Below are positions 1 to 64,000 of a stretch of DNA of 64,000 nt, one piece after another. The notes under the pieces are model-generated. The model was not told where the DNA came from. It searched no databases and saw only the letters and a program-made list of their open reading frames with translations. A program made the position numbers and the translations under genes. Location of the stretch: NCBI GenBank assembly GCA_003151815.1, contig PLYN01000024.1:19917-83916 (forward strand). Reading direction: 5' to 3'. Origin of the DNA: Bacteroidota bacterium. GTDB taxonomy: Bacteria > Bacteroidota > Bacteroidia > 2-12-FULL-35-15. How positions within the stretch are numbered: the first letter of the stretch is position 1; the number at the start of each line of letters is the position of its first letter.

Positions 1-539
1 CTTGAATAACCAAGCCCATATTCGCGATAATGTGTAAAATCTATTCCAAAATTAAAATTTACATCTTGTCCCAAAAGTCCACCATTTCCTTGTCCGATAA
101 ATTGCATAAAACCTTTTGGGTAGCGAAAGCTAAAATTTGCTTTTTCGGTAATATTAAAACTGAAGTAATTTTTTTTAACAGCAAAACCAAATGAAAGTAT
201 GTCGATTTGTAAAGCTGTTGTTAGGTAATTATTGGCTTTTAACTTGCTAAGCATATTGTTATAATCAACATATAAAGAATCTTTATACCGAGGATCATTA
301 TTATAATGCTTCACAAGATCGGAATATTTGAAGCCGCTGTTACTTAGATTAAAATAGGTTGAAGAAATAACAGGTAATCCAATGTTTACCTTGCTGTAGG
401 CAGGAAAAAATGCCGGATTGACTGACAATCGTTGGGGATTCATTTCCATATTGTATAAGGTAAGGTCTTGTTGTGCGGACAAGGTATAGCTCCATATAAA
501 GCCAATTGAAAGGAGGAGATAATGAGTAATTTTTTTCAT
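1..539 (-). CDS. DUF5723-like outer-membrane beta-barrel protein (3' part runs off the window)
   Basis: Translated by hand from ATG at 539: MKKITHYLLLSIGFIWSYTLSAQQDLTLYNMEMNPQRLSVNPAFFPAYSKVNIGLPVIS. Signal peptide plus an N-terminal 'NPA...IGLP' motif typical of DUF5723. Not in the ORF track because it is truncated. Confidence 0.7.
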   Translation of the reverse strand, partial: MKKITHYLLLSIGFIWSYTLSAQQDLTLYNMEMNPQRLSVNPAFFPAYSKVNIGLPVISSTYFNLSNSGFKYSDLVKHYNNDPRYKDSLYVDYNNMLSKLKANNYLTTALQIDILSFGFAVKKNYFSFNITEKANFSFRYPKGFMQFIGQGNGGLLGQDVNFNFGIDFTHYREYGLGYS

Positions 540-582
540 AAAAACGTTTAAGAATTAATTTTTGATTAAATTAAATAGAAGA

Positions 583-2247
583 TTATCGTTTAATTTGAAC
601 ATGCATTTGTACTTGTACACCAAGTTTAAAATCCAGTTTATAATCCGAATAAATTTTCACATCCGTTGCGCCCGAATTGGTGGTATTAGCAATTGCTTTT
701 ATAACAAGATTTTTTGCGTTTTTTAATTTTAATAACCTCGCTTTGTCAACTGTAGCATCAAATATTGTTGATGTAGGTGAAGTTACAAGTCCTGTGGTAG
801 CGTTAACAACACCTGATTTTAATAATATCTGGTTGGGAGATACCAAGGAGTCGAGCACATTATAAAGACTATCTACAAAGTAAACTTGTAAGTCGATATC
901 CATCGGAAATCCATTAGAATTGTAGGTTCTGATTAAACCGGATTGAACCTGATCGGGAATACTCTGGCTAAATGTAAAAGGGATAGAATCAACTAACAAA
1001 AAGTTTTTGGCGGTGCCATATAAAGGGAGATCAAATTCAACATCCATTTTAAACTGACTTGAGTCAATAATAAAATTGTGTTGCGTAGCACCTGCAGGGT
1101 TCGTATGCGCATCCACTTTATAAACTATTTTTTTCGGTGTGTTGTTTATAATTGTTGCAATGTTACTGCCATTGGCGGTATTCAATGAAAAAGAGTCAAC
1201 CAGTATTTGACCCACCTGATTTATATTAGGACTGTGAATTGGAATCGGGCTAGGTAACCCGGTAATGGGATAAAAATTTACGCCGGGGTTATATCCTTCA
1301 AATACGGGAATTCTAAAATCAATAGGCATCCCATAAGAATTGGAGATAGTTACTTTTACAGTAGGATCTTTTAAAGTAAAAGATGCTGCACCCGCTGCAT
1401 TTGTAAAAACACTAAGATCAATGGTGTCGGAAGGTATTGATAAATCCTGCTGACCAATATATCCAAATAATTTTGAAAATTGCATGTTGACCATGGATAA
1501 GGAAACAGCAATCTGATCGGAGTTCGAAGCAGCAGTGGTTGAACCGTTAAAAGTTACAGCATAATTGATAACAAATTGGTTATAAGGGGCTCCACCTTGA
1601 GTTAAATCCAGGTCATAGCCGGTTAAGTCATAATTTGAATCCGCCAGAACAGGAACAGTGTTGGTATAGTTTAAAGGAAGTATCTTTGAAAAAGCGATGC
1701 CTTTCTTTTTTAATTTTGGAATTGTTATCAATATGGATCCGCTGTTATGAAGGTCGGAAGCAAATGAGAAAACAAAAATTCCTGCTTTATATGTTATTGA
1801 ATCAATTAAAGGACCGGCAACACCCGAACCAAATGGAACAGTTTGGCTATTATTAACTGTAAAAACACTGCCTACATTGAAAGGAACCGGCAAGGCAGCA
1901 CCAATGGGCGCAGAAAATGGTAAGGTTTGGTCGGGAAGATTTACCAAATCGGATGCATTCATGGAGAACAAGCTGCTTTTGTAAACAAGGGTCAATGACT
2001 TATCGGCGGCTTCAACTACCAAAGCCTGACCTCCGGTGTTATTAAGCATATCTTTAATACTTAACGAAGAATATACTAATGGTGCAGCAACATTAGGATC
2101 CCATTGCACAGTAGCAATTTTGTTAATTTGGAAGTTGTCTTTCACGCAGGATTGCAATGTAGAAATTAGTATTGCAACAATAAGCAATGATGAAGAAGTC
2201 CCGTGTTTTAATTTATTTTTGATAATTTTTTTCATGGTTTTTAACAT
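583..2247 (-). CDS. Large beta-rich lipoprotein, probable partner of the downstream barrel
   Basis: 554 aa ORF; hydrophobic stretch ending in lipobox LQS-C; beta-strand-rich sequence. Confidence 0.7.
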   Translation of the reverse strand: MLKTMKKIIKNKLKHGTSSSLLIVAILISTLQSCVKDNFQINKIATVQWDPNVAAPLVYSSLSIKDMLNNTGGQALVVEAADKSLTLVYKSSLFSMNASDLVNLPDQTLPFSAPIGAALPVPFNVGSVFTVNNSQTVPFGSGVAGPLIDSITYKAGIFVFSFASDLHNSGSILITIPKLKKKGIAFSKILPLNYTNTVPVLADSNYDLTGYDLDLTQGGAPYNQFVINYAVTFNGSTTAASNSDQIAVSLSMVNMQFSKLFGYIGQQDLSIPSDTIDLSVFTNAAGAASFTLKDPTVKVTISNSYGMPIDFRIPVFEGYNPGVNFYPITGLPSPIPIHSPNINQVGQILVDSFSLNTANGSNIATIINNTPKKIVYKVDAHTNPAGATQHNFIIDSSQFKMDVEFDLPLYGTAKNFLLVDSIPFTFSQSIPDQVQSGLIRTYNSNGFPMDIDLQVYFVDSLYNVLDSLVSPNQILLKSGVVNATTGLVTSPTSTIFDATVDKARLLKLKNAKNLVIKAIANTTNSGATDVKIYSDYKLDFKLGVQVQMHVQIKR

Positions 2248-2305
2248 TTTTTGGGAATGCTAAAATATGAATTTTATCAATTAGTTGCACTTTTTCTTTA
2301 TAAGA

Positions 2306-5041
2306 TTATTCCAGTTGGTAAACATAAATGCTATTGTCTGAACTGCCTGTAATGAGGTTGAATAAGCCTTCATTGTTGAGGTCGCCAATGCTAAAAGCTG
2401 TTTTTCCTGTAATGGGGAAACCTTTGTATAAGGAACCGTTATCGTTAAATAAATAGATCTCGTTTTTTGTTTTTGAAACTACTCCTATCTTTCCTTTTCC
2501 ATCAGGAAAAATGAAAAATAAAATGTTTGGACTTACACTTTCTTTGAATTCGTATTTAAAGAGCAGGGATTTATCCTTCGAAAATACTTTTAATACATTA
2601 TTGGTAAGAAAAATGTATTCTTTCGTTTTATCGTTATTGATGTCTTTATAATCAAAGACTGGAGATGAATCAAAATTTTGTATTTTAATTCGTTCCTTGT
2701 CGCCCGATAAATTTACTTTAATCACATTTCCTAATGTATCTGCAGCAACAATATATGTATTGCTTTCATTTTTTCCTGTTTCAATATAAAAATTACGGAT
2801 GCCATGCGCCAAACCTTCTTTCATTTTAATTTGCGTTTTCCCGCGTCGGTCGAATAGATATATTTTTCCTTTTTCATCAATAGCACATAAATAATCTTTG
2901 TTGTTAATATTAAAATATTGAAGTGGCAAATGCACATTGTTATTTGTTTTATCGAACTTGAAGGTTGTAACTTCTTCTCCATTTGTTTTATAGCAGAGGA
3001 TTTTATCAGATGAGCATGCAACAAAAATACGATAATCGCGATTTTTTTCATAATCAAACAGAGCAATAGGATTAGTTGCAGGTGATTTTAATTTGATTGG
3101 AAAACCTCTCGTATCTTTTCCATTTCTATCGAAAAGGTATATCGCATTTTTTGTGTTAAACAACATTTGTAATTTGTTATTTTTAAAAGCATCTATTTGA
3201 ATAATATCGCTCACTATTTTTTCATGCAGTTGTTTTGTCCAGATAATTTTTCCTGTATTGCTGATAAGATAAATTTTATTGGCATCGTCCTGCACCAATA
3301 TTTCTTTGGCTTTTGTTATGTGATTTGTAACAAGATACGGCTTGGAACTTACAGTGGTATCTAATTTCGATTCCCAGATGGTGCCGCTCTCTTGTTTATA
3401 AAGAGGATTGTATTTTAAATAAATATTGCTGTAAAATAATTTATTACTGGCAGTAAATTGTAGTCCGACAGCTTCAAATTTGTTAAACACTTCCAATTTA
3501 TTTTCAATGTCTTTTGCTAACTCTTCAGTAACATATGCACTGTATATATTGGTAGAACGGGCTATTGAAGAATATACATATATGTTTGCTTCATTTGAAA
3601 TGTTTTCTGAAAAAGCCTGGTAGTTTTTGTCGTTGCCCAATGTTTTATTCTTTTCAAAGCTATTGATAAAATAGCGCAATGCCTCATCGCTATTAGCAAA
3701 TACAATGTAATCATCAATAGTTGTATAATAGTTATTGGTTATTTTATCGAAAGTCCAACCAAACAATTGAGGTAGAATGTTAGGTAAATTTAAGTGTGTG
3801 ATGAGGTGATTTCGATAGCTTGTCGTATCTAATTTTACATGATCTGTTTTACTAATGGAATCAGCCAAGCCATTTAATGTATTACTGGCATCATCAATGT
3901 TATTGCTATGTATGACAGCATACGAATTCTTTGTATAATTTATGGAAGAAGGTTCGGTAATTACCAATGCCATTTCATTATCAATCCACTCAAGCATGGA
4001 GCGTTCAATATTGATGTGATACTTTTTGTTTAGATCGTCAATGTGTTGTTTATAGCTGGATGAATATTTTTTTGTACTTAAATATTTATGATAATCATGT
4101 TGAAAAGTCTTCGCATTGCTAAGTCCGAAAAATAACAATAACGCGGTTTTCGATGGAATAACTTTTGTTAATTCAATTTGCTGTGGTTTTTGTTTGAGGA
4201 ATAAATTTAAAAAATTGGTAGATGAATCGTTAGCCTGAGTAAATCCGCTTAACATGATTGCATTTGGTTTAATAGTCACATCCCAGCCCGAACAGTCGGC
4301 AAAATCGGTAAGTGTATTGATCTCTTTTTTAACGATTGGAGAAATGAAATTAGTTAGAATGCCAGGAAAATTTTTATAATTGATATATACATTGGCATCT
4401 ACATTTTTTCCTGCCGTGTTTATTACTTTGCTGAAATTTTTGTCGTTTACTATTGAAAGCCCCGATTTTAACTGACGAATACCGGCTTCCACTAAGTTTT
4501 GCTTTGTGCTGATCAGCAAAATTCCTTTTAAAATAACATAACTCAATGAATCTTTTGCGGGATAAATGGTGCCAATATTAACTCCGTCATAATCCCTGTA
4601 AGTTGGTTCTGCGGCATTGTTAACAGCTTTTATAAATTCCTCAAGAGTAGATTTATTGCTGAGATTTGGCAAACTATACACATATAAAAAATCAAATGTA
4701 TTGGCGCCTGAAATGTGCGCTGAAATAAATACCGATCCACTATTTAATAACTTAACAACTGATTTATTCGTGTTAATTAATGAATCTATATAATGCGCTT
4801 GATTATTGAGCTTTGAGAAGGTTTGTGTGTTAAGCAATTCTTCCCAGATAATATTTGTCTGAGATAATTTTTCCCATGTTTTTTTGGACTGCGTGCTTTC
4901 CAAAATAATTGCCGCATTGCTGGGTATGGCATTAATGCCCTCACTTATGGGTGTGTGTATCTCTTTGGTATATGTGAACCAATAGATACCACAAGCAATC
5001 CCGGCTGTTATTAGTATTCCCAAAAATATTTTTTTCCACAT
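2306..5041 (-). CDS. Membrane-anchored conserved Bacteroidota protein (DUF3352-like) with C-terminal beta-propeller repeats
   Basis: 911 aa; N-terminal TM anchor; 'AIP..A.II' start; repeated 'IYL....G' propeller blades and 'KGFPI' motifs. Confidence 0.6.
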   Translation of the reverse strand: MWKKIFLGILITAGIACGIYWFTYTKEIHTPISEGINAIPSNAAIILESTQSKKTWEKLSQTNIIWEELLNTQTFSKLNNQAHYIDSLINTNKSVVKLLNSGSVFISAHISGANTFDFLYVYSLPNLSNKSTLEEFIKAVNNAAEPTYRDYDGVNIGTIYPAKDSLSYVILKGILLISTKQNLVEAGIRQLKSGLSIVNDKNFSKVINTAGKNVDANVYINYKNFPGILTNFISPIVKKEINTLTDFADCSGWDVTIKPNAIMLSGFTQANDSSTNFLNLFLKQKPQQIELTKVIPSKTALLLFFGLSNAKTFQHDYHKYLSTKKYSSSYKQHIDDLNKKYHINIERSMLEWIDNEMALVITEPSSINYTKNSYAVIHSNNIDDASNTLNGLADSISKTDHVKLDTTSYRNHLITHLNLPNILPQLFGWTFDKITNNYYTTIDDYIVFANSDEALRYFINSFEKNKTLGNDKNYQAFSENISNEANIYVYSSIARSTNIYSAYVTEELAKDIENKLEVFNKFEAVGLQFTASNKLFYSNIYLKYNPLYKQESGTIWESKLDTTVSSKPYLVTNHITKAKEILVQDDANKIYLISNTGKIIWTKQLHEKIVSDIIQIDAFKNNKLQMLFNTKNAIYLFDRNGKDTRGFPIKLKSPATNPIALFDYEKNRDYRIFVACSSDKILCYKTNGEEVTTFKFDKTNNNVHLPLQYFNINNKDYLCAIDEKGKIYLFDRRGKTQIKMKEGLAHGIRNFYIETGKNESNTYIVAADTLGNVIKVNLSGDKERIKIQNFDSSPVFDYKDINNDKTKEYIFLTNNVLKVFSKDKSLLFKYEFKESVSPNILFFIFPDGKGKIGVVSKTKNEIYLFNDNGSLYKGFPITGKTAFSIGDLNNEGLFNLITGSSDNSIYVYQLE

Positions 5042-5096
5042 ATTCTATTAAAATAAACTCTAAATTTTAAATTCTAAACTTTCCAAATTTAACTTC

Positions 5097-5681
5097 TTAT
5101 TCGTCATAAACTAAACGAAAACTTTTTCGATGATGTTCGCAAGTTCCATGCTGCATGAGAGCTTCTCTATGCTTTAGAGTAGCATATGCTTTATTGTCTA
5201 TCCAATTATACATTGGGAATTTTATATGTAAGTCATCCATATGGTCATCACGATAGGTTTTTGCTAAAATAGATGCAGCAGCTATACTCAAATACTTTCC
5301 ATCTCCTTCAATGATACAGGTATGAGGAATAGTTTTGTATTTTTTAAAACGATTGCCGTCTATTAATAAACTTTCCGGGATGTGCTTCAATTGCTTAATA
5401 GCCCTATGCATTGCCAGAAAGGAGGCATTCAGAATATTTATTTTATCAATTTCCTTTGCACTTGCTTGTCCAACTGCCCAAGCAATTGCTTCTGCTTCAA
5501 TGATGGGGCGAAGGTGTTTACGTTGTTTATCGCTTAATTTTTTGGAATCATTTAATAGTGAGTTCTTAAAGTTTTTTGGAAGTATCACTGCGGCAGCAAA
5601 TACCGGTCCGGCAAGGCATCCGCGACCGGCTTCATCACAGCCTGCTTCCATTATTTTTTTATCGAAATATTGTTTTAGCAT
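5097..5681 (-). CDS. rnhB: Ribonuclease HII
   Basis: Motifs [46 protein letters not shown]. Start placed at MLKQY (5681), which avoids overlap with the upstream GT. Confidence 0.95.
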
Positions 5682-5686
5682 AAAGT

Positions 5687-6817
5687 TCATCTCATAATTA
5701 CTGCTTTCTCGATACTTTTCCAAAGTGAATCAGCGGTTTTATCCCAACTAAAATCAAGCTTTCTTTTTCTTCCTTTATCGATCAATATTTTACGCATATC
5801 GTCATCCTTATAAATATATAACATCGCGTTGGCCATAGACTCCGTTGAAAATGGATCAACCAGCAGTGCGGCATCTTTTGCTATTTCGGGCATGGATGTT
5901 ACATTGCTTGTAATCACCGGGACATCACAATTCATAGCTTCCAATATCGGTATCCCGAAACCTTCAAAATAGGGTAGGTAGGTCATTGCCAATGCAGAAC
6001 CGATCACATTTTTTAAGTCTTCTGTTGAGAGGCGACCGGTAAAAATTACATCGTCCTTAAATTTCATATTAATGAACGTTCTTTTGATATCACTTGTCCA
6101 GTAATATTTTTCGCCAACGATCACCAGCTTTATAGTACTTGGCAGAGTGCTTTTAAATTTGTCGAATGCTTCAAATAAACGGGAAATATTTTTTCGTGGT
6201 TGTAAAGCGCCAACAAATACAAAGTAATCGCAATTTTGAGAGTATTTTTGTTTGGTTAGTTGTTGCGTTGTTTCGTTGATCGGATGGTATTGATCATTAC
6301 AACCATTATATACTATATCAATTTTTGAAGGATCAATTTGATATTGTTTTATGATATCGTTTTTTGAAAATTCTGAAACAGTTGCGATCCTGCTTGCTTT
6401 CCTCGCAAACTTTGGAAAAAAATGTTTGTAATATTTTCGAACTAAAAAAGGGACATCCTTCGGATAATGTTCGAAATTGAGATCATGGATCACTGCTAAT
6501 TGCTTGACTTTTGCCTTGATTGACATATAACCATCTGGTGAAATAAAAAGGTCGGGACGGTATTGATTTAAAAAATCAGCGACGGAAAATTCGAACCACC
6601 AGTAAAATAAAAAGGGATGGCGTGCCTGTGGTGAAAGGATGATAGGAGTAATGTTGTCGGAAAAAATAAATTCCTGATCAAAATCGCGATCAAATAAAAA
6701 TATAAAATGGACCTCAGGATGATTGGTAGTGATACGTTTGAGTGTTTCATAAGTAAACCAACCAATGCCTTCCAGTTTATTTTTTATTAATAAACGTGTG
6801 TTTACAACTATTTCCAA
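5687..6817 (-). CDS. Glycosyltransferase family 4 (group 1)
   Basis: [32 protein letters not shown] motifs. Confidence 0.9.
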
Positions 6818-7020
6818 GGTTTTACTTTTTTTTAATGGAAACGAAATTAAGGATTAAAATGGAGAAGTTAATAAAAAGTTAACAACAGAGAGACCGAGTT
6901 CACAGAGTTTCATAAAGTACTTTTTAGCTATATTCCTTTGTGTTGTCCTTATCTCGATGGTTATTTTATATTCCGGTTTTTAGATAAAATTCTGATAAAA
7001 AATAATACTTTTACCATCTG

Positions 7021-7758
7021 ATGAAAAGCGCAACTAAATATATACTTCATCGGTTATTAGGTTTTAAAAATTACCTTTTTGTTTTTTCTTTGTTTAAAAT
7101 TTACACTTTAAAACAAGATAAAAAAGAAAAAGATTTTTTTCATTTTTTGAGCTTAATACCCGATAACACCGCGGTGCTTGATATAGGTGCTAATATTGGT
7201 ATCATGACCGTTCATCTGGCTCGCTCCTTGGAAAATGTAAAGGTTTATTGTTTTGAACCCATGCCTAACAATATTGCTGCATTTAAGCGCATTGTAAATT
7301 ATTTTAAATTAATTAACATTCAACTTTTTGAATGTGCATTGGGAAACACCGAAGGTGAGGTTGAAATGGTGATGCCGATTATTGATTCCGTGAGGATGCA
7401 AGGATTGAGTCACGTAGTTCATAAAAGCATTTCAGTAAATAATGAAGGCGAACGATTTATTGTTCCTTTGAAAATGTTGGATAATATTGACACTTTGAAG
7501 GATACTTCTCAACGAATAAGTGCCATTAAAATTGATGTAGAAAATTTCGAATATTTTGTTTTGGATGGTGCCAAAAAACTGATAGAAAAAAATAAACCCA
7601 TTGTGTATGCGGAACTGTGGGAAAATGAAAACCGTGAAAAATGTTTTGGTTTATTCCGTAATTTGAATTATAAAGCATTTGTAGTATTCGAAAACAAAAT
7701 GGTTCAATTTGACCATACAAGCCACAAAACTCAAAATTTCATCTTTCTCCCTGCTTAA
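7021..7758 (+). CDS. FkbM-family methyltransferase
   Basis: LDIGANIG, FEP, IKIDVENFE motifs. Confidence 0.9.
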   Translation: MKSATKYILHRLLGFKNYLFVFSLFKIYTLKQDKKEKDFFHFLSLIPDNTAVLDIGANIGIMTVHLARSLENVKVYCFEPMPNNIAAFKRIVNYFKLINIQLFECALGNTEGEVEMVMPIIDSVRMQGLSHVVHKSISVNNEGERFIVPLKMLDNIDTLKDTSQRISAIKIDVENFEYFVLDGAKKLIEKNKPIVYAELWENENREKCFGLFRNLNYKAFVVFENKMVQFDHTSHKTQNFIFLPA

Positions 7759-7776
7759 AATTCTTATTTTTGCCCG

Positions 7777-9222
7777 ATGCAAAAGAAATTTGTAACCAAT
7801 CTTGCTTTTTTACTTTTTATGAACTTGTTCATAAAATCCATTTATATTTTGGGCTTCGACAGAGCCGTTCAAAATGAAGTAGGTGCTGCAAGTTATGGTA
7901 TTTACTACGCAATTTTAAACTTCTCTATTATATTTACTGTGATCCTTGACTTTGGTATCACCAATTTCAATAATAAAAACATTGCTCAAAATAATCATTT
8001 ATTGAGCAAACATTTTTCGGGTTTATTTACTCTGAAAATAGTATTGGCAATTATCTATTTTATTGTTTTGCTGATAACGGGTTTATTAATTGGATATGAT
8101 AACAAACTAATGAAACTATTGTTGGTGCAAGGATTTAATATGTTCTTGTTGGTTTTTATTACTTATTTGCGCTCTAATTTATCCGGATTACATTTGTTTA
8201 AAACGGATGCCATTGTTTCCGTTTTAGATAGATTTATTTTAATAATAATATGCACCATATTGCTTCAAATAGGAGCCTTTAAAAATCCTAACGGCGATGG
8301 CATTATGTATTTTGTATACGCTCAAACATTCGCTTATCTGATAACTGCAATTGTCGCATTTATTCTTATTCTGAGTAAAACACAGGTATTTAAATTTCAA
8401 TGGAACTGGGCATTTTCATTGATGATATTAAAAAAAAGTTTACCATTTGCCATTTTAACATTGTTGATGTCGTCCTATAACCGAATCGATACGGTGATGA
8501 TAGAGCGTATGTTGCCGGATGGGGATGTACAAGTGGGTATCTACGCACAGGCATTTCGTTTGCTCGATGCAACCAATATGATAGCCCTTTTAACAGCAAG
8601 TCAGTTATTACCAATATTTTCCAGAATGTTAAAACACAAGGAGTCTGTTGAATCTTTAGTAAAATTGATCAGCACTTTGCTACTTACACCAGCTATTGTT
8701 ATTGGTGTTGGTTGTGTTTTTTATAATACAGATTTGATGAACTTGCTTTATAAGGTTCATATTGCAGAGTCGGCAAAAATATTCAGTTTACTGATGTTAA
8801 GTTTCATTGCCGTGGCAACTACTTATATTTTCGGAACCTTACTAACAGCAAATGGGAATATGAAACAACTTAATATAATGGCTGCCTTCGGAATGGTATT
8901 AAATATTTCATTGAACTTAATTCTTATCAGACAATTTTCAGCATACGGAGGAGCAATTTCAAGTATAATAACTCAATTTTTAACAGCCATTATTCAGGTA
9001 ATAATTGCACAACGTATTTTTAAATTTAAAGTAAATGTTAAATTGATCAGTACATTAATAATGTTTGCAATAGGAGTTATAGCAATCAATTACGGCTCTA
9101 AATTACTTCAGTTTAACTGGATGGTAAGTTTTGTAATAATGGTTGCATCTTGCGGCTTATGGGCATTTGTTTCCGGGCTCATAAGTATTAAGGGGATTTT
9201 TCGCTTGATTAAATATGGATAG
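7777..9222 (+). CDS. Polysaccharide flippase (Wzx/MOP family)
   Basis: Multi-TM protein with ILDFG, RIDTVMI and VGIYAQAFRL motifs. Confidence 0.85.
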   Translation: MQKKFVTNLAFLLFMNLFIKSIYILGFDRAVQNEVGAASYGIYYAILNFSIIFTVILDFGITNFNNKNIAQNNHLLSKHFSGLFTLKIVLAIIYFIVLLITGLLIGYDNKLMKLLLVQGFNMFLLVFITYLRSNLSGLHLFKTDAIVSVLDRFILIIICTILLQIGAFKNPNGDGIMYFVYAQTFAYLITAIVAFILILSKTQVFKFQWNWAFSLMILKKSLPFAILTLLMSSYNRIDTVMIERMLPDGDVQVGIYAQAFRLLDATNMIALLTASQLLPIFSRMLKHKESVESLVKLISTLLLTPAIVIGVGCVFYNTDLMNLLYKVHIAESAKIFSLLMLSFIAVATTYIFGTLLTANGNMKQLNIMAAFGMVLNISLNLILIRQFSAYGGAISSIITQFLTAIIQVIIAQRIFKFKVNVKLISTLIMFAIGVIAINYGSKLLQFNWMVSFVIMVASCGLWAFVSGLISIKGIFRLIKYG

Positions 9223-9293
9223 GAACCATAATATTTTAAGTAATTTCCCGTTTCATTTATTTTTTTATCCATCCAAAAAATTAGATTTTTATT

Positions 9294-10319
9294 ATGAAAG
9301 AGAACAACAAAACAACCGATGATTTCAACTCGTTAAACGTATTGTTTTTTATTTACAAATGGCGTAAACAACTTATAATTGTTGGTTTGTCAGCAGCCAT
9401 CATTTCGGCAATTGTTGCTTTACTGATACAAGATAAATATAAGTCAACTGTTGTATTATTTCCGGCAACAACCAATTCTATTTCCAAATCATTGCTTAAT
9501 GATAATTACGTGAAAGAGGATGTGTTGCAATTTGGTGAGGAGGAGCAGGCCGAGCAGATGTTGCAAATACTAAATTCGGATGCCTTACGCGGACGAATTA
9601 TCGAAAAGTATCATTTAATGCAACACTACAAAATTGACCCTACTGATAAATACAGTCGTACAAAATTATCGGATGAGTTTGAAAGTAATGTTAGTTTTAA
9701 GCGTACTGAATTCATGTCGGTAAAAATTGATGTAATGGACTGGAATGCAGATACGGCAGCCCTTATCGCTAATGATATAGCTGCTTTGTACGATTCCACA
9801 AAATTAAATATTCAGCGTTCGCGTTCGGTGGCAGCCTTAAAAATTGTAGAAGGAGAATATTTTGCCCGTTTAAAAGAAATAAAAGAGATTACTGATTCAA
9901 TTACAAAAATTAATGAAATGGGATTATTTGGTGGGGAATCCGGAGGTTTATCGGATGGTGATTCTCAGGATGATTTTCAAGGCAAGCAACGTCCTGTTAG
10001 GATTGCAAATGGTGGTAAATCATCGAACGAAAAATTAAGAATAATGGCTAAATATGGAAGCACTTTAGTGGAACTTCAAAATGAAATAAAGCTTTTTCAA
10101 AAACAATTAATTATTATTAAAACTAAATATGAGCAGGCAAAAGTAGACGCTGAACAAATATTACCTCAAAAATTTATTGTCAGCATGGCTTACCCTGCCG
10201 AAAAAAAATCCTATCCGGTACGTTGGTTAATTGTGGCGATTTCAACGATGTCTTCTCTTCTTTTAGCGATCATTTCAATTTTATTAATTGAAAATATTAA
10301 ACAATTTAAAACGGAATAG
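9294..10319 (+). CDS. Wzz/FepE-like polysaccharide chain-length determinant
   Basis: N- and C-terminal TM helices flanking a coiled-coil; YKSTVVLFP and PAEKKSYPVR motifs. Confidence 0.85.
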   Translation: MKENNKTTDDFNSLNVLFFIYKWRKQLIIVGLSAAIISAIVALLIQDKYKSTVVLFPATTNSISKSLLNDNYVKEDVLQFGEEEQAEQMLQILNSDALRGRIIEKYHLMQHYKIDPTDKYSRTKLSDEFESNVSFKRTEFMSVKIDVMDWNADTAALIANDIAALYDSTKLNIQRSRSVAALKIVEGEYFARLKEIKEITDSITKINEMGLFGGESGGLSDGDSQDDFQGKQRPVRIANGGKSSNEKLRIMAKYGSTLVELQNEIKLFQKQLIIIKTKYEQAKVDAEQILPQKFIVSMAYPAEKKSYPVRWLIVAISTMSSLLLAIISILLIENIKQFKTE

Positions 10320-10406
10320 AAGGATGAATTACGATTGGTGATTGTCGCGAATATCCAACTTCATTGATCGTACTTCGTTAATCGTAACTCGTCAATTATT
10401 TTTACT

Positions 10407-11843
10407 TTGTTGGATCAAAAAAATATAAAGTTGTTGTATGCATTAAGTATATCATTTATACTTATTAATGCGGTATGTACGTATTTAGAGTTTTATTATT
10501 TCAATTTAATCCCCGCCGCTTTATTAATAATTCTTTTAGCTCTTTTCTCTTTAGATAAACTTATTTTATTTGTTGTTTTTCTGACACCTTTAGCTGTTAA
10601 CCTTCAGGACCTTGAAGGAGGGCTGGGGCTTAGCTTGCCTACAGAGCCGATTATCTTTGGTATCATGCTTGTTTTCATCTTAAAACAATTACATAAAAAT
10701 ACGATGGACAGCAGGGTGATCAATCATCCCATTACCATTTTTATAATTATTAATTTAATTTGGATTTTTATTACCAGTATTACCAGTGAAATTCCGGTAG
10801 TATCATTTAAGTTTTTGATTTCACGTTTATGGTTTATCATCACTTTTTATTTTTTAGGTATCCGGTTATTTAAGGATTACACTAACATTAAAAAGTTTTT
10901 TTGGCTGTATATTATTTCATTTACCATTGTGATTTTTTATACGCTTTATAATCACTATTTAAGAGGGTTTGCTGAAGAGCCTGCTAATTATGTGATGTCA
11001 CCATTTTATAACGATCATACCATTTATGGAGCAATTATAGCCATGTATTTTCCCGTTCTTATATTCTTCATGATGAATAAAAAATATTCAGCAAGTATTA
11101 AATTTGCTGCATTTTTATTTTCAGTTTGCTTTTTTGCTGCTTTAGTTTTTTCTTATACCCGAGCTGCATGGCTTAGCTTGGTGGTGGCTTTTGGGGCATA
11201 TTGTTTATTATTGTTGCGAGTTAAGTTCCGAACTGTTTTGATCGCTTCTTTATCACTAGGAATTGTTTTTTTTATGTTTCAAACAGAAATTGTAATGAAA
11301 CTTGCAAAAAACAGACAAGATGCTTCACAGGATTTCGATAAACATATTCAGTCAATTTCTAATATTTCTACTGACGCGTCTAATCTTGAACGCTTGAATC
11401 GTTGGGGGGCAGCATTCCGTATGTTTAATGAGCGACCTTTTTTTGGTTGGGGACCGGGCACTTATAGTTTTGAATATGCTCCATTCCAACTTGCGAACGA
11501 TAAAACAATTATTAGCACCAACATGGGTGATAGAGGAAATGCGCATAGTGAATACATTGGACCTTTATGCGAATCGGGTGTATTGGGGGCACTCACCTTT
11601 ATCGCCATTATCATAAGCACTCTTTTTACCGGATTTAGATTGTACTATACGGTAAGTGATACAGAAACAAAAAATATTGTTTTAGTAACCTTACTTGGTT
11701 TTATAACTTACATTGTTCATGGTGCTTTAAATAATTTTTTGGATACCGATAAAGCATCCGTTCCTTTTTGGGGTTTTATTGCAATACTTGTCGCAATAGA
11801 TGTTTATCACAAAAAAATGCAATTTGAAAATGTGTCAATTTGA
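10407..11843 (+). CDS. O-antigen ligase/polymerase family protein
   Basis: Multi-TM; SYTRAAW, ERLNRW, PFFGWGPGTY, NAHSEY motifs. Confidence 0.85.
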   Translation: MLDQKNIKLLYALSISFILINAVCTYLEFYYFNLIPAALLIILLALFSLDKLILFVVFLTPLAVNLQDLEGGLGLSLPTEPIIFGIMLVFILKQLHKNTMDSRVINHPITIFIIINLIWIFITSITSEIPVVSFKFLISRLWFIITFYFLGIRLFKDYTNIKKFFWLYIISFTIVIFYTLYNHYLRGFAEEPANYVMSPFYNDHTIYGAIIAMYFPVLIFFMMNKKYSASIKFAAFLFSVCFFAALVFSYTRAAWLSLVVAFGAYCLLLLRVKFRTVLIASLSLGIVFFMFQTEIVMKLAKNRQDASQDFDKHIQSISNISTDASNLERLNRWGAAFRMFNERPFFGWGPGTYSFEYAPFQLANDKTIISTNMGDRGNAHSEYIGPLCESGVLGALTFIAIIISTLFTGFRLYYTVSDTETKNIVLVTLLGFITYIVHGALNNFLDTDKASVPFWGFIAILVAIDVYHKKMQFENVSI

Positions 11844-11907
11844 AGATTTGAAAATTAATCACGACCTAATTTTCAAATTAGTACATTTTCAAATTTTCAA
11901 ATTGAAA

Positions 11908-13131
11908 TTAATGTATCCTGATACTAAACAAAGCAATATCGTCGATATAAGGTTTACTTTGTTTGTAGGAAATAACAGATTCCATGATTAATTTATTGAG
12001 GTTACTCATATCCTTTTCAGGATTATTTTGGATAATTTCTTTCAGGCGATCAATTCCAAAATCTTCTTCATTTTCATTTTCTAATTCTACCAGGCCGTCT
12101 GTATAACATACAATGGATGTACCTGCTTCAATTTTGATAACGCCTTCTTCAATGGTTTCAATTTTGTTAAACATTCCTAAACCGGTACAGCCTTTGGTTA
12201 AAAGTGAAACAGATCTGTTCGAGGACAATATTGGTGGATTATGGGCTGCATTTATATACGTGAGTGTACTGGTTAAGAAATTATATTTAGCAATGAAAAA
12301 GGTAATAAATTTTTCTCCCTTAGCGGTGGCCATCACAATGGTGTTTAAAACACGAACGAGTTTTGTAAGTGAGGTGGTGTGATTAAACAAAACACGCAAA
12401 TTGGCCTGAAAGTTAGACATTAACAGGGCCGCGGCAATTCCTTTTCCGGAAACATCAGCAACACAAAAGGCACATTCACTTTTATTCAGCCAACTAAAAT
12501 CATAATAATCACCGCCAACCTTCTGATGGGGTAAATAAAATGCCGCCGTATCTATTATGGAATTACTTGGTAAAGTAGCCGGAAATAGCATTGATTGCAT
12601 TTCTGAACCAAGTTCCAGCTCCTTTTTCATGGCTGCTTGTCGGATATTTTCTTTGGCAAGTTTTTTATTTTCAATGGCAACTACAATAATACTTGTAAGT
12701 GTCTGAACAAAATTTAAATGTTTGTAGGATGGACTTAACTCAACTTTGTGCTCTGAATCGCCAATTAATACATAAGCCAAAGGTTGTGATTTATGAAAAA
12801 CAGGAATGACAATGTCAAATAATTTATTCAAGGATGTTTCAGAAAAGTTGATAGGACCTATTTCCTTAATGGACAATAAATCTTGTTCTATATTTATGGA
12901 TTTGTATTCTTCTCCTACACCATATTTTAAGATACATTTCCAGCCATTATCATCATGACTGAATAAAATCAGTTTTACAATTTTTAATTTTGTTTCAAGT
13001 ACTTCTTTGAAAATTTCAAGTAATTGTTCGGTAGAAAAATTATTGTTAATGGCCTTGGTAATTTCCAGTAACGAATTAAGCTTAATATCTTTTATCCGTT
13101 TTTCTATATTTTTATTTACTTGGGAAGTCAT
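11908..13131 (-). CDS. PP2C/SpoIIE-family (RsbU-like) Ser/Thr phosphatase
   Basis: VGGDYYDF, ADVSGKGIAAALLM, YINAAHNPP, YTDGLVE, DDIA motifs. Confidence 0.9.
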   Translation of the reverse strand: MTSQVNKNIEKRIKDIKLNSLLEITKAINNNFSTEQLLEIFKEVLETKLKIVKLILFSHDDNGWKCILKYGVGEEYKSINIEQDLLSIKEIGPINFSETSLNKLFDIVIPVFHKSQPLAYVLIGDSEHKVELSPSYKHLNFVQTLTSIIVVAIENKKLAKENIRQAAMKKELELGSEMQSMLFPATLPSNSIIDTAAFYLPHQKVGGDYYDFSWLNKSECAFCVADVSGKGIAAALLMSNFQANLRVLFNHTTSLTKLVRVLNTIVMATAKGEKFITFFIAKYNFLTSTLTYINAAHNPPILSSNRSVSLLTKGCTGLGMFNKIETIEEGVIKIEAGTSIVCYTDGLVELENENEEDFGIDRLKEIIQNNPEKDMSNLNKLIMESVISYKQSKPYIDDIALFSIRIH

Positions 13132-13200
13132 TTATTAATTTGTTAATTTGAAAATATGCCAATTTGCGGTATGTTTAAAACATGCTTTTAAATTAGAACA

Positions 13201-14151
13201 TCAGCTCATTTTTTTTATTAAATCAGGCAACATTTTCAGAGCAGCCACTTCTTTCATCTTAATTCTGGCTTCGCCTGCAGGCGAACCAAAATAAGTTTTG
13301 CCTTCAGGCACATTTTCAACTAAACCGGATTGAGCTAAAAGTGAAGCTCCCTTCCCAATAGTTATGGCACTTTTAACGCCGCATTGTCCCCAAATTGTAA
13401 CACCGTCTTCTATGATAACTGTCCCGGCAATAGCAACATGTGCTGCCATTAAGCACATTTTTCCAACTACTGTATCGTGACCGATTTGTACATGGTTATC
13501 AATTTTTGTTCCTGCACCAATTACCGTATCTCCCGAAACACCTTTGTCAATACTGGATAATGCACCAATTTCAACATCATCTTCAATTATCACTCGTCCA
13601 CAGGAAATCATTTTATCGTGCTTGTCGCTGCGCTTTTTATAATAAAATGCATCAGCACCAATCACTGCGTTAGCATGTATAATTACATTATTTTTTAAAT
13701 GGCAATTGTTATAAATAACAACGTTAGGATGTATCACACAATTATCACCGATAGTAACATTGGCACCCAAATATACGCCTGGCATTATTATAGTGTTGAC
13801 ACCTATTTTTGCGGTTTCACTAATTTGTTTTTGAGAATAATTTATTGGATGAAAATGTCGCACCAGTCGATTATAATCTCTGAAAGGGTCATCAGAAATC
13901 AATAATGCCTTGCCTTCTGGGCATTTTATTTTTTTATTTTCATTACCTTGACTGAGGTTGATAAGAATGGTGGTGGCTTTCGAGTTGAGCGCTTTATCGT
14001 AATATTTGGGATGATCTACAAAAACGAGATCACCTTCTTCAACCATATGGATTTCATTTAATCCACTAACGACATGGTTGGGCTCACCTTCAAATTCACA
14101 ATTTATGATAGCAGCAATATCTTTTAATTTATAAAGGTAAGGTAATTTCAT
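13201..14151 (-). CDS. lpxD: UDP-3-O-acylglucosamine N-acyltransferase
   Basis: N-terminal LpxD domain, hexapeptide repeats, [24 protein letters not shown]. Confidence 0.85.
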
Positions 14152-14250
14152 GCTGTGGAATTAGTGTTTCTAGGTTGCAAATATAGGAAATTTTGCAATA
14201 CTTTGATAGATGGGCGTGTTTGATATTCGTTAATCATCAATCGTAACCTG

Positions 14251-15315
14251 TTAATCCAGGGCATATCGGGGTAAAGGAGTTGTTGACTGAGTAGTAAAAT
14301 CATGGTTTAAATATTTATAATAACCCGTTATCGCAATCATTGCAGCGTTATCAGTACAGTATTCAAATTTTGGGATAAATACCTGCCATCCTAATTGTTG
14401 AGCCAATTGGTTCAAGGTACTTCTTAATAAAGAGTTTGCAGATACTCCTCCGGAAATCGCTATTTGTGAAATGGCAGTTTGTGTTGCTGCCAACTTTAAT
14501 TTATCCATCAACATTTCAATAATAGTTTGCTGAATTGATGCGCAGATATCCGCTTTGTTTTCTTCTATAAAGTTTGGGTTTTTAGCAGTTTCATTATTTA
14601 TAAAATTCATGAATCCAGTTTTTAATCCACTGAAACTGAAGTTAAGTCCGGGTACTTTTGGCTTCGTAAAAGAAAATGCTTTTGAGTTTCCTTCTTTTGC
14701 ATATTGATCAATGAGAGGTCCACCGGGGTATTGGATCCCCATAATTTTTGCAGCTTTATCAAATGCTTCTCCGGCAGCATCGTCAATAGTCTCACCGATT
14801 ATCTGCATATCAAAAAAGTTTTTCACCAACACAATTTGGGTATGTCCACCTGAAACCGTTAAACACAAAAATGGAAAAGATGGAGTTTTATTTTTAGAAT
14901 TTTCATTGTCTTTGATGATTTGCGCTTCGTCACTTTCACAAATAAAATGAGCCAGAATATGACCTTGCATGTGATTTACTTCAATAAGAGGAATATCCAA
15001 TCCTAATGCAAAAGCTTTTGCAAATGAAGTTCCGACTAACAATGATCCCATTAATCCGGGTCCACGCGTAAAGGCTATAGCATTTAACTCACACATGTTA
15101 ACTCCGGCTTGTTTTAAAGCCTGATCAACCACAGGAATAATATTTTGTTGATGTGCCCTCGATGCTAATTCAGGAACCACTCCGCCAAACGCTTTATGCA
15201 CATTTTGGGTAGCAATGATATTGGCAAGCAATTTGCCATCTTTGATAACAGCAGCTGCCGTATCATCGCATGATGATTCAATACCTAAAATGATGATTGG
15301 TTTGCTCATATTCAT
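14251..15315 (-). CDS. tsaD: tRNA N6-adenosine threonylcarbamoyltransferase
   Basis: LGIESSCDDT, GGVVPELASRAH, HMQGH, VSGGHT, DDAAGEAFDK, TDNAAMI. Confidence 0.97.
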   Translation of the reverse strand: MNMSKPIIILGIESSCDDTAAAVIKDGKLLANIIATQNVHKAFGGVVPELASRAHQQNIIPVVDQALKQAGVNMCELNAIAFTRGPGLMGSLLVGTSFAKAFALGLDIPLIEVNHMQGHILAHFICESDEAQIIKDNENSKNKTPSFPFLCLTVSGGHTQIVLVKNFFDMQIIGETIDDAAGEAFDKAAKIMGIQYPGGPLIDQYAKEGNSKAFSFTKPKVPGLNFSFSGLKTGFMNFINNETAKNPNFIEENKADICASIQQTIIEMLMDKLKLAATQTAISQIAISGGVSANSLLRSTLNQLAQQLGWQVFIPKFEYCTDNAAMIAITGYYKYLNHDFTTQSTTPLPRYALD

Positions 15316-15434
15316 TAACTTCGCGCTTGCATCAGTATTCGTAATTCTTTTTTTTATTCGTAATTCATTGTAAACATTACAAAGGTATTAAAAAACTATC
15401 TCATATATTATTAAGGTTCATTTCAACCATCCTT

Positions 15435-18400
15435 TTGGTGTTGCTTGTTTTGTTTTTGCTTATTCAAATTCGGAATGTGCAAACATACGTCGCGCATAAG
15501 GCAGCCAACTATTTATCGGAAAAACTGCATACACGTGTTCAAATTGGAAGTGTTGATATTCAGTTTTTTAAAAAATTGGTTTTGGAAGATGTATATATTG
15601 AGGACCTGCATCACGATACACTACTTTATTCAAAAAAATTAAAATTGAATATCAAGACTATCGATTTGGAAAAGCATAAAATAGACATTGGTGAAATAGA
15701 ATTGCTGAATACCAAAAGCAAGTTGATTCAATACATTACCGATGATAATTTTAATTTTCAGTTTATCATTGATTCTTTTATATCTGATACATCAAAAAAA
15801 GCTTCTAAAACTCCATGGGACATTAAATTTGACGAAGTAATATTAATCAACACCGATTTTACATATCGCAATGAACACGATACTTTATTAACTACCGGTG
15901 TAAATTACTTTGATTTGAGAACTACCTCTGTTAATGCTAAGTTTAAAGATATCACAATTGATCGCGATACGATATTTGCAAAAATTGAATATTTGTCCGC
16001 TCTTGAAAAAAGCGGTTTCATCCTTGATGACTTCAGTGGTGTGGCAAAAGTTAGTCCTGTGGGAATTCAAGTTGATAAACTTAAAATTAAAACTCCTCAT
16101 AGCTTAATATCAACTGATTTAACCTTTACTTATAAGCAGTTTAAGGATTTTAAAGATTTCAATAATCAGGTTTCAATGAAAGCTGAATTCAATCATTCCC
16201 AAATTGAAATGAATGACATATCTTATTTTGCACCTGCGTTAAATGGCTTATATAAAAAATTGATTTTTAGTGGTAAAATAAGTGGAAAGGTAAATGATCT
16301 GAAAGGAAAAAAAATGAATATTTTGGTAGGTGGAACTACAACTCAATTCATTGGTGATATTAAATTAACCGGATTACCCAATATAGAAGAAACAGCTATT
16401 TATCTTAATGTTGAGTCTTTAAAAACCAATTATAAAGATCTAATACAAATACCCATTCCACCTTTTTCAACGCAGCAGACTTTGGATATACCAGTTAGTA
16501 TTGCCAAACTGGGCAACATGAGATTTAAAGGTACTTTCGCCGGTTTATATAACGATTTTTATACCTACGGAAATTTTTCATCAGCGCTTGGTAATCTTTC
16601 ATCCGATCTTTCAATGAGAAATGACGAACTAAAGGATAAAGAGTTTTATAAAGGGATATTAAAATCTACATCTTTTGATTTCGGAAAATTTTTTGGTACA
16701 CCAATTTTGGGTAAAGTTACTGCTGATGTTGCCATTGATGGCTCGGGGTTTACAGTGGAAAAAGTATCTGCTAACTTAAAAGGAACTATTACCAGTTTGG
16801 ATTTCAAAAATTACACCTATAAAAATATACTCGTTGAAGGTGATGTTGCCAAGCAAATTTTTAAAGGTAAATTAAACGTAAAAGACGACAATATCGATTT
16901 TGATTTTAATGGTAAGGTTGATTTTACTCAAAAACTACCCAAGCTTGATTTTATTACTACAATCAACAAGGCAGATTTGGGTGCTCTGCATTTCGTAAAT
17001 TCAACTAAAAAAACAAATTTTTCTACGCAACTTATTGTGAATGTTACTGGCAATAACATCGACAATTTAATTGGTCAGATTAATTTTGATAACACCATTT
17101 ATCAGCAAGACAATGAAATTTATAAATTAAGCGTTTTTGATCTTGATGCTGAACAAATAAATGGTTTAAAGTCAATTACATTGTCTTCCGATTTTATGGA
17201 TGCAAAAGTGAAGGGCACCTTCAAAATTCTTGAATTACCCTTAACCGTTGAAAAATTATTAAGTAACTATTTGCCTTCGTATTTTGGAATAAAATCATTT
17301 CCAAAAAATATTCAAGCCCAAAATTTCGAATACAGTTTTTTGTTCAAAAAAACAGATGCTGTTACTCGATTATTTGCACCAAGTGTTACCATTGCGCCGA
17401 AAACTATTATTGAAGGCAATTTCAATTCTGTTAATAATAAGATGTCATTAATAGGAAATTCATCGAAACTTACATTTGCCAATTTTGTCCTTAAGAACTG
17501 GAATATAAATGCCAGCTCAAATAATAAATTTCAATTTAGTACTGGTTGTGAAAGATTGTATATAACCGACAGTACCTGGTTAAATGGTTTTAGTTTAAAT
17601 AGTATTACAAACTCAGATAGTGTGAATTTAGCATTAGTTTGGGATAATAAAACCGCGAAACAATCAAAAGGTGATATAAAAGCCTTTTTGCATTTTAATC
17701 CCAACAGTATTATTAATTTTAAAATATTACCTTCTCAATTTAGTATTGCTGATTCCGTTTGGAATATTAATAAAGCGAATGAAGTGCTGATAGATACTAA
17801 CCGCATTACGGTGAGCCAAGTTATTCTTGAGCACGATAATCAATCTATTGGAGTAAATGGTATCATCTCTGAAAATAAAGAAGATCAGATAAAACTCACA
17901 CTCAATAATTTTAATTTAGCCAATCTAAATATATATGTTAAAGTTTTAGGTTTAAATTTTAAAGGTACTGTAAACGGAGAGTCAACAATAACGGATATCT
18001 ATCATGAACCTTTGTTTTTGAGTAATAACAATTTCAGTTCACTCTTTATAAACGATAATAAAATAGGAGATGGATCGATAGAAAGTATCTGGAATAGCAC
18101 AAAAGAAGCACTCTACTTACACGGTTCCTTTACCTTAGGGATCGTCCCAAATATTTTATTTTCAGGTTATTATTATCCTAAAAAGAAAATAGATAATATT
18201 GATATGGAACTAAATCTTCAAGCCATACAAATGCAGATATTTGAGCCATTTGTGAAAGATTATTGTTCTGATTTTTCAGGATTTATTGCAGGAAATATTG
18301 CTGTTCGGGGTTCAATAAAAGAGCCCAAACTATCAGGTGTTCTGGATGTGAATGCAAAAAAAATTAAGGTAAATTATTTGAATACAGTATATAATTTTTC

Positions 18401-19883
18401 ACAAGAAATAATTATTAAAAATAATTCATTTGATTTTGATAATATAATTGTTTATGATATTAACCACAATAAAGCGGTGGTTAATGGAAAGGTTTATCAT
18501 GACAATTTTAAAAATTTTCAACTTGATTTTGATATTCATACTAAAAAATTCATGTGTTTAAATACCACAGAAATAAATAACAATTTATATTATGGAAAAG
18601 CATTTGTTTCCGGTATTATTAATATTTCAGGGTATACCGATAATATTTTAATTGAGGCTAAGGTAAAAACAGAGAGTGCAACCTCTAATGATAAATCAGA
18701 TAAAATAAATGTACTTGCAAAAACGGAGATGACAAAATTTTATATTCCACTTACCAGTTCGGGTGAGTTGAGTGAAAATGGCTTTATTACATTTGTTAAG
18801 AAGGATAGCAGTTTTCGCGTTAAAAATGATTACAAAGTTACATTAGGTGGTTTAACACTTAACTTTGATTTAGATGTTACATCTGATGCTGAAGTTCAAT
18901 TAATATTTGATCAAAGTGTAGGCGATATAATTAAAACGAGAGGTAATGGTAATATTAAACTGAATATTGATACTAAAGGAGAATTTAAAATGTATGGTGA
19001 TTATGTGATTACAACCGGTGATTATTTGTTTACGCTTAAAAATATTATTAACAAAAAATTTGAAATTGAAAATGGAAGCACTATTAAATGGACAGGTAGT
19101 CCTTATAAGGCTGATTTGAATTTGGATGCTATATATAAAGCACGAGCATTGCTTAGTCCCTTTTTCCCGGATCCTGTTATGAATACAAGTCAAATAAATT
19201 TAAAAAAACGATACCCTGTTGATTTGAAATTATTAATGACCGGAGGTTTAATGTCGCCGGATATTAATTTTAATATTGGAATTCCTACCGTGGATGTAAG
19301 TACACGCCAAAGAGTGTTGGGTTATATTGACAATGATGCCGAAGTAAATCGGCAGGTTTTTTCTCTTCTCATTTTGAACAGTTTTGTTACACCTTACCAA
19401 CTTAGCAATTCGGGTGGCGCAGCAACACCTACTGTTAGTTCTGCTGCAGGTTCTGCTGCAGGGGCAAATACCAGTGAGTTGTTATCCAATCAGCTTAGTA
19501 ATATGTTAAGCAATATAAGTAAGGATTTCGATGTTGGTGTGAATTATCGTAAAGGGGACGCAATAACTAAAGACGAAGCAGCATTGGCTTTATCAACCCA
19601 GTTATTTAATGATAAATTATCTATCGATGGTAACGTGGGTGTAAATAATAATAATCAAAGTACCAATAATATTGTGGGGGATGTAAATATAGATTATAAA
19701 TTAACAGATGATGGAAAGGTAAGAGTGAAGGCGTTTAATAAGACGAATGATATCGTCAATCAGGTAATTTCTACTGGGCCATACACACAGGGAATAGGCG
19801 CTTTTTATAGAGAAGAGTTTGATACGATTGGAGAATTGTACAGGCGGTATTTGGAGCGTTTAAAGAAAGGAAAAAAGAAATGA
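15435..19883 (+). CDS. tamB: Translocation and assembly module TamB (true start may be ATT at 15387)
   Basis: 1482 aa beta-taco-like sequence; C-terminal DUF490 motifs (GDYLFTL, QVFSLLILNSF, YTQGIG.FYREEF); divergent from tsaD. Confidence 0.85.
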   Translation: MVLLVLFLLIQIRNVQTYVAHKAANYLSEKLHTRVQIGSVDIQFFKKLVLEDVYIEDLHHDTLLYSKKLKLNIKTIDLEKHKIDIGEIELLNTKSKLIQYITDDNFNFQFIIDSFISDTSKKASKTPWDIKFDEVILINTDFTYRNEHDTLLTTGVNYFDLRTTSVNAKFKDITIDRDTIFAKIEYLSALEKSGFILDDFSGVAKVSPVGIQVDKLKIKTPHSLISTDLTFTYKQFKDFKDFNNQVSMKAEFNHSQIEMNDISYFAPALNGLYKKLIFSGKISGKVNDLKGKKMNILVGGTTTQFIGDIKLTGLPNIEETAIYLNVESLKTNYKDLIQIPIPPFSTQQTLDIPVSIAKLGNMRFKGTFAGLYNDFYTYGNFSSALGNLSSDLSMRNDELKDKEFYKGILKSTSFDFGKFFGTPILGKVTADVAIDGSGFTVEKVSANLKGTITSLDFKNYTYKNILVEGDVAKQIFKGKLNVKDDNIDFDFNGKVDFTQKLPKLDFITTINKADLGALHFVNSTKKTNFSTQLIVNVTGNNIDNLIGQINFDNTIYQQDNEIYKLSVFDLDAEQINGLKSITLSSDFMDAKVKGTFKILELPLTVEKLLSNYLPSYFGIKSFPKNIQAQNFEYSFLFKKTDAVTRLFAPSVTIAPKTIIEGNFNSVNNKMSLIGNSSKLTFANFVLKNWNINASSNNKFQFSTGCERLYITDSTWLNGFSLNSITNSDSVNLALVWDNKTAKQSKGDIKAFLHFNPNSIINFKILPSQFSIADSVWNINKANEVLIDTNRITVSQVILEHDNQSIGVNGIISENKEDQIKLTLNNFNLANLNIYVKVLGLNFKGTVNGESTITDIYHEPLFLSNNNFSSLFINDNKIGDGSIESIWNSTKEALYLHGSFTLGIVPNILFSGYYYPKKKIDNIDMELNLQAIQMQIFEPFVKDYCSDFSGFIAGNIAVRGSIKEPKLSGVLDVNAKKIKVNYLNTVYNFSQEIIIKNNSFDFDNIIVYDINHNKAVVNGKVYHDNFKNFQLDFDIHTKKFMCLNTTEINNNLYYGKAFVSGIINISGYTDNILIEAKVKTESATSNDKSDKINVLAKTEMTKFYIPLTSSGELSENGFITFVKKDSSFRVKNDYKVTLGGLTLNFDLDVTSDAEVQLIFDQSVGDIIKTRGNGNIKLNIDTKGEFKMYGDYVITTGDYLFTLKNIINKKFEIENGSTIKWTGSPYKADLNLDAIYKARALLSPFFPDPVMNTSQINLKKRYPVDLKLLMTGGLMSPDINFNIGIPTVDVSTRQRVLGYIDNDAEVNRQVFSLLILNSFVTPYQLSNSGGAATPTVSSAAGSAAGANTSELLSNQLSNMLSNISKDFDVGVNYRKGDAITKDEAALALSTQLFNDKLSIDGNVGVNNNNQSTNNIVGDVNIDYKLTDDGKVRVKAFNKTNDIVNQVISTGPYTQGIGAFYREEFDTIGELYRRYLERLKKGKKK

Positions 19884-19972
19884 TGTGCTGATGTGTTGAT
19901 TAGTTGATGTGCTGATTCGTATTACCAAATTAACACATCTGAAAATTGTTCAATCAGCACATTAGCACATCG

Positions 19973-21187
19973 TTATTTATCTACCTTTAAAGTATGCCCC
20001 ATTTTATCGCGTTTGGTTTGCAGATAAAATTTGTTATACTCATTCGATTCAATTTCAATAGCAATGTTTTCAACAATTTCGAGCCCATAGCCAATAAGTC
20101 CGGCACGTTTTTTAGGATTGTTACTCATTAAACGAATTTTAGAAACTCCCAGGTCACGTAAAATTTGCGCTCCAACTCCATAATCGCGTTCATCCATTTC
20201 GAATCCTAATTCCAAATTCGCTTCAACGGTATCGCGTCCTTCTTCCTGCAACTTGTATGCTTTAAGTTTGTTTAACAGTCCGATGCCTCGCCCTTCCTGA
20301 TTCATATAAACGATCACACCTTTACCTTCTTTTTCAATCATTTCCATTGATTTATGAAGTTGTGGTCCGCAATCGCAACGGCATGAACCAAAAATATCAC
20401 CTGTTAAACAAGAGGAGTGAACACGAACCAGAACAGGTTCATCAATTTCCCATTTTCCTTTTATCAATGCCAGATGTTCTTGTTCGTTAGTAGTTTGTTT
20501 GTAGGCTACCAGTTCAAAATTGCCCCATTTTGTTGGCATTTTTACCTGAACATTTTTAGTAATAATGCTTTCGTTCTTTATGCGGTATGCTATCAGATCT
20601 TCAATGGAAATTATTTTCAGGTTGAATTTTTTAGCTATTTCAAGCAATTGAGGCAGGCGGGCCATTGTTCCATCTTCATTCATGATCTCAACCAGTGCAC
20701 CTACCGGGTCGAAACCTGCCAATCGTGCAAGGTCAATGGTAGCTTCTGTATGCCCGGCTCTGCGCAGAACTCCTCCGTTTTTTGCTTTTAATGGAAAAAT
20801 ATGTCCGGGTTTACCGAATTCTTCAGGTTGAATGTCCGGATTGATCAATGCAAGAATTGTTTTTGAACGGTCGCTGGCAGAGATCCCTGTAGTACAACCA
20901 TAACCTAACAGATCGATAGAAACTGTAAAAGCGGTAGTGTTTTGTGAAGTGTTATTACTAACCATCATTTCCAAACCCAATTGTTCACAACGCTTTTCCG
21001 TGATCGCTGCACATATAAGTCCGCGTCCGTGAGTAGCCATAAAATTGATAACTTCAGGGGTAACGTTGGCCGCGGCAGCAATAAAATCACCTTCATTTTC
21101 GCGATCTTCATCATCAACCACAATAATTACCTTCCCGGCTTTAAGATCGGCAATCGCCTCTTCAATAGTGTTTAAAACAGAATCCAT
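19973..21187 (-). CDS. ribBA: Bifunctional DHBP synthase / GTP cyclohydrolase II
   Basis: [44 protein letters not shown]. Start placed at MDSVLN (21187), just downstream of a TATCTTTG -7 box at 21204-21211. Confidence 0.95.
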
Positions 21188-21287
21188 TCTTTTAAGATTT
21201 GTACAAAGATAAGAAAAATAGGCTGTGGACATTTTTATCGAAACAATTTCAATAAAGTTATGGGGAAGAGTCTTTTCAATAAAATAA

Positions 21288-23351
21288 TTATTGAACAATA
21301 ATTTTACCTGTTTTAGTGGTATTATTTATTATCAATTGATAAAAATAAATTCCTGCCGCTCTTTCTTTTCTTTCAAAAACTATCTTCAATTCTCCTGAAG
21401 GTTGATTTTCATTTAAAAGCAGAGCAATCTCTTTACCTATTACATCAAATATTTTTAGCGATACATTCGCCTCTTCAGTTATATGAATTGCAAATGTAGT
21501 GATAGATTCAAAAGGGTTTGGGTAAACAACTATATTATTATCAAAACTATTTTCTTTTATCCCAACTACAACTTTTGGACAATAGCCGGAGCCTGTTATA
21601 GCCCAATCCATCCATCCCGCGCGATTAGCAATCCAGGTTTTTAAATCATTCACTTCTCCTTGATAATTTGCATTGGTTTGATTTTGTGGATTGGGATAAA
21701 TATAGGTTCCTAAAATTGGCCATTGAGTAAAATTGCGCTGTTGTGATTCGTTGAGTGCAGTAGCAGATGAATCTATATATGCATTCATATGGCTGTTGCT
21801 TAATACGCCCTGACGTAAATCATTCCACCTGCAATAAAGTTTATTGACAAAAGTACTATCTTGAAAAAAACGACCCCACCAACTTGGGGTTGGATGCACT
21901 GTATCTGTTTGTTGATATTGCCATAAAGTAGGATCGAATGAGTTACCGTAATTGCAATTATGCCAGGCAATGTCATAATCCCAAACCGGTCCGATGTGCA
22001 GTTTTCCGCCTTTTGTAATATTATCTTTATACAAATAAGTACTCAATCTGTACGCATCTACGTTTTTACTCAACTCATTGATAATAAAAAAATCAATGAA
22101 TGATTCTACATCAATATATTTCTGATACCCATCAGTTGGACTATTAAAAGAAGAAGAATTCATCGCTGTTTCAAAATCATCCATGTATCCTTTAATATAA
22201 GCTTGTTGCTGAGGAGTAATAGCCGTTGTTGGATAAATGTATTGATAATAAAAATGTGCATTGCCCGATGGATCTCCTGGAAACTTGGAGGACCAACCGG
22301 CTGCATCAGATCTGTCAATTTTTAAAATATACCCTCCTGTAATTGCCGGTGATGCATTATCAACAGATGTTAATTTAGCAACATTAACCCTATATTTACC
22401 CTGCTTTATTTTTTCCATCAGAGAATATACACCACGATATTCACCATTTATCACTACTTCCACAGTTTTGCAGCGGGGAGCATAATCTCCCATTTGTTGT
22501 GCAAGATCATTGGTAATCGAACCTCTGATAAGACTTTTATCCTGATATATCGCTATTAGATCCCAATCACTTTCATTGGGCATTCCAAGTAAGGAAACTT
22601 TGAGTGTGTTGCCCGTTCCATCAGTGGTTGTGAGGCTGAAGGATTTCTTTTCGAAATTTGCACTGGAGTTTCCCCTAATATGAATATCGGTTTTATCATT
22701 AAAATTATTCATAGGATCTGTCAAATTATTTCTTTGATTTACACCATTGTAAATTATTCCCATATTAACTGAAGCCTTTACATCAGTTATCTGTTGACCG
22801 TTTGTATTGATAACAACGATCGGAAGATTAGAAGAAGTAAATACCACCGGCTGAGGAGGATTAGTCCCAAAGTTAAGGCTCCAACTTATAACACTGCCAG
22901 AGTCAACAAATGCGAGATAATCATGAACGATAAGTTGCCATACACCGTTTCCGGCTTGTCCATTATTAAATCGTCCCAAATATCCCACAGGTTTAAAACT
23001 CCCGGTATAAGGTGCTTGAGATTGAGTAATTGACGTAACGGCACTATTATTAAAGCAAGTGTTTGTATAATTACTGTCTTTACAACTGGTACCTTCTGTA
23101 AGCTCAACCACTATACCACTGGGTGATTGAAGATAAATATATAATTCTTCAACTTTAGGATGTATGATATTGATACATACTTCTTCAACACCAAAAGTAT
23201 TTGTCATTTGTGCCGGACTTAAACCGGAAACTGAAATATCAAAATAAGTATCCACACCATTATTTTGAATATTTCCTCCTGTTCCTGTATATACTTGAGC
23301 TTTGATATAAAAAGAAAGCGACAAGAAAATAATAGTAAATATTTTTCTCAT
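21288..23351 (-). CDS. CotH-family kinase with N-terminal proprotein-convertase P-like domain and T9SS CTD
   Basis: Signal peptide; 'GVWQLIVHD...DSG.VISWSL' P-domain; [27 protein letters not shown] (CotH); YPNP...GIYFY..KIIVQ CTD. Confidence 0.85.
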
Positions 23352-23359
23352 GTGTTTTT

Positions 23360-23845
23360 TTAAGTAAGAGTATTTAATTTTGCATTAATGCTAGTGGTTG
23401 TGTGAGGAACGCTTCTTAGTCTTTCCTTTGGAATTAAGTCCCCTGTAATCCTGCATGTTCCATACGTTTTATTTTCTATTCGAATCAATGCATTGTTAAG
23501 ATGCTGAATAAATTTTTCTTGTCTTATGGCATGTTGCGCAGTTTCTTCTTTTGATATAACATCACTTGCATCCTCAAGGACTTTAAAAGTAGGTGAAGTG
23601 TCATTCGTGCCATTATCATCCCGAAGTGAAAGGGTACTTTTTAAAAGTTCATAGTCTATTTTCGCCTCACCAAGCTTCGCCAAAATTAATTCTTTGAATT
23701 CTCTAAGTTCCTCATCCGAAAGTCGAACTTGTGTATCCTCATTTTTAGGAGTGGAGATAGGTTGAGTTACTTTTGCTTCAACCATAATTGGCATTATCAC
23801 CATTTTGGACTCCGTCGCTTGTTTTGCCATTTTATTATTTTTCAT
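23360..23845 (-). CDS. dksA: DksA/TraR-family transcription factor (Bacteroidota type, one Cys)
   Basis: RQEKFIQHLNNALIRIENKTYGTCRITGDLIPKERLRSVPHTT. Confidence 0.8.
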   Translation of the reverse strand: MKNNKMAKQATESKMVIMPIMVEAKVTQPISTPKNEDTQVRLSDEELREFKELILAKLGEAKIDYELLKSTLSLRDDNGTNDTSPTFKVLEDASDVISKEETAQHAIRQEKFIQHLNNALIRIENKTYGTCRITGDLIPKERLRSVPHTTTSINAKLNTLT

Positions 23846-23919
23846 ATGTTTGATCTTTTATGATGTTGTTATTTTTTAAATTTAATAAGCTTAGAATAAT
23901 CGGATAAAATTTATTAATG

Positions 23920-24004
23920 CAAAGGTAATTTGACTAATAACAATGATCTTCCATTTTTCGTTTAGTTCTCTCATAAAATAGCCAAAAACTATTAAATAGT
24001 CGGT
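23920..24004 (-). promoter_or_regulatory. Island promoter P1 (dksA-cotH): three boxes at 21-bp period plus -7 box
   Basis: Minus strand ACCGACT (24004-23998), GGCTATT (23983-23977), AACGAAA (23962-23956), then TACCTTTG (23927-23920). Confidence 0.75.
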
Positions 24005-24070
24005 GGTGATATAAATTTTAAAAATCTGTCTACCAACTAGAATTATATAGTCATATAATATTAAGATTCT

Positions 24071-24199
24071 CTATGAGAAATTGCATGAATCCCCTAAAAA
24101 GTCAAAATCATTATCTATTATCGTGCAAATTTCGATAGTCGGCGGCTCTGATATTATTTGAGAGGCTGGGACTTGCTCTGTTGTTTTGAAATTTTTCAT
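24071..24199 (-). CDS. Putative 42-aa small protein
   Basis: Hand translation MKNFKTTEQVPASQIISEPPTIEICTIIDNDFDFLGDSCNFS*. It lies directly downstream of promoter P2. Confidence 0.35.
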   Translation of the reverse strand: MKNFKTTEQVPASQIISEPPTIEICTIIDNDFDFLGDSCNFS

Positions 24200-24265
24200 G
24201 TCGCTGCATTTTTTATGATTTGTTTTTATTGAACAAGAATAAACTGATATTATAAATTACTTGTT

Positions 24266-24350
24266 CAAAAATAGTATCGTTTATTTCTAATTCCTTCCTT
24301 TTTTCGTTTAGTTCGATTTAATAATAGCCAAAAAGTGTTAAACATTCGTT
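24266..24350 (-). promoter_or_regulatory. Island promoter P2
   Basis: Minus strand AACGAAT (24350-24344), GGCTATT (24329-24323), AACGAAA (24308-24302), TATTTTTG (24273-24266). Confidence 0.7.
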
Positions 24351-24394
24351 AGTAGAGTAACCCATGTAAGTCAATGCCGTAGAAGGCTTCAGGA

Positions 24395-24443
24395 AATCGA
24401 CTAAAGGGAATAAAAAATCGCTAAGAACAATAAATGAATTGCC
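24395..24443. promoter_or_regulatory. Second 21-bp-periodic triple box upstream of GH paralog 1
   Basis: AATCGAC / AATCGCT / AATTGCC starting at 24395, 24416 and 24437. Confidence 0.55.
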
Positions 24444-24482
24444 AAAAACGTTTTTAGACAAATAAACATTTAATCATAAAAA

Positions 24483-27400
24483 ATGAAAAACATAAAAAAA
24501 ATTATCAAAGTAAGTTTACTTACAGTTGGGTTTTTACTTTCTGTAAAAAGTAGTTACTCACAATTGATCTCGGATCATTTTTTTGGTGAAAACACCTGGA
24601 TGCCGGATACCATTGGTGATTACAAAGCGTGTAAAGAGCCGCCATGTATTTTATATGGTAAATTGCATAAACAATGGAGCAACATTAAAAGTAGTGGAGC
24701 ATCAATTGTTCGTTTTGGAGGTATTGCAGCTGACAAAAACATGCCAACTAATTATCAATATATAAAGATGATCGATTCCATTCGTGCAAAAGGTATGGAG
24801 CCAATTATTCAAGTTCCATTTTGTAATAATCGTTATACCGCTCAACAAGCAGCCGATATTGTTAAGTATATAAATATTATTAAAGGCAAAAAAATTAAAT
24901 ACTGGATCATTGCAAACGAACCTGATCTGAGTTATTCCTTCACTACTTCTTCACAAATAGCGCAATATTTTAAACCTTTTGCTTCAGCAATGAAAGCAGT
25001 GGACCCATCCATCCTTATTGTGGGGCCCGAATGTGCCTGGTTTAATCAAACCATTTTAACAGGTTTAACAACTCCGAATGGTCCTGATGACATTACAGGT
25101 AAAGATGCATCCGGAAATTATTACCTTGATATTATTTCTTTTCATACTTATCCTTTTGATGGAACTCAAACTAGAGCTGATGTTGTTTCAAAATTAACAG
25201 CTCCCAATTCATTAAATGAGAATTTGGCTTATCTAAACACTCGTGTAGCTAATTGTAATTCTGCGCATAATAGAACAGGTGTAGCATTACTAAAGACAGC
25301 TATTACAGAGGCGAATATAAATTGGCAAAACAACACTTCAGATAATTTAAATGGCTTAGGTGCCAATAGTTTTATTGGTGGTCAATTTATGGCGGAAATG
25401 ATGGGCATTGGAATGAAAAATAATTTAGATTTTATTAATATCTGGAGTGTAATTGAAGGAAATTCAACGGCCAGCAATATTGGTTTTATAGATGCTACTA
25501 CCAATAATAAAAAGCCATTGTATTATCATTTTAAACTTCTTGCCAACAATTTCAAAGGAAATTATTTGAACGGTATTACTAACCAGGTAAATGTTAAATC
25601 CTTTGGAAGTCAGAATGCGCAACAAACTTCAGTACTGATTTTAAATGAAGATCTTACCAATAATTATAATTTCACCGTTCGATTAGATAATTCAGCTATT
25701 TCAGGAAATGGTGGATTAAATATTAACATAAATGCAGGATTGAATAAAGAGTATTCCGGTGTTATTAGTAATCAGTCTACCACTATTTTGAAGTTTGATG
25801 CGGCAGGAAATTTAATAGAAAAAACGGAATATAAACTTTCAGGAAATGCTGATGTCAATCTTGCTCCAACAGTTACAACATTGCCTTCTGCTTTGTCAGC
25901 AATAATTATTCCGGCTGCTTCAACTACCATTTGTTCTGGAAGCAGTGTAACATTAAATGCGAATGTTGGAACAGGTTATTCATATCAGTGGAAAAAAGAT
26001 AATACTTCTTTAGCGGGTGCTACCAACTCATCATATATAGCGAATGCCGCCGGAAATTATTCGGTTAGCATAACTTCCGCAGAAATAACTACTACATCTG
26101 CAGCAACAACAATCACGTTATTGCCTGCTCCAATTGCTTCAATTACGCCTCAGGGTGCAACCTCATTTATTGCAGGTGATAGTGTTGTTTTAAATGCAAC
26201 TACAGGAACAGATTACATTTACCAATGGAAAAAAGATAATATAGGTATTAATGGTGCAACTAACACTTCTTATGTTGCAAATCAGTCAGGGGCTTACCAA
26301 ATAAAAACTACCTTGGGTATTTGCAACAATTGGTCTGCTCCACTATCAATTACTGTCTTTCCAAAAGCAACGATCACTGCTGCCGGTGCAACTAATTTTT
26401 GCTCAGGTGGAAATGTTAAGTTGAATGCAAATGTTGTTAAAGGATATGCTTATCAATGGAAAAAAGATAATGTTGCTATTGCCGGATCAACCGATTCATC
26501 TTACATTGCTATAGAATCCGGTGGTTATTCTGTTGTCGCAACTATTGCAGGCCTTACAACAACTTCAGGGATTCAAGTTATAAAAGTAACACCTTTACCT
26601 AGCGCTATTATAACAGCAGCAAGTGCAACTTCATTTGTTGAAGGTAATAGTGTAGTTCTAAATGCAACTACCGGAACAGGATATACTTATCAATGGAAAA
26701 AAGATAATGAACTTATAACAGGAGCTACCAATGGATCATATACAACTTCCATAGCCGGATCATACCAGGTAGAAATTACTTCAGAAATTTGTAAATCATT
26801 ATCCGCTTCAGTTACCGTTGCTGTTCTGCCAATAGCGGTGATCACTGCAGCAGGTAGCACGAGTTTTTGTGCCGGAGGAAACGTAAGGTTGAATGCTAAA
26901 GTAATGACAGGGTATACGTTTCAATGGAAAAAGGATAATATCGAGATTGCCGGAGCAACCGATTCATTATACATTGCTGCTGCGTCAGGAAGTTATTCGG
27001 TGGTTGTAACTAAAGGAGGCAATACAAATACTTCAACAGCAATTGCCGTTACAGCAATATCTGTTCCTGTTGCAACAATTACTCCTTTAGGCGCAACAAC
27101 AATATGTTCCGGTACTGTTGGTTTACAAGCAAATACGGGTTCCGGCTTGATCTATCAATGGAAAAAAGATAATAATGCAATAGATGGAGCTACCAATTCT
27201 TCTTATTCAGCAACTGTTACAGGATCTTATCAAATAAGAGTTACACAAGGTTCATGCACATCGTGGTCAGCACCATTAAGTGTAAGTATTCAAGGTGATA
27301 AAAATGCCACGATAACACCGGATGGACCAATCACATTTTGTTCCGGTGGTAAAGTAGTATTGTATGCTAATACTTGTTCCGACTATTTATATCAATGGAA

Positions 27401-27884
27401 GAAAAATGGAGCAAATATTAAAGGAGCAACTGCATCATCATATATTGCTACAACTTCCGGAAGCTATCAGGTAAAAATTACGTCAAGTGCATTCACAGAA
27501 TGGTCGGCACCTTTATCGGTAACGGTTAATAACTGCAAGCCTTCCGGTTCAATTGCAAGTAAAGAATTGACTTTGGATTCAACTACTGTTACATCTTTAT
27601 CGAACGAGGAAAATGTTAATAGTATTTTTGAAATTAATGTATTTCCAAATCCATCAAATGGAAAATTTACGATACAATTAAGTAATAAAAATTCCGAACA
27701 AAATAATATTGAAATTCAACTTATCAATTCTAACGGACAAGAGGTTTACCATGAAAACGGTAATTTCTTAAATGGCAAAGAAGAAATAATATTGGGAGAC
27801 AATATTACATCCGGACTTTATATCATGAGAGTGATGGTTGGAAATAACATTATCATTAAAAGAATTATAATTAATAATCTTTAA
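24483..27884 (+). CDS. Secreted clan GH-A-like glycoside hydrolase with 7 Ig-like repeats and T9SS CTD
   Basis: Signal peptide; VRFGG, WIIANEPD (acid/base), SFHTYP, ITEAN (nucleophile); seven ~80-aa 'YQWKKDN..I.GAT..SY' repeats; FPNP...GLYIM CTD. Confidence 0.8.
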   Translation: MKNIKKIIKVSLLTVGFLLSVKSSYSQLISDHFFGENTWMPDTIGDYKACKEPPCILYGKLHKQWSNIKSSGASIVRFGGIAADKNMPTNYQYIKMIDSIRAKGMEPIIQVPFCNNRYTAQQAADIVKYINIIKGKKIKYWIIANEPDLSYSFTTSSQIAQYFKPFASAMKAVDPSILIVGPECAWFNQTILTGLTTPNGPDDITGKDASGNYYLDIISFHTYPFDGTQTRADVVSKLTAPNSLNENLAYLNTRVANCNSAHNRTGVALLKTAITEANINWQNNTSDNLNGLGANSFIGGQFMAEMMGIGMKNNLDFINIWSVIEGNSTASNIGFIDATTNNKKPLYYHFKLLANNFKGNYLNGITNQVNVKSFGSQNAQQTSVLILNEDLTNNYNFTVRLDNSAISGNGGLNININAGLNKEYSGVISNQSTTILKFDAAGNLIEKTEYKLSGNADVNLAPTVTTLPSALSAIIIPAASTTICSGSSVTLNANVGTGYSYQWKKDNTSLAGATNSSYIANAAGNYSVSITSAEITTTSAATTITLLPAPIASITPQGATSFIAGDSVVLNATTGTDYIYQWKKDNIGINGATNTSYVANQSGAYQIKTTLGICNNWSAPLSITVFPKATITAAGATNFCSGGNVKLNANVVKGYAYQWKKDNVAIAGSTDSSYIAIESGGYSVVATIAGLTTTSGIQVIKVTPLPSAIITAASATSFVEGNSVVLNATTGTGYTYQWKKDNELITGATNGSYTTSIAGSYQVEITSEICKSLSASVTVAVLPIAVITAAGSTSFCAGGNVRLNAKVMTGYTFQWKKDNIEIAGATDSLYIAAASGSYSVVVTKGGNTNTSTAIAVTAISVPVATITPLGATTICSGTVGLQANTGSGLIYQWKKDNNAIDGATNSSYSATVTGSYQIRVTQGSCTSWSAPLSVSIQGDKNATITPDGPITFCSGGKVVLYANTCSDYLYQWKKNGANIKGATASSYIATTSGSYQVKITSSAFTEWSAPLSVTVNNCKPSGSIASKELTLDSTTVTSLSNEENVNSIFEINVFPNPSNGKFTIQLSNKNSEQNNIEIQLINSNGQEVYHENGNFLNGKEEIILGDNITSGLYIMRVMVGNNIIIKRIIINNL

Positions 27885-27894
27885 ATATATTTTT

Positions 27895-27928
27895 AAAAAA
27901 CCTATCCTGAGATCAGGATAGGTTTTTT
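27895..27928. terminator. Bidirectional intrinsic terminator
   Basis: AAAAAACCTATCCTG-agat-CAGGATAGGTTTTTT between convergent genes. Confidence 0.85.
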
Positions 27929-27966
27929 TAATTTTAATTACCATAGTGTAAAGTAATTTAATACTT

Positions 27967-28374
27967 TCAATTCACGGAGAGATGAAGATCTTTATTGCAT
28001 CTTCTGGACTCATATTGTATACAGTGCTTTACCTTTTTCAATAAAGTGTCCAATTCATAAGGTTTAACAAGATAATCATCAGCACCTTGTTCCAACGCTC
28101 TGGTTAAATAATTTTTTTCAGACATTGTAGTACTAAAAATAAATGGTATTAGAGATGTTTGAGCCGTTTCCGAAAGAAATCGAAGAACTTCGTAACCATC
28201 CATTTTTGGCATTAAAATATCACAAACTATTAAATCAGGAATAAACTTGTTGGCAAGTTCAAGTCCGATTTTTCCATTATTTGTTCCAAGTATATTATAA
28301 CCTTCTATTTCGAGATATTCAGTCAAATTCTCTAGAAAATCATTGTTATGTTCAATCAGCAAAATTGTTTTCAT
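27967..28374 (-). CDS. Stand-alone response regulator receiver domain
   Basis: MKTILLIE, PDLIVCDILMPKMDG, GADDYLVKP. Start at 28374 is supported by the -7 box at 28404-28411. Confidence 0.85.
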   Translation of the reverse strand: MKTILLIEHNNDFLENLTEYLEIEGYNILGTNNGKIGLELANKFIPDLIVCDILMPKMDGYEVLRFLSETAQTSLIPFIFSTTMSEKNYLTRALEQGADDYLVKPYELDTLLKKVKHCIQYESRRCNKDLHLSVN

Positions 28375-28403
28375 AGTCGTTTGATTATTTGTGGTTGCAA
28401 TTG

Positions 28404-28488
28404 CAATGATAGTCCTGCCTCCCCTTTGCTTCATTTCTTTTTCGTTTAATTCTTATTTATAATAGCCAAAAACTGTTAAATAGTCGTT
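28404..28488 (-). promoter_or_regulatory. Island promoter P3 (receiver protein)
   Basis: Minus strand AACGACT (28488-28482), GGCTATT (28467-28461), AACGAAA (28446-28440), TATCATTG (28411-28404). Confidence 0.7.
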
Positions 28489-28531
28489 GGTGGCATAACA
28501 TTAGTAATATATGCTCGTAATACGAACAGTG

Positions 28532-28580
28532 AATCGCCGAAAGGGAGATTAAAATCGCCCAGAACAATAAACGAATCGCT
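28532..28580. promoter_or_regulatory. Second 21-bp-periodic triple box upstream of GH paralog 2
   Basis: AATCGCC / AATCGCC / AATCGCT starting at 28532, 28553 and 28574. Confidence 0.6.
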
Positions 28581-28609
28581 AATGAGTTTTTTAAACTAAA
28601 TCATATATC

Positions 28610-30337
28610 ATGAAAAACATAAAAAAAATATTTCAAGTAAGTTTACTTACAATGAGTTTGTTTTTTTCAATGAAGAGTGGTTATGCACAAGTAATTTCAA
28701 ATCATTTTTTTGGTGAAAATGCATGGATGCCTGATACCATTGGGGATTACCAAGCATGTAAAGAACCACCATGTATTTTAAATGGTAAACTGCATAAACA
28801 ATGGGGCAACATTAAAAACAGTGGAACATCCATTGTTCGTTTTGGAGGTATTGCTCCTGATAAAAATATGCCAACCAATTATCAATACATCAAGATGATT
28901 GATTCCATTCGTGCAAATGGTATGGAGCCAATAATGCAAGTACCTTTTTATAATAACCGTTATACAGCTCAACAAGCAGCGGATATTGTTAAATTTATAA
29001 ATGTTACAAAAAACGAAAAAATTAAATACTGGATCATCGCGAATGAACCCGATCTAGGTTATTCTTATACTACTTCGGCACAGATAGCTCAATATTTTAG
29101 ACCATTTGCTTCAGCTATGAAAGCGATTGATCCATCCATCTTGATTATCGGACCTGAAATATCAAGTTTTAATCAAACTATAATGAATGGTTTAACAACA
29201 CCAAATGGACCAGATGATATCACAGGAAAAGATGCATCAGGAAATTACTACCTCGATGTTATTTCTTTTCATACCTATCCTTTTAATGGAAGTCAAACCA
29301 GAGCACAAGTTGTTTCAAAATTAACGGCTCCCTATTCTTTGAATGATAATTTAATTTATCTAAACACCAGAGTAGCTGCTTGTAATATCGCTCATAATAG
29401 AACAGGAGTAGCACTTCTTAAAACAGCTATTACAGAGGCGAATATCAATTGGCAAAATAGTGCTTCTGATAATTTATCCGGCGTAGGTGCCAATAGTTTT
29501 ATTGGAGGTCAATTTATTGCTGAAATGATGGGTATTGGAATGAAGAATAGTGTAGATTTTATTAATATATGGAGTGTCGTAGAAGGAAATTCAACAGTCA
29601 GTAACGTTGGTTTTATAGATGCCACTACGTATAATAAAAAACCTTCATTTTTTCATTTTAAACTTCTTGCCGAAAATTTTAAAGGAAATTACGTGAACGG
29701 TATTACCAATCAGTCAAACGTAAAATCCTTTGGAAGTCAAGATGCTCAACAGGTTTCCGTTTTGATTTTAAACGAAGATCAAACCAATAATTATAATTTT
29801 ACTGTTCGTTTAAATAATGATAAGGCTAATGTAAACAATGCATTAATAATAAATATTAATGCAGGTATCAGCAAAGAATATGTAGGTAAAATATCAAGTC
29901 AATCTTCTGTATTGCTTATTTTTAATGCTTCAGGAGATATTATTAAGAAGTATGAATATTCACTTAATGACAATGCAATGGCTAACCTTGCGCCTACTTA
30001 TACAGAATTCGCTTCTACAGTTATAACTCCTCCTGCTCCTGCTACTGATTCTGCAGTTGTAGCAACAACTATAAATGGGATTAGCAATGATTCTGAAATG
30101 AAAGTATTTCCAAATCCTTCAAACGGAAAGTTTACCATTCAATTTAATAATGAAAATTCCGAGCTAAAGAATATTCAACTTATTAATACAATCGGACAAG
30201 AGGTTTATAGCAAAAGCTCAACCTTCATAGGTGGTAACGAAGAAATAGAATTAGAAGGCAACATAGCCGCCGGAGCTTATATATTGAGGGTGATGGACGG
30301 AAAAAATACAACAACAAAAAAAATTATCATCAATTAA
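28610..30337 (+). CDS. Paralogous clan GH-A-like glycoside hydrolase with T9SS CTD and no Ig repeats
   Basis: First ~465 aa closely match 24483..27884, including NEP and ITEAN; short P/T/A linker, then FPNP CTD. Confidence 0.8.
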   Translation: MKNIKKIFQVSLLTMSLFFSMKSGYAQVISNHFFGENAWMPDTIGDYQACKEPPCILNGKLHKQWGNIKNSGTSIVRFGGIAPDKNMPTNYQYIKMIDSIRANGMEPIMQVPFYNNRYTAQQAADIVKFINVTKNEKIKYWIIANEPDLGYSYTTSAQIAQYFRPFASAMKAIDPSILIIGPEISSFNQTIMNGLTTPNGPDDITGKDASGNYYLDVISFHTYPFNGSQTRAQVVSKLTAPYSLNDNLIYLNTRVAACNIAHNRTGVALLKTAITEANINWQNSASDNLSGVGANSFIGGQFIAEMMGIGMKNSVDFINIWSVVEGNSTVSNVGFIDATTYNKKPSFFHFKLLAENFKGNYVNGITNQSNVKSFGSQDAQQVSVLILNEDQTNNYNFTVRLNNDKANVNNALIININAGISKEYVGKISSQSSVLLIFNASGDIIKKYEYSLNDNAMANLAPTYTEFASTVITPPAPATDSAVVATTINGISNDSEMKVFPNPSNGKFTIQFNNENSELKNIQLINTIGQEVYSKSSTFIGGNEEIELEGNIAAGAYILRVMDGKNTTTKKIIIN

Positions 30338-30362
30338 TAATAATTTAAACTGCTTTTAAATA

Positions 30363-30397
30363 AAAATCCCATCCTGCTATAAGTGGGATGGGATTTT
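30363..30397 (+). terminator. Intrinsic terminator
   Basis: AAAATCCCATCC...GGATGGGATTTT hairpin after the stop at 30337. Confidence 0.75.
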
Positions 30398-30447
30398 AAA
30401 TTTATTCAATAAATTCATTCAACTATTAAATAATGATTCTCTTGTTC

Positions 30448-30511
30448 GGCTATCTGAAATGCCCTCTTAACGAATATAAAGAAAGCGGATATTGACATAT
30501 AGGTACATTTG
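30448..30511 (+). promoter_or_regulatory. Island promoter P4 (DUF6629-like gene)
   Basis: GGCTATC (30448), AACGAAT (30469), TACATTTG (30504-30511). Confidence 0.7.
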
Positions 30512-30528
30512 AAAAAACGAAAAAAAAT

Positions 30529-31224
30529 ATGTGTTTTTCAGCTGAAGCCAGTTTTGGAGCAAGTGTAATTCTTGGTACTGTGGGTGTTATAACAGTGAGA
30601 CAAGTTCAAACCAAATCGCAATTGCCTTTTGCAATCATTCCTTTTATTTTTTCATTTCAACAGTTTACAGAAGGTGTTTTGTGGATGACATTTCACAATA
30701 ACAATCTTGCTTTTTTGCAGCCAATTGCTACTTACACTTTTTTAATATTTGCTCAGATTGTTTGGCCTACATGGGTTCCTCTTTCAATTGTTTTGCTTGA
30801 AAAGGATGTTAGACGTAAAAAAATATTATACGTTATTTTAGGATTAGGGATACTATGTTCGGTTTATATAACATATAGTTTTTTATTCTACAATGTTCAT
30901 TCTGAAATAAGTAATCATCATATTCAATATACTTTTGATTATCCTCATACAGCTCATTTTTTATGGTTAACAGGATTATTTTATTTTATTCCAACAGTTG
31001 TTTCTACTTTTATTTCCAGCGTTAAAAGAATGCAAATTCTTGGAATAATTATTTTACTTTCTTGTCTTATTACTAGAATATTAATGCAACAGCATTTTAT
31101 TTCTGTATGGTGTTTCTTTGCTGCTCTTATAAGCGTAATTGTCCTTTTTATAATTTTCAGACTGCAAAAATCTGCAGATGTGCTTGATACCTTAACACCT
31201 CTATCTACAACCTTTCAAAGGTAG
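30529..31224 (+). CDS. DUF6629-like integral membrane protein
   Basis: Starts MCFSAEASF; QQFTEG..W; C-terminal SVWCFFAA; about 7 TM helices. Confidence 0.7.
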   Translation: MCFSAEASFGASVILGTVGVITVRQVQTKSQLPFAIIPFIFSFQQFTEGVLWMTFHNNNLAFLQPIATYTFLIFAQIVWPTWVPLSIVLLEKDVRRKKILYVILGLGILCSVYITYSFLFYNVHSEISNHHIQYTFDYPHTAHFLWLTGLFYFIPTVVSTFISSVKRMQILGIIILLSCLITRILMQQHFISVWCFFAALISVIVLFIIFRLQKSADVLDTLTPLSTTFQR

Positions 31225-31297
31225 ATTTCCTGTTTACTTGCTTCGCTACCCTTCACAAAGAAATCAATCAGGCAATACAAATTTAAACTATCACGAT

Positions 31298-31382
31298 AAC
31301 TATTAAGATTCCTGTTTGGGCTATTGAAAATACCGCATCACCGAATACTGCTTTGTGGATACCCTTTTCTCTAATAGATTTG
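31298..31382 (+). promoter_or_regulatory. Island promoter P5 (GT4-GH57 operon)
   Basis: AACTATT (31298), GGCTATT (31319), ACCGAAT (31340), TAGATTTG (31375-31382). Confidence 0.8.
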
Positions 31383-31436
31383 TTAGCGGAAGAAAATATG
31401 TTCATCATCTAAAAAGCAAAATATCAATAAATATCA

Positions 31437-32735
31437 ATGAAAAACCAGTTGCCAAAAGTTTTAATGTTAGGTTGGGAATTTCCACCGATAATTAATGGAG
31501 GGTTAGGAGTTGCATGTCATGACCTTTCTTGTGCCATGTCAGAGTTGGCAAATATTACAATGGTTGTGCCCAAATCCAGTCCCGACTTTAAAGTGAAAAA
31601 CATGAACTTAATTGGTATCAACAATATCGATCCCAATAGCTATGCGGATTCTTTTGATAATTCTTTCAATAACAAATTACCTTTCAAACTTCACTCAGTT
31701 CCTTCCGATCTTAATCCATATCATTCAGAGGCAATAAATTCTCACAATAACCCACATGGTTATAGGGATTCAAGTGTGATGGGTGGAAGTGAAATGAGAG
31801 AATCTTTTAATATTGATAATTTATATGGAGGTGATGTTATTAATAAAGTTTTTCAATATGCTGAGATCACTTCCAACCTTGCTGCTAAAATCGATTTTGA
31901 TGTTATTCATGCACATGACTGGATGACGATGCTTGCAGGTATTAAAATAAAACAACAAACAGGAAAACCTTTAGTGATGCATATTCATTCTTTGGAAGTT
32001 GATAGGAGTGGGGTGGATAGTACAGGATGGGTGTATGACCTTGAAAAAAAAGGAATGGAATATGCTGATCTATTAATGCCGGTGAGCAATTTTACGGCAA
32101 ATAATATTCATCAGTATTATGGAATAAAAAAAAATAAAATGTCTGTAATACACAATGGTAGTATTGTTGTAGAACCATTTAAAAGTAAAAGAACATTCAA
32201 AGAAAAAACAGTTTTATTTGTTGGTCGTCTTACAAGACAAAAAGGACCCGAAAGATTCTTGGATATCGCGTCAAAGGTGTTGGAAAAAAATCCTGATGTT
32301 AGATTTGTAATGGCAGGTGTTGGAGATTATTTTAAATCAATGCTTGAACAAAGTTCATATAAACATATTGGCAATCGTTTTCACATGACCGGATTTTTAA
32401 ATCAGGAAAAACTTAGGTATTTGTTTTCTGTTAGTGATGTTTATTGCATGCCTTCCGTATCTGAACCTTTTGGATTATCTGCTGTTGAAGCAGCTCAATT
32501 TGGAATTCCTTGTGTTATTTCCAAACAATCGGGAGTAGCAGAGGTATTAAGTGGAGCATTAAAATTTAATCATTGGGATGTAAACAAGGCTGCCAGTGAC
32601 ATTTTAAATTTACTAAGCGATTCCGTTCTAAGGAAGAAAGTAGTTGAGGATGCTTCCCATAATTTGCAAAATATAACCTGGAATAATTCAGCACAAAAAA
32701 TTATGAATGCCTATTCGTCAAACAATTTTATTTAA
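31437..32735 (+). CDS. GT4 glycosyltransferase of the glycogen/alpha-glucan-associated type
   Basis: MLGWEFPP..NGGLGVAC, IHAHDWMT, PSVSEPFGL; directly upstream of a GH57. Confidence 0.85.
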   Translation: MKNQLPKVLMLGWEFPPIINGGLGVACHDLSCAMSELANITMVVPKSSPDFKVKNMNLIGINNIDPNSYADSFDNSFNNKLPFKLHSVPSDLNPYHSEAINSHNNPHGYRDSSVMGGSEMRESFNIDNLYGGDVINKVFQYAEITSNLAAKIDFDVIHAHDWMTMLAGIKIKQQTGKPLVMHIHSLEVDRSGVDSTGWVYDLEKKGMEYADLLMPVSNFTANNIHQYYGIKKNKMSVIHNGSIVVEPFKSKRTFKEKTVLFVGRLTRQKGPERFLDIASKVLEKNPDVRFVMAGVGDYFKSMLEQSSYKHIGNRFHMTGFLNQEKLRYLFSVSDVYCMPSVSEPFGLSAVEAAQFGIPCVISKQSGVAEVLSGALKFNHWDVNKAASDILNLLSDSVLRKKVVEDASHNLQNITWNNSAQKIMNAYSSNNFI

Positions 32736-32740
32736 ACATC

Positions 32741-34045
32741 ATGCCATCTATCTGCTTTTATTTTCAAGTACACCAACCCTTTAGAATAAGGGATTATTCT
32801 TTTTTTGATATTGGGAATTCTCATGTTTATGAGGATGATAAAAAGAATGAGGAGGTTTTAAACAAGGTAGCTGATAAATGCTATATCAAAACCAATCAAA
32901 AAATGTTGGAGCTCATTCATCGGCATCAAGGAAAATTTAAAATAAGTTATTCTTTAAGCGGAACAGCTATAGAGCAATTTGAAAAATACAGACCCGATGT
33001 TTTACAATCCTTTATTGACCTTGCAAATACAGGTTGTGTAGAATTTTTATCGGAAACATATTCCCATTCACTTAGTTTTATTTATTCTAAAAATGAATTT
33101 AAAAGGCAAGTAGAAAAACATGCGCAAGTAATTAAAAAATATTTTAATCAGGTTCCGAAAGTTTTCAGAAATACGGAATTAATTTACAATAATGAATTGG
33201 CTTCATTTATTGAAGGTATGGGTTATAAAGGCATAATATGCGAAGGTGTCGACAGATTGCTCAATGGTAGAACTCCCAATTTTCTATATCAGCCGGTTGG
33301 AGCGAAAAATGTAAAATTATTATTAAAGAACTATACCCTATCAGATGATATTGCTTTTAGATTTTCCGATAAAGGCTGGAAAGAATTTCCATTAACGGCA
33401 GATAAATTTAAAAACTGGGTGCATGATGTTGCCGGCAACGGTGAAACGGTGAATTTGTTCATGGACTATGAAACCTTTGGTGAACACCAATGGGAGTCAA
33501 CAGGAATTTTTAATTTCCTGGATCAGCTTCCCACTGAAATTTTAAAACATCCCGACTTTGATTTTAAAACTCCTTCTGAAGTTATTGACTCTTATCCTGC
33601 AAGAGAAGTTTATGATGCACACGATTTTACTTCATGGGCAGACACGGAAAGAGACCTTTCTGCCTGGTTAAGCAATTCCATGCAAAAGGAATCCATTCAA
33701 CGAATTTATTCTATTGAAAAAGATATATTGGCTTGTGGAGATCCTTCATTATTAAAGGTATGGGAACGACTTCAAACATCAGATCATTATTATTATATGT
33801 GTACCAAATTTTGGAACGATGGAGATGTACATAAATATTTCAGTCCTTTTGATTCACCTTATGATGCCTATATGTATTTTATGAATGTGTTCAGCGATTT
33901 AGAATGTTCATTGAAAGAGTTGCGCCTATCTAAAGAAAAGGCAGACAAAAAATCAAAAAAAATCGACCAACTGGCAGACATCTTAGCGTTTGGGAAGGAA
34001 GTAAAAATTAAACCGGTTAAAAAAAATAAATTGATATTGAATTAA
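32741..34045 (+). CDS. Glycoside hydrolase family 57 (alpha-amylase-like)
   Basis: YFQVHQP, ETYSHSL, FRNTELIY, LSDDIAFRF, MDYETFGEH, LQTSDHYYYM. Confidence 0.92.
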   Translation: MPSICFYFQVHQPFRIRDYSFFDIGNSHVYEDDKKNEEVLNKVADKCYIKTNQKMLELIHRHQGKFKISYSLSGTAIEQFEKYRPDVLQSFIDLANTGCVEFLSETYSHSLSFIYSKNEFKRQVEKHAQVIKKYFNQVPKVFRNTELIYNNELASFIEGMGYKGIICEGVDRLLNGRTPNFLYQPVGAKNVKLLLKNYTLSDDIAFRFSDKGWKEFPLTADKFKNWVHDVAGNGETVNLFMDYETFGEHQWESTGIFNFLDQLPTEILKHPDFDFKTPSEVIDSYPAREVYDAHDFTSWADTERDLSAWLSNSMQKESIQRIYSIEKDILACGDPSLLKVWERLQTSDHYYYMCTKFWNDGDVHKYFSPFDSPYDAYMYFMNVFSDLECSLKELRLSKEKADKKSKKIDQLADILAFGKEVKIKPVKKNKLILN

Positions 34046-34055
34046 ATAAATTATT

Positions 34056-36866
34056 ATGAAAAAAAAGCTACTTGTAAGTTTGTGTTTATTAGCTATCTCA
34101 AATATTGTATCTTCTCAGAATTTACTTTGGTCAAAAAAAATAGAGCAGTCCACTGTTTGTGTAAGCAAAGGTTTAATGACTGATAAAAATGGAATTGTGT
34201 ATTCGTATGGATCGAGAAGTCTTGACAATAATCAAAATCCTGCAACTCCACCTTTAAATGATACTTCAGGATCATTCTTACAAAGTTATTCGACTAATGG
34301 AGCCTTGCTTTTTTCAAAAAGGTGGGTAATTCCTTTTTATATTGAGAAGATGGAATATGATGGAAATCTAAACATTTATTTTTCCGGAACATTTATTGGT
34401 ACTCAGATAATTGATGGAATTACAATTGTAAGCGAGGGTAATTTGGATGGTGTTACAGGTAAGATGGATCTAACAGGTCATATCCTTTGGATGAAAACTT
34501 TTGGTGGAAGTGGTGGAGATAGAGGGAATGGGATTTGTTTTAATTCAGCAGATAACAGTGTTTATGCAACCGGAGATATCAGAGATACTTTATCTCTAAA
34601 TAATTCTTTTGTATCCATCAATCAACAATCGGCAATTATTGTGCATTATTCTTCAACCGGAACTTTCATCAATCACAAGTTATATGATTTTGTATCAAAC
34701 AGAAATTTGGGAAATATTAATTCGGGAAGAGAGATTTGCAAAGATCAATCAGGAAATTTTTTCTTATTGATGGATCGCGATGGTCAAACGCCACTTTCGA
34801 TTGCGAGTACACAAGACACTGTTACCGGTCCGATAATGGGAAGGTATGTCATAAAATTAAATTCTAATTTAGATACTGTTTGGTCAACTTATATCATTGG
34901 GCCAGCAGCTTATTACGGATGGGACTGCAAAGATTTAAGGGCAGCAGCGAATGGCGATGTTTATATTGCCTGGGAAGGTAATGGTAAATATGGAGGCGAT
35001 GCATACTTATCGAGATTGAATGGAAGCACAGGACAAATAAACTGGAATTACCATAATCAAGATGGATCCTATGCTGATCTGTTTATTGATGTTAACACTG
35101 TTTATCTTATTGGTAATGAAGGTGCAAATGGTTGTCCTTGCCAAGACAACAACGCAGGTTATTATGTGCTGAAGAAATTTGATTCTAATAACGCACTTTT
35201 AGGAGAAACAAGATTTTCAAATGTTTATTTAAATAGTATTACGAAAGACGTATCCGGAAATCTGTTTGTGACCGGTAATTTTAGTGAAAAAACAGTGATT
35301 ATCGGGAAGGATACGTTATCGGGAGACATCGACACCTTATTTTCTCCGGGATTACCTCGTTATTACGGAAGATTTCTCACTAAATTAAGTGATATTAATT
35401 GTATTGCTCCGATTATTTCTGTTTCTGTTCCTATCTCATCCAGCGGAGGACAGTCTTATCCGCTTTGTTCTGGTAATGCGGCTACTTTAACAGTAAATTT
35501 AACTCAAGGAACTTTTGTCTGGTCCAATGGTGTTACAGGCACTCACACGGATGTTACCGTTACAGGTTTTTATTCTGTTATAAATACTCAAGCCAGTGGC
35601 TGCATAGCATATTCTCTACCTGTGGATATAGAAGTTAACGGTGTTACTCCGGGAGCAATTTTCGGAAATACAACAATATGTTCAGGGACTATAAATACAT
35701 ATAGCATTACTCCCGTGAACGGTGCATCAGATTACACATGGACATTGCCACCGGGATGGACAGGCACTTCGACATCAAATAAAATTAACGCAACAGCAAG
35801 CACAACAAGTGGAAACATTAGTGTTACAGAAAACAATATATGTGGTACATCCGCTGCCCGAACGTTTAGCGTTACCGTTGGGGCTACTTCTATTGCCACT
35901 CCGGGATCAATTTCCGGAAATACTACCGTGTGTTCAGGAAGCTCGAATACATATAGCATAACTGCTGTTAGCGATGCATCATCTTATATCTGGACAATTC
36001 CTTCAGGATGGACAGGCTCTTCCACAACCAATTTAATTAATACAACTGCAAGCACAACAAGCGGAATCATTACCGTTAAAGGAACAAGCAGCTGCGGTAC
36101 ATCTGCTTCCCGAACATTTAATGTTAACATTAATGCTGCATCCTCCGGCACACCGAGAGTAATTTCAGGAGATGCAACGGTATGCTTCGGGAGTTCAAAT
36201 ACATATAGTATTAATGCTATAAACAGCTCATCGTCTTTTATATGGACCTTGCCTTCAGGATGGAGCGGCTCTTCCACATCAACTTCAATTAACACTACAG
36301 CAGGCGCAACAAGCGGAAATATCAGCGTTACTGAAAACGGACTTTGTGGTGTGTACACGCCTAAAACAATTACAGTTCAGGCTATTGATAATACGGTTAC
36401 TCAAACAGGAGATACTTTAACCGCTAATATGAATAATGCAACTTATCAATGGATCGATTGCAGTAATAATGCAACGATTACGAATGCAACAAATCAAGAT
36501 TTTATTCCATCTGCTTCCGGTACATACGCCGTTATCATCACGAAAAATAGTTGTATGGATACTTCCGCATGTAACAATTTTGTAATGACAGGAATTGTAA
36601 ATGTTTCGGTAGCAACTGAGTTTTCTGTCTTTCCAAATCCTACAGACAATTTCATTAATATTAATTATAAAAGCAATGAATTAAATGGTGGTTTTTCTTT
36701 AGAAATAAAAAATATACTGGGACAAACTGTTTATGCATCAGCTATCTCATCATTTCAAGGAGAATATAAAAATGCTATTGATTTAAGTAAAGAGCATTCA
36801 GGAATTTATTTTGTGCAAATAATTGCCGGCGGAAAAACAATAGTGAAAAAGATTATTTTGAATTAA
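34056..36866 (+). CDS. T9SS-secreted protein: beta-propeller, PKD/Ig-like repeats and CTD
   Basis: Signal peptide; 'W.KTFGGSGGDRG' blades; three 'ISG.TTVC.GS.NTYSI...YIWT.P.GW' repeats; FPNP CTD. Confidence 0.75.
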   Translation: MKKKLLVSLCLLAISNIVSSQNLLWSKKIEQSTVCVSKGLMTDKNGIVYSYGSRSLDNNQNPATPPLNDTSGSFLQSYSTNGALLFSKRWVIPFYIEKMEYDGNLNIYFSGTFIGTQIIDGITIVSEGNLDGVTGKMDLTGHILWMKTFGGSGGDRGNGICFNSADNSVYATGDIRDTLSLNNSFVSINQQSAIIVHYSSTGTFINHKLYDFVSNRNLGNINSGREICKDQSGNFFLLMDRDGQTPLSIASTQDTVTGPIMGRYVIKLNSNLDTVWSTYIIGPAAYYGWDCKDLRAAANGDVYIAWEGNGKYGGDAYLSRLNGSTGQINWNYHNQDGSYADLFIDVNTVYLIGNEGANGCPCQDNNAGYYVLKKFDSNNALLGETRFSNVYLNSITKDVSGNLFVTGNFSEKTVIIGKDTLSGDIDTLFSPGLPRYYGRFLTKLSDINCIAPIISVSVPISSSGGQSYPLCSGNAATLTVNLTQGTFVWSNGVTGTHTDVTVTGFYSVINTQASGCIAYSLPVDIEVNGVTPGAIFGNTTICSGTINTYSITPVNGASDYTWTLPPGWTGTSTSNKINATASTTSGNISVTENNICGTSAARTFSVTVGATSIATPGSISGNTTVCSGSSNTYSITAVSDASSYIWTIPSGWTGSSTTNLINTTASTTSGIITVKGTSSCGTSASRTFNVNINAASSGTPRVISGDATVCFGSSNTYSINAINSSSSFIWTLPSGWSGSSTSTSINTTAGATSGNISVTENGLCGVYTPKTITVQAIDNTVTQTGDTLTANMNNATYQWIDCSNNATITNATNQDFIPSASGTYAVIITKNSCMDTSACNNFVMTGIVNVSVATEFSVFPNPTDNFININYKSNELNGGFSLEIKNILGQTVYASAISSFQGEYKNAIDLSKEHSGIYFVQIIAGGKTIVKKIILN

Positions 36867-36880
36867 ATTCGATATGCTGC

Positions 36881-36944
36881 GCTCGTTTCTCTCCTACACT
36901 CGAAATGCCCAGTGCGACGTCATTCCGAGCGATTGAGGAATCTC
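36881..36944. repeat. Degenerate REP-like palindrome (copy 1)
   Basis: gctcgtttctc..ctcgaaatg..agtgcg..gtcattccgagcg..gaggaatct; related to the copies at 37.5, 40.5 and 47.2 kb. Confidence 0.6.
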
Positions 36945-36973
36945 ATTAAAAAATGTATAAGAGTTTTCCCGAT

Positions 36974-37057
36974 AACCATTTTAATTACTCCTTAGACTAT
37001 TTTAAATCCCTTCTCAACGAATATGTAAAACGGAAACAAAATCCTTAAATATCTTTA
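36974..37057 (+). promoter_or_regulatory. Island promoter P6
   Basis: AACCATT (36974), GACTATT (36995), AACGAAT (37016), TATCTTTA (37050-37057). Confidence 0.7.
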
Positions 37058-37077
37058 TAAAAATAATTAGGGCTATC

Positions 37078-37464
37078 ATGAAAAATAAAAATCAATTACC
37101 TTTTATGTATTATGAATTAATTAACAAAAAATTATTCCTTCTTCTGTTAATAGTGATTCTATTTATAGCATTAAAATCAAATGCTCAAACCGTTTCATCT
37201 CCAAAAAATATTGATGAAGTTGAAGTTGTAAGTGATGAGTTAAATAATAAAATGAATATAGAATTTAGCACAGAAAAGGAAATATATAATTTGTTGGTTT
37301 TAATTACAGATAGTCTTGGGCAAACTGTTTTCCTTGATAATCGTTATCGTTTTAAAGGAGATTATAAGCATAGTATTGACTTTAAAAACTATAATAAAGG
37401 ACCGTATTCAATTAAAATAATTGGTGATAATGAAAAGATCATTAAAAAAGTTGATGTAAAATAA
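37078..37464 (+). CDS. Small secreted protein consisting of a signal peptide plus a T9SS-CTD-like/DUF3244-like domain
   Basis: 128 aa; signal peptide ending SNA-Q; 'ITDSLGQTVF...IDF...KGPYSIKI...IKKV'. Confidence 0.65.
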   Translation: MKNKNQLPFMYYELINKKLFLLLLIVILFIALKSNAQTVSSPKNIDEVEVVSDELNNKMNIEFSTEKEIYNLLVLITDSLGQTVFLDNRYRFKGDYKHSIDFKNYNKGPYSIKIIGDNEKIIKKVDVK

Positions 37465-37510
37465 TACCATTTGTAAATATATTTTAGTCTAATATTTAAC
37501 GCTAACACAC

Positions 37511-37566
37511 TTTCTCGACTACGCTCGAAATGACAGTGCGCAGTCATTTCGAGCGTAGTCGAGAAA
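37511..37566. repeat. REP-like perfect palindrome (copy 2)
   Basis: TTTCTCGACTACGCTCGAAATGAC-agtgcgca-GTCATTTCGAGCGTAGTCGAGAAA, a 24-bp perfect stem. Confidence 0.9.
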
Positions 37567-37666
37567 CGAGCGTGGCATTGCAACATCAGACTATTTTGAA
37601 TGTATAATTGAAATAAGTTGTTTTATTTCTGACGATTCGATAAAAATTATTAAATATTGTCTAAAC

Positions 37667-40450
37667 ATGAAAATAAAAGTACACAGATATTTGAAAATAT
37701 TTTTAGTTTGTCTTTCATTTAGTTTATCTATACATAATTCATTCGGACAACTTTTAAAATCAATTGTATATGATTTTGATGGCTTAGATATAAATCAGAC
37801 AGATTTGCCGGAAGGAGATTATTCGGCATTAGATCTTAGCTACAAGGTTGCTGCAAATCCTCTTCCGGCAAACGATATGATAGGTGATCGGGTTTTAAAA
37901 TTGAACCTTGTATGGAATAATGGGTATGGCACTTTTGGACGGGGGATTTCTCGTTTTATAGAATTTAATCCGAATACGGATATGTTTAATTTTTATTTTT
38001 ATAATCCCGTTTCAAATAATCAGAGTGCAACTTTCGATGTAGTGATCACTGATGATGACAATCAAAATAACACGTATGAAAGCGATTCTGATGATACGTG
38101 GAAAAAAAGTTTTACAGTTGCGGGTTCATCGGGTTGGCAATTATTTTCTGTTCCATTAAGTTCTTTTACCGATAGTAATACAGGAGGAAATGGAATTTTT
38201 GACATCGCTTTTACCAATAATGCCGGCATGTTGCTGATGGTCGAATTTCAATTTACCAAACCTGCTGTGGGAGTGAGCAATCCAATTTTTTATTTAGATA
38301 TGATAAATTTTTCAGATGGAAATTTACCAACAGGCTCTACAGTTTTTGATTTGCCTCCGAAAAATTCCGCTGATTATTGTCGACTTGGTGCTTTTCAAGA
38401 TAATCCTCGTGGACAGGAATATTTAATTCCTTCACAGGTAGAAAGTTTATTTCCTGTTGTATCAGGGAAAAAATTAAAGTACGCAAACTATTTTCTTGAT
38501 TTTGCTTATGATGGAACCACTGTCGCAAAAGAATTGCCCGGAGTTGAAGTTCAGAATTTAATAACTAATGGTTACCGACCCATCATTACCTGGGAACCGA
38601 TGTTTCAAGGCTATGATAGATTAGATCCAAAGCAACCACGATTAAATAATATTATTAATGGTGATTACAATTCCTATATAGATCAATTTGCAGATAAAAT
38701 AAAATCATATACCGATACTGTCATTATTCGGTTTATGCATGAGTTTGAAGGTAATTGGTATTCATGGTCATTATCCCAAAACGGAAATGATCCTGCGTTA
38801 TATGTTTCAGCATTCCGTACAGTAGTTGACCGTTTTCGTGCAAGAGGTGCTAGCAACGTGAAGTGGATGTGGTGTGTCAATTCTGATTATTTTCCATACC
38901 AGTCTTACAACTGGATTGTTCCGGCATATCCCGGTGATAATTATGTGGATATTATCGCCAATGATATTTATAATAATCATTATCCTACTGATTTACCTTG
39001 GTGGAGATCTTTCAGATGGCAAATGACTGAAAGTTATTATTACCTCACCAAATATTTTCCTCAAAAGCCTTTGTACATGTGCGAATTGGGTTGTAGAGAG
39101 AGAAAAAGTACTGAAGATACAACATCGGAAAGCAAAGGTGCTTGGTTTGCAAGAATGGATAAAGAATTGCAATCGAATTATCATAAAACAAGGGCATTGA
39201 TTTTTTTTAATGCTGCTCCTGATCAAAATTGGTTTATTAATTCATCAACTTCAGCATTACAATCTCTCACTGATAATATTTGGGGAGATGATTATTATTT
39301 TGGAATAGCAAATACCAATGCTCCTCCTGCTATTACTACTCAACCAGTTAACAAAACAGTTTCACAAGGACAATCCGCAACATTCAATGTTGCGGCATCG
39401 GGAGCAGCGCCTCTTACTTATCAATGGCAAAAAAACGGCGTTAATATTTCCGGCGCTAATGCGGCTTCTTATACAATAAATAGTGTACAATCGGCTGATG
39501 CCGGATCATACAGAGCAATCGTAACTAATAGTTTTAGCAATGCCACAAGTAATGCCGCGACTCTTACTGTAAGCGCCACTGTTACTTGCACTCCACCACC
39601 AGCACCCACAGGAGCCAATGCCACTATATGCGCTAACAAAACCGCTAATTTATCAGCAACCGGAACAGGCACTTTAGGTTGGTACAGTCAAGCCGTAGCA
39701 GGTAATTATTTAGGAGGGGGAGCAAATTACACCACACCAATATTAACTACAAATACTACATATTATGTTCAAGATAGTACCTGTGCAGTAAGTTCAACGC
39801 GCAAAGCAGTGCTTGTTACAGTATTGCAAACTACAACAAGTAGTCAAACAGATACAATTTGTGCAGGACAAAATTTAGCAGTTGGTACTCACACATACTC
39901 TGTTAGTGGCACATATCTCGATACATTAACAGCAGTCAGCACTTGTGATAGCATAGTTACTACTCACTTAACTGTATCAACAGCTACCAACTGTGTACCT
40001 ACTACACCAATAATTACTTTGAATGGAACAACCTTAACATCAAGTTCAACAACTGGTAATCAATGGTATTTCAATGGAAATATTATTACAGGAGCGACAG
40101 CACAAAACTATACTGCTACACAAAATGGAAATTACATTGTTAAAGTTAATGGTTCGGCTACTTCTGCACCATATAGTGTAACAACCACAACAGGTATTGT
40201 TGAAAATAGTTTTGCAAGTACAATAAATATTTATCCTAATCCTTTTTCTTCATCAACCACCATTGCATTTGCTCAAGAGCAAAAAAAAACCACCATAAAA
40301 ATAATGGATGTGTTGGGTTGTGAAATAAGAGCAATATACTTTACAGGAACACAATGTGTAATAGAAAAAGGAGAAATGAAGGAAGGGATTTATTTTGTGC
40401 AAATAATTGCAGATAGAAAAATAATAGTTAAAAAAATTATTTTGAATTAA
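37667..40450 (+). CDS. Secreted GH26-family hydrolase with N-terminal CBM-like domain, Ig domains and T9SS CTD
   Basis: IITWEP, IRFMHEFEGNWYSW (acid/base), YPGDNYVDII, MCELG (nucleophile); N-terminal 'GWQLFSVPLSSF...FYLD' CBM-like domain; ITTQP Ig domain; YPNP CTD. Confidence 0.85.
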   Translation: MKIKVHRYLKIFLVCLSFSLSIHNSFGQLLKSIVYDFDGLDINQTDLPEGDYSALDLSYKVAANPLPANDMIGDRVLKLNLVWNNGYGTFGRGISRFIEFNPNTDMFNFYFYNPVSNNQSATFDVVITDDDNQNNTYESDSDDTWKKSFTVAGSSGWQLFSVPLSSFTDSNTGGNGIFDIAFTNNAGMLLMVEFQFTKPAVGVSNPIFYLDMINFSDGNLPTGSTVFDLPPKNSADYCRLGAFQDNPRGQEYLIPSQVESLFPVVSGKKLKYANYFLDFAYDGTTVAKELPGVEVQNLITNGYRPIITWEPMFQGYDRLDPKQPRLNNIINGDYNSYIDQFADKIKSYTDTVIIRFMHEFEGNWYSWSLSQNGNDPALYVSAFRTVVDRFRARGASNVKWMWCVNSDYFPYQSYNWIVPAYPGDNYVDIIANDIYNNHYPTDLPWWRSFRWQMTESYYYLTKYFPQKPLYMCELGCRERKSTEDTTSESKGAWFARMDKELQSNYHKTRALIFFNAAPDQNWFINSSTSALQSLTDNIWGDDYYFGIANTNAPPAITTQPVNKTVSQGQSATFNVAASGAAPLTYQWQKNGVNISGANAASYTINSVQSADAGSYRAIVTNSFSNATSNAATLTVSATVTCTPPPAPTGANATICANKTANLSATGTGTLGWYSQAVAGNYLGGGANYTTPILTTNTTYYVQDSTCAVSSTRKAVLVTVLQTTTSSQTDTICAGQNLAVGTHTYSVSGTYLDTLTAVSTCDSIVTTHLTVSTATNCVPTTPIITLNGTTLTSSSTTGNQWYFNGNIITGATAQNYTATQNGNYIVKVNGSATSAPYSVTTTTGIVENSFASTINIYPNPFSSSTTIAFAQEQKKTTIKIMDVLGCEIRAIYFTGTQCVIEKGEMKEGIYFVQIIADRKIIVKKIILN

Positions 40451-40464
40451 ATTTGATATGCCGC

Positions 40465-40554
40465 GCTCGTTTCTCGATGGAGTTTATCCAGAGCGAAGCC
40501 GAAGGGCTCGAAATGACAGTGCGCCGTCATTTCGAGCGTAGTCGAGAAACGAGC
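40465..40554. repeat. REP-like palindrome with nested insert (copy 3)
   Basis: GCTCGTTTCTCGA[tggagtttatccagagcgaagccgaagg]GCTCGAAATGAC-agtgcgcc-GTCATTTCGAGCGTAGTCGAGAAACGAGC. Confidence 0.85.
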
Positions 40555-40623
40555 ATTCTGCGTTGAAGCAAACATATCGGGAATTGTGTTAGATTTTAAA
40601 TATTAGAAAAAATATATTTACCA

Positions 40624-41484
40624 ATGATTTTAATTGCAGATAGTGGTTCTACTAAAACAGATTGGATTCTAACGGATGAAAACAAAAATAAAACCCGTTA
40701 TAGTACCGTTGGCTATAATCCCTATTTTATAGATTCGGAAAGCATTTATGATTCTATTACTCTTAAATTAAAATCTCAATTGGATGGAGCAACAGTAAAA
40801 AAGGTTTTTTTTTATGGCGCAGGTTGTTCAACTCCGGAAAAAGTAGCTATTGTTTATAATGCATTATCCAAATGTTTTCCCAATTCAGAAGTATTTGTTG
40901 AACATGATCTGTTAGGTGCTGCCAAAGCTTTATTGGGAGATAACAGAGGTTTTGCCGCTATCATCGGTACGGGTTCCAATACCTGTATTTATAATGGGAT
41001 CGGAATTGTAAAAAATATTGATTCATTGGGATACCTTCTTGGTGATGAAGGAAGTGGTAGTTATATTGGAAAAAAAATTGTCAAGGATTTTATGAGAGGT
41101 TATATGCCTCCGGAATTGTTCGATAAATTTAGTAAGACCTATCAACTTAGTAACGAAGATATTTTTGATTCAATATATCATACAACATTTCCTAATCGTT
41201 TTCTGGCAAGCTTTTGCAAGTTTGCTGACGAAAATAAGGAACATGAATATATAAAAAATATTGTGAGAGAATCATTCAATGATCTTTTTAAAAATTTGGT
41301 GAGCAGGTATCCCGGCTATGAAAAATATAACTTTAATTGTGTTGGATCGGTAGGTTATATATTTAAGGACATATTAAAAGAAGTTGCCAAATCATATAAA
41401 ATGGAAATAGGTAAAATGATATCTTCTCCTATCGAAGATTTAGTAAACTATCATTTCAATCAAAAAACAATAATTAAAAAATAA
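40624..41484 (+). CDS. BadF/BcrA-type sugar (N-acetylglucosamine/hexose) kinase
   Basis: IADSGSTKTDW, FYGAGC, IGTGSN, LGDEGSG motifs. Confidence 0.85.
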   Translation: MILIADSGSTKTDWILTDENKNKTRYSTVGYNPYFIDSESIYDSITLKLKSQLDGATVKKVFFYGAGCSTPEKVAIVYNALSKCFPNSEVFVEHDLLGAAKALLGDNRGFAAIIGTGSNTCIYNGIGIVKNIDSLGYLLGDEGSGSYIGKKIVKDFMRGYMPPELFDKFSKTYQLSNEDIFDSIYHTTFPNRFLASFCKFADENKEHEYIKNIVRESFNDLFKNLVSRYPGYEKYNFNCVGSVGYIFKDILKEVAKSYKMEIGKMISSPIEDLVNYHFNQKTIIKK

Positions 41485-41489
41485 AAAGA

Positions 41490-42914
41490 ATGACAAAAAT
41501 TAAATTCGGAACCGATGGTTGGCGCGCTATAATAGCCAAAGACTTCACAGTTGATAATGTTGCAAGAGTTGCTGAGGCAACCGCACAATGGCTTTTAAAG
41601 AATTATGCGCAACCATCGGTAGTGTTGGGTCATGATAGCAGGTTTGGAGGAGAGTTATTCGCTGAAACTACAGGTAAGGTATTATGTAATCATGGCATTA
41701 AAGTTTATTTAGCCAAAGGTTTGGTATCAACTCCTATGATATCTCTGGGCACACTGAGGAAACAAGCCGATATTGGAATTATCATTACTGCAAGTCATAA
41801 TCCACCATCTTACAATGGTTTTAAAATAAAAGGTTTTTATGGTGGTCCTTTGCTTCCGGAGAAAATTGAAGAGATAGAAACATTGATCCCTGAAAAGAAT
41901 CTGATTGACATTGATAAATTAAATTTAAAAGATTTTAAGGATCAGGGTCTTTTGGAAAATATTGATCTGGAAACAATGTATTGTAATCATGTTGAAGATA
42001 ACTTCGATCTTGAAACCATTCGTAAATCAGGACTTCGTTTGGGTTATGATGCTATGTATGGTGCAGGGCAAAATGTAATAAAACGTTTACTGCCCGAAAC
42101 AACGATGCTTCATTGTGATGATAATCCTTCTTTTCACGGTCAGGCACCGGAACCTATTCATAAAAATTTACAGGAATTTTCTACGTTAATTAAAACATCG
42201 AAAAATATTGATTGTGGTTTAGCTACCGATGGAGATGCTGACAGAATAGGTTTGTATGATAGTGAAGGAAATTTTATAGACTCTAACCATATTATTTTAT
42301 TGTTGATCAAATATTTATATGAGCAAAAAGGAATGAGAGGCAAAGTAGTTACTGCTTTTTCGGTTAGTCCGAAGATTGGTAAGATGTGTAAATATTTAGG
42401 TTTAGAGCAAGAGGTAACGAAGATCGGTTTTAAATATATTGCAAGCATCATGATCTCAGAAGATGTATTATTGGGCGGAGAAGAGTCGGGAGGTATTGCC
42501 ATCAAAGGCCATATTCCTGAACGGGATGGAATATGGATCGGCTTAACGATCTTGGAATACATGGCGAAATCAGGGAAATCATTGCAAGAGCTTATAAAGG
42601 ATGTATATGCTATTGTAGGACCTTTTGCATTTGAACGCTCAGATCTGCATTTGGAAGAAGAACTTAAAAATGAGATCGTAGAAAATTGTAAAAATAATGT
42701 GTACAAAAATTTTGGCGATTACAAAGTACTAAAAGTAGAAACTACAGATGGCTTTAAGTATTTTTTCAATGATGATGAATGGTTGATGATCCGTGCTTCA
42801 GGAACAGAACCTGTTCTGAGAAATTATGCAGAATCCAGCACATCGGAAAAAACCTTTGCAATTTTAAAAGCTGCCGAGAAAACATTGCTAAAGAAAGTTG
42901 CAGAAGTGATTTAG
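41490..42914 (+). CDS. Phosphoglucomutase/phosphomannomutase family protein
   Basis: FGTDGWR, ITASHNP (phospho-Ser), DGDADR, GEESGG, RASGTEP. Confidence 0.92.
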   Translation: MTKIKFGTDGWRAIIAKDFTVDNVARVAEATAQWLLKNYAQPSVVLGHDSRFGGELFAETTGKVLCNHGIKVYLAKGLVSTPMISLGTLRKQADIGIIITASHNPPSYNGFKIKGFYGGPLLPEKIEEIETLIPEKNLIDIDKLNLKDFKDQGLLENIDLETMYCNHVEDNFDLETIRKSGLRLGYDAMYGAGQNVIKRLLPETTMLHCDDNPSFHGQAPEPIHKNLQEFSTLIKTSKNIDCGLATDGDADRIGLYDSEGNFIDSNHIILLLIKYLYEQKGMRGKVVTAFSVSPKIGKMCKYLGLEQEVTKIGFKYIASIMISEDVLLGGEESGGIAIKGHIPERDGIWIGLTILEYMAKSGKSLQELIKDVYAIVGPFAFERSDLHLEEELKNEIVENCKNNVYKNFGDYKVLKVETTDGFKYFFNDDEWLMIRASGTEPVLRNYAESSTSEKTFAILKAAEKTLLKKVAEVI

Positions 42915-42936
42915 TGATCTCAAATAAAATTATCAT

Positions 42937-42971
42937 AAAAAAATATCGTTCTTTAAGGACGATATTTTTTT
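42937..42971. terminator. Bidirectional intrinsic terminator
   Basis: AAAAAATATCGTTC-ttaa-GGACGATATTTTTTT between convergent operons. Confidence 0.8.
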
Positions 42972-43029
42972 GTGTTAAAAATTTTTATAGAAGTATATTT
43001 ACCAAGTTATATATGCCTTAGGAAATTTA

Positions 43030-43470
43030 TTAATTTAAATCACCTTCAACAAGTTTTTTCAAACCTTCTAATATTTTATCCCAACCTTTCTGAGATCTTT
43101 GAAATCTTTTTTCTGCCCCTTCTCCTATACCAATGTCATCTGTAATAGATAAGGTAGTTACTCCGTTTTCATAAATTAATTCGTCAGTTACTGTAGAAAA
43201 GTTGGACGAATTATCACTACTTCCACCATTCTTTAAAATGTATTGTAAAAGCTTTTCAGGTTCTATTTTTACTATTTTACCCTTCATTTCTATTTTTTTT
43301 ATTAGAAATATTTTCCCTTTAAAGGTGATAGAACTTCCTGCTTTCCATTCGGAAAAAACTTCACAATTAAAAAAATATTTCTTTGTCTTTTCCGGGTTGG
43401 TAAGTGCATCCCAAACTTGGGAAGGCTTTGCCTTAATGGCTACTTTTTTCTTTACAATAAATTCATTCAT
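43030..43470 (-). CDS. SRPBCC/AHSA1-like domain protein
   Basis: I.A.P..VWDALT.PE, W..GS.I, GW..IL..LK.LVE. Confidence 0.85.
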   Translation of the reverse strand: MNEFIVKKKVAIKAKPSQVWDALTNPEKTKKYFFNCEVFSEWKAGSSITFKGKIFLIKKIEMKGKIVKIEPEKLLQYILKNGGSSDNSSNFSTVTDELIYENGVTTLSITDDIGIGEGAEKRFQRSQKGWDKILEGLKKLVEGDLN

Positions 43471-43519
43471 AACATTCCGGGATTAATAATTTTAATATTT
43501 GGGTCATTGACCGCAATTC

Positions 43520-45502
43520 TTATTCCAAAATAAGTTTTTTGGTTGTTGAACTCGTTGTAGATTGTATGGTTAGAAAATAAATTCCGGGTTCTTTGTCTGA
43601 AATGTCAATAGTAGATTGTCCGATTGGTAAATTGGATGAATACACTTTTTCTCCAAGAAGATTTTTTATTTCAATGGAAGAAATTTTTTCCGAACACTTG
43701 ACAGTAAATTTTCCGGAAGAAGGATTAGGGTAAATTGTTATTTGTTCATTTTTTGATGCTAACTGATTTATCCCTGTTACTGCTTGATTGGTAGTATTAC
43801 TATGCGATTTTAAATAAGTGTTTTGTGTTCTTATTGGCGTACAATTAAAACCAAACGCATCTATGCGCCAATTGCCATTAGGATAATTTGCATAGTTAGG
43901 GTCTGTACTTGAAAGACCTGTTGTATTTACCAATACATGCCAGTTGCCGGTATTATTATCATCTCTTAAAAATGAATATCCTGTTATTGGATTTGTTTGT
44001 CCGCTTTCAACTGCATAGGCATTCCAAGAAAAATTAGAACCGCTTTTCTGAACAAACATTGATTGATGATAAGGGCTTTGTGTGCCAATATTTCCGCAGG
44101 TATCTCGTATCGCTAATTTATATAACCAACTCGAATATTTTGGATTTCCACCATTAGGTCCGCCAACACTTAATGCAGTATCAGTAAATTCACTTAAAGA
44201 ATTTTTACTTACCGAGCCGATGCGTAAATAGTTTGAAGTAATTGCATCCTTCCTATACACAATAAAACTATCAACATTGTTGTACGGAGTTTTATCCCAA
44301 GTAATCATATTGTAATTATAATTAGAAACGCTGTCAGTTGTTACCATGCAAATATTGGGAACTGCCGGCGAGTAATTCAAAATACCACAGCCCGTACAAG
44401 CAGGAGTAACAACATTTAATAATACCGATATTTTGCTACTGTTTTCGTTAGCTGTTGCTAAATCAGGCTTTCCATCTCCGTTAAAGTCTGCGCTTAAAAT
44501 TGCCCATGGATTAGAATCAGTAGTAAAGGTATAGGCTGCACTAAAACTGCCTGTACCACTGCCTAGCATTACTGATACGCTGTTGTTACCAACATCAGCT
44601 ATAGCTAAATCTGATTTTCCATCCGAATTAAAATCTGCACTAATAACTGACCAAGGCATACTACCTGCCGGATAACTAATAGCAGGATTAAATAAACCAC
44701 TTGCTCCTTTGCTTAACAAGACGGATACATCATTTGAATTAGTATTTGAAACTGCTATATCTGCAAAACCATCTGCGTTAAAATCTTTGCTGCAAATGGA
44801 AATAAGCTCGGCACCGGCTTTATATTCAATAGCTGTTCCAAAACTTCCGGAACCGTTTCCAAGCAATACCCACAGACTATCATAATTAGATGTTGCTATA
44901 TCAACTTTACTGTCTCCGTTAAAATCTCCACTAGTTATAGCCCACAAACCCAAAGAGCCTGCAAAAAAATCAGCGTGAGTACTAAAGTTTCCCGCTCCAT
45001 CCCCTAATAAAATAGAGATGATACCCGGATTTCCACTATTAGCTGTTGCCAAATCAGTTTTACCATCTCCGTTAAAATCTGCGCTACAAATAGACGAAGG
45101 AGAACTACTAACAACAAAACTATTTGTGGTGGGAAAACCACCGCTACCATCACCATACAAAACCTTAACAGAGCCTGGATTGCCATACGCCAAATCGGCT
45201 TTTCCATCATTATTAAAATCAGAACTAATCATACATGATTCATATGAAGGGGGTAAACCAAAGCCGGGTGCATAAGCAATATTTGCAACCCCGAAACTTC
45301 CTTGTCCGTCTCCAATTAACATATATAAACCATTAATATTATAACTGGCTACTACCAAATCAAGTTTTCCGTCACTGTTAAAATCTGCACAAGCAATTAT
45401 TGTACTATCAACGCCAACAGGAAAATTTGTAGATGTAAAGCACACTTGCGCGCTTAATTGTTTGATGCAAATAATTAAAATAATAAATAATATTTTTCTC
45501 AT
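43520..45502 (-). CDS. FG-GAP/VCBS-repeat protein with T9SS CTD
   Basis: Seven 'DFNxDGKxD' type repeats; YPNP CTD. Confidence 0.85.
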   Translation of the reverse strand: MRKILFIILIICIKQLSAQVCFTSTNFPVGVDSTIIACADFNSDGKLDLVVASYNINGLYMLIGDGQGSFGVANIAYAPGFGLPPSYESCMISSDFNNDGKADLAYGNPGSVKVLYGDGSGGFPTTNSFVVSSSPSSICSADFNGDGKTDLATANSGNPGIISILLGDGAGNFSTHADFFAGSLGLWAITSGDFNGDSKVDIATSNYDSLWVLLGNGSGSFGTAIEYKAGAELISICSKDFNADGFADIAVSNTNSNDVSVLLSKGASGLFNPAISYPAGSMPWSVISADFNSDGKSDLAIADVGNNSVSVMLGSGTGSFSAAYTFTTDSNPWAILSADFNGDGKPDLATANENSSKISVLLNVVTPACTGCGILNYSPAVPNICMVTTDSVSNYNYNMITWDKTPYNNVDSFIVYRKDAITSNYLRIGSVSKNSLSEFTDTALSVGGPNGGNPKYSSWLYKLAIRDTCGNIGTQSPYHQSMFVQKSGSNFSWNAYAVESGQTNPITGYSFLRDDNNTGNWHVLVNTTGLSSTDPNYANYPNGNWRIDAFGFNCTPIRTQNTYLKSHSNTTNQAVTGINQLASKNEQITIYPNPSSGKFTVKCSEKISSIEIKNLLGEKVYSSNLPIGQSTIDISDKEPGIYFLTIQSTTSSTTKKLILE

Positions 45503-45549
45503 GGTATTTGAATTTAGGATTTATTAAAGGTAAAATATTAATGAACAAA

Positions 45550-45603
45550 ATGACACGAATTTCACAAATCTTTATTTTTTAAAATTCGTGAAATTCGTGT
45601 CAT
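45550..45603. repeat. Imperfect intergenic palindrome (second family)
   Basis: ATGACACGAATTTCACaAAT...ATTcGTGAAATTCGTGTCAT. Confidence 0.7.
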
Positions 45604-45610
45604 AATAAAA

Positions 45611-47086
45611 CTATTCCAGAATAAGTTTTTTTGTTGTTAAATTAGTTGCCGATTGTATGGTGAGAAAATAAATACCGGGTTCTTTACCATTTAAATCAAT
45701 ACTTCTACTGTCAACCTGGTTGGAAGTATTTATTGTTTGTGAAAATACTTCCTGACCCATTGCATTTTGAATTTTTAATATTGATGCGGTAAGGTCGCCG
45801 CTCAAATCAATTTTAACGATTCCGTTACTAGGATTGGGATAAAAATTAATTATGTTATTTAAAGCCAATTCTTCCATATACGTTGGTACAACCTGTGGTT
45901 CAAAATTACCCGAAGAATTTATTTTAACAAGCATCACTTGCCAATCATCTACAGCGTTTCTGCTATGGCCAACTGCAATGTATCCTCCATCGGGAGTTTG
46001 TCTTGCTGAATAGCAATGGTTGTGATAAGCGCTTCCAAAATGCCTTGTCCATGTTGTATCGCCGGAAGCATCAAGTTTAAGTAACCACATTTGAGGATTA
46101 ATCCAGCCGAAACTCCTGCTTATTGCTCCAACAATATATCCTCCATCAGAAGTAGGTTGAATCATTTTGCAAATATCTTTTAGGTTTCCGCCATATGATT
46201 TATTATTCCAAAGAATTGTTCCCGAAGCATCAATTTTCATTATGCGGACATCCGAATCACGTGTCCCTGAACTGTCATCCATCCCTATTGTATAGCTTCC
46301 GTCAGTATTAGCCAGTATAAATTTTCCTTCATATGAGTCAGGTCCTCCATAAGTTTTGGTCCAAACAGTATCTCCCAAAGAATTAGTTTTTACCAGATAC
46401 ATTTTAGAAACTGAATTAATACCAGGTGCTGTTTTTCCTGCCAAAATAAATCCACCATCCAAACACTTTCTTACGGATCTGCAGGATTCATAAGTTGTTG
46501 GATAGCCATAATTTTTGGTCCAGATCATTACACCGGCAGTATCAATTTTTATTAATTCCATGTCGGTATTTGCCAAATTTAAACTATTGGAAGTGCTGTT
46601 GATCACATAGTTTCCATCATCTGTTGCCAGGATTTCTTGTCCATCTTCATTTCCCGGACCACCATAAGTTTTACTCCATATAAGATCTCCTGAAGGATTT
46701 ATTTTTATAAGATAAATATCTTGATCTCCTCCTCCATAACTTTGTGAAAATCCAACAATAAAATAATTACCATCATTACTTTTAAGGATGCAATTTGGAT
46801 ATTCCGGCTTGGAACCACCATATGTTTTTATCCAAAGTGTATTGCCTACACTATCCGTTTTCATTATTCTAACGTCCGTATCATTTACAATATTATTCTC
46901 GGTGGTCGCAACAATAATATATCCTCCATCGGAAGTAGGTAACACATCTTTACCACTTTGTTGTATTTGTACGGTTGTTGGATAAATTTTATCGAAAGTT
47001 GTGACTTGCCCATTCATCAATAAAGGAAAACCTTGGAGGATGAAAATAAATAGAGACAAATAGCTGATTTTGTAATTGTTTTTCAT
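45611..47086 (-). CDS. T9SS-secreted beta-propeller protein
   Basis: Repeated 'T.DGGY...KxD..G...W.KTYGG' blades; YPNP CTD. Confidence 0.8.
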   Translation of the reverse strand: MKNNYKISYLSLFIFILQGFPLLMNGQVTTFDKIYPTTVQIQQSGKDVLPTSDGGYIIVATTENNIVNDTDVRIMKTDSVGNTLWIKTYGGSKPEYPNCILKSNDGNYFIVGFSQSYGGGDQDIYLIKINPSGDLIWSKTYGGPGNEDGQEILATDDGNYVINSTSNSLNLANTDMELIKIDTAGVMIWTKNYGYPTTYESCRSVRKCLDGGFILAGKTAPGINSVSKMYLVKTNSLGDTVWTKTYGGPDSYEGKFILANTDGSYTIGMDDSSGTRDSDVRIMKIDASGTILWNNKSYGGNLKDICKMIQPTSDGGYIVGAISRSFGWINPQMWLLKLDASGDTTWTRHFGSAYHNHCYSARQTPDGGYIAVGHSRNAVDDWQVMLVKINSSGNFEPQVVPTYMEELALNNIINFYPNPSNGIVKIDLSGDLTASILKIQNAMGQEVFSQTINTSNQVDSRSIDLNGKEPGIYFLTIQSATNLTTKKLILE

Positions 47087-47154
47087 TGTTGTAATATTTG
47101 TTAAGTATGATTTTTTTTAATTCGGTATTATTTATTTAAATACATTTCTAAGCC

Positions 47155-47252
47155 ATCACACATTCTCGACTCCGCTCGAACTGACAGCGCACTGTTTGTT
47201 CTAACGATATGCATGTGTGTTGTCAGTTCGAGCGGAGTCGAGAACGTGTGAT
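47155..47252. repeat. REP-like long palindrome (copy 4)
   Basis: ATCACACATTCTCGACTCCGCTCGAACTGACAGCGCAC...GTGTGTTGTCAGTTCGAGCGGAGTCGAGAACGTGTGAT. Confidence 0.85.
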
Positions 47253-47296
47253 AGTATTTGATTAAAAAATTTTATAAATAAAATTTAAACTGTTTA

Positions 47297-49285
47297 TTAT
47301 TGAATAATTATTTTGCTTCTAAAGTTGGTATGTTCTCCATTAATAGCAATAAAATAAATTCCGGTTTCCAGTATCGACAGATCAATATTTATAATTGACG
47401 GTGATATATTTATTCTTTTTGCAACTGTTTCGCCAACACTATTAACGATTATTAATGCAATTTGTTGATCTGTTATATTACTAAGATCAATGCTAAGGCT
47501 ACCATTGCTGGGGTTTGGATAGATGTTAATATTTGTTGTTGTGCTTATTTCCGGAATGGAAACTCTTATTGTTCCGACTGCAAAATTCCAAGTTGTAGCA
47601 TCAGTAATACCTGCGTAATTATTATTTGCCATATCCGTAAATACACCGGCAGCCATTTCTACATTTACAGATGCTCCATTTGTAAAATCAGCAGAATTAA
47701 TGGTTACAGTATTTCCTGATACAGTAACATTTGTTCCTGCAACGGGAATTGTTTGTGTAACAACTCCTGATTCTTTAATAATAATATTACCTGTTCCTTT
47801 TTGTATAGCTTCGTTAAAAGTAATTACCAGATTAGAATTAATACCGACGTTCGTACTGTTATCAGCTGGGCTGAATGTAATTGCTGACGGAGCCGTTACG
47901 TCCGGCCCTTGCGTAATTTTAGTTATAAAAACATCTGTATGCGCATAAGGAGCGAGAGTTGTGCTTCCAAAAGTTCCGCCGCTTAACAAACTTCCTGTGG
48001 CATAAACATTACCGGATGCTTCTGCACAAATTGCATTGCCCGATTCGTATCCGAGTGTTTCTACAGTATCAGCAGGACCGATAACAGAAGTAGCCCACAT
48101 GAAAGTACCTGTATTGCTTATTTTAGCCATAAAAATATCGGAACTATCCACTGCCGTTAAGCTGGTAGTACCAAAAGCCGCAGTTCCACCAAATTGCCCG
48201 GTGATGTAAAGATTAGTACCATCGCAACCAATACCTCTTGCTCTTGTAAGTTGATTACCTCCTGCAGGTGTTGTCCATTGTACATTTCCACTCGCATCAT
48301 AGCATGCAACAAATGCTTCAGCTTGCCCCGAAGTAGTTAAATAAATAGAACCAAAACCTGCGTAAGCATTGAATTCTCCAGCGACGTATATCTTGCCGGC
48401 ATTATCCATAGTTAATGACCAGGCTACATCATCGTAATCACCACCGGCAGTTTTAACCCATGTTAATGTTCCATCAGGAGCATATTTTGCTAAAAAAGTA
48501 TTAAAAAATCCACCGGGACTGGTTAAAGTTTGTGTACCAAAAACGCAGCCATCGGTATATAATCCGCAGACATAAACATTTCCTGCTGCATCGCATTGAA
48601 TTCCTTTTGCTTCATCTCTTCCTGCGCTACCTGCTTGCTGCACCCACAGAAAATTTCCATCCTTATCATACTTAGCCACAAACATATCATTGTTGCCCAT
48701 GTTGCCTAAAATCATTGTTGAACCAAACCAAGCTGTGTCATTAAAAAAACCAGCTATGTAAACATTTCCTGAATTATCATAAGCAACTGCCTGCGCTTTA
48801 TCATTCTGATAACCTCCGGCGCTTCTTGCCCACAGCAAAGTTCCGTTTAGATCATACTTAGCAATGAATGCATCATTTGATGATTTGCACGTGAGTGTAA
48901 TCAACGGCGATGATCCGATGAATTTAATAATGCTGTCGGTTCCTTCAATTTCACCTGATACATATAAATCCGATCCATCACATGCAATCGCATGAGCATA
49001 ATCACCTAAGCCGGCTCCTGCTGTTCTTATCCAATTTAACGTACCCGTTGAGCTATATTGCGCTACATAAATGTCGTGATTACCTTGGCAAGGCAAAGTA
49101 GTTCCGCTAAAAATTGCATTCTGTTCATACTTTCCGGCAACATAAACATTTCCTGTATTATCAGTAGTGATTCCATACCCATAATCGTATTCATACAATC
49201 CTTCTCTTTTTGCCCAATTAAATTGTTGCGCATCGACGTTAATAAATAATAAATTTAATAACAGTAATAAGTATACTTTTTTCAT
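47297..49285 (-). CDS. SBBP-repeat beta-propeller with Ig-like (Big_5/SbsA-like) domain and T9SS CTD
   Basis: 'D..GNVYVAG.F...D.FVAKYD..G...W' repeats; 'SPADNSTNV...LVITFNEAI' Ig domain; YPNP CTD. Confidence 0.8.
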   Translation of the reverse strand: MKKVYLLLLLNLLFINVDAQQFNWAKREGLYEYDYGYGITTDNTGNVYVAGKYEQNAIFSGTTLPCQGNHDIYVAQYSSTGTLNWIRTAGAGLGDYAHAIACDGSDLYVSGEIEGTDSIIKFIGSSPLITLTCKSSNDAFIAKYDLNGTLLWARSAGGYQNDKAQAVAYDNSGNVYIAGFFNDTAWFGSTMILGNMGNNDMFVAKYDKDGNFLWVQQAGSAGRDEAKGIQCDAAGNVYVCGLYTDGCVFGTQTLTSPGGFFNTFLAKYAPDGTLTWVKTAGGDYDDVAWSLTMDNAGKIYVAGEFNAYAGFGSIYLTTSGQAEAFVACYDASGNVQWTTPAGGNQLTRARGIGCDGTNLYITGQFGGTAAFGTTSLTAVDSSDIFMAKISNTGTFMWATSVIGPADTVETLGYESGNAICAEASGNVYATGSLLSGGTFGSTTLAPYAHTDVFITKITQGPDVTAPSAITFSPADNSTNVGINSNLVITFNEAIQKGTGNIIIKESGVVTQTIPVAGTNVTVSGNTVTINSADFTNGASVNVEMAAGVFTDMANNNYAGITDATTWNFAVGTIRVSIPEISTTTNINIYPNPSNGSLSIDLSNITDQQIALIIVNSVGETVAKRINISPSIINIDLSILETGIYFIAINGEHTNFRSKIIIQ

Positions 49286-49368
49286 GTTAGTTTTTTTTAT
49301 TTGTGATTAATTAATAATTTTTCTTTTTAATTTGTTCTTTATCATCCGAAAATCAGAAGATAAATTTA

Positions 49369-49575
49369 TTACTTTTTACCTGTGGCAATTATTACAACAC
49401 CACCTGCTAATAGTATTGCCCCAACGATTGGAGACCATTGAACGGGATGGTCTTTTTCCTTATTTATTTTTATAGGACCCAAGTCAACCACTTTTTCAGT
49501 GGTTACATAATTAAAGCCCGTATATATCATCATTAATACTCCAATTACGATAATTACTATTCCAATATTTCTCAT
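49369..49575 (-). CDS. Small two-TM membrane protein
   Basis: 68 aa with two hydrophobic helices around TEKVVDLGPIKI..WSP. Confidence 0.75.
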   Translation of the reverse strand: MRNIGIVIIVIGVLMMIYTGFNYVTTEKVVDLGPIKINKEKDHPVQWSPIVGAILLAGGVVIIATGKK

Positions 49576-49809
49576 TTGTATTTTGTATTTTTAAAATTAT
49601 TTGATCAGCAAAATGACACAAATTCAATTATTGCCTATTCATAAATTGTATTTTCCTTTCGGATAAAAATTGCCACAAAGTCCGATAGCTTTCTGTTCTG
49701 GTTTTAAAGATTTCTATTATTAATCTTTCTTATATTGAGCGTTAACCAGCGGACTTTATGCCAAAAAAACTATATCGTTTTTTAAAATTTGATCTTGTTT
49801 AATAATAAA

Positions 49810-50697
49810 TTAACCTTTCACTATTACTAAATATTTTGATTCACTCCAGAATTTTTCAGGATTTGTAATAATTAAGTTTTTAATTAAATCTTTATCCTTT
49901 GCGTCTTTTTCCAAAGTATATGAATCGCTTGGGTGAGAAGTAACGATTTTAACACCATCGTGATTAATAGCGATCTTCCCTACTTGAGTATAGTCAATTA
50001 CAATAAACTTGCTTTTATCTAAGTTACTATTCAATTTAGAAGTTCTTCCAATACCAAGTAAACCGCCTTTCCTGTCAATTATTTTTGACTCCTGAAGATC
50101 TTTTGATTTTCCGATCACATAATAAGCAGTATGCAATGCAGCTGTTTCTTCACTAATGGTTTGCGATTTTGTAGCATTATCTAAGGTAAGTTTCTCCATA
50201 GAAGTTTGCAATTGCACAATTTCTAAATTTAGCTCAGTTAGCTTTTCATTCAATGTAGTAAGCTCAATAGTTTTTTGTTCAAGTTGAGTGTTGAGTTTAG
50301 AGATCATTGTTTCAAGTTCCTTATTTTTTCTTCCTGAACGTTTCAATTTTTTATTCAAGCCGGCAATCGTTTTGCGATTTTGATCCATAAGACTATTGAT
50401 CGTTTCAATTTGAGTGGTGATGCGGATCTTTTGATTTGCTTTTGATTCAATACCTGACTTACCTGAATTAGCACTGATCATTTGTTGTTTAGCTGTAATG
50501 GAATCCAGATTGCGTTCTACATCTTTGAAATAAGAAATATAATCGCTGATAGATGAATCTCTTTCTATAAGTGAAGAGTTTTGTTCATTTACAATTGCTT
50601 GTAACGAATCTTTTTGATGATTTGACTGATCAAGCGCTGCTTGGTTACATGATGCCATTAATATGGAGGCTGATGCAATAAAAATATAATTTTTCAT
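49810..50697 (-). CDS. Coiled-coil lipoprotein (Cbp1-like family)
   Basis: Lipobox MAS-C; long coiled coil; C-terminal YYVIG...GGLLGIG...HP..SY...P.KFWS.SKYLVI. Confidence 0.7.
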   Translation of the reverse strand: MKNYIFIASASILMASCNQAALDQSNHQKDSLQAIVNEQNSSLIERDSSISDYISYFKDVERNLDSITAKQQMISANSGKSGIESKANQKIRITTQIETINSLMDQNRKTIAGLNKKLKRSGRKNKELETMISKLNTQLEQKTIELTTLNEKLTELNLEIVQLQTSMEKLTLDNATKSQTISEETAALHTAYYVIGKSKDLQESKIIDRKGGLLGIGRTSKLNSNLDKSKFIVIDYTQVGKIAINHDGVKIVTSHPSDSYTLEKDAKDKDLIKNLIITNPEKFWSESKYLVIVKG

Positions 50698-50772
50698 AAT
50701 TTTTTTGGTTTTTTTTAAGTTTTTTGTTTTGTTTTTATTTTTATTTTTTTTGTTTTTAAATTATTATTCAAC

Positions 50773-51465
50773 TTATTCAGCTGCAAGTTTCTTACTTGTT
50801 GCCGGGGTAAATTTCTCAGGAAACTGTTTTACGATGCCATCACTAAGCATGTCTGACATTTTTAAAATTTCGTCATGTACTTTATCATAAGCAAGCACAT
50901 CGGCATCATAATTTTTTTTGATCCGTTGCATAATTTCATCCGTTGTTAGTTTAAGGTGATCAGCCATCATCATTTTCATGTCCGCCAATTTCCAATTAGG
51001 ATTAGCTTTACAAAGAAATTCCGCGATCTCGTTTGCGTTTTCATTCCATCTTATGTTAACTTCACCAACTGCAGTTTCATTACCTTCTTTAGCAACTTTA
51101 ATTACTTCGGCAGATATATTGATATGCGCATAAAGCAACTCTGTTAATTTTTTTCCGGCATCTTCACCATAATATGGTTTAATAGCATCTCCGATGCTAA
51201 CCTGATTTTGTAATAAACGTTTTACCGCTTGATCCGTTCCCGGAAGTTCATCTACCAGGCAAAGAATAACATTACGAGTCCATGTTACATGATCTTCCCA
51301 AAGTTTTCTCATATCCATTTTCAGAAGAACATTTGAAGTTGAGTTGTTCTTGATAGTTGTCTCCTTCATTTGTGCCATTGAGGGGTTTGAAAAAAGAACT
51401 ACAACCATCAATGTGATCGTAGATAATAATTTTGTAGTTTTTTTCATTTTAGTTGCGTTTAACAT
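50773..51465 (-). CDS. Exported all-helical protein with repeated His motifs (ferritin/hemerythrin-like fold suspected)
   Basis: Signal peptide SMA-Q; LWEDHVTWTR, LLYAHI, MMADHLKLT, VHDEI. Confidence 0.6.
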   Translation of the reverse strand: MLNATKMKKTTKLLSTITLMVVVLFSNPSMAQMKETTIKNNSTSNVLLKMDMRKLWEDHVTWTRNVILCLVDELPGTDQAVKRLLQNQVSIGDAIKPYYGEDAGKKLTELLYAHINISAEVIKVAKEGNETAVGEVNIRWNENANEIAEFLCKANPNWKLADMKMMMADHLKLTTDEIMQRIKKNYDADVLAYDKVHDEILKMSDMLSDGIVKQFPEKFTPATSKKLAAE

Positions 51466-51509
51466 CTTTAAGTTTTTAATTGTAAATGATACTATTTTGT
51501 TTTCGGATT

Positions 51510-51594
51510 CAAATGTATATTAGGAGTGTAGTTTATATGATTGATATTCGTTAAAGGAGGATATAAAATAGCCAAAAACGAAATCCGTATAGTT
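51510..51594 (-). promoter_or_regulatory. Island promoter P7
   Basis: Minus strand AACTATA (51594-51588), GGCTATT (51573-51567), AACGAAT (51552-51546), TACATTTG (51517-51510). Confidence 0.8.
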
Positions 51595-51708
51595 GTTGGT
51601 GGCATTCAATTCATTGAAAGCCCAGAATAAATATTTCTTGCTAATATTTTAATTGGAAAATTTTGAGGAGTTCAAATAGTCCAAATATTTATTAGGATTT
51701 CCCCTTTC

Positions 51709-51771
51709 AGCTATTTTTTATCCTCCTTTAACGAATATTAATTCCCAGAGAAAATTGTTGCGATATATTTG
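51709..51771 (+). promoter_or_regulatory. Island promoter P8 (dps-like gene)
   Basis: AGCTATT (51709), AACGAAT (51730), TATATTTG (51764-51771). Confidence 0.75.
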
Positions 51772-51857
51772 AATATAATTTTTTATAAGAATCTATTTAT
51801 AAAGAAAAATTTAAAAGCACTTTAAATTATTTTAATATTACAATAACAAAATTAATT

Positions 51858-52415
51858 ATGAAAAAAGTATCGGTCATCACCAGAAAATCTGTATCACATA
51901 ATATATATGTAACACCCAAAATCGAAACTGCTGAAAGGAAAATAGAATCTGTTACATTATTACTTTCAGCTTTATTGTCTAATGAAATTTCGCTTTATGT
52001 TAAGACAAGAAGATTTGATTGGAACGTTTCAAAAGTTAATAGCCTTGAAATGCATAAATTATTTCAATTTCAATATGTTCAACTTGAGAAATCGATTAAG
52101 GAAATAACCCAACGAATTAATAAATTAGGAAGCCGCTCTGTTAACACAATGAATGAAATATTAAGATTATCTCCAATTAATGAAGCGCCAAAACACTACC
52201 CGGGATCAAAGGGCATGATTAGAGATTTACTCGCCGATCATGAAACTGCGATTGCTAATTTGAGAAATGATATTGGCGTTATTTTCGAAAAATACAATGA
52301 TGCGGATACTGCTGATTTTCTTATATTCCGAATGGAAGCACATGAAGTAATGGCGCAATTTCTTAGAAGAGCCAATCTTTCACAAAGGAGTCTACCTGAT
52401 TACTTATATAATTAA
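51858..52415 (+). CDS. Dps-like ferritin-fold protein with degenerate ferroxidase ligands
   Basis: LYVKTRRFDWNV...MHKLF..QY..L...EITQRI..LG; MIRDLLADHE; D.DTADFL....E.HE. Confidence 0.75.
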   Translation: MKKVSVITRKSVSHNIYVTPKIETAERKIESVTLLLSALLSNEISLYVKTRRFDWNVSKVNSLEMHKLFQFQYVQLEKSIKEITQRINKLGSRSVNTMNEILRLSPINEAPKHYPGSKGMIRDLLADHETAIANLRNDIGVIFEKYNDADTADFLIFRMEAHEVMAQFLRRANLSQRSLPDYLYN

Positions 52416-52574
52416 GAATAATGTTGTGCTGATTCAAACAATGTCATTGTCTTAATAGTAAGATATATTTATTTCCTGAATAAGCCCTGTGTTAGTTGCA
52501 ATTGTAGGAACGCGCTTAACAAAACTTTTAACACAACGAATAAAGCTTTTAGAAATAATTTTTTAAAAAAAACT

Positions 52575-53036
52575 ATGAAAAAATTAAACGGAAAAATTAT
52601 CCTTGTGGATGATGATAAATATGAAAAAGAACTTTTGAAAGATGCTTTAAAGAATAAAAACTGGGATGTGGATCTTGAGTATTTTATGAATCCCATATTA
52701 GCTTTAGAGTATTTTAAAACAACTAAGGACGAAATATTTCTGATAATTTCAGATATGGATATGCCTGAAATGACTGGAATGCAATTAAAACGAGCACTTG
52801 ATAATGACGTATTATTAAGGCACAATACAATACCATTTATTTTTGCAAGTACTTCTTCATCAAAAGGAGAAATTAAAACAGCTTATGTTTATAGGGTTCA
52901 AGGTTATTTTGAAAAACCGGTAACCACGGAAGAACAAGCAAATATGATTGATATAATAATAAAGTATTGGATTGTTTGCAAACATCCCAACGAGAGCGAA
53001 ACGGAAGAAACCAGCAATAATATTTTAAATGCTTGA
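52575..53036 (+). CDS. Stand-alone response regulator receiver domain
   Basis: IILVDDD, IISDMDMP, IPFIF.STS, VQGYFEKP. Confidence 0.9.
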   Translation: MKKLNGKIILVDDDKYEKELLKDALKNKNWDVDLEYFMNPILALEYFKTTKDEIFLIISDMDMPEMTGMQLKRALDNDVLLRHNTIPFIFASTSSSKGEIKTAYVYRVQGYFEKPVTTEEQANMIDIIIKYWIVCKHPNESETEETSNNILNA

Positions 53037-53159
53037 TGTTTAAAAAAATATAATAACCGTTGAAACAAGCGACACGAACGAAAGAGCAATAGCAATCCTT
53101 CAAACATTACCCCTTTTGTCTTCAGGAACCTTCAGCCAAAATGAATAATTGATAAATTC

Positions 53160-53522
53160 TTATACCTTATTAAAAACATTCTTAACACACGTTAAAAGTT
53201 CGTTCACATCAAGAGGTTTGGATAAAAAATAAGTAGCACTTAAACCAAGCGAATTTGCAACAGTGCCACCTTGGTCTAATGAAGAAATGAGTATGACCGG
53301 TATCCTGTCGAAATAATATTCTTTCAGCATGCTAAGCAATCCGAGACCTGAAATGTTGGGCATCATAATGTCACTCACGATCAAATCTATTTTTTGGTTC
53401 TCCAATATATCAAGGGCATTTGAAACATCTTGGGCTAGAATGACTTCATAGCCTTCTTCACCTAAACTATGACTGATAGCTTTAAGCATCAGTTCATCAT
53501 CGTCTACAATTAATATTTTCAT
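53160..53522 (-). CDS. Stand-alone CheY-like receiver
   Basis: KILIVDDD, LIVSDIMMP, ILISS, FLSKP. Confidence 0.9.
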   Translation of the reverse strand: MKILIVDDDELMLKAISHSLGEEGYEVILAQDVSNALDILENQKIDLIVSDIMMPNISGLGLLSMLKEYYFDRIPVILISSLDQGGTVANSLGLSATYFLSKPLDVNELLTCVKNVFNKV

Positions 53523-53550
53523 AATTTTAGTTTTTAAAATATATTTTATT

Positions 53551-54075
53551 TTAATCTTTTATAAAAATTTCCGGAAAAAACAATTGAACTATTGAGCAGA
53601 TAACGATCATTCCTACAAAAATACCTATAGCTATTTTTCCCATTAATTTATAGTTTTTAAGTTCCTTGGCAACTTTTATCGAATTAGCCGCATTGCTGAT
53701 AACAAGTTTAAGACGGTTAAAAACATTGTCGTTTTTAATGATGTAATCATATGCTCCAAATTTTATTAGATTTACCGCTACTTCCATTTTATCCTGGGCG
53801 GAGAGCATGATCACTTTTGTTTCCGGATTTAATTCCATGATCTTTTTTAAAACTTTCAACCCATCCATTGCATTCGGGGAAGTGCTATTCAAAAAATAAT
53901 CTAGAATAATAATATCAGGATGATATTCAAAATTCTTCAAACATTCTTCGCCTGTTGAAAAAGTTCGGATGTTGATTTCGAATTTGAACATTTTTTTTAC
54001 CTGATCTTTTAAAGATGCGGTAAATAGTGGGTCGTCATCCACTATAAAAATAGAAAGAGACTCTGAAGTTTTCAT
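53551..54075 (-). CDS. Receiver domain with a C-terminal transmembrane helix
   Basis: IFIVDDD, PDIIILDY, IMLSAQ, GAYDYIIK; ends IAIGIFVGMIVICSIVQLFF. Confidence 0.85.
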   Translation of the reverse strand: MKTSESLSIFIVDDDPLFTASLKDQVKKMFKFEINIRTFSTGEECLKNFEYHPDIIILDYFLNSTSPNAMDGLKVLKKIMELNPETKVIMLSAQDKMEVAVNLIKFGAYDYIIKNDNVFNRLKLVISNAANSIKVAKELKNYKLMGKIAIGIFVGMIVICSIVQLFFPEIFIKD

Positions 54076-54103
54076 CGTATTTTATTTTTTTAATTGCGTT
54101 AAT

Positions 54104-56596
54104 TTATGAAGGAAGAAAAACTTTTATTTTATCTCTTTTTGTCTGTTTTTGTGCTTTTGTTTCAGTTAGAATTTGCGCTGATCTGTTCTTTTCGACTGAG
54201 AGCATATATTTCTTGTCTTCCCATGTTTGGGAATCATGCCAATAAAATGTATAACTAATATTTTGTTCGTAGTCTAAATTTACTGTAGGTAGATCAGCGA
54301 AATGAATTCCTAATCCGGAATCAAGAGTTACAACATCATTAGTTGTTTCCCAATTATCTGAGGACCATTGGATGGTCGCTGAAGCGAGGCATTCTATACG
54401 TAATACTTTTCCTTTTGGTATGTATTTATATTGAGTTCTGAAATTCCAAATAATAATATTTGAAACTTTTTTTTCAATTACATAACGTTGATTGGTTTGT
54501 GATGGCATATCAAATACCTGCTTGGCTTCCAATGAACGACAGAGTTTTATATATTCTGAATGTGCCCATACTAATGGCATTGCGCCTCCTGTTGGTTTAC
54601 CTGTATATAGATCCAGTTCAGGAATATCTTCTGCATCCCAAATTTGTTCAGGAAACAATCCTGTTTCGGTTGCATAGTTTTCAAAAGTTTTTAATAATTC
54701 TTTGGCATATTCATAATTTCCAGCGGCTATTTCATAATGTGCACGTTCTCCTGTTAATAAAGGCCATGGGCGACCAATGCCTGTTCCATTAAAAGGGCTT
54801 CCATCAACATGTTCACCATAACCATCTCCATTGTATCTATACCAAACCGGCCCCAAAGGATTATCAAATTTTAATGTTGCATCAATTACTTTAATTGTAT
54901 TAAGTATATGCGGATCGTCCGCAGCTCTTAAGCCAAAACGTACCAATGCTAATGCATCCGGACTTACCATTTCATTGGCAGGACAAATATTTTCTCCTTT
55001 AGGACGATTGGAAATGGTGAGCAGTTCAGTGCCCCGATTATCAAAATCAAATTGTTCCTTTGCGTTAATTCTAACATAATAACCTTCAACGCCAACAAAT
55101 TTTGCCAGATCCGATCCGGTAACATAGGTCCATCTTTCTATACTTGAATTCCATGCATCTGCAGTTTGTCTGAGATATTTGGCAACCTGAGGTTCATTAT
55201 TTTTATCGGCATGTTCAGCTGCTATAAGAAGAGCCGCAATTTCAACAGCTAAGGTAAAAGTAGAATAACCTGCATTTTCTTCCCAACGATCTTGTGCTGT
55301 GATAGGACCATGCATAACAAGATAGCTGGCTGCTTTTCTGACCATTGGCCAAAAATGTTTCAAATCACTTTCCGAAAGTTCCACTTCTCTATTAACTAAG
55401 TCAACTAACATAATTGGTAAGGCTGTTTGATCCATTTGAATACCACTCCAATACGGAGACCCATCCAACCACATGTTCTGTGTCCAATGTCCGTCATCCT
55501 CCTGAGTAACCATCAAATAATTTAAAACTCTTCTCGCATCTTCAAATGCTTTAGCAGCAAGTAATCCACCTGCTGTTTGAACCATGTCTCTTGGCCAAAC
55601 TAAATGGTAACCACCCAAATCGTCATCGCCTTTGCTATATCCCCAAGGGATGGAAAGGCTTGCTATTAAAGCGCCAGGGTGACGTTTGGATTCGTGTGAC
55701 TTAAGCATTGCCGCACTAATATTAAAATATTTAGGCGATAAACTTTCCTTAGAAGTATTGAATGAATATAATTTTTTTTGCCATCCTTGCCACTCTTTAA
55801 TAAACTTCTCTTTGGCAGATTCAAAACTTTCAAAGATGCTTGCTCTTGCCCGTTGCCCGGCTTCTTCCGGATTTCTTCCAAAACCAAGAGCCACTATAAA
55901 ACTATTGCCCTTGATCTCGTCCAGATCAAATTCGCCTGTTAAAGCCACGTTGCCATTTTCGGCACGTTCAAATTCCCAAGCCATTTCTTTGTGTAACATC
56001 AAATCCTGCCAACCGTCAGAAGTTCCTACAAAACCTGCCGAGCATTTTTTCCAAGGTACTGAACATGCCAATGCCAAAGAAACATCCCCACGTTGAGCAA
56101 ACAACATTGGCAGCCCTTTGTAATTGTCAACCCAGGCAGTATTACATGATCCATAATTTCCTAAATGCGGAGCCAGCAACATAAACAATTTTAAATCTTT
56201 CCGTTTCTTGTTGGTAGGGAAAAATTGAATTCGTTGAAGTACGGTATCTCTGGTCGGATCAGAAATAATTTCCTTTTCAATACGATAATTATGATGATTA
56301 CAGCTGTTGGTAAGATGATATCCCGGAACACCTTTGGCCATATATTTAACATGGTGAGAAGTGTGAAGTTTCTCTTCAGAAAAAAAATCTTTCCCATCAG
56401 TTACAATCAAGCCCAAATCTTTGGTACAAGCCTGATCTACCTGTGGATAATAAATTTCATTTAAAATACCTTGACTGATTGAATACCAAACTTTGCTGGT
56501 TGAGTTAAGTGAAGTTCCAACTCCACTTTTGGCACTCGAAGTCCATCTGGCATCAATTCCAGGCCAACCAAAAGCAAATTTTTCTTTTTTATACAT
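54104..56596 (-). CDS. Glucan 1,4-alpha-glucosidase (GH15 glucoamylase with glucodextranase-N domain), cytoplasmic
   Basis: AFGWPGI..RWTSSAK.GVG, YHLVWPRD, QDRWEE, RYNGDGYG, GRPWPLLTGER, PEQIWD, PLVWAHSEY; no signal peptide. Confidence 0.9.
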   Translation of the reverse strand: MYKKEKFAFGWPGIDARWTSSAKSGVGTSLNSTSKVWYSISQGILNEIYYPQVDQACTKDLGLIVTDGKDFFSEEKLHTSHHVKYMAKGVPGYHLTNSCNHHNYRIEKEIISDPTRDTVLQRIQFFPTNKKRKDLKLFMLLAPHLGNYGSCNTAWVDNYKGLPMLFAQRGDVSLALACSVPWKKCSAGFVGTSDGWQDLMLHKEMAWEFERAENGNVALTGEFDLDEIKGNSFIVALGFGRNPEEAGQRARASIFESFESAKEKFIKEWQGWQKKLYSFNTSKESLSPKYFNISAAMLKSHESKRHPGALIASLSIPWGYSKGDDDLGGYHLVWPRDMVQTAGGLLAAKAFEDARRVLNYLMVTQEDDGHWTQNMWLDGSPYWSGIQMDQTALPIMLVDLVNREVELSESDLKHFWPMVRKAASYLVMHGPITAQDRWEENAGYSTFTLAVEIAALLIAAEHADKNNEPQVAKYLRQTADAWNSSIERWTYVTGSDLAKFVGVEGYYVRINAKEQFDFDNRGTELLTISNRPKGENICPANEMVSPDALALVRFGLRAADDPHILNTIKVIDATLKFDNPLGPVWYRYNGDGYGEHVDGSPFNGTGIGRPWPLLTGERAHYEIAAGNYEYAKELLKTFENYATETGLFPEQIWDAEDIPELDLYTGKPTGGAMPLVWAHSEYIKLCRSLEAKQVFDMPSQTNQRYVIEKKVSNIIIWNFRTQYKYIPKGKVLRIECLASATIQWSSDNWETTNDVVTLDSGLGIHFADLPTVNLDYEQNISYTFYWHDSQTWEDKKYMLSVEKNRSAQILTETKAQKQTKRDKIKVFLPS

Positions 56597-56672
56597 TTAG
56601 GATATTTAGTTTGATATTTGCGCAATTCAAATAAAATAATTGCAAGTAATAATTTTAAAATGTGTTATTTTT

Positions 56673-57353
56673 TTATTTGGTTTTCTTTGTAGATTTTACT
56701 TTTGAACTTTCAGTTTCTAATTTATCAGAAGCTAATATAGGTCCATTAATCTCATCAAAATAATAAGTATCAGAACTTAAAGAATTGGGGTTAAACAATA
56801 AGGTAAGCTGATCTACTTCGTTAGTAGAAGTTTCACTACCTTTTGGAATTTGAGAAAATTTAAATTGCACTACCTCCCATGCATTGCTCACTGTGGTATA
56901 AGCTTGATATTGGCTATTCGTTCCTGCTGGATATTCATTGTTACGCCCCTTGCTGCCCAATAAAATTTCTATGAGCGTTCCTACAGGTGCTGATGTATAG
57001 ATTTTCATACTTAATTGAGGAGGAATTCCTAAATACGTTGCGTAGTTATCTACAGCGGATAATTTGCCGGGGAAAGACATTTTAATATTATCGAATTTTT
57101 TTGTGCGGTTGCGGACATATAGCGCACAAGTTTTTGAGCTATTTATATCATTGAGTGCAGGGTTTATTGCAACAGTATCCAAAACACCCGATTTTTCTGC
57201 ATAATGTAAATGTTTAGCCCCTTCAAAATTATCATAACATTGCGATTGACCAACCATATAATTTGAATAAAATAAAAAAGCCATAAATACTACCGAGTAC
57301 ATTTTTATGCTGCTTTTATTTTTTGACAGACTTTCTTTTTTATTTGTTTTCAT
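56673..57353 (-). CDS. Exported single-domain protein resembling a carbohydrate-binding beta-sandwich
   Basis: N-terminal hydrophobic segment; 'NP....INSS..CA.Y.RN', 'AWE...F.F', 'LLFNP...YYFDEI'. Confidence 0.5.
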   Translation of the reverse strand: MKTNKKESLSKNKSSIKMYSVVFMAFLFYSNYMVGQSQCYDNFEGAKHLHYAEKSGVLDTVAINPALNDINSSKTCALYVRNRTKKFDNIKMSFPGKLSAVDNYATYLGIPPQLSMKIYTSAPVGTLIEILLGSKGRNNEYPAGTNSQYQAYTTVSNAWEVVQFKFSQIPKGSETSTNEVDQLTLLFNPNSLSSDTYYFDEINGPILASDKLETESSKVKSTKKTK

Positions 57354-57396
57354 GATTGTAAATTTTTTATTATAAAGATTTAATAATTATATAATG

Positions 57397-57481
57397 CGAA
57401 ACTAAATAAGATCGGCAGTGTCTTCTATTAATATTCGGTGATAAGGTATTTTCAATAGCCGAAACTGGAATCCAGATAGCC
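57397..57481 (-). promoter_or_regulatory. Island promoter P9 (CBM-like gene, GH15, receivers)
   Basis: Minus strand GGCTATC (57481-57475), GGCTATT (57460-57454), ACCGAAT (57439-57433), TAGTTTCG (57404-57397). Confidence 0.8.
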
Positions 57482-57614
57482 CCGTTAGGTATCGGTCGAA
57501 TTCATTAGAAATACTTTTTTAAAACATATTGTTTTTAAAATTAATTCAAACACCCTAGAGTTTAGCGGAAATAATAGAATAAAAAAAACAATCGAGCTTT
57601 TATAAAAATAATGC

Positions 57615-57698
57615 AGCCATCAATAATTGTTTTTTGGCGATTCAAAATCCCTACCGAACGAATATCAAAAAAAACAGAACAATGTTCATCTAAATTTG
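57615..57698 (+). promoter_or_regulatory. Island promoter P10 (nucleotidyltransferase-PGI-VTC operon)
   Basis: AGCCATC (57615), GGCGATT (57636), AACGAAT (57657), TAAATTTG (57691-57698). Confidence 0.8.
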
Positions 57699-57750
57699 AT
57701 TCCGAAATAATATATCAGAAAATTAAAATAACAAATTCATTCTATAATTT

Positions 57751-58758
57751 ATGAAAATAATTGTGCCTATGGCTGGTATGGGAAAGCGAATGCGACCACA
57801 TACATTAACAACTCCCAAACCTCTTTTGCCTATTGCCGGCAAGTCAATTGTACAAAGATTAGTAGAAGATATTGCGAATGCTTGTTCTGAAAAGGTAGAT
57901 GAAATTGTATTTATTATTGGTCATTTTGGAAAAGAAACGGAAGATCATTTAAAAAAAATTGCAAATGATCTTGGAGCTATTGGAACAATTTATTATCAGG
58001 AAGAAGCCTTGGGGACAGCCCACGCTATCTTGTGTGCGAAAGAAGCATTAACAGGAAAAGTTGTAATTGCTTTTGCCGATACACTTTTTAAAGCAGATTT
58101 TAAAATAGATGATTCTCAGGAAGGAATTATATGGGTTCAAAAAATAGAAGATCCAAAAGCTTTCGGTGTTGTAAAAGTAAATGATAAAAATGTAATTACT
58201 GATTTTTTTGAAAAACCGGAACACTTTGTATCTGACTTGGCAATCATTGGTATCTATTATATAAAAGATGGAGCAAATCTTAGAAAAGAATTACAATACC
58301 TGATCGATAATAATATAAAAGACAAAGGTGAATTTCAATTAACCAATGCTTTGGAGAACATGAAAAACAAAGGGATTGAGTTTACCCCAGGAAAGGTGAT
58401 AGAATGGTTGGATTGTGGAAACAAAGACTCGACGGTTTATACCAATCAAAGGATTTTAGAATTTAACAAAGGAAAAAATTTAATTTCAAAAACACATACT
58501 TCTTTAAACTCCGTGATCATTGAGCCCTGTTACATTGGTGAAAATGTAAAATTGATCAACTCAGTTGTTGGGCCTTACGTTTCGATAGGAAATAATTCGG
58601 TCATCGAAGATTCAGTAATTAAAAACAGCATTGTTCAAACGCACGCAAAAATTTCCTTCGCTAATATTCACAACTCTATGTTTGGAAATTATGTTGATTT
58701 TAAAAACAGCAATTCTGAATTGAGTATGGGAGATTATAGTACCCAGCACAACAAATAA
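57751..58758 (+). CDS. Sugar-1-phosphate nucleotidyltransferase with hexapeptide tail
   Basis: IVPMAGMGKRMRPHT..TPKPL, QEEALGTAHA, EKP, WLDCG. Confidence 0.88.
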   Translation: MKIIVPMAGMGKRMRPHTLTTPKPLLPIAGKSIVQRLVEDIANACSEKVDEIVFIIGHFGKETEDHLKKIANDLGAIGTIYYQEEALGTAHAILCAKEALTGKVVIAFADTLFKADFKIDDSQEGIIWVQKIEDPKAFGVVKVNDKNVITDFFEKPEHFVSDLAIIGIYYIKDGANLRKELQYLIDNNIKDKGEFQLTNALENMKNKGIEFTPGKVIEWLDCGNKDSTVYTNQRILEFNKGKNLISKTHTSLNSVIIEPCYIGENVKLINSVVGPYVSIGNNSVIEDSVIKNSIVQTHAKISFANIHNSMFGNYVDFKNSNSELSMGDYSTQHNK

Positions 58759-58832
58759 TGGTTAATGATAAATAACAATTAATAAAATTTAACAGATAAT
58801 AAGTAACAAATAACAATTAACAATTATTAGAG

Positions 58833-60704
58833 ATGGACGCAGGAAATGGATTAAGCCTTGAGCTTGGAAAATATCAAAAACAAGTTAATATCCGTTTAAA
58901 AGAAATGCAAGGTCAGGACTTTGTGAAACGCCTATGGAATAAAGAGGAAGATCTTTGGATAAAAGGAAATATTCAATCCGAAATTTCTGATCTTTCAATG
59001 GGTTGGCTGAATGTTGCAAGTAAAATGTTAGACAATTTACCCTTGATAGAAAAATTTAGTAAAACGATTCAGCTCTCAGGACTTCACCACATTGTGCTTT
59101 TTGGAATGGGTGGTAGCAGTTTAACTCCTTTAGTTTTTCAAAAAACATTTATGAATAAAGAGTCTCTTGGACAAACTTTTGCGGAAGGAATGAAACTTAT
59201 CGTTTTGGATAGTACTGAACCTGAAACAATAAAAAATATTGAAAATGAAATAAACATTTCGAAAACACTTTTTATTGTGTCTAGTAAATCAGGTACTACT
59301 GCGGAAGTTATGGCCTTGTATAATTATTTTTTCAATAAAGTATTTGCTATAAAAGGAGAGAAAGCCGGAGACAATTTTATTGCTATTACAGATGAGGGAT
59401 CACCTCTTGTCGAATTGGCTAACAGTAAAAATTTTCGTGAAACGTTTATAAATTTTCGGGATATAGGAGGAAGATATTCTGCCCTTTCCTATTTTGGAAT
59501 ATTACCTGCAGTATTGATGGGTGTTAATGTTAAAGAACTTCTGGAACGGACACTGTTGATGATTAAAGCGTGCGGTTCTCAGGTTCCTGCTTCCCAAAAC
59601 CCGGGTGTAATTTTGGGTGCTGCAATTGCCGAACTTGCCAAACAAGGCCATGATAAATTAACCTATTTACTTCCTTCATCATTTTCATCATTTGGATTAT
59701 GGTTGGAACAATTATTAGCAGAAAGCACAGGTAAAAATGACAAAGGGATACTACCATTAAATGGTAATCCTTTAGCTGGTGCAAATACATATGGAAACGA
59801 TCGTTTGTTTTTTCAAATGGAATTATCGGGTAAGAAAGATGAGATTCAATCTGAAAGGCTAAAAGACCTTATTTCAATGGAATACCCTGTTATAAGTATT
59901 CAAATTAAAGATGAACTTGATCTTGGGAGGGAATTTTTCCGTTGGGAAATTGCAACTGCAACAGCGGGAGCTATTTTAGGTGTAAACCCTTTTAACCAAC
60001 CGAATGTACAGGAAAGTAAAAAATGTACGGATCGATTATTAAAAATGATCGAGGAGGATGGCAAACTTCCTGACATGACTCCAACGTTAACTGAAAATTC
60101 AGTACATTATTATTATACATCACAAAAGCAAAAAAATGCAGATGTTTCCAATTCTAACAACTATCAGGGTGGAGCAAAATCACTCATGGAAGAATTTCTA
60201 CAGCTTGCAAAACCGGGAGATTATATTTCACTCCAAGCCTACTTACCTGAAATTACAGTTGTGAATAAATATATTTTTGGGCTTCAGCAATATTTGCAAA
60301 AAAGGCTACATGTGGCAGTTACAACAGAATTTGGTCCACGATACCTTCATTCAACGGGTCAATACAATAAGGGCGGTCCTAATACAGGTATTTTTATTCA
60401 ATTTATTGGCAGTTCAGTTTCTGATCTTCCAATACCTGACCATGCGTATTCTTTTGGTCTGCTAAAAAAGGCGCAGGCAATTGGAGACATGGAAGCTCTT
60501 GTTATGCATAAAAGAAGAGTTATATTAATTGATTTGGGAGAAGATATCATTAATGGATTGAATTCATTCAAGCAAGTAATTGAAAAAGTACAGCCGGTTT
60601 TATTCAATGAAGATTCCAAGAAAAAAAACATTATAACACCGAAACCATTACTTGGCAGAAGCGATTATACACAAAGATACGATGCCGAAAGGATAGGATT
60701 ATAA
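58833..60704 (+). CDS. pgi: Glucose-6-phosphate isomerase (type seen in Tal/Pgi fusions, here without Tal)
   Basis: GMGGSSL, SSKSGTT.E, IGGRYSALS, WLEQLLAESTGK, NPFNQPNVQESK, GPRYLHSTGQ..KGG. Confidence 0.8.
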   Translation: MDAGNGLSLELGKYQKQVNIRLKEMQGQDFVKRLWNKEEDLWIKGNIQSEISDLSMGWLNVASKMLDNLPLIEKFSKTIQLSGLHHIVLFGMGGSSLTPLVFQKTFMNKESLGQTFAEGMKLIVLDSTEPETIKNIENEINISKTLFIVSSKSGTTAEVMALYNYFFNKVFAIKGEKAGDNFIAITDEGSPLVELANSKNFRETFINFRDIGGRYSALSYFGILPAVLMGVNVKELLERTLLMIKACGSQVPASQNPGVILGAAIAELAKQGHDKLTYLLPSSFSSFGLWLEQLLAESTGKNDKGILPLNGNPLAGANTYGNDRLFFQMELSGKKDEIQSERLKDLISMEYPVISIQIKDELDLGREFFRWEIATATAGAILGVNPFNQPNVQESKKCTDRLLKMIEEDGKLPDMTPTLTENSVHYYYTSQKQKNADVSNSNNYQGGAKSLMEEFLQLAKPGDYISLQAYLPEITVVNKYIFGLQQYLQKRLHVAVTTEFGPRYLHSTGQYNKGGPNTGIFIQFIGSSVSDLPIPDHAYSFGLLKKAQAIGDMEALVMHKRRVILIDLGEDIINGLNSFKQVIEKVQPVLFNEDSKKKNIITPKPLLGRSDYTQRYDAERIGL

Positions 60705-60761
60705 GAGAGTGTGGCATACCAAGAAAAATGAAATTCCGTTTTTAATTAAAAACAATCACAA

Positions 60762-61184
60762 ATGAGATCAATTCATCTACAATTATTTTCAATATGTTTT
60801 CTGGTAATTTTTTCCTCTTGTAAAAAAGAGGCGGGTCAGGGGGGAACTTCTTTCATCAAAGGAAAAGTTCAAGCTCAATATTATGACAAGACTTTTTCAA
60901 CCCTAAAGGACACAGGTTATGCGCCTAATGTTGAAGTTTACATCATTTATGGAGACATGCCCTCTTATGGAAATCATCAAAAAACAAATTATGACGGTAC
61001 TTATGAGTTCCTGTATTTAAGAAATGGATCTTATAAAATTTATGCTTACTCTCAGGACACTACCGGCCTATACAAGTATCAAGTAAATATATATTCTCCT
61101 TTGTTATCCATTATTAAAAATGTTGAGATCACAAAAAAAAAGCAGACTGTTGAAGTGCCGGATATCAATGTTATCTTAAAATAA
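60762..61184 (+). CDS. Small lipoprotein
   Basis: Lipobox FSS-C; 'GG...IKGKV', 'VYIIYG', 'DGTYEF.YLR.G.YKIYAYS'. Confidence 0.7.
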   Translation: MRSIHLQLFSICFLVIFSSCKKEAGQGGTSFIKGKVQAQYYDKTFSTLKDTGYAPNVEVYIIYGDMPSYGNHQKTNYDGTYEFLYLRNGSYKIYAYSQDTTGLYKYQVNIYSPLLSIIKNVEITKKKQTVEVPDINVILK

Positions 61185-61210
61185 TTAATTAATAAATTAA
61201 TCTCATTCTT

Positions 61211-61801
61211 ATGAACTTAAAATATATTTTTTGCCTTTTCATTATCTATGTGATTGGAGATTCTTGCTTTGCTCAAAGCAAAAAAACGGTTCTTAAAAAT
61301 AAGATCAAATCAGTTATAGAGAATGTTACCCTATACGAAAATGGTAAGGAGGTAACATATAAAGAATCCTATATCCTTTATAATAAAGAAGGGCAGGTAT
61401 TGACAGAAACAAAATATAATAAGGATGGCAGCATCAAGAAACAAGAAACATTTCAGTATGCTACCGGAAGAAACATGACGGAGAAAATTATTTATCATCA
61501 GGCAGATGAGGATCAAAAAAAAGGGATTGAGAATAAAAGAACCACTTTTAAGTATAACCTTGACAATGATAAAACGGAAGAAGTAGAATACGATAGCAAC
61601 AGTAAGGTGATACAAAAAGTGATATATGCTTATAACAACAAAGGGGAAAAAAATTCTGAGACATCTTATGACGGTGAAGGAAAGATGAAGAAAAAAGTTA
61701 ATTACACCTATAATAGAAAAAGCCTGAAAACAAAACGCGAGAGTTATTTGGTAGATAATACTCTTGAATCAATTAAAACATATACTTATGAATTCTATTA
61801 G
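61211..61801 (+). CDS. Exported protein with YD-like beta-hairpin repeats
   Basis: Signal peptide; repeated 'Y.YN.KG...E..YD..G' units. Confidence 0.6.
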   Translation: MNLKYIFCLFIIYVIGDSCFAQSKKTVLKNKIKSVIENVTLYENGKEVTYKESYILYNKEGQVLTETKYNKDGSIKKQETFQYATGRNMTEKIIYHQADEDQKKGIENKRTTFKYNLDNDKTEEVEYDSNSKVIQKVIYAYNNKGEKNSETSYDGEGKMKKKVNYTYNRKSLKTKRESYLVDNTLESIKTYTYEFY

Positions 61802-62567
61802 TCCTATGCACAACGACCTTACGCCAATATTATGTTCCTTCGACCCCATCACCCTTGCAGAGATGGATCGTGTAAAACTGCTTGACCGGATGGATACAAA
61901 ATTCGTTTTCAATTATAATCAATTACCTGGCATACTCGAAAGTCTTCCAGAATACTACAAAATATTAGATGTGGACGGAGTGAAGCAAAACAGATATGAA
62001 ACGCTTTATTTTGACACCCCCGATTTTAATCTTTATCTCGATCATCATAACGGTCGTACCAATCGCTATAAAGTACGATATAGAAAATATGTAGATTCCG
62101 ATCTTGTTTTTTTTGAAGTGAAATATAAGAACAACAAAGGGCGAACACTTAAGAGTCGCGTAAAGCGGAAAAATATTCATGAAGTGATTGAAGGGAAATC
62201 AACAGAACTGATAAATGAAAAAACACCCTTTAGTCCGGAAGGCTTGCAATCGAAATTATGGGTTAACTATTCTCGTATCACACTTGTGAATAAATCCAGT
62301 ACTGAACGCTTGACTTTGGATCTCGACCTTCTTTTTAAAAAAGAAGAGCAAATGATTGGGTACGAAAATTTGGTGATTGCAGAAGTTAAACAGGAAGAGC
62401 TAGGAGCATCGCCTTTCATCGACGTGATGAAAATAAATCATGTACGCGAAGGTTCCATTAGTAAATATTGCTTCGGCGTAATCGCACTCATTGATGGCAT
62501 TAAAAAAAATAATTTCAAATCCAATTTATTAACCCTAAACAAATTATGTTATGAAACTAAAAATTAA
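61764..62567 (+). CDS. VTC-domain polyphosphate polymerase-like (CYTH) protein; likely start at 61788 or 61806
   Basis: LLDRMDTKF, Y.TLYFDT, HHNG..NRYKVR.RKY, FFEVK.K, RITLV...ERLTLD, IAEVKQ, SKYC. Confidence 0.88.
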   Translation: MNQLKHILMNSISPMHNDLTPILCSFDPITLAEMDRVKLLDRMDTKFVFNYNQLPGILESLPEYYKILDVDGVKQNRYETLYFDTPDFNLYLDHHNGRTNRYKVRYRKYVDSDLVFFEVKYKNNKGRTLKSRVKRKNIHEVIEGKSTELINEKTPFSPEGLQSKLWVNYSRITLVNKSSTERLTLDLDLLFKKEEQMIGYENLVIAEVKQEELGASPFIDVMKINHVREGSISKYCFGVIALIDGIKKNNFKSNLLTLNKLCYETKN

Positions 62568-63312
62568 ATTTTTATTTAAGATCATTTTGTTCATGTCGCT
62601 TTTATTGCCTACACCTTCATTAAAAGCGCAAGACATAGCCAGTAACACTGATACTTCTATACAGGAGGACACATCAGGTGAAAAGAAAAAAAAGAAAAAA
62701 AATGGAGATGCTGATTTCTTTGTTGTTGGCTTTGATAAACTTTCCGCCAGCTTTTTTGCCAGAATGGCTATTGATATTCTTTCGGTATTGATCTTAATTC
62801 GTTTAATCTATTATCCCATTTACCATAAGAAGGATTTCTTTTTTACCTTCTTTCTTTTCAACATCGTTATTTTCGTTATTACCTATTTGCTGAATAAAGT
62901 TGACCTGTCCATGGGCGCAGCATTTGGCTTGTTTGCGGTATTTTCTTTACTCAGGTATCGCACTGAAAATATTTCGGCAAAAGATATGACCTATTTGTTT
63001 GTAGTAATTGCGCTCGGTCTGATAAGCGCTGTAAATAAAGGAACATTTATTGAAACGTCAATCATCAATGGAATTATACTCATTATTGCTTATACGCTGG
63101 ATGCTAATCTGCTCATCAAAAATGAAAATACCAAGAGAATACAATATGAAAACATTGAACTTGTCAGACCTGAAAATAGTGCGCTGCTATTAGATGACCT
63201 CAGAAAAAGAACAGGATTGAATATTCATAAAATAAGTATAGATGATATCAGTTTTTTGCGCGATACCGCCACAATCACTGTATACTACTTTGATCGCGAT
63301 ATAATTAAATAA
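62551..63312 (+). CDS. DUF4956 membrane protein
   Basis: GAAFGLFAVFSLLRYRT...KDMTYLF; DL..RTGL.I; immediately downstream of the VTC gene. Confidence 0.85.
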   Translation: MKLKIKFLFKIILFMSLLLPTPSLKAQDIASNTDTSIQEDTSGEKKKKKKNGDADFFVVGFDKLSASFFARMAIDILSVLILIRLIYYPIYHKKDFFFTFFLFNIVIFVITYLLNKVDLSMGAAFGLFAVFSLLRYRTENISAKDMTYLFVVIALGLISAVNKGTFIETSIINGIILIIAYTLDANLLIKNENTKRIQYENIELVRPENSALLLDDLRKRTGLNIHKISIDDISFLRDTATITVYYFDRDIIK

Positions 63313-63324
63313 CCAATCTTTGTA

Positions 63325-64000
63325 ATGATATTTCCGGCAAGCCTTAAGATTGTAAATAGGAATAGGCTAACTGCCATCATGTTCTTCTTCATTATTCAAT
63401 CCGCTAGTTCGCAGGTGAATGATGCGGGCTTATGGGAAAACATTTATCTAGATAAAAAAATTACGCCAAAGTGGTCACTTCATCTAAATCAACAAGGTCG
63501 TGTGGATCAAAATATAACACGCTTCCATTATGTCTACGGTGATTTTGGTATTACTTATAAATGGAACAAACATATTCACATAATGTGTGATTATGTTTTG
63601 ATAGAAAAAAAAAGGCTGAATGATTTTTGGAGTACACTTCACCAAGGCTATGTGGCACTTGTACTGAAACAGAAAATTGCTTCATTCACAATTTCTGATC
63701 GTATTATGGCTCAAGTTCAATACTCTGATATTTATTCCAGCAAATTTGGAATGATACCCGATTACAAACTGAGAAATAAAACAATGCTTAAATACAATAG
63801 TATTAGCCGTTTCACTTATTATATCGCATTAGAAATTTATTACAAGATTAATAATACATATTATAAATCTGATTATCCGCTAGGTAATCGGTTAGACAGG
63901 ATGCGCTATTTTGTTGGTGCTTTTTATCAGTTAAACAAAAGGAGCAGTATCGAATTGTATTATTTATATGAGAATAATTTTAATTCAAATAATCCTCCCA
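63325..64000 (+). CDS. DUF2490-like outer-membrane beta-barrel (runs off the window end)
   Basis: Hand translation from ATG 63325: MIFPASLKIVNRNRLTAIMFFFIIQSASSQVNDAGLWENIYLDKKITPKWSLHLNQQGR; appears open to 64000. Confidence 0.7.
   Translation, partial: MIFPASLKIVNRNRLTAIMFFFIIQSASSQVNDAGLWENIYLDKKITPKWSLHLNQQGRVDQNITRFHYVYGDFGITYKWNKHIHIMCDYVLIEKKRLNDFWSTLHQGYVALVLKQKIASFTISDRIMAQVQYSDIYSSKFGMIPDYKLRNKTMLKYNSISRFTYYIALEIYYKINNTYYKSDYPLGNRLDRMRYFVGAFYQLNKRSSIELYYLYENNFNSNNPP

Follow-up and report, generated by a model that had tools for sequence, protein, structure and literature searches.

Clustered glucan, surface, and secreted-protein genes of an uncultured Bacteroidota bacterium as the probable core of one regulon

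We propose, at a probability of about 0.6, that a block of genes running from position 21288 to the end of a 64,000-nucleotide stretch of a Bacteroidota genome (the window) is the clustered core of one regulon, in which arrays most likely bound by a LytTR protein drive a general-stress or stationary-phase programme of glucan, surface, and secreted-protein genes. Co-regulation of the block is well supported by comparative sequence data. Motif A, the array heading its units, is most likely read by a response regulator of the LytTR family.

Results

Motif A consists of three direct repeats with a 21-bp period, their centres close to -86, -65, and -44; below them, at a constant distance, lies a -7 box of the housekeeping type, and a -33 box is missing. 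The fixed spacing to a housekeeping -7 box and the lack of a -33 box argue that motif A is an activator site and not a sigma promoter. Among 25 sites of this genome, columns +60 and +61 are each T in 24. The matrix with which we chose 87 sites from relatives spanned only -12 to +29, and outside that span the -7 box emerges in those sites (T in 79 of 87, T in 70, G in 44), as does a third repeat at -22 to -17. Of the 87 sites, 47 have a -7-like box at +54 to +57 (control offsets, mean 0.5), and four have TTTG within the -33 zone, the same as in the control.

With a scoring matrix trained on the 87 relatives' sites, the window holds 11 motif A sites scoring at least 15 and a twelfth at 14.1, and positions 1 to 21287 hold none scoring at least 12. 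The shared motif that the original prediction placed at the head of the units is real: 26 matrix sites fall in 99.6 kb (contig C13 from 41.2 kb, the whole of C40, and the first 14 kb of C20) versus one in the genome's other 2.43 Mb. A loose regular expression gives nine window matches, every one intergenic, beyond 23.9 kb, and at a single common spacing. With units judged from gaps and hairpins, 23 of the 32 window genes stand in motif-led units, two (the GH39-like pair) are preceded by reversed arrays, and seven have no site of their own.

Every gene named in the original prediction is present where it was placed, as identified by Pfam and NCBIfam profile calls. At the left edge, a promoter with three boxes at the 21-bp period and a -7 box (23920..24007, minus strand, score 29.4) leads a DksA/TraR-like protein under the NCBIfam DksA cut-off (23360..23845, minus) and a CotH-family kinase with a P-domain, signal peptide, and type IX secretion (T9SS) tail (21288..23351, minus), whose paralogue on C40 (61%) likewise stands behind motif A. 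Two further arrays (24266..24446, minus, scores 32.1 and 14.1) are reversed relative to a T9SS-secreted GH39-like (clan GH-A) glycosidase with tandem Ig repeats (24483..27884, plus); its orthologue in relatives is also preceded by reversed arrays. It shares 76% identity over 492 aa with a second T9SS-secreted GH39-like glycosidase (28610..30337, plus), in which NE and E catalytic-type motifs are present. Two arrays (28404..28583, minus, scores 29.6 and 27.8) separate the latter from a stand-alone receiver (27967..28434, minus), the true start of which is likely Met21, since the -7 box falls inside the called 5' end.

A promoter at 30424..30511 (plus, 32.7) leads a DUF6629 membrane protein (30529..31224, plus), and one at 31295..31382 (plus, 48.5) leads three genes: a cytoplasmic GT4 glycosyltransferase (31437..32735, plus), a candidate alpha-glucan synthase that falls under every NCBIfam glycogen-synthase cut-off; a cytoplasmic GH57 (32741..34045, plus) with no solved relative at E 0.001; and an accessory T9SS cargo protein with PKD-like repeats (34056..36866, plus). 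A small T9SS-tail protein (37078..37464) follows its own promoter (36971..37058, plus, 40.5). The seven genes without a site come next: a T9SS-secreted GH26 with a long hairpin upstream (37667..40450, plus), whose catalytic domain has Clostridium endoglucanase H as its closest solved structure (E 5e-27); a BadF-type sugar kinase (40624..41484, plus) and a PGM/PMM (41490..42914, plus), both second copies of genes on contig C34; and a minus-strand run (43030..49285) of an SRPBCC protein (43030..43470), an FG-GAP T9SS protein, and two SBBP beta-propeller T9SS proteins.

Farther right, a lipoprotein adhesin of the Cbp1 family (NF052320, above its cut-off) and a secreted all-helical protein from a large unnamed family (49810..51465, minus) are separated by a divergent promoter pair (51510..51772, scores 44.3 on the minus and 32.3 on the plus strand) from a Dps-like protein (51858..52415) and a receiver (the two together 51858..53036, plus). 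The Dps-like protein predicted here does stand behind motif A, but it is degenerate, missing several ferroxidase-site residues that an intact paralogue on C20 keeps. A second divergent pair (57397..57699, scores 50.5 minus and 46.1 plus) serves two units. The GH15 unit comprises a secreted protein that is likely a carbohydrate-binding module (Atlas lead only; 56673..57353, minus), a GH15 glucoamylase without a signal peptide (TIGR01535, over cut-off; 54104..56596, minus), and two receivers (53160..54075, minus), one with a C-terminal membrane anchor, which bring the window's stand-alone receivers to four. The other unit holds a sugar-phosphate nucleotidyltransferase (57751..58758, plus), PGI (58833..60704, plus), and a stretch (60762..64000, plus) encoding a lipoprotein, a secreted protein, VTC (61764..62567), DUF4956 (62551..63312), and DUF2490 (63325 to past the window end). 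Nine proteins bear a T9SS tail. The island of more than 42 kb originally described is real as a block, but it extends a further 16.5 kb beyond the window, as far as the end of the contig; there lie the regulatory genes, namely cytoplasmic hybrid kinases, an Hpt protein, and two LytTR regulators, along with a cellulose-synthase-like GT2 (BcsA-like, E 2e-32).

Synteny and motif, on which the original prediction staked its case, both hold in relatives: the genes are not scattered, and the glucan core is syntenic and motif-bearing in nine of them (the mapped islands). The conserved core is glucan chemistry together with secreted glycosidases, CotH, and signalling. The GH39-like gene at 28610, GT4, the putative binding-module protein, and a GH26 homologue (32-39%) occur in all nine islands and GH57 in eight, one contig ending inside GT4; the sugar kinase directly follows GT4-GH57 in three relatives, and SBBP genes are motif A-led in several. 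GT2 is found in only four of the nine, DksA in four, the VTC block in one, and DUF6629 in none. The single inducible storage, surface, and stress programme foreseen originally is partly supported, with a shift of emphasis: Dps, DksA, and VTC are accessory members. Motif A lies upstream of GT4 in the same orientation in 8 of 9 close orthologues, before island-type CotH in 6 of 6 relatives' loci, and, among the 18 relatives whose DNA ahead of the GH15 unit is available, before that unit in 15; in one genome (G031) the nucleotidyltransferase-PGI pair is outside the island yet still motif A-led. Control loci have none (0 of 8 non-island CotH, 0 of 7 out-of-genus GH15, 0 of 1 distant GT4).

GH15 is the best marker of the island, carried by 21 of 68 genomes of the order, which are kin, so that genome counts are not independent. 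A strict motif pattern has 4 to 13 matches in 19 of the 21 carriers (reversed control, at most 1); carriers G367 and G372 have matrix or loose sites only, in their islands. Non-carriers have zero matches in 41 of 47 cases and one or two in six, the two strongest sites lying near a LytTR-kinase-Hpt cluster.

We examined 40 stretches chosen at motif A sites mostly outside the mapped islands, scanning 48 of 80 candidate ORFs. T9SS-tail proteins are the largest target class (nine stretches), five stretches include receivers, and seven lead Pfam stress families (CsbD, YtxH, YflT, Usp, YceI, AhpC, Dps-like, and DUF326). Of 24 metagenome stretches, four lead CsbD, five the GH15-unit binding module, and two GT4. 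The stress families behind motif A in relatives and metagenome contigs lend support to the general-stress reading.

All 21 GH15 carriers have the island-type LytTR at E<=1e-85, and GH15 is absent from all 43 of the 68 genomes without it. Relatives' LytTR loci of 2-4 kb hold a motif A site in 9 of 19 cases and those of up to 20 kb in 20 of 30 (ten without), with 40 matches in 427 kb against none in five Markov controls. About one-third of motif A sites lead signalling genes (kinases, Hpt, receivers, and one LytTR copy). The proximal box matches a LytTR consensus at 6.9 of 9 (control offsets, maximum 6.08), whereas the other two, at 5.3 and 5.15, do not exceed the controls. LytTR sites are described as typically 9-11-nt repeats separated by 11-13-nt spacers (PMC4847170).

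Discussion

Under the proposed explanation, cytoplasmic PAS/GAF hybrid kinases would relay phosphate by way of Hpt to the receiver of the LytTR regulator, which once phosphorylated would recruit sigma-A polymerase; with about a third of sites before signalling genes, the circuit likely amplifies itself. Glucose, once activated by kinase, PGI, PGM, and nucleotidyltransferase, would supply an alpha-glucan cycle inside the cell (run by GT4, GH57, and GH15) as well as GT2, the presumed beta-glucan synthase. A surface matrix would be built or remodelled by proteins that T9SS secretes, namely glycosidases, binding modules, propeller proteins, and CotH, and a variable set of protective proteins would form the third output.

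Parts of this scheme have precedents. The B. subtilis genes gtaB, pgcA, and ydaJKLMN encode UDP-glucose pyrophosphorylase, phosphoglucomutase, and an exopolysaccharide system. They are included with csbD, dps, yflT, and ytxH in the SigB core list (PMC7824861), and the outputs of that regulon, with its RpoS and EcfG equivalents, resemble those here; our sites, however, lie above a housekeeping -7 box with no alternative sigma promoter and are likely read by a response regulator, the outputs are mostly T9SS cargo, and stress induction is predicted. AlgZ/AlgR of Pseudomonas and Azotobacter, as proposed here, has a LytTR regulator activating sugar-precursor and exopolysaccharide genes, but AlgR sites are far apart (algD has three, of which the proximal, at -45, is oppositely oriented) (PMC4064291), whereas those here are phased at 21 bp, the partner kinases are cytoplasmic hybrids with Hpt, and the polymer genes are GT2 and GT4 and not alginate genes. 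RcoM and CoxC operators are also three imperfect direct repeats, with 12-13-bp spacers, and RcoM-type activators bind upstream of -35 (PMC11347149), as predicted for the motif A regulator; their regulators differ in being one-component CO sensors that serve just one target cluster, and their repeat sequence is another, whereas the predicted regulator here is a receiver-LytTR protein and the sites number at least 27. Archaeal-type glycogen clusters also set GT4 beside a GH57 amylase and use GH15 glucoamylase catabolically, and Sulfolobus has less glycogen when GH57 is lost (PMC11046441). Our genome (76.6% complete) yielded neither a GH133-type debranching enzyme nor a GH13, and GT4 activity is unproven in both systems, a review calling the role of such GT4s unproven (PMC11046441).

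That the programme is instead a biofilm or capsule matrix response to a single cue such as oxygen or redox, with stress genes as occasional recruits and broad protection left to a second, AraC-linked regulon, is possible, if unlikely. Glycan enzymes and T9SS cargo, not stress proteins, form the conserved core, T9SS proteins lead the target classes, and in this genome a second motif, motif B, and not motif A precedes CsbD, BON, SOD, ferritin, and PPK2. The CotH, VTC, and DUF4956 genes match an accessory set published for Gram-positive pel exopolysaccharide operons in non-spore-formers (10.1101/768473), although in our block T9SS secretes CotH, its gene lies 38 kb from VTC, DUF4832 gives way to DUF2490, and the synthase resembles BcsA; nothing shows polyphosphate storage, PPK2 standing behind the different motif. 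In several relatives and metagenome contigs, however, the units directly behind motif A include CsbD, YflT-YtxH, Usp, YceI, AhpC, and Dps, and here motif A also precedes the AraC gene. Quite unlikely is differentiation into a desiccation-resistant cyst with stored glycogen and a coat of phosphorylated protein and glucan, as under AlgR in Azotobacter. Type III polyketide synthases make Azotobacter cyst lipids, and in G031 and G368 motif A leads a unit of UbiA and such a synthase. In our genome the motif stands before an ice-binding protein and two secreted CotH kinases, and the feedback wiring suits a committed switch. A. vinelandii encystment requires AlgR, acting through algC (PMC4064291). 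Yet 24 of 36 genus genomes have CotH homologues, most of them outside islands, and the motif is absent from the eight such loci checked; no substrate for a coat emerged, this genome at its 76.6% completeness yielded no type III synthase, and the supposed microcysts of Chitinophaga pinensis turned out not to be dormant (PMC13070061). The resting state or coat of the original prediction is a conjectural outcome.

It is unlikely that the regulon, though real, answers to a factor other than LytTR: the AraC protein of the island, an alternative sigma factor, or some gene absent from an assembly that is 76.6% complete. AraC sites likewise have a 21-bp period, and motif A lies upstream of the AraC gene here and in a near-identical metagenome contig; four genomes whose LytTR reaches E<=1e-85 lack any strict site (G362, 98% complete, with one good loose match 2.4 kb from LytTR; G366, 100%, with not even a loose match; G016, 72%; G032, 98%), and G040, of another family, has strong sites though its closest LytTR is only 40% identical. 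Against this, 29 AraC loci of relatives have no site scoring at least 15 and 17 of them hold a different motif, complete genomes such as G043 have AraC (86% identity) without a site, the fixed -7 box speaks against a sigma promoter, and of the DNA-binding proteins noted, LytTR alone stands within or next to every one of the nine mapped islands. Very improbable is a scavenging system in which secreted glycosidases free sugars from outside glucans for kinase, PGI, and PGM: the GH26 and GH39-like enzymes do retain catalytic-type glutamates and a sugar kinase lies in the block, but no SusC or SusD family occurs among the island ORFs scanned, GH15 has no export signal, and motif A is common to two synthases and a nucleotidyltransferase. 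That motif A is a spread repeat or duplication remnant is scarcely credible; its three leftmost copies sit within a locally duplicated segment (families D5 and D10), but conservation is limited to the box columns and the -7 box at fixed phase, and the motif precedes orthologues genus-wide and in another family, which contradicts a meaningless repeat.

If the LytTR-driven general-stress reading is true, an uncultured group of Bacteroidota would possess a general stress response without a dedicated stress sigma factor.

Extent and gene content of the island

The original prediction had proposed a single co-regulated island running rightward from window position 21288. Pfam and NCBIfam profile searches recovered at the locus every gene it named, and the concentration of motif A, an array of three direct-repeat boxes with a 21-bp period above a -7 box, clearly upholds the proposal: 26 sites fall within 99.6 kb, versus 1 in the remaining 2.43 Mb of the genome. 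Eleven sites scoring at least 15 lie in the window, judged by a matrix that was trained on 87 sites from relatives and whose central columns are not independent, because those training sites were chosen with the own-genome matrix. We consider co-regulation by motif A about 90% probable. The assembly comprises 2.5 Mb and is 76.6% complete.

Left of 21288 lie the housekeeping genes ribBA, tamB, and tsaD, which flank the island in none of the nine mapped relatives. Also to the left, at window 5687-13131, a block free of motif A carries a GT4, an FkbM methyltransferase, a flippase, Wzz, and Wzy_C together with a SpoIIE-type phosphatase. On the right, the island extends 16.5 kb beyond the window to the end of its contig, C13. 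This part encodes a hemerythrin-domain protein (L001:6122-6820), whose leader is twin-arginine-like, and a CHU_C Ig protein. It also holds two receiver-LytTR genes, at G000:C13:89559-90257 and 97188-97910, that are 75% identical to each other, an STAS-GT2 unit, and a PAS hybrid kinase accompanied by Hpt, as well as an AraC gene (L001:16719-17311, equivalent to G000:C13:99218-99810). The AraC gene is interrupted here by an NN scaffold gap and a short duplication; its homologues in relatives are open frames of about 200 codons, and the split is likely an assembly artefact. The composition of the island is not foreign, with a G+C content of 33-35% versus 34.6% and third-position values of 0.256 and 0.281 versus 0.283.

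Further motif A sites stand on contig C40 and at the start of C20. On C40, which is 26 kb long, are four further kinases, a CheB-CheR fusion, a second CotH, and a T9SS-secreted ice-binding (DUF3494) protein with a site directly upstream (L002:110-2053). A small ORF adjoining the second CotH unit at the contig end (G000:C40:26106-26264) resembles a serine-recombinase zinc-ribbon fragment, and a C40 hydrolase considered as RsbQ was not confirmed as such, its best NCBIfam match being PcaD-like and under the cut-off. Behind the C20 site, a lipoprotein gene (L004:2177-2624) has an in-frame stop soon after its signal sequence. C13, C40, and C20 could not be joined, since C13 matches C40 solely via a repeat and C40 and C20 have in common only a short end sequence seen at many contig ends. 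A sequence of about 24 bases is common to the ends of C20, C40, C29, C16, C3, C36, C24, and C49, and is likely an assembly or library artefact.

Long intergenic hairpins occur at window 37501-37571, 40484-40554, 45503-45610, and 47152-47254, with a remnant at 36867-36930; three or four belong to one family and lie between T9SS cargo genes, and no Rfam family was detected in window 21000-53400, hairpins included. An unlisted ORF at 49369-49575 (minus strand) encodes a 68-residue, two-helix membrane protein with no NCBIfam match. For the secreted helical protein at 50773-51465, 3188 relatives were found at E<=1e-30, cultured Flavobacterium among them; this large family is unnamed, and a fold search with the predicted model of the protein (pLDDT 61) returned no match.

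Operator architecture and the candidate regulator

At both 60 and 61 bases below the first G of motif A, a T is fixed in 24 of 25 own-genome sites, and in the 87 sites from relatives both columns and a third repeat emerge outside the scoring matrix. Of those 87 sites, 47 show a -7-like box at +54 to +57 (control mean, 0.5); TTTG in the -33 zone is at background level. If the -7 box spans -12 to -5 (PMC9723704), the motif A box centres fall near -86, -65, and -44, and the housekeeping-type -7 box lies about 32 bp below the last of them. These promoters are of the housekeeping type, and motif A is their activator array. A looser pattern, whose matches were no more frequent than in the control, served just for viewing positions in the island.

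The reading of motif A itself as the -35/-10 elements of a sigma factor was abandoned in view of the fixed -7 box below it, and the promoters show no boxes of their own in place of that element, as an alternative sigma factor would entail. Nor does a dedicated stress sigma factor emerge: the genome has six Sigma70_r2 genes, none of them in the island stretches, and motif A promoters retain the -7 box. The AraC protein is a candidate in that its gene is preceded by a motif A site in the own genome. Sites do not travel with it, however: at 29 loci of AraC homologues across the class no site reaches a score of 15 (two weak matches score 14.1 and 10.0), and 17 hold a different array, motif B. We therefore dropped AraC as the motif A regulator.

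A LytTR response regulator fits the array in geometry, and its distribution agrees with that of the sites in most genomes, though not in all. LytTR operators are direct repeats of 9-11 nt with spacers of 11-13 nt (PMC4847170); motif A has three boxes at a 21-bp period, its proximal box near -44 lies upstream of a -33 zone devoid of TTTG, as for LytTR activation, and its geometry fits the published operators (PMC4847170, PMC11347149). Motif A occurs in 9 of 19 short loci of LytTR homologues and in 20 of 30 longer ones, the latter possibly overlapping with the G-numbered genomes used here. At E<=1e-85, LytTR is present in all 21 genomes of the order that carry the island-type GH15, and GH15 is found in 0 of 43 genomes without it. 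A strict motif A pattern has 4 to 13 matches in 19 of the 21 carriers (18 of 20 leaving out G364) and zero in 41 of 47 non-carriers; it is absent from two carriers and from four genomes having LytTR without GH15. Genome G040, of another family, has motif A sites though its best LytTR, lying in a kinase-Hpt-receiver cluster, is only 40% identical. The LytTR receiver has the DD, D, T, and K motifs. From these sequence patterns we predict that a LytTR protein probably binds motif A. Covariation between LytTR loop and box (H-I-T with GGCTAT, H-Y-T with AGCCAT) was weak, as H-S-T proteins also pair with GGCTAT. Among the matches listed, no close LytTR relative lies on a plasmid (the best listed is 40% identical).

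About 9 of the 27 motif A sites lead signalling genes, one LytTR copy among them (score 25.2), so that positive feedback is implied. Three kinases were screened and look soluble, one of them with a single hydrophobic stretch. Together with the PAS, receiver, or Hpt domains of the island kinases, this makes a cytoplasmic input likely, and the signal could be redox, oxygen, or energy.

Motif B consists of TGTAA boxes with a 21-bp period, also above a -7 box. None of its 17 sites in the own genome lies in the window; they are at G000:C13:98289 and 98991, C20:1250, 6939, and 7582, C42:9098-18863, and on C45, C14, C50, and C60. They lead units with CsbD, three BON genes, nitric oxide reductase, ferritin, SOD, and PPK2, and motif B likely marks a widespread AraC regulon. 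Since the own-genome AraC gene is preceded by both arrays, the two regulons may form tiers.

Conservation of the island

Synteny and motif co-occurrence, on which the original prediction could have failed, both hold for the glucan core. In a census of fetched regions from nine relatives, GH15, a secreted protein that is likely a carbohydrate-binding module (window 56673..57353), GT4, a GH39-like enzyme, and GH26 are present in all nine; GH57 and CotH in eight each; PGI in six; DksA, the sugar kinase, and GT2 in four each; and VTC in one. Motif A stands upstream in the right orientation at 8 of 9 close GT4 orthologues, 15 of 18 GH15 units, and 6 of 6 island CotH genes. It is absent from 8 loci with other CotH genes, 7 with GH15 from outside the genus, and 1 with a distant GT4.

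The order is a single genus of 68 genomes, and GH15 is patchily distributed within it, like the island (21 of 68; 20 of 67 leaving out G364, which is unpublished). Among 300 genomes drawn from the phylum, only five have GH15 at E<=1e-100, with 41-57% identity. Mapped onto a TsaD tree built for the 30 closest genomes, the GH15 pattern needs six gains or losses, at least three of them forced, and the GH15 tree agrees with the TsaD tree at the tips. Outside the order, G040 has a divergent motif A pair before the binding module and STAS-GT2. The clear evidence spans one order and one outside genome, and the close relatives among the matches listed are all uncultured.

Glucan enzymes and precursor supply

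GT4, GH57, and a GH15 glucoamylase without a signal peptide (E 3e-144 to 1lf6) match by sequence an archaeal-type glycogen set. The GT4 here, a candidate synthase, scores under the glycogen-synthase cut-offs, and the function of the GT4 of such sets is unproven (PMC11046441). The classical GlgC-GlgA-GlgB pathway, with its GT5 synthase and GH13 branching enzyme, was rejected: neither GH13 nor GDE_C had a match in the 76.6% of the genome represented. Other copies of the sugar kinase, PGM, and nucleotidyltransferase genes lie elsewhere in the genome, as would be expected if the island copies gave an inducible boost to the supply of NDP-glucose.

The GT2 carries BcsA motifs (DD151, DAD206, SED369, and QHQRY407, where Y replaces W), scores 237 against TIGR03030 (cut-off, 699), and shows no match to PilZ or BcsB, either in itself or in neighbouring genes; we term it only BcsA-like and do not assign it to the BcsA family. 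GH26 is nearest to Clostridium endoglucanase H, a lichenase, and both it and the GH39-like enzyme have catalytic-type glutamates. No solved-structure relatives were found for GH57 or CotH. The mapped region of relative G031 is without the BcsA-like GT2; beside the island there (G031:C21, L141:8358-16368), a GH2-like protein, a sulfatase, and a 1301-aa GT2-GH2 fusion adjoin GT4-GH57.

Outputs and physiological role

In relatives, motif A precedes units with CsbD, YtxH, YflT, Usp, YceI, AhpC, and Dps-like proteins. In 40 stretches that we chose, most of them with sites beyond the mapped islands, stress families follow the motif in 7 and T9SS-tail proteins in 9; 5 include receivers, 2 have a UbiA-type III polyketide synthase unit (as in L307 and L327, from G031 and G368), 1 has VTC, and 1 a nucleotidyltransferase-PGI pair. 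No type III polyketide synthase was found in the own genome. CsbD is led by the motif in 4 of 24 metagenome stretches, some of which come from near-identical organisms. Protective genes of the signature kind stand behind motif A in the relatives, more weakly so in the own genome, and the output list resembles the SigB core list (PMC7824861). We predict a general-stress role for the regulon at somewhat better than even odds.

Polyphosphate storage, which the original prediction had implied, finds no support here. No polyphosphate kinase was seen in the motif A regulon; of the polyphosphate-related genes, VTC alone follows the motif. In four relatives PPK1 is located elsewhere, and the own-genome PPK2 unit stands behind motif B. 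CotH, with VTC and DUF4956, has been linked to exopolysaccharide operons in non-spore-formers (10.1101/768473). CotH genes outside the island are common, and the 8 such loci compared are free of motif A; no coat substrate for CotH was found. A cyst, suggested by analogy with AlgR (PMC4064291), is quite improbable; Chitinophaga 'microcysts' are not dormant (PMC13070061). It also seems unlikely that the whole would combine into a general-stress master circuit of free-living Bacteroidota, in which a self-amplifying cytoplasmic phosphorelay would act through a LytTR activator to bring cells into a resistant state, loaded with glycogen and coated with beta-glucan and phosphoprotein (a cyst like that of Azotobacter, built with T9SS cargo), with the AraC regulon as a second tier.

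To our knowledge, known general stress responses are run by dedicated sigma factors. We found no description of an equivalent general stress regulon for Bacteroidota, of a LytTR regulon with glycogen or LytTR repeats in that phylum, or of CotH with T9SS, in a literature search that lay mostly outside subscription papers. Each component is of a known kind; what appears to be new is how they are wired, namely to a response regulator at promoters of the housekeeping type. The finding puts forward a candidate regulator together with the site it would bind, the kinases that would feed it, and dozens of targets, and it brings under a single condition a GT4-GH57-GH15 glucan cycle (unproven), a BcsA-like synthase lacking PilZ, and CotH kinases secreted through the T9SS.

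What the first reader, a model, noticed from the sequence alone, without database searches (positions are those of the whole stretch)
23920..57698. Island-wide regulon: ten promoters share a 21-bp-periodic box array fixed 32-33 bp upstream of the -7 element
Seen in the sequence: most transcription-unit starts in the island carry two or three imperfect 7-mers at exactly 21-bp spacing. In transcript orientation these are box1 ~RRCYATY, box2 GGCTATT and box3 AACGAAT/ACCGAAT. A TAnnTTTG-like box starts 32-33 bp after the C of the CGA in box3. Instances: P1 23920-24004(-), P2 24266-24350(-), P3 28404-28488(-), P4 30448-30511(+), P5 31298-31382(+), P6 36974-37057(+), P7 51510-51594(-), P8 51709-51771(+), P9 57397-57481(-), P10 57615-57698(+). 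I did not see this array at the core-gene promoters in 1-21 kb, which have the -7 box alone. Established: TAnnTTTG is the Bacteroidota housekeeping -7 element, and LytTR-family regulators (AgrA/ComE/VirR type) bind imperfect direct repeats at about 21-bp period just upstream of the -35-equivalent. Inference: one activator, not encoded in this window, switches on the island.
Basis: partly seen in the sequence, partly recalled or inferred. Interest (0 to 1): 0.88.

Follow-up and report, generated by a model that had tools for sequence, protein, structure and literature searches.

The report
LytTR-linked promoter box regulon, Bacteroidia
About two dozen promoters in this uncultured Bacteroidia genome carry the same upstream box array at a fixed distance from the promoter core, and the array occurs almost only in genomes that also have a pair of LytTR response regulators encoded next door, which points to one switch for a storage, stress and cell-surface programme.

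Summary
All ten claimed sites carry GGCTATT-N14-AACGAAT, and a TAnnTTTG -7 box starts 32 or 33 nt after the C of CGA. Genome-wide there are 24 sites at 20 bits or more, against 0.25 expected. Ten lie in the window, five further along the same contig, and the rest on contigs C40, C20 and C51. Box 1 is present in only about a third of sites.

Two paralogous LytTR response regulators lie 5.6 and 13.3 kb beyond the window end, and the genome has only three LytTR genes.

In 67 congeners, five or more motif matches occur in 18 of 24 genomes with a close homolog of this regulator and in 0 of 43 without. Outside the genus the figures are 3 of 3 against 1 of 143.

The same gene families sit behind the motif in another family: starch-synthase-like, CotH, STAS, receivers, outer-membrane barrel.

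An AraC-type gene in the regulon is the main rival. Genomes that have only one of the two regulators favour LytTR. Binding and transcription starts are untested.

This is a new member of the LytTR direct-repeat activator kind, undescribed in Bacteroidota.

The parts
23920..24004 (-). P1: box 2 at 23977-23983, box 3 at 23956-23962 (C at 23960), -7 box TACCTTTG at 23920-27. A box-1-like GACTAT lies 18 nt upstream of box 2.
   Evidence: 18.0 bits and not in the training set. -7 box at +33.
21288..23845 (-). Genes behind P1: DksA/TraR-type zinc-finger protein (23360-23845) and CotH + P-domain + T9SS C-terminal-domain protein (21288-23351).
   Evidence: Pfam. The operon extent is inferred.
24266..24350 (-). 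P2: box 2, box 3 (C at 24306) and -7 box TATTTTTG. The box-1 position holds an AACGAAT (box-3-type) heptamer.
   Evidence: 27.1 bits, 22.2 leave-one-out.
28404..28488 (-). P3: box 2, box 3 (C at 28444) and -7 box TATCATTG. It precedes the receiver-only protein at 27967-28374.
   Evidence: 27.2 bits.
30448..30511 (+). P4: box 2 at 30448-54, box 3 (C at 30471), -7 box TACATTTG at 30504-11. No box 1. It precedes the DUF6629 protein at 30529-31224.
   Evidence: 41.9 bits.
31298..31382 (+). P5: boxes 1-3 (C at 31342) and -7 box TAGATTTG.
   Evidence: 38.0 bits. Box 1 AACTAT at -21.
31437..36866 (+). Genes behind P5: GT4/GT5 starch-synthase-like, GH57, and a PKD-repeat T9SS cargo protein.
   Evidence: The same starch-synthase-like family lies behind a motif site in G122, which belongs to another family.
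36974..37057 (+). P6: boxes 1-3 (C at 37018) and -7 box TATCTTTA. It precedes a small T9SS-CTD protein at 37078-37464. The same-strand run continues to 42914: GH26-like T9SS protein, BadF-type ATPase, phosphoglucomutase.
   Evidence: 38.8 bits. Co-transcription beyond the first gene is inferred.
51510..51594 (-). P7: boxes 1-3 (C at 51550) and -7 box TACATTTG. It precedes an unknown secreted 230-aa protein (50773-51465) and a coiled-coil 295-aa protein (49810-50697). The same-strand run of T9SS cargo genes continues down to 43030.
   Evidence: 39.0 bits.
51709..51771 (+). P8: box 2, box 3 (C at 51732) and -7 box TATATTTG. It precedes a Dps/ferritin-like protein (51858-52415) and a receiver (52575-53036).
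   Evidence: 33.3 bits.
57397..57481 (-). P9: boxes 1-3 (C at 57437) and an imperfect -7 box TTAGTTTC.
   Evidence: 44.7 bits, the second best in the genome.
53160..57353 (-). Genes behind P9: unknown 226-aa secreted protein, GH15 glucoamylase/glucodextranase, and two receiver-only proteins.
   Evidence: The operon extent is inferred.
57615..57698 (+). P10: boxes 1-3 (C at 57659) and -7 box TAAATTTG.
   Evidence: 34.1 bits.
57751..63999 (+). Genes behind P10: sugar-phosphate nucleotidyltransferase, PGI-like protein, two unknowns, VTC-domain protein, DUF4956, DUF2490 (which runs off the window).
   Evidence: The same 335-aa nucleotidyltransferase lies behind motif sites in L010 and L018, and a 335-aa ORF lies behind one in L016.

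Best explanation
These are sigma-A promoters that depend on an activator. Each has a good -7 box (TAnnTTTG) and, 32-33 nt upstream of it, a composite site of about 35 nt. The site holds GGCTATT (box 2, about -67/-61), a conserved AAAAT.CC block one helical turn further on, and AACGAAT (box 3, about -46/-40). About a third of promoters add a third box, GGCTATT-like, 21 nt further upstream.

The most likely binder is the phosphorylated form of one or both paralogous REC-LytTR response regulators, RR1 and RR2. They are encoded in the same gene cluster just beyond the window. The protein would sit as a dimer (or a longer array) on one face of the DNA next to the polymerase and recruit it.

The regulators have no LytS-type kinase. 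They are probably fed by the many soluble PAS hybrid histidine kinases and the Hpt protein of the cluster. Several of these, plus receiver-only proteins, lie behind motif sites, which would give feedback.

The output is a coordinated programme of alpha-glucan and polyphosphate storage, Dps, hemerythrin and DksA-like stress proteins, a cellulose-synthase-like glycosyltransferase, and a set of T9SS-secreted surface proteins.

Shown: the shared element, its fixed register, its excess over chance, its co-occurrence with the regulator, and the conserved target families. Inferred: who binds, activation rather than repression, the phosphorelay, and the physiology.
For: The motif is real, and the register to the -7 box is fixed.

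Linkage in this genome:
- 2 of the genome's 3 LytTR genes lie in the cluster.
- RR1 keeps the receiver acidic pocket and D53 (read; alignment).
- A weak site (13.1 bits) with a -7 box at +32 lies upstream of RR1.

Neighbourhoods of RR1 homologs in public MAGs:
- 28 sites at >=14 bits in the 25 loci with a >=61% identical homolog, which is 7.25 per 100 kb.
- 5 weak sites in the 55 loci with a <=55% homolog, which is 0.57 per 100 kb.
- 2 hits in the reversed-sequence control over all 80 loci.
- 30 of the 33 sites keep a -7-like box at +32/33.
- Sites lie directly upstream of the regulator gene in L008 (28.8 bits), L011 (22.8) and L010 (17.3). Sites lie just after its stop codon in L010, L011, L017, L019 and L022.

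Co-occurrence in the genus (67 other genomes): >=5 matches to a sequence-only model in 18 of 24 genomes with a close homolog (E<=1e-85), against 0 of 43 without.

Co-occurrence outside the genus (146 genomes): motif present in 3 of 3 genomes with a close homolog (74-84% identical, on the same contig as the sites), against 1 of 143 without.

Site geometry fits LytTR: 9-11 nt repeats with 11-13 nt spacers, and YpdB's repeat is GGCATTTCAT (PMC4847170).

No sigma-70-family gene lies on the two island contigs, and no OmpR-type regulator was found in the genome.

Target families are conserved in G122, which belongs to another family.
Against: There is no binding, TSS or expression evidence.

Boxes 2 and 3 share only 3 of 7 positions, which is unusual for a homodimer on direct repeats. 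The conserved mid-spacer block is not explained.

Every gene of the cluster would co-occur with the motif, so co-occurrence does not single out the regulator. Related genomes are not independent, and no phylogenetic correction was made.

Exceptions:
- G050 and G064 have the regulator but no motif match.
- G016, G057, G058 and G056 have only 1-3 matches.
- G028 has two good sites but its best homolog is only 43% identical.

The RR1 upstream site in this genome (13.1 bits) is within the chance range: simulated genomes average 5.85 hits at >=12 bits. RR2 has no site.

An AraC-type regulator also sits in the regulon and travels with it in most genomes.

One of the 24 regulator-positive genomes (G053) is unpublished. 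Without it the count is 17 of 23.
Confidence: 0.68

Rival explanations
1. The small AraC-type regulator of the cluster binds the array. It is about 195 aa, at L001:15302-15894, and is split in this assembly by an NN. AraC-family proteins read 21-bp-spaced direct repeats next to the -35 region (recalled from general knowledge of AraC I1-I2, RhaS and XylS).
For: It is one of only two HTH_18 genes in the genome and lies directly behind a 40.7-bit site, so it could be autoregulated.

Orthologs (>=69% identical in the N-domain) are present in 14 of the 18 motif-rich congeners. They are also present in all three motif-bearing genomes of other families that have the regulator.

Distant paralogs sit about 0.5 kb after one regulator paralog in G002, G059, G060, G061, G062 and G065.
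Against: The discordant genomes go the other way.
- All 8 genomes with the AraC ortholog but no LytTR homolog have 0-1 motif matches.
- 4 of the 5 genomes with the LytTR homolog but no AraC ortholog have 13-34 matches.

G041 (99% complete, 13 matches) has no homolog of the AraC N-domain at E<=0.001.

The query was the N-domain only, so a divergent AraC-type protein could have been missed.
Confidence: 0.13
2. Box 2 and box 3 are the -35 and -10 elements (GGCTAT-N17-CGAAT) of an alternative, ECF-like sigma factor. Transcription would start a few nucleotides after box 3.
For: The 17-nt gap fits -35/-10 geometry. CG-containing -10 boxes are typical of ECF promoters: a CGT box is reported for motif SM6 in PMC9723704.
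Against: A canonical sigma-A -7 box sits at one fixed register 32-33 nt downstream (18 of 25 strict). This also holds in relatives (30 of 33, relaxed pattern). The rival leaves that unexplained.

Box 1, one further 21-nt step upstream, is also unexplained by it.

None of the 6 sigma-70-family genes lies on C13 or C40.
Confidence: 0.04
3. A regulator encoded elsewhere, or one of the family-less proteins of the cluster, binds the array. It could act as a repressor or an architectural factor. The LytTR proteins would then be passengers or targets of the regulon.
For: No binding data exist. Several cluster proteins have no Pfam family. G028 has sites without a close regulator homolog. The genome is only 76.6% complete.
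Against: The position at -46 to -88, upstream of the core promoter, is the position of an activator. The unknown proteins examined have signal-peptide-like N-termini (sequences). The motif tracks the LytTR clade across three other families.
Confidence: 0.13
4. Chance similarity in AT-rich intergenic DNA, or copies of a short dispersed repeat with no regulatory role.
For: None beyond the AT-richness of the genome (GC 34.6%).
Against: 24 sites against 0.25 expected. Similarity is confined to the boxes and the -7 box, and the flanks are not alike. All sites point towards a gene start 40-300 nt away. The motif is conserved before the same gene families in other species.
Confidence: 0.01

Closest known systems
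YpdB (PyrR) / yhjX promoter of Escherichia coli (LytTR response regulator)
   Same: Direct repeats at a 21-bp period upstream of the promoter. The repeat GGCATTTCAT (PMC4847170, passage read) resembles box 2 here (GGCTATTnAA). Binding there is sequential and cooperative at two sites.
   Different: YpdB has one target promoter and a membrane LytS-type kinase. Here there are about 24 promoters, two non-identical boxes plus an optional third, no LytS-type kinase found, and Bacteroidota -7 promoters. RR1 matches solved structures only through its receiver domain.
AgrA at agr P2/P3 of Staphylococcus aureus; ComE, VirR and AlgR (the last three recalled)
   Same: A REC-LytTR activator binds as a dimer to two imperfect direct repeats immediately upstream of weak promoters (PMC4227749, passage read). 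Autoregulatory feedback is common.
   Different: The proximal AgrA repeat is centred near -60. Here the proximal box is centred near -43. Those systems are peptide quorum-sensing circuits of Firmicutes with small regulons. This one has PAS/Hpt phosphorelay inputs and metabolic, stress and T9SS-cargo outputs.
AraC-family class II activation (AraC I1-I2, RhaS, XylS; recalled, not checked in a paper here)
   Same: Two direct-repeat half-sites 21 bp apart abutting the -35 region. An AraC-type gene is present in the regulon.
   Different: The discordant genomes show that the motif follows the LytTR clade and not the AraC-type gene.
Alternative-sigma regulons of Flavobacterium psychrophilum (SM4-SM6; PMC9723704)
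   Same: Condition-specific control of T9SS-related and stress genes in Bacteroidota.
   Different: Those motifs replace the sigma-A -7 box. Here the sigma-A -7 box is retained and the specific element lies upstream of it.

Membership tests
LytTR-type response regulator (the proposed binder, RR1/RR2) | C-terminal LytTR DNA-binding domain (PF04397) | tested here: met
   RR1 scores 68.9 bits and RR2 69.3 bits against a cut-off of 22.6. The genome-wide search finds 3 such genes.
LytTR-type response regulator (the proposed binder, RR1/RR2) | N-terminal receiver domain with the phospho-acceptor aspartate and acidic pocket | tested here: met
   PF00072 scores 80.4 and 81.3 bits. D7, D8, D53 (FLDVEMP) and K98 are read from the translation and align with the MrkE receiver.
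LytTR-type response regulator (the proposed binder, RR1/RR2) | Partner kinase of the LytS/YehU (PF06580) or AgrC type next to the regulator | tested here: not met
   No PF06580 match in the genome, which is 76.6% complete. The neighbours are HisKA hybrid kinases and an Hpt protein. This feature is typical of the family rather than defining. AgrC-type kinases were not searched.
LytTR-regulated promoter (the cis element) | Two repeats of 9-11 nt separated by 11-13 nt, upstream of the core promoter (PMC4847170) | tested here: met
   Box 2 and box 3 are 21 nt apart start to start in all sites. Box 1 lies a further 21 or 20 nt upstream in 8 of 25 sites. Caveat: boxes 2 and 3 share only 3 of 7 positions.
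LytTR-regulated promoter (the cis element) | Direct, specific binding of the regulator to the repeats | not testable with these tools
   Needs EMSA, DAP-seq or footprinting. The support here is co-occurrence and linkage only.
LytTR-regulated promoter (the cis element) | Autoregulation of the regulator gene (common in the family, not universal) | tested here: inconclusive
   The site in this genome is only 13.1 bits, within the chance range. Stronger sites lie upstream of the homolog in 3 of 25 close loci: L008 28.8, L011 22.8, L010 17.3. RR2 has none.
Bacteroidota sigma-A promoter | TAnnTTTG -7 box at -12 to -5 (PMC9723704) | tested here: met
   Strict match in 18 of 25 sites, one-mismatch match in 22 of 25, at one register and 40-300 nt before an ORF start. 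The TSS itself is not testable here.
Bacteroidota sigma-A promoter | -33 element (TTG/TTTG) | tested here: inconclusive
   TTG at -26..-20 from the TA occurs in 2 of 22 regulon promoters and in 72 of 336 generic candidate promoters. The generic signal is itself faint in this genome.
AraC-family regulator (rival binder) | HTH_18 domain, plus a distribution that matches the motif | tested here: inconclusive
   The domain is present (60.6 bits). The distribution fits less well than LytTR: genomes with the AraC ortholog but no LytTR homolog, 0 of 8 have the regulon; genomes with the LytTR homolog but no AraC ortholog, 4 of 5 have it.

The most novel reading that the evidence does not exclude
The cluster is a self-contained, horizontally exchanged 'regulon cassette' of Bacteroidia. 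It comprises two paralogous orphan LytTR regulators, a multi-kinase PAS/Hpt phosphorelay with receiver-only sinks and a CheB-CheR module, and more than 20 target promoters carrying its own cis code. The two paralogs would read the two unlike boxes as a heteromer. The cassette would serve as a stationary-phase, storage and surface-remodelling switch, a functional stand-in for an RpoS-like general stress response.

The hint for transfer is that the regulator is 84% and 79% identical to homologs in two other families but at most 75% identical to homologs in congeners. The distribution is also patchy: 24 of 67 congeners and 3 of 146 other Bacteroidia.
Probability: 0.2. Interest if true: 0.78.

Novelty: new member of a known kind. 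Interest (0 to 1): 0.6.

Why it matters
LytTR response regulators have, as far as the held library shows, no described regulon or binding code in Bacteroidota. Searches found none. The papers were seen as listings only.

This finding gives a concrete and statistically solid cis element with a fixed promoter register, a short list of two candidate binders, and a predicted regulon. The regulon ties alpha-glucan and polyphosphate storage, Dps-type protection and a set of T9SS-secreted surface proteins to one phosphorelay, in a lineage known only from metagenomes.

It is directly testable with synthesised protein and DNA. It also offers a compact activator-dependent promoter design for Bacteroidota.

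Tried and rejected
- LOV or other obvious sensory signature in the six kinases: no NCRFL-type motif. The signals remain unknown.
- -33 element comparison: uninformative.
- Expression and TSS evidence: no RNA holder was listed for window 50000-59900.
- The first matrix iteration at a low threshold drifted to 78 hits. I rebuilt it from the 24 sites at >=25.5 bits.
- C52 10352 (22.0 bits, no -7 box) is rejected as false after leave-one-out (12.5 bits).
- The first genome pattern had the gap one base short, so it caught only the +32 class. I replaced it with the profile search.
- The 'order' search returned the same 68 genomes as 'genus'. It served only as a stricter-threshold repeat.
- Mobile-element reading of the 'island': no integrase, transposase or conjugation genes among the ORFs scanned and flat GC. 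The HTH_3/DUF4160 pair at L001:419-1274 has no motif and was not pursued.
- Structure prediction, fold search, complex prediction and the protein atlas were not used. They cannot show DNA specificity.
- Supplements of PMC9723704 (full promoter tables) are closed. They might list related upstream motifs.

Full report
**What the region is.** The window is G000:C13:19917-83916, from a 2.53-Mb assembly in 61 contigs that is 76.6% complete, with GC 34.6%. Named relatives are all uncultured Bacteroidia/Bacteroidota MAGs.

The region from about 21 kb onward is not a mobile element. It encodes:
- many T9SS C-terminal-domain cargo proteins (Ig, PKD, FG-GAP, CotH, SBBP, GH26-like);
- alpha-glucan genes (GT4/GT5 starch-synthase-like, GH57, GH15, phosphoglucomutase, a sugar-phosphate nucleotidyltransferase, a PGI-like protein);
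- Dps/ferritin, a DksA/TraR-type zinc finger, an SRPBCC protein, VTC/DUF4956;
- four receiver-only proteins.

All ten sites show the described boxes in transcript orientation.
- GGCTAT-N16-ACGAA occurs 10 times in the genome. Every other gap from 10 to 20 gives 1-3.
- A 35-nt matrix finds 24 sites at >=20 bits. Twenty second-order Markov genomes give a mean of 0.25, and the reversed genome gives 1.
- Left out of the matrix, 23 of 24 training sites still score >=22.2 bits. The one that drops (C52 10352) also lacks a -7 box and is discarded. P1 was never in the matrix and scores 18.0.
- The -7 box played no part in site selection. A strict TAnnTTT[GA] starts at +32 in 9 sites and at +33 in 9 of the 25, and no other offset from 5 to 79 exceeds 1.
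- MAFFT aligns the 24 sites with a single one-base gap.

**Refinements.**
- Box 1 is optional: 8 of 25 sites have a strict match 21 or 20 nt before box 2, against about 0.13 expected.
- The segment between boxes 2 and 3 is conserved (AAAAT.CC). That gives three contact blocks about one helical turn apart.
- With the sigma-A box at -12 to -5 (PMC9723704, passages read), box 3 lies at about -46/-40, box 2 at -67/-61 and box 1 at -88/-82.

**The regulon is bigger than the window.** Strong sites also lie on C13 at 85360, 93086, 93333, 96316 and 99122. Others are on C40 at 4999, 7389, 8196, 10773, 19618, 19734 and 26011, on C20 at 2064 and on C51 at 468. Behind them are:
- PAS hybrid histidine kinases and an Hpt protein;
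- receiver-only proteins;
- a STAS protein followed by a cellulose-synthase-like GT2;
- a second CotH T9SS protein, an outer-membrane beta-barrel protein and an alpha/beta hydrolase;
- an AraC-type gene.

Hemerythrin, a CheB-CheR fusion and an ice-binding-like T9SS protein lie in the same clusters.

**The predicted regulator exists.**
- Two REC-LytTR proteins lie at L001:5643-6341(-) (RR1) and L001:13272-13994(-) (RR2). They are 76% identical to each other and sit 5.6 and 13.3 kb past the window end.
- The genome has only three LytTR genes.
- No LytS-type kinase was found, and no OmpR-type regulator.
- No sigma-70-family gene lies on C13 or C40.

**Comparative tests.**

*Neighbourhoods of RR1 homologs (80 loci).* Sites cluster where the homolog is >=61% identical: 28 sites in 386 kb. 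Where it is <=55% identical there are 5 weak sites in 880 kb. The reversed control gives 2 hits over all 80 loci. Some sites lie directly before the regulator gene or directly after it.

*Genus.* A sequence-only profile of the whole element (R1) was run on the 67 other genomes of the genus, which is the whole order in this collection. Five or more matches occur in 18 of 24 genomes with a close RR homolog and in 0 of 43 without.

*Rest of the class.* In a sample of 146 genomes from the rest of the class, 142 have no match. G121, G122 and G152 have 4, 6 and 12 clustered matches. They are exactly the three genomes with a close homolog (74-84% identical), which lies on the contig that carries the sites. 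G028 has two sites without a close homolog.

*Target families.* In G122 the motif precedes a receiver, a starch-synthase-like gene, CotH-T9SS, a cellulose-synthase-like GT2, an SBBP T9SS protein, an outer-membrane barrel and a STAS protein. These are the same families as here. In congeners it precedes the same nucleotidyltransferase, receivers, a barrel, a STAS-like protein, a coiled-coil protein, giant HAMP hybrid kinases and the regulator itself.

**The main rival.** An AraC-type gene of about 195 aa, split here by an NN, lies behind the site at C13 99122. It travels with the module in most genomes.

The discordant genomes favour LytTR:
- Eight genomes have the AraC ortholog but no LytTR homolog, and all have 0-1 motif matches.
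- Five have the LytTR homolog but no AraC ortholog, and four of those have 13-34 matches.
- G041 has no AraC N-domain homolog at all.

I read the AraC-type gene as a regulon member, possibly a second tier, but it is not excluded as the binder.

**Limits.**
- Nothing here shows binding, activation, transcription starts or co-expression.
- Co-occurrence is not corrected for relatedness, and any gene of the cluster shares it.
- Boxes 2 and 3 are unlike each other.
- Exceptions exist: G050, G064 and G028.
- No RNA run holding this DNA was listed.

**Novelty.** Four searches of the held library found no description of a LytTR regulon or binding motif in this phylum. They combined LytTR with Bacteroidetes, type IX secretion, Bacteroidota, and Flavobacterium plus regulon (listings only).

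The architecture is that of known LytTR activators (PMC4847170 and PMC4227749, passages read). I therefore file it as a new member of a known kind with unusual features: a large regulon, orphan regulators in a PAS/Hpt phosphorelay, and unlike boxes.

Noticed in passing
L001:15302-15894 (C13 99218-99810), NN at L001:15603-15604: An AraC-type gene (N-terminal 100-aa domain plus HTH_18) appears as two frames because of an NN in the assembly. Relatives have single open frames of 190-210 aa. It is a regulon member.
   Followed up: yes
window 24071-24199 (-), between P2 and P1: P2 is followed only by a 42-aa ORF before P1 begins 346 nt downstream. These could be tandem promoters, a small protein or a small RNA.
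   Followed up: no
window 56673-57353 (-) and L001:12489-13175 (+): Two paralogous proteins of 226 and 228 aa, 61% identical over 201 aa. They have signal-peptide-like N-termini and no Pfam family. Each is the first gene behind a strong site.
   Followed up: partly
L001:15975-16553 (runs off contig C13) and L003:792-3080: Tandem repeats of about 18 aa of the type AELGIANxELAFQxEEKGKR fill an open-ended ORF. They recur in the N-terminal part of a hybrid kinase/Hpt protein.
   Followed up: no
L003:3050-5362 (-) with L003:792-3080 (-): A CheB-CheR fusion protein lies directly upstream of a hybrid kinase with an Hpt domain, in a genome region with no other chemotaxis genes seen.
   Followed up: no
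window 21288-23351 (-) and L003:10664-12754 (-); also G122 L094:11384-13426: Paralogous CotH + proprotein-convertase P-domain + T9SS-CTD proteins are each behind a motif site. The same holds in another family.
   Followed up: partly
G152:C6:81128-81826 and G122:C7:38696-39397 compared with congeners: RR1 is 84% and 79% identical to homologs in two other families but at most 75% identical to homologs in its own genus. This suggests exchange of the module between families.
   Followed up: partly
G048:C66:13320-14503 and G005:C29: Single strong motif sites lie next to, or on the same contig as, a more distant LytTR paralog (46-49% identical) in genomes that lack the close homolog. A sister clade may read a similar box.
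   Followed up: no
L001:419-1274 (-): A DUF4160 / HTH_3 gene pair, resembling a toxin-antitoxin pair, sits in the middle of the cluster without a motif site.
   Followed up: no
L010:10852-17499 and L011:10980-17495: In congeners the gene directly after the regulator, behind a motif site, is a hybrid kinase of about 2200 aa with more than ten HAMP repeats, a GAF domain and three receiver domains.
   Followed up: no
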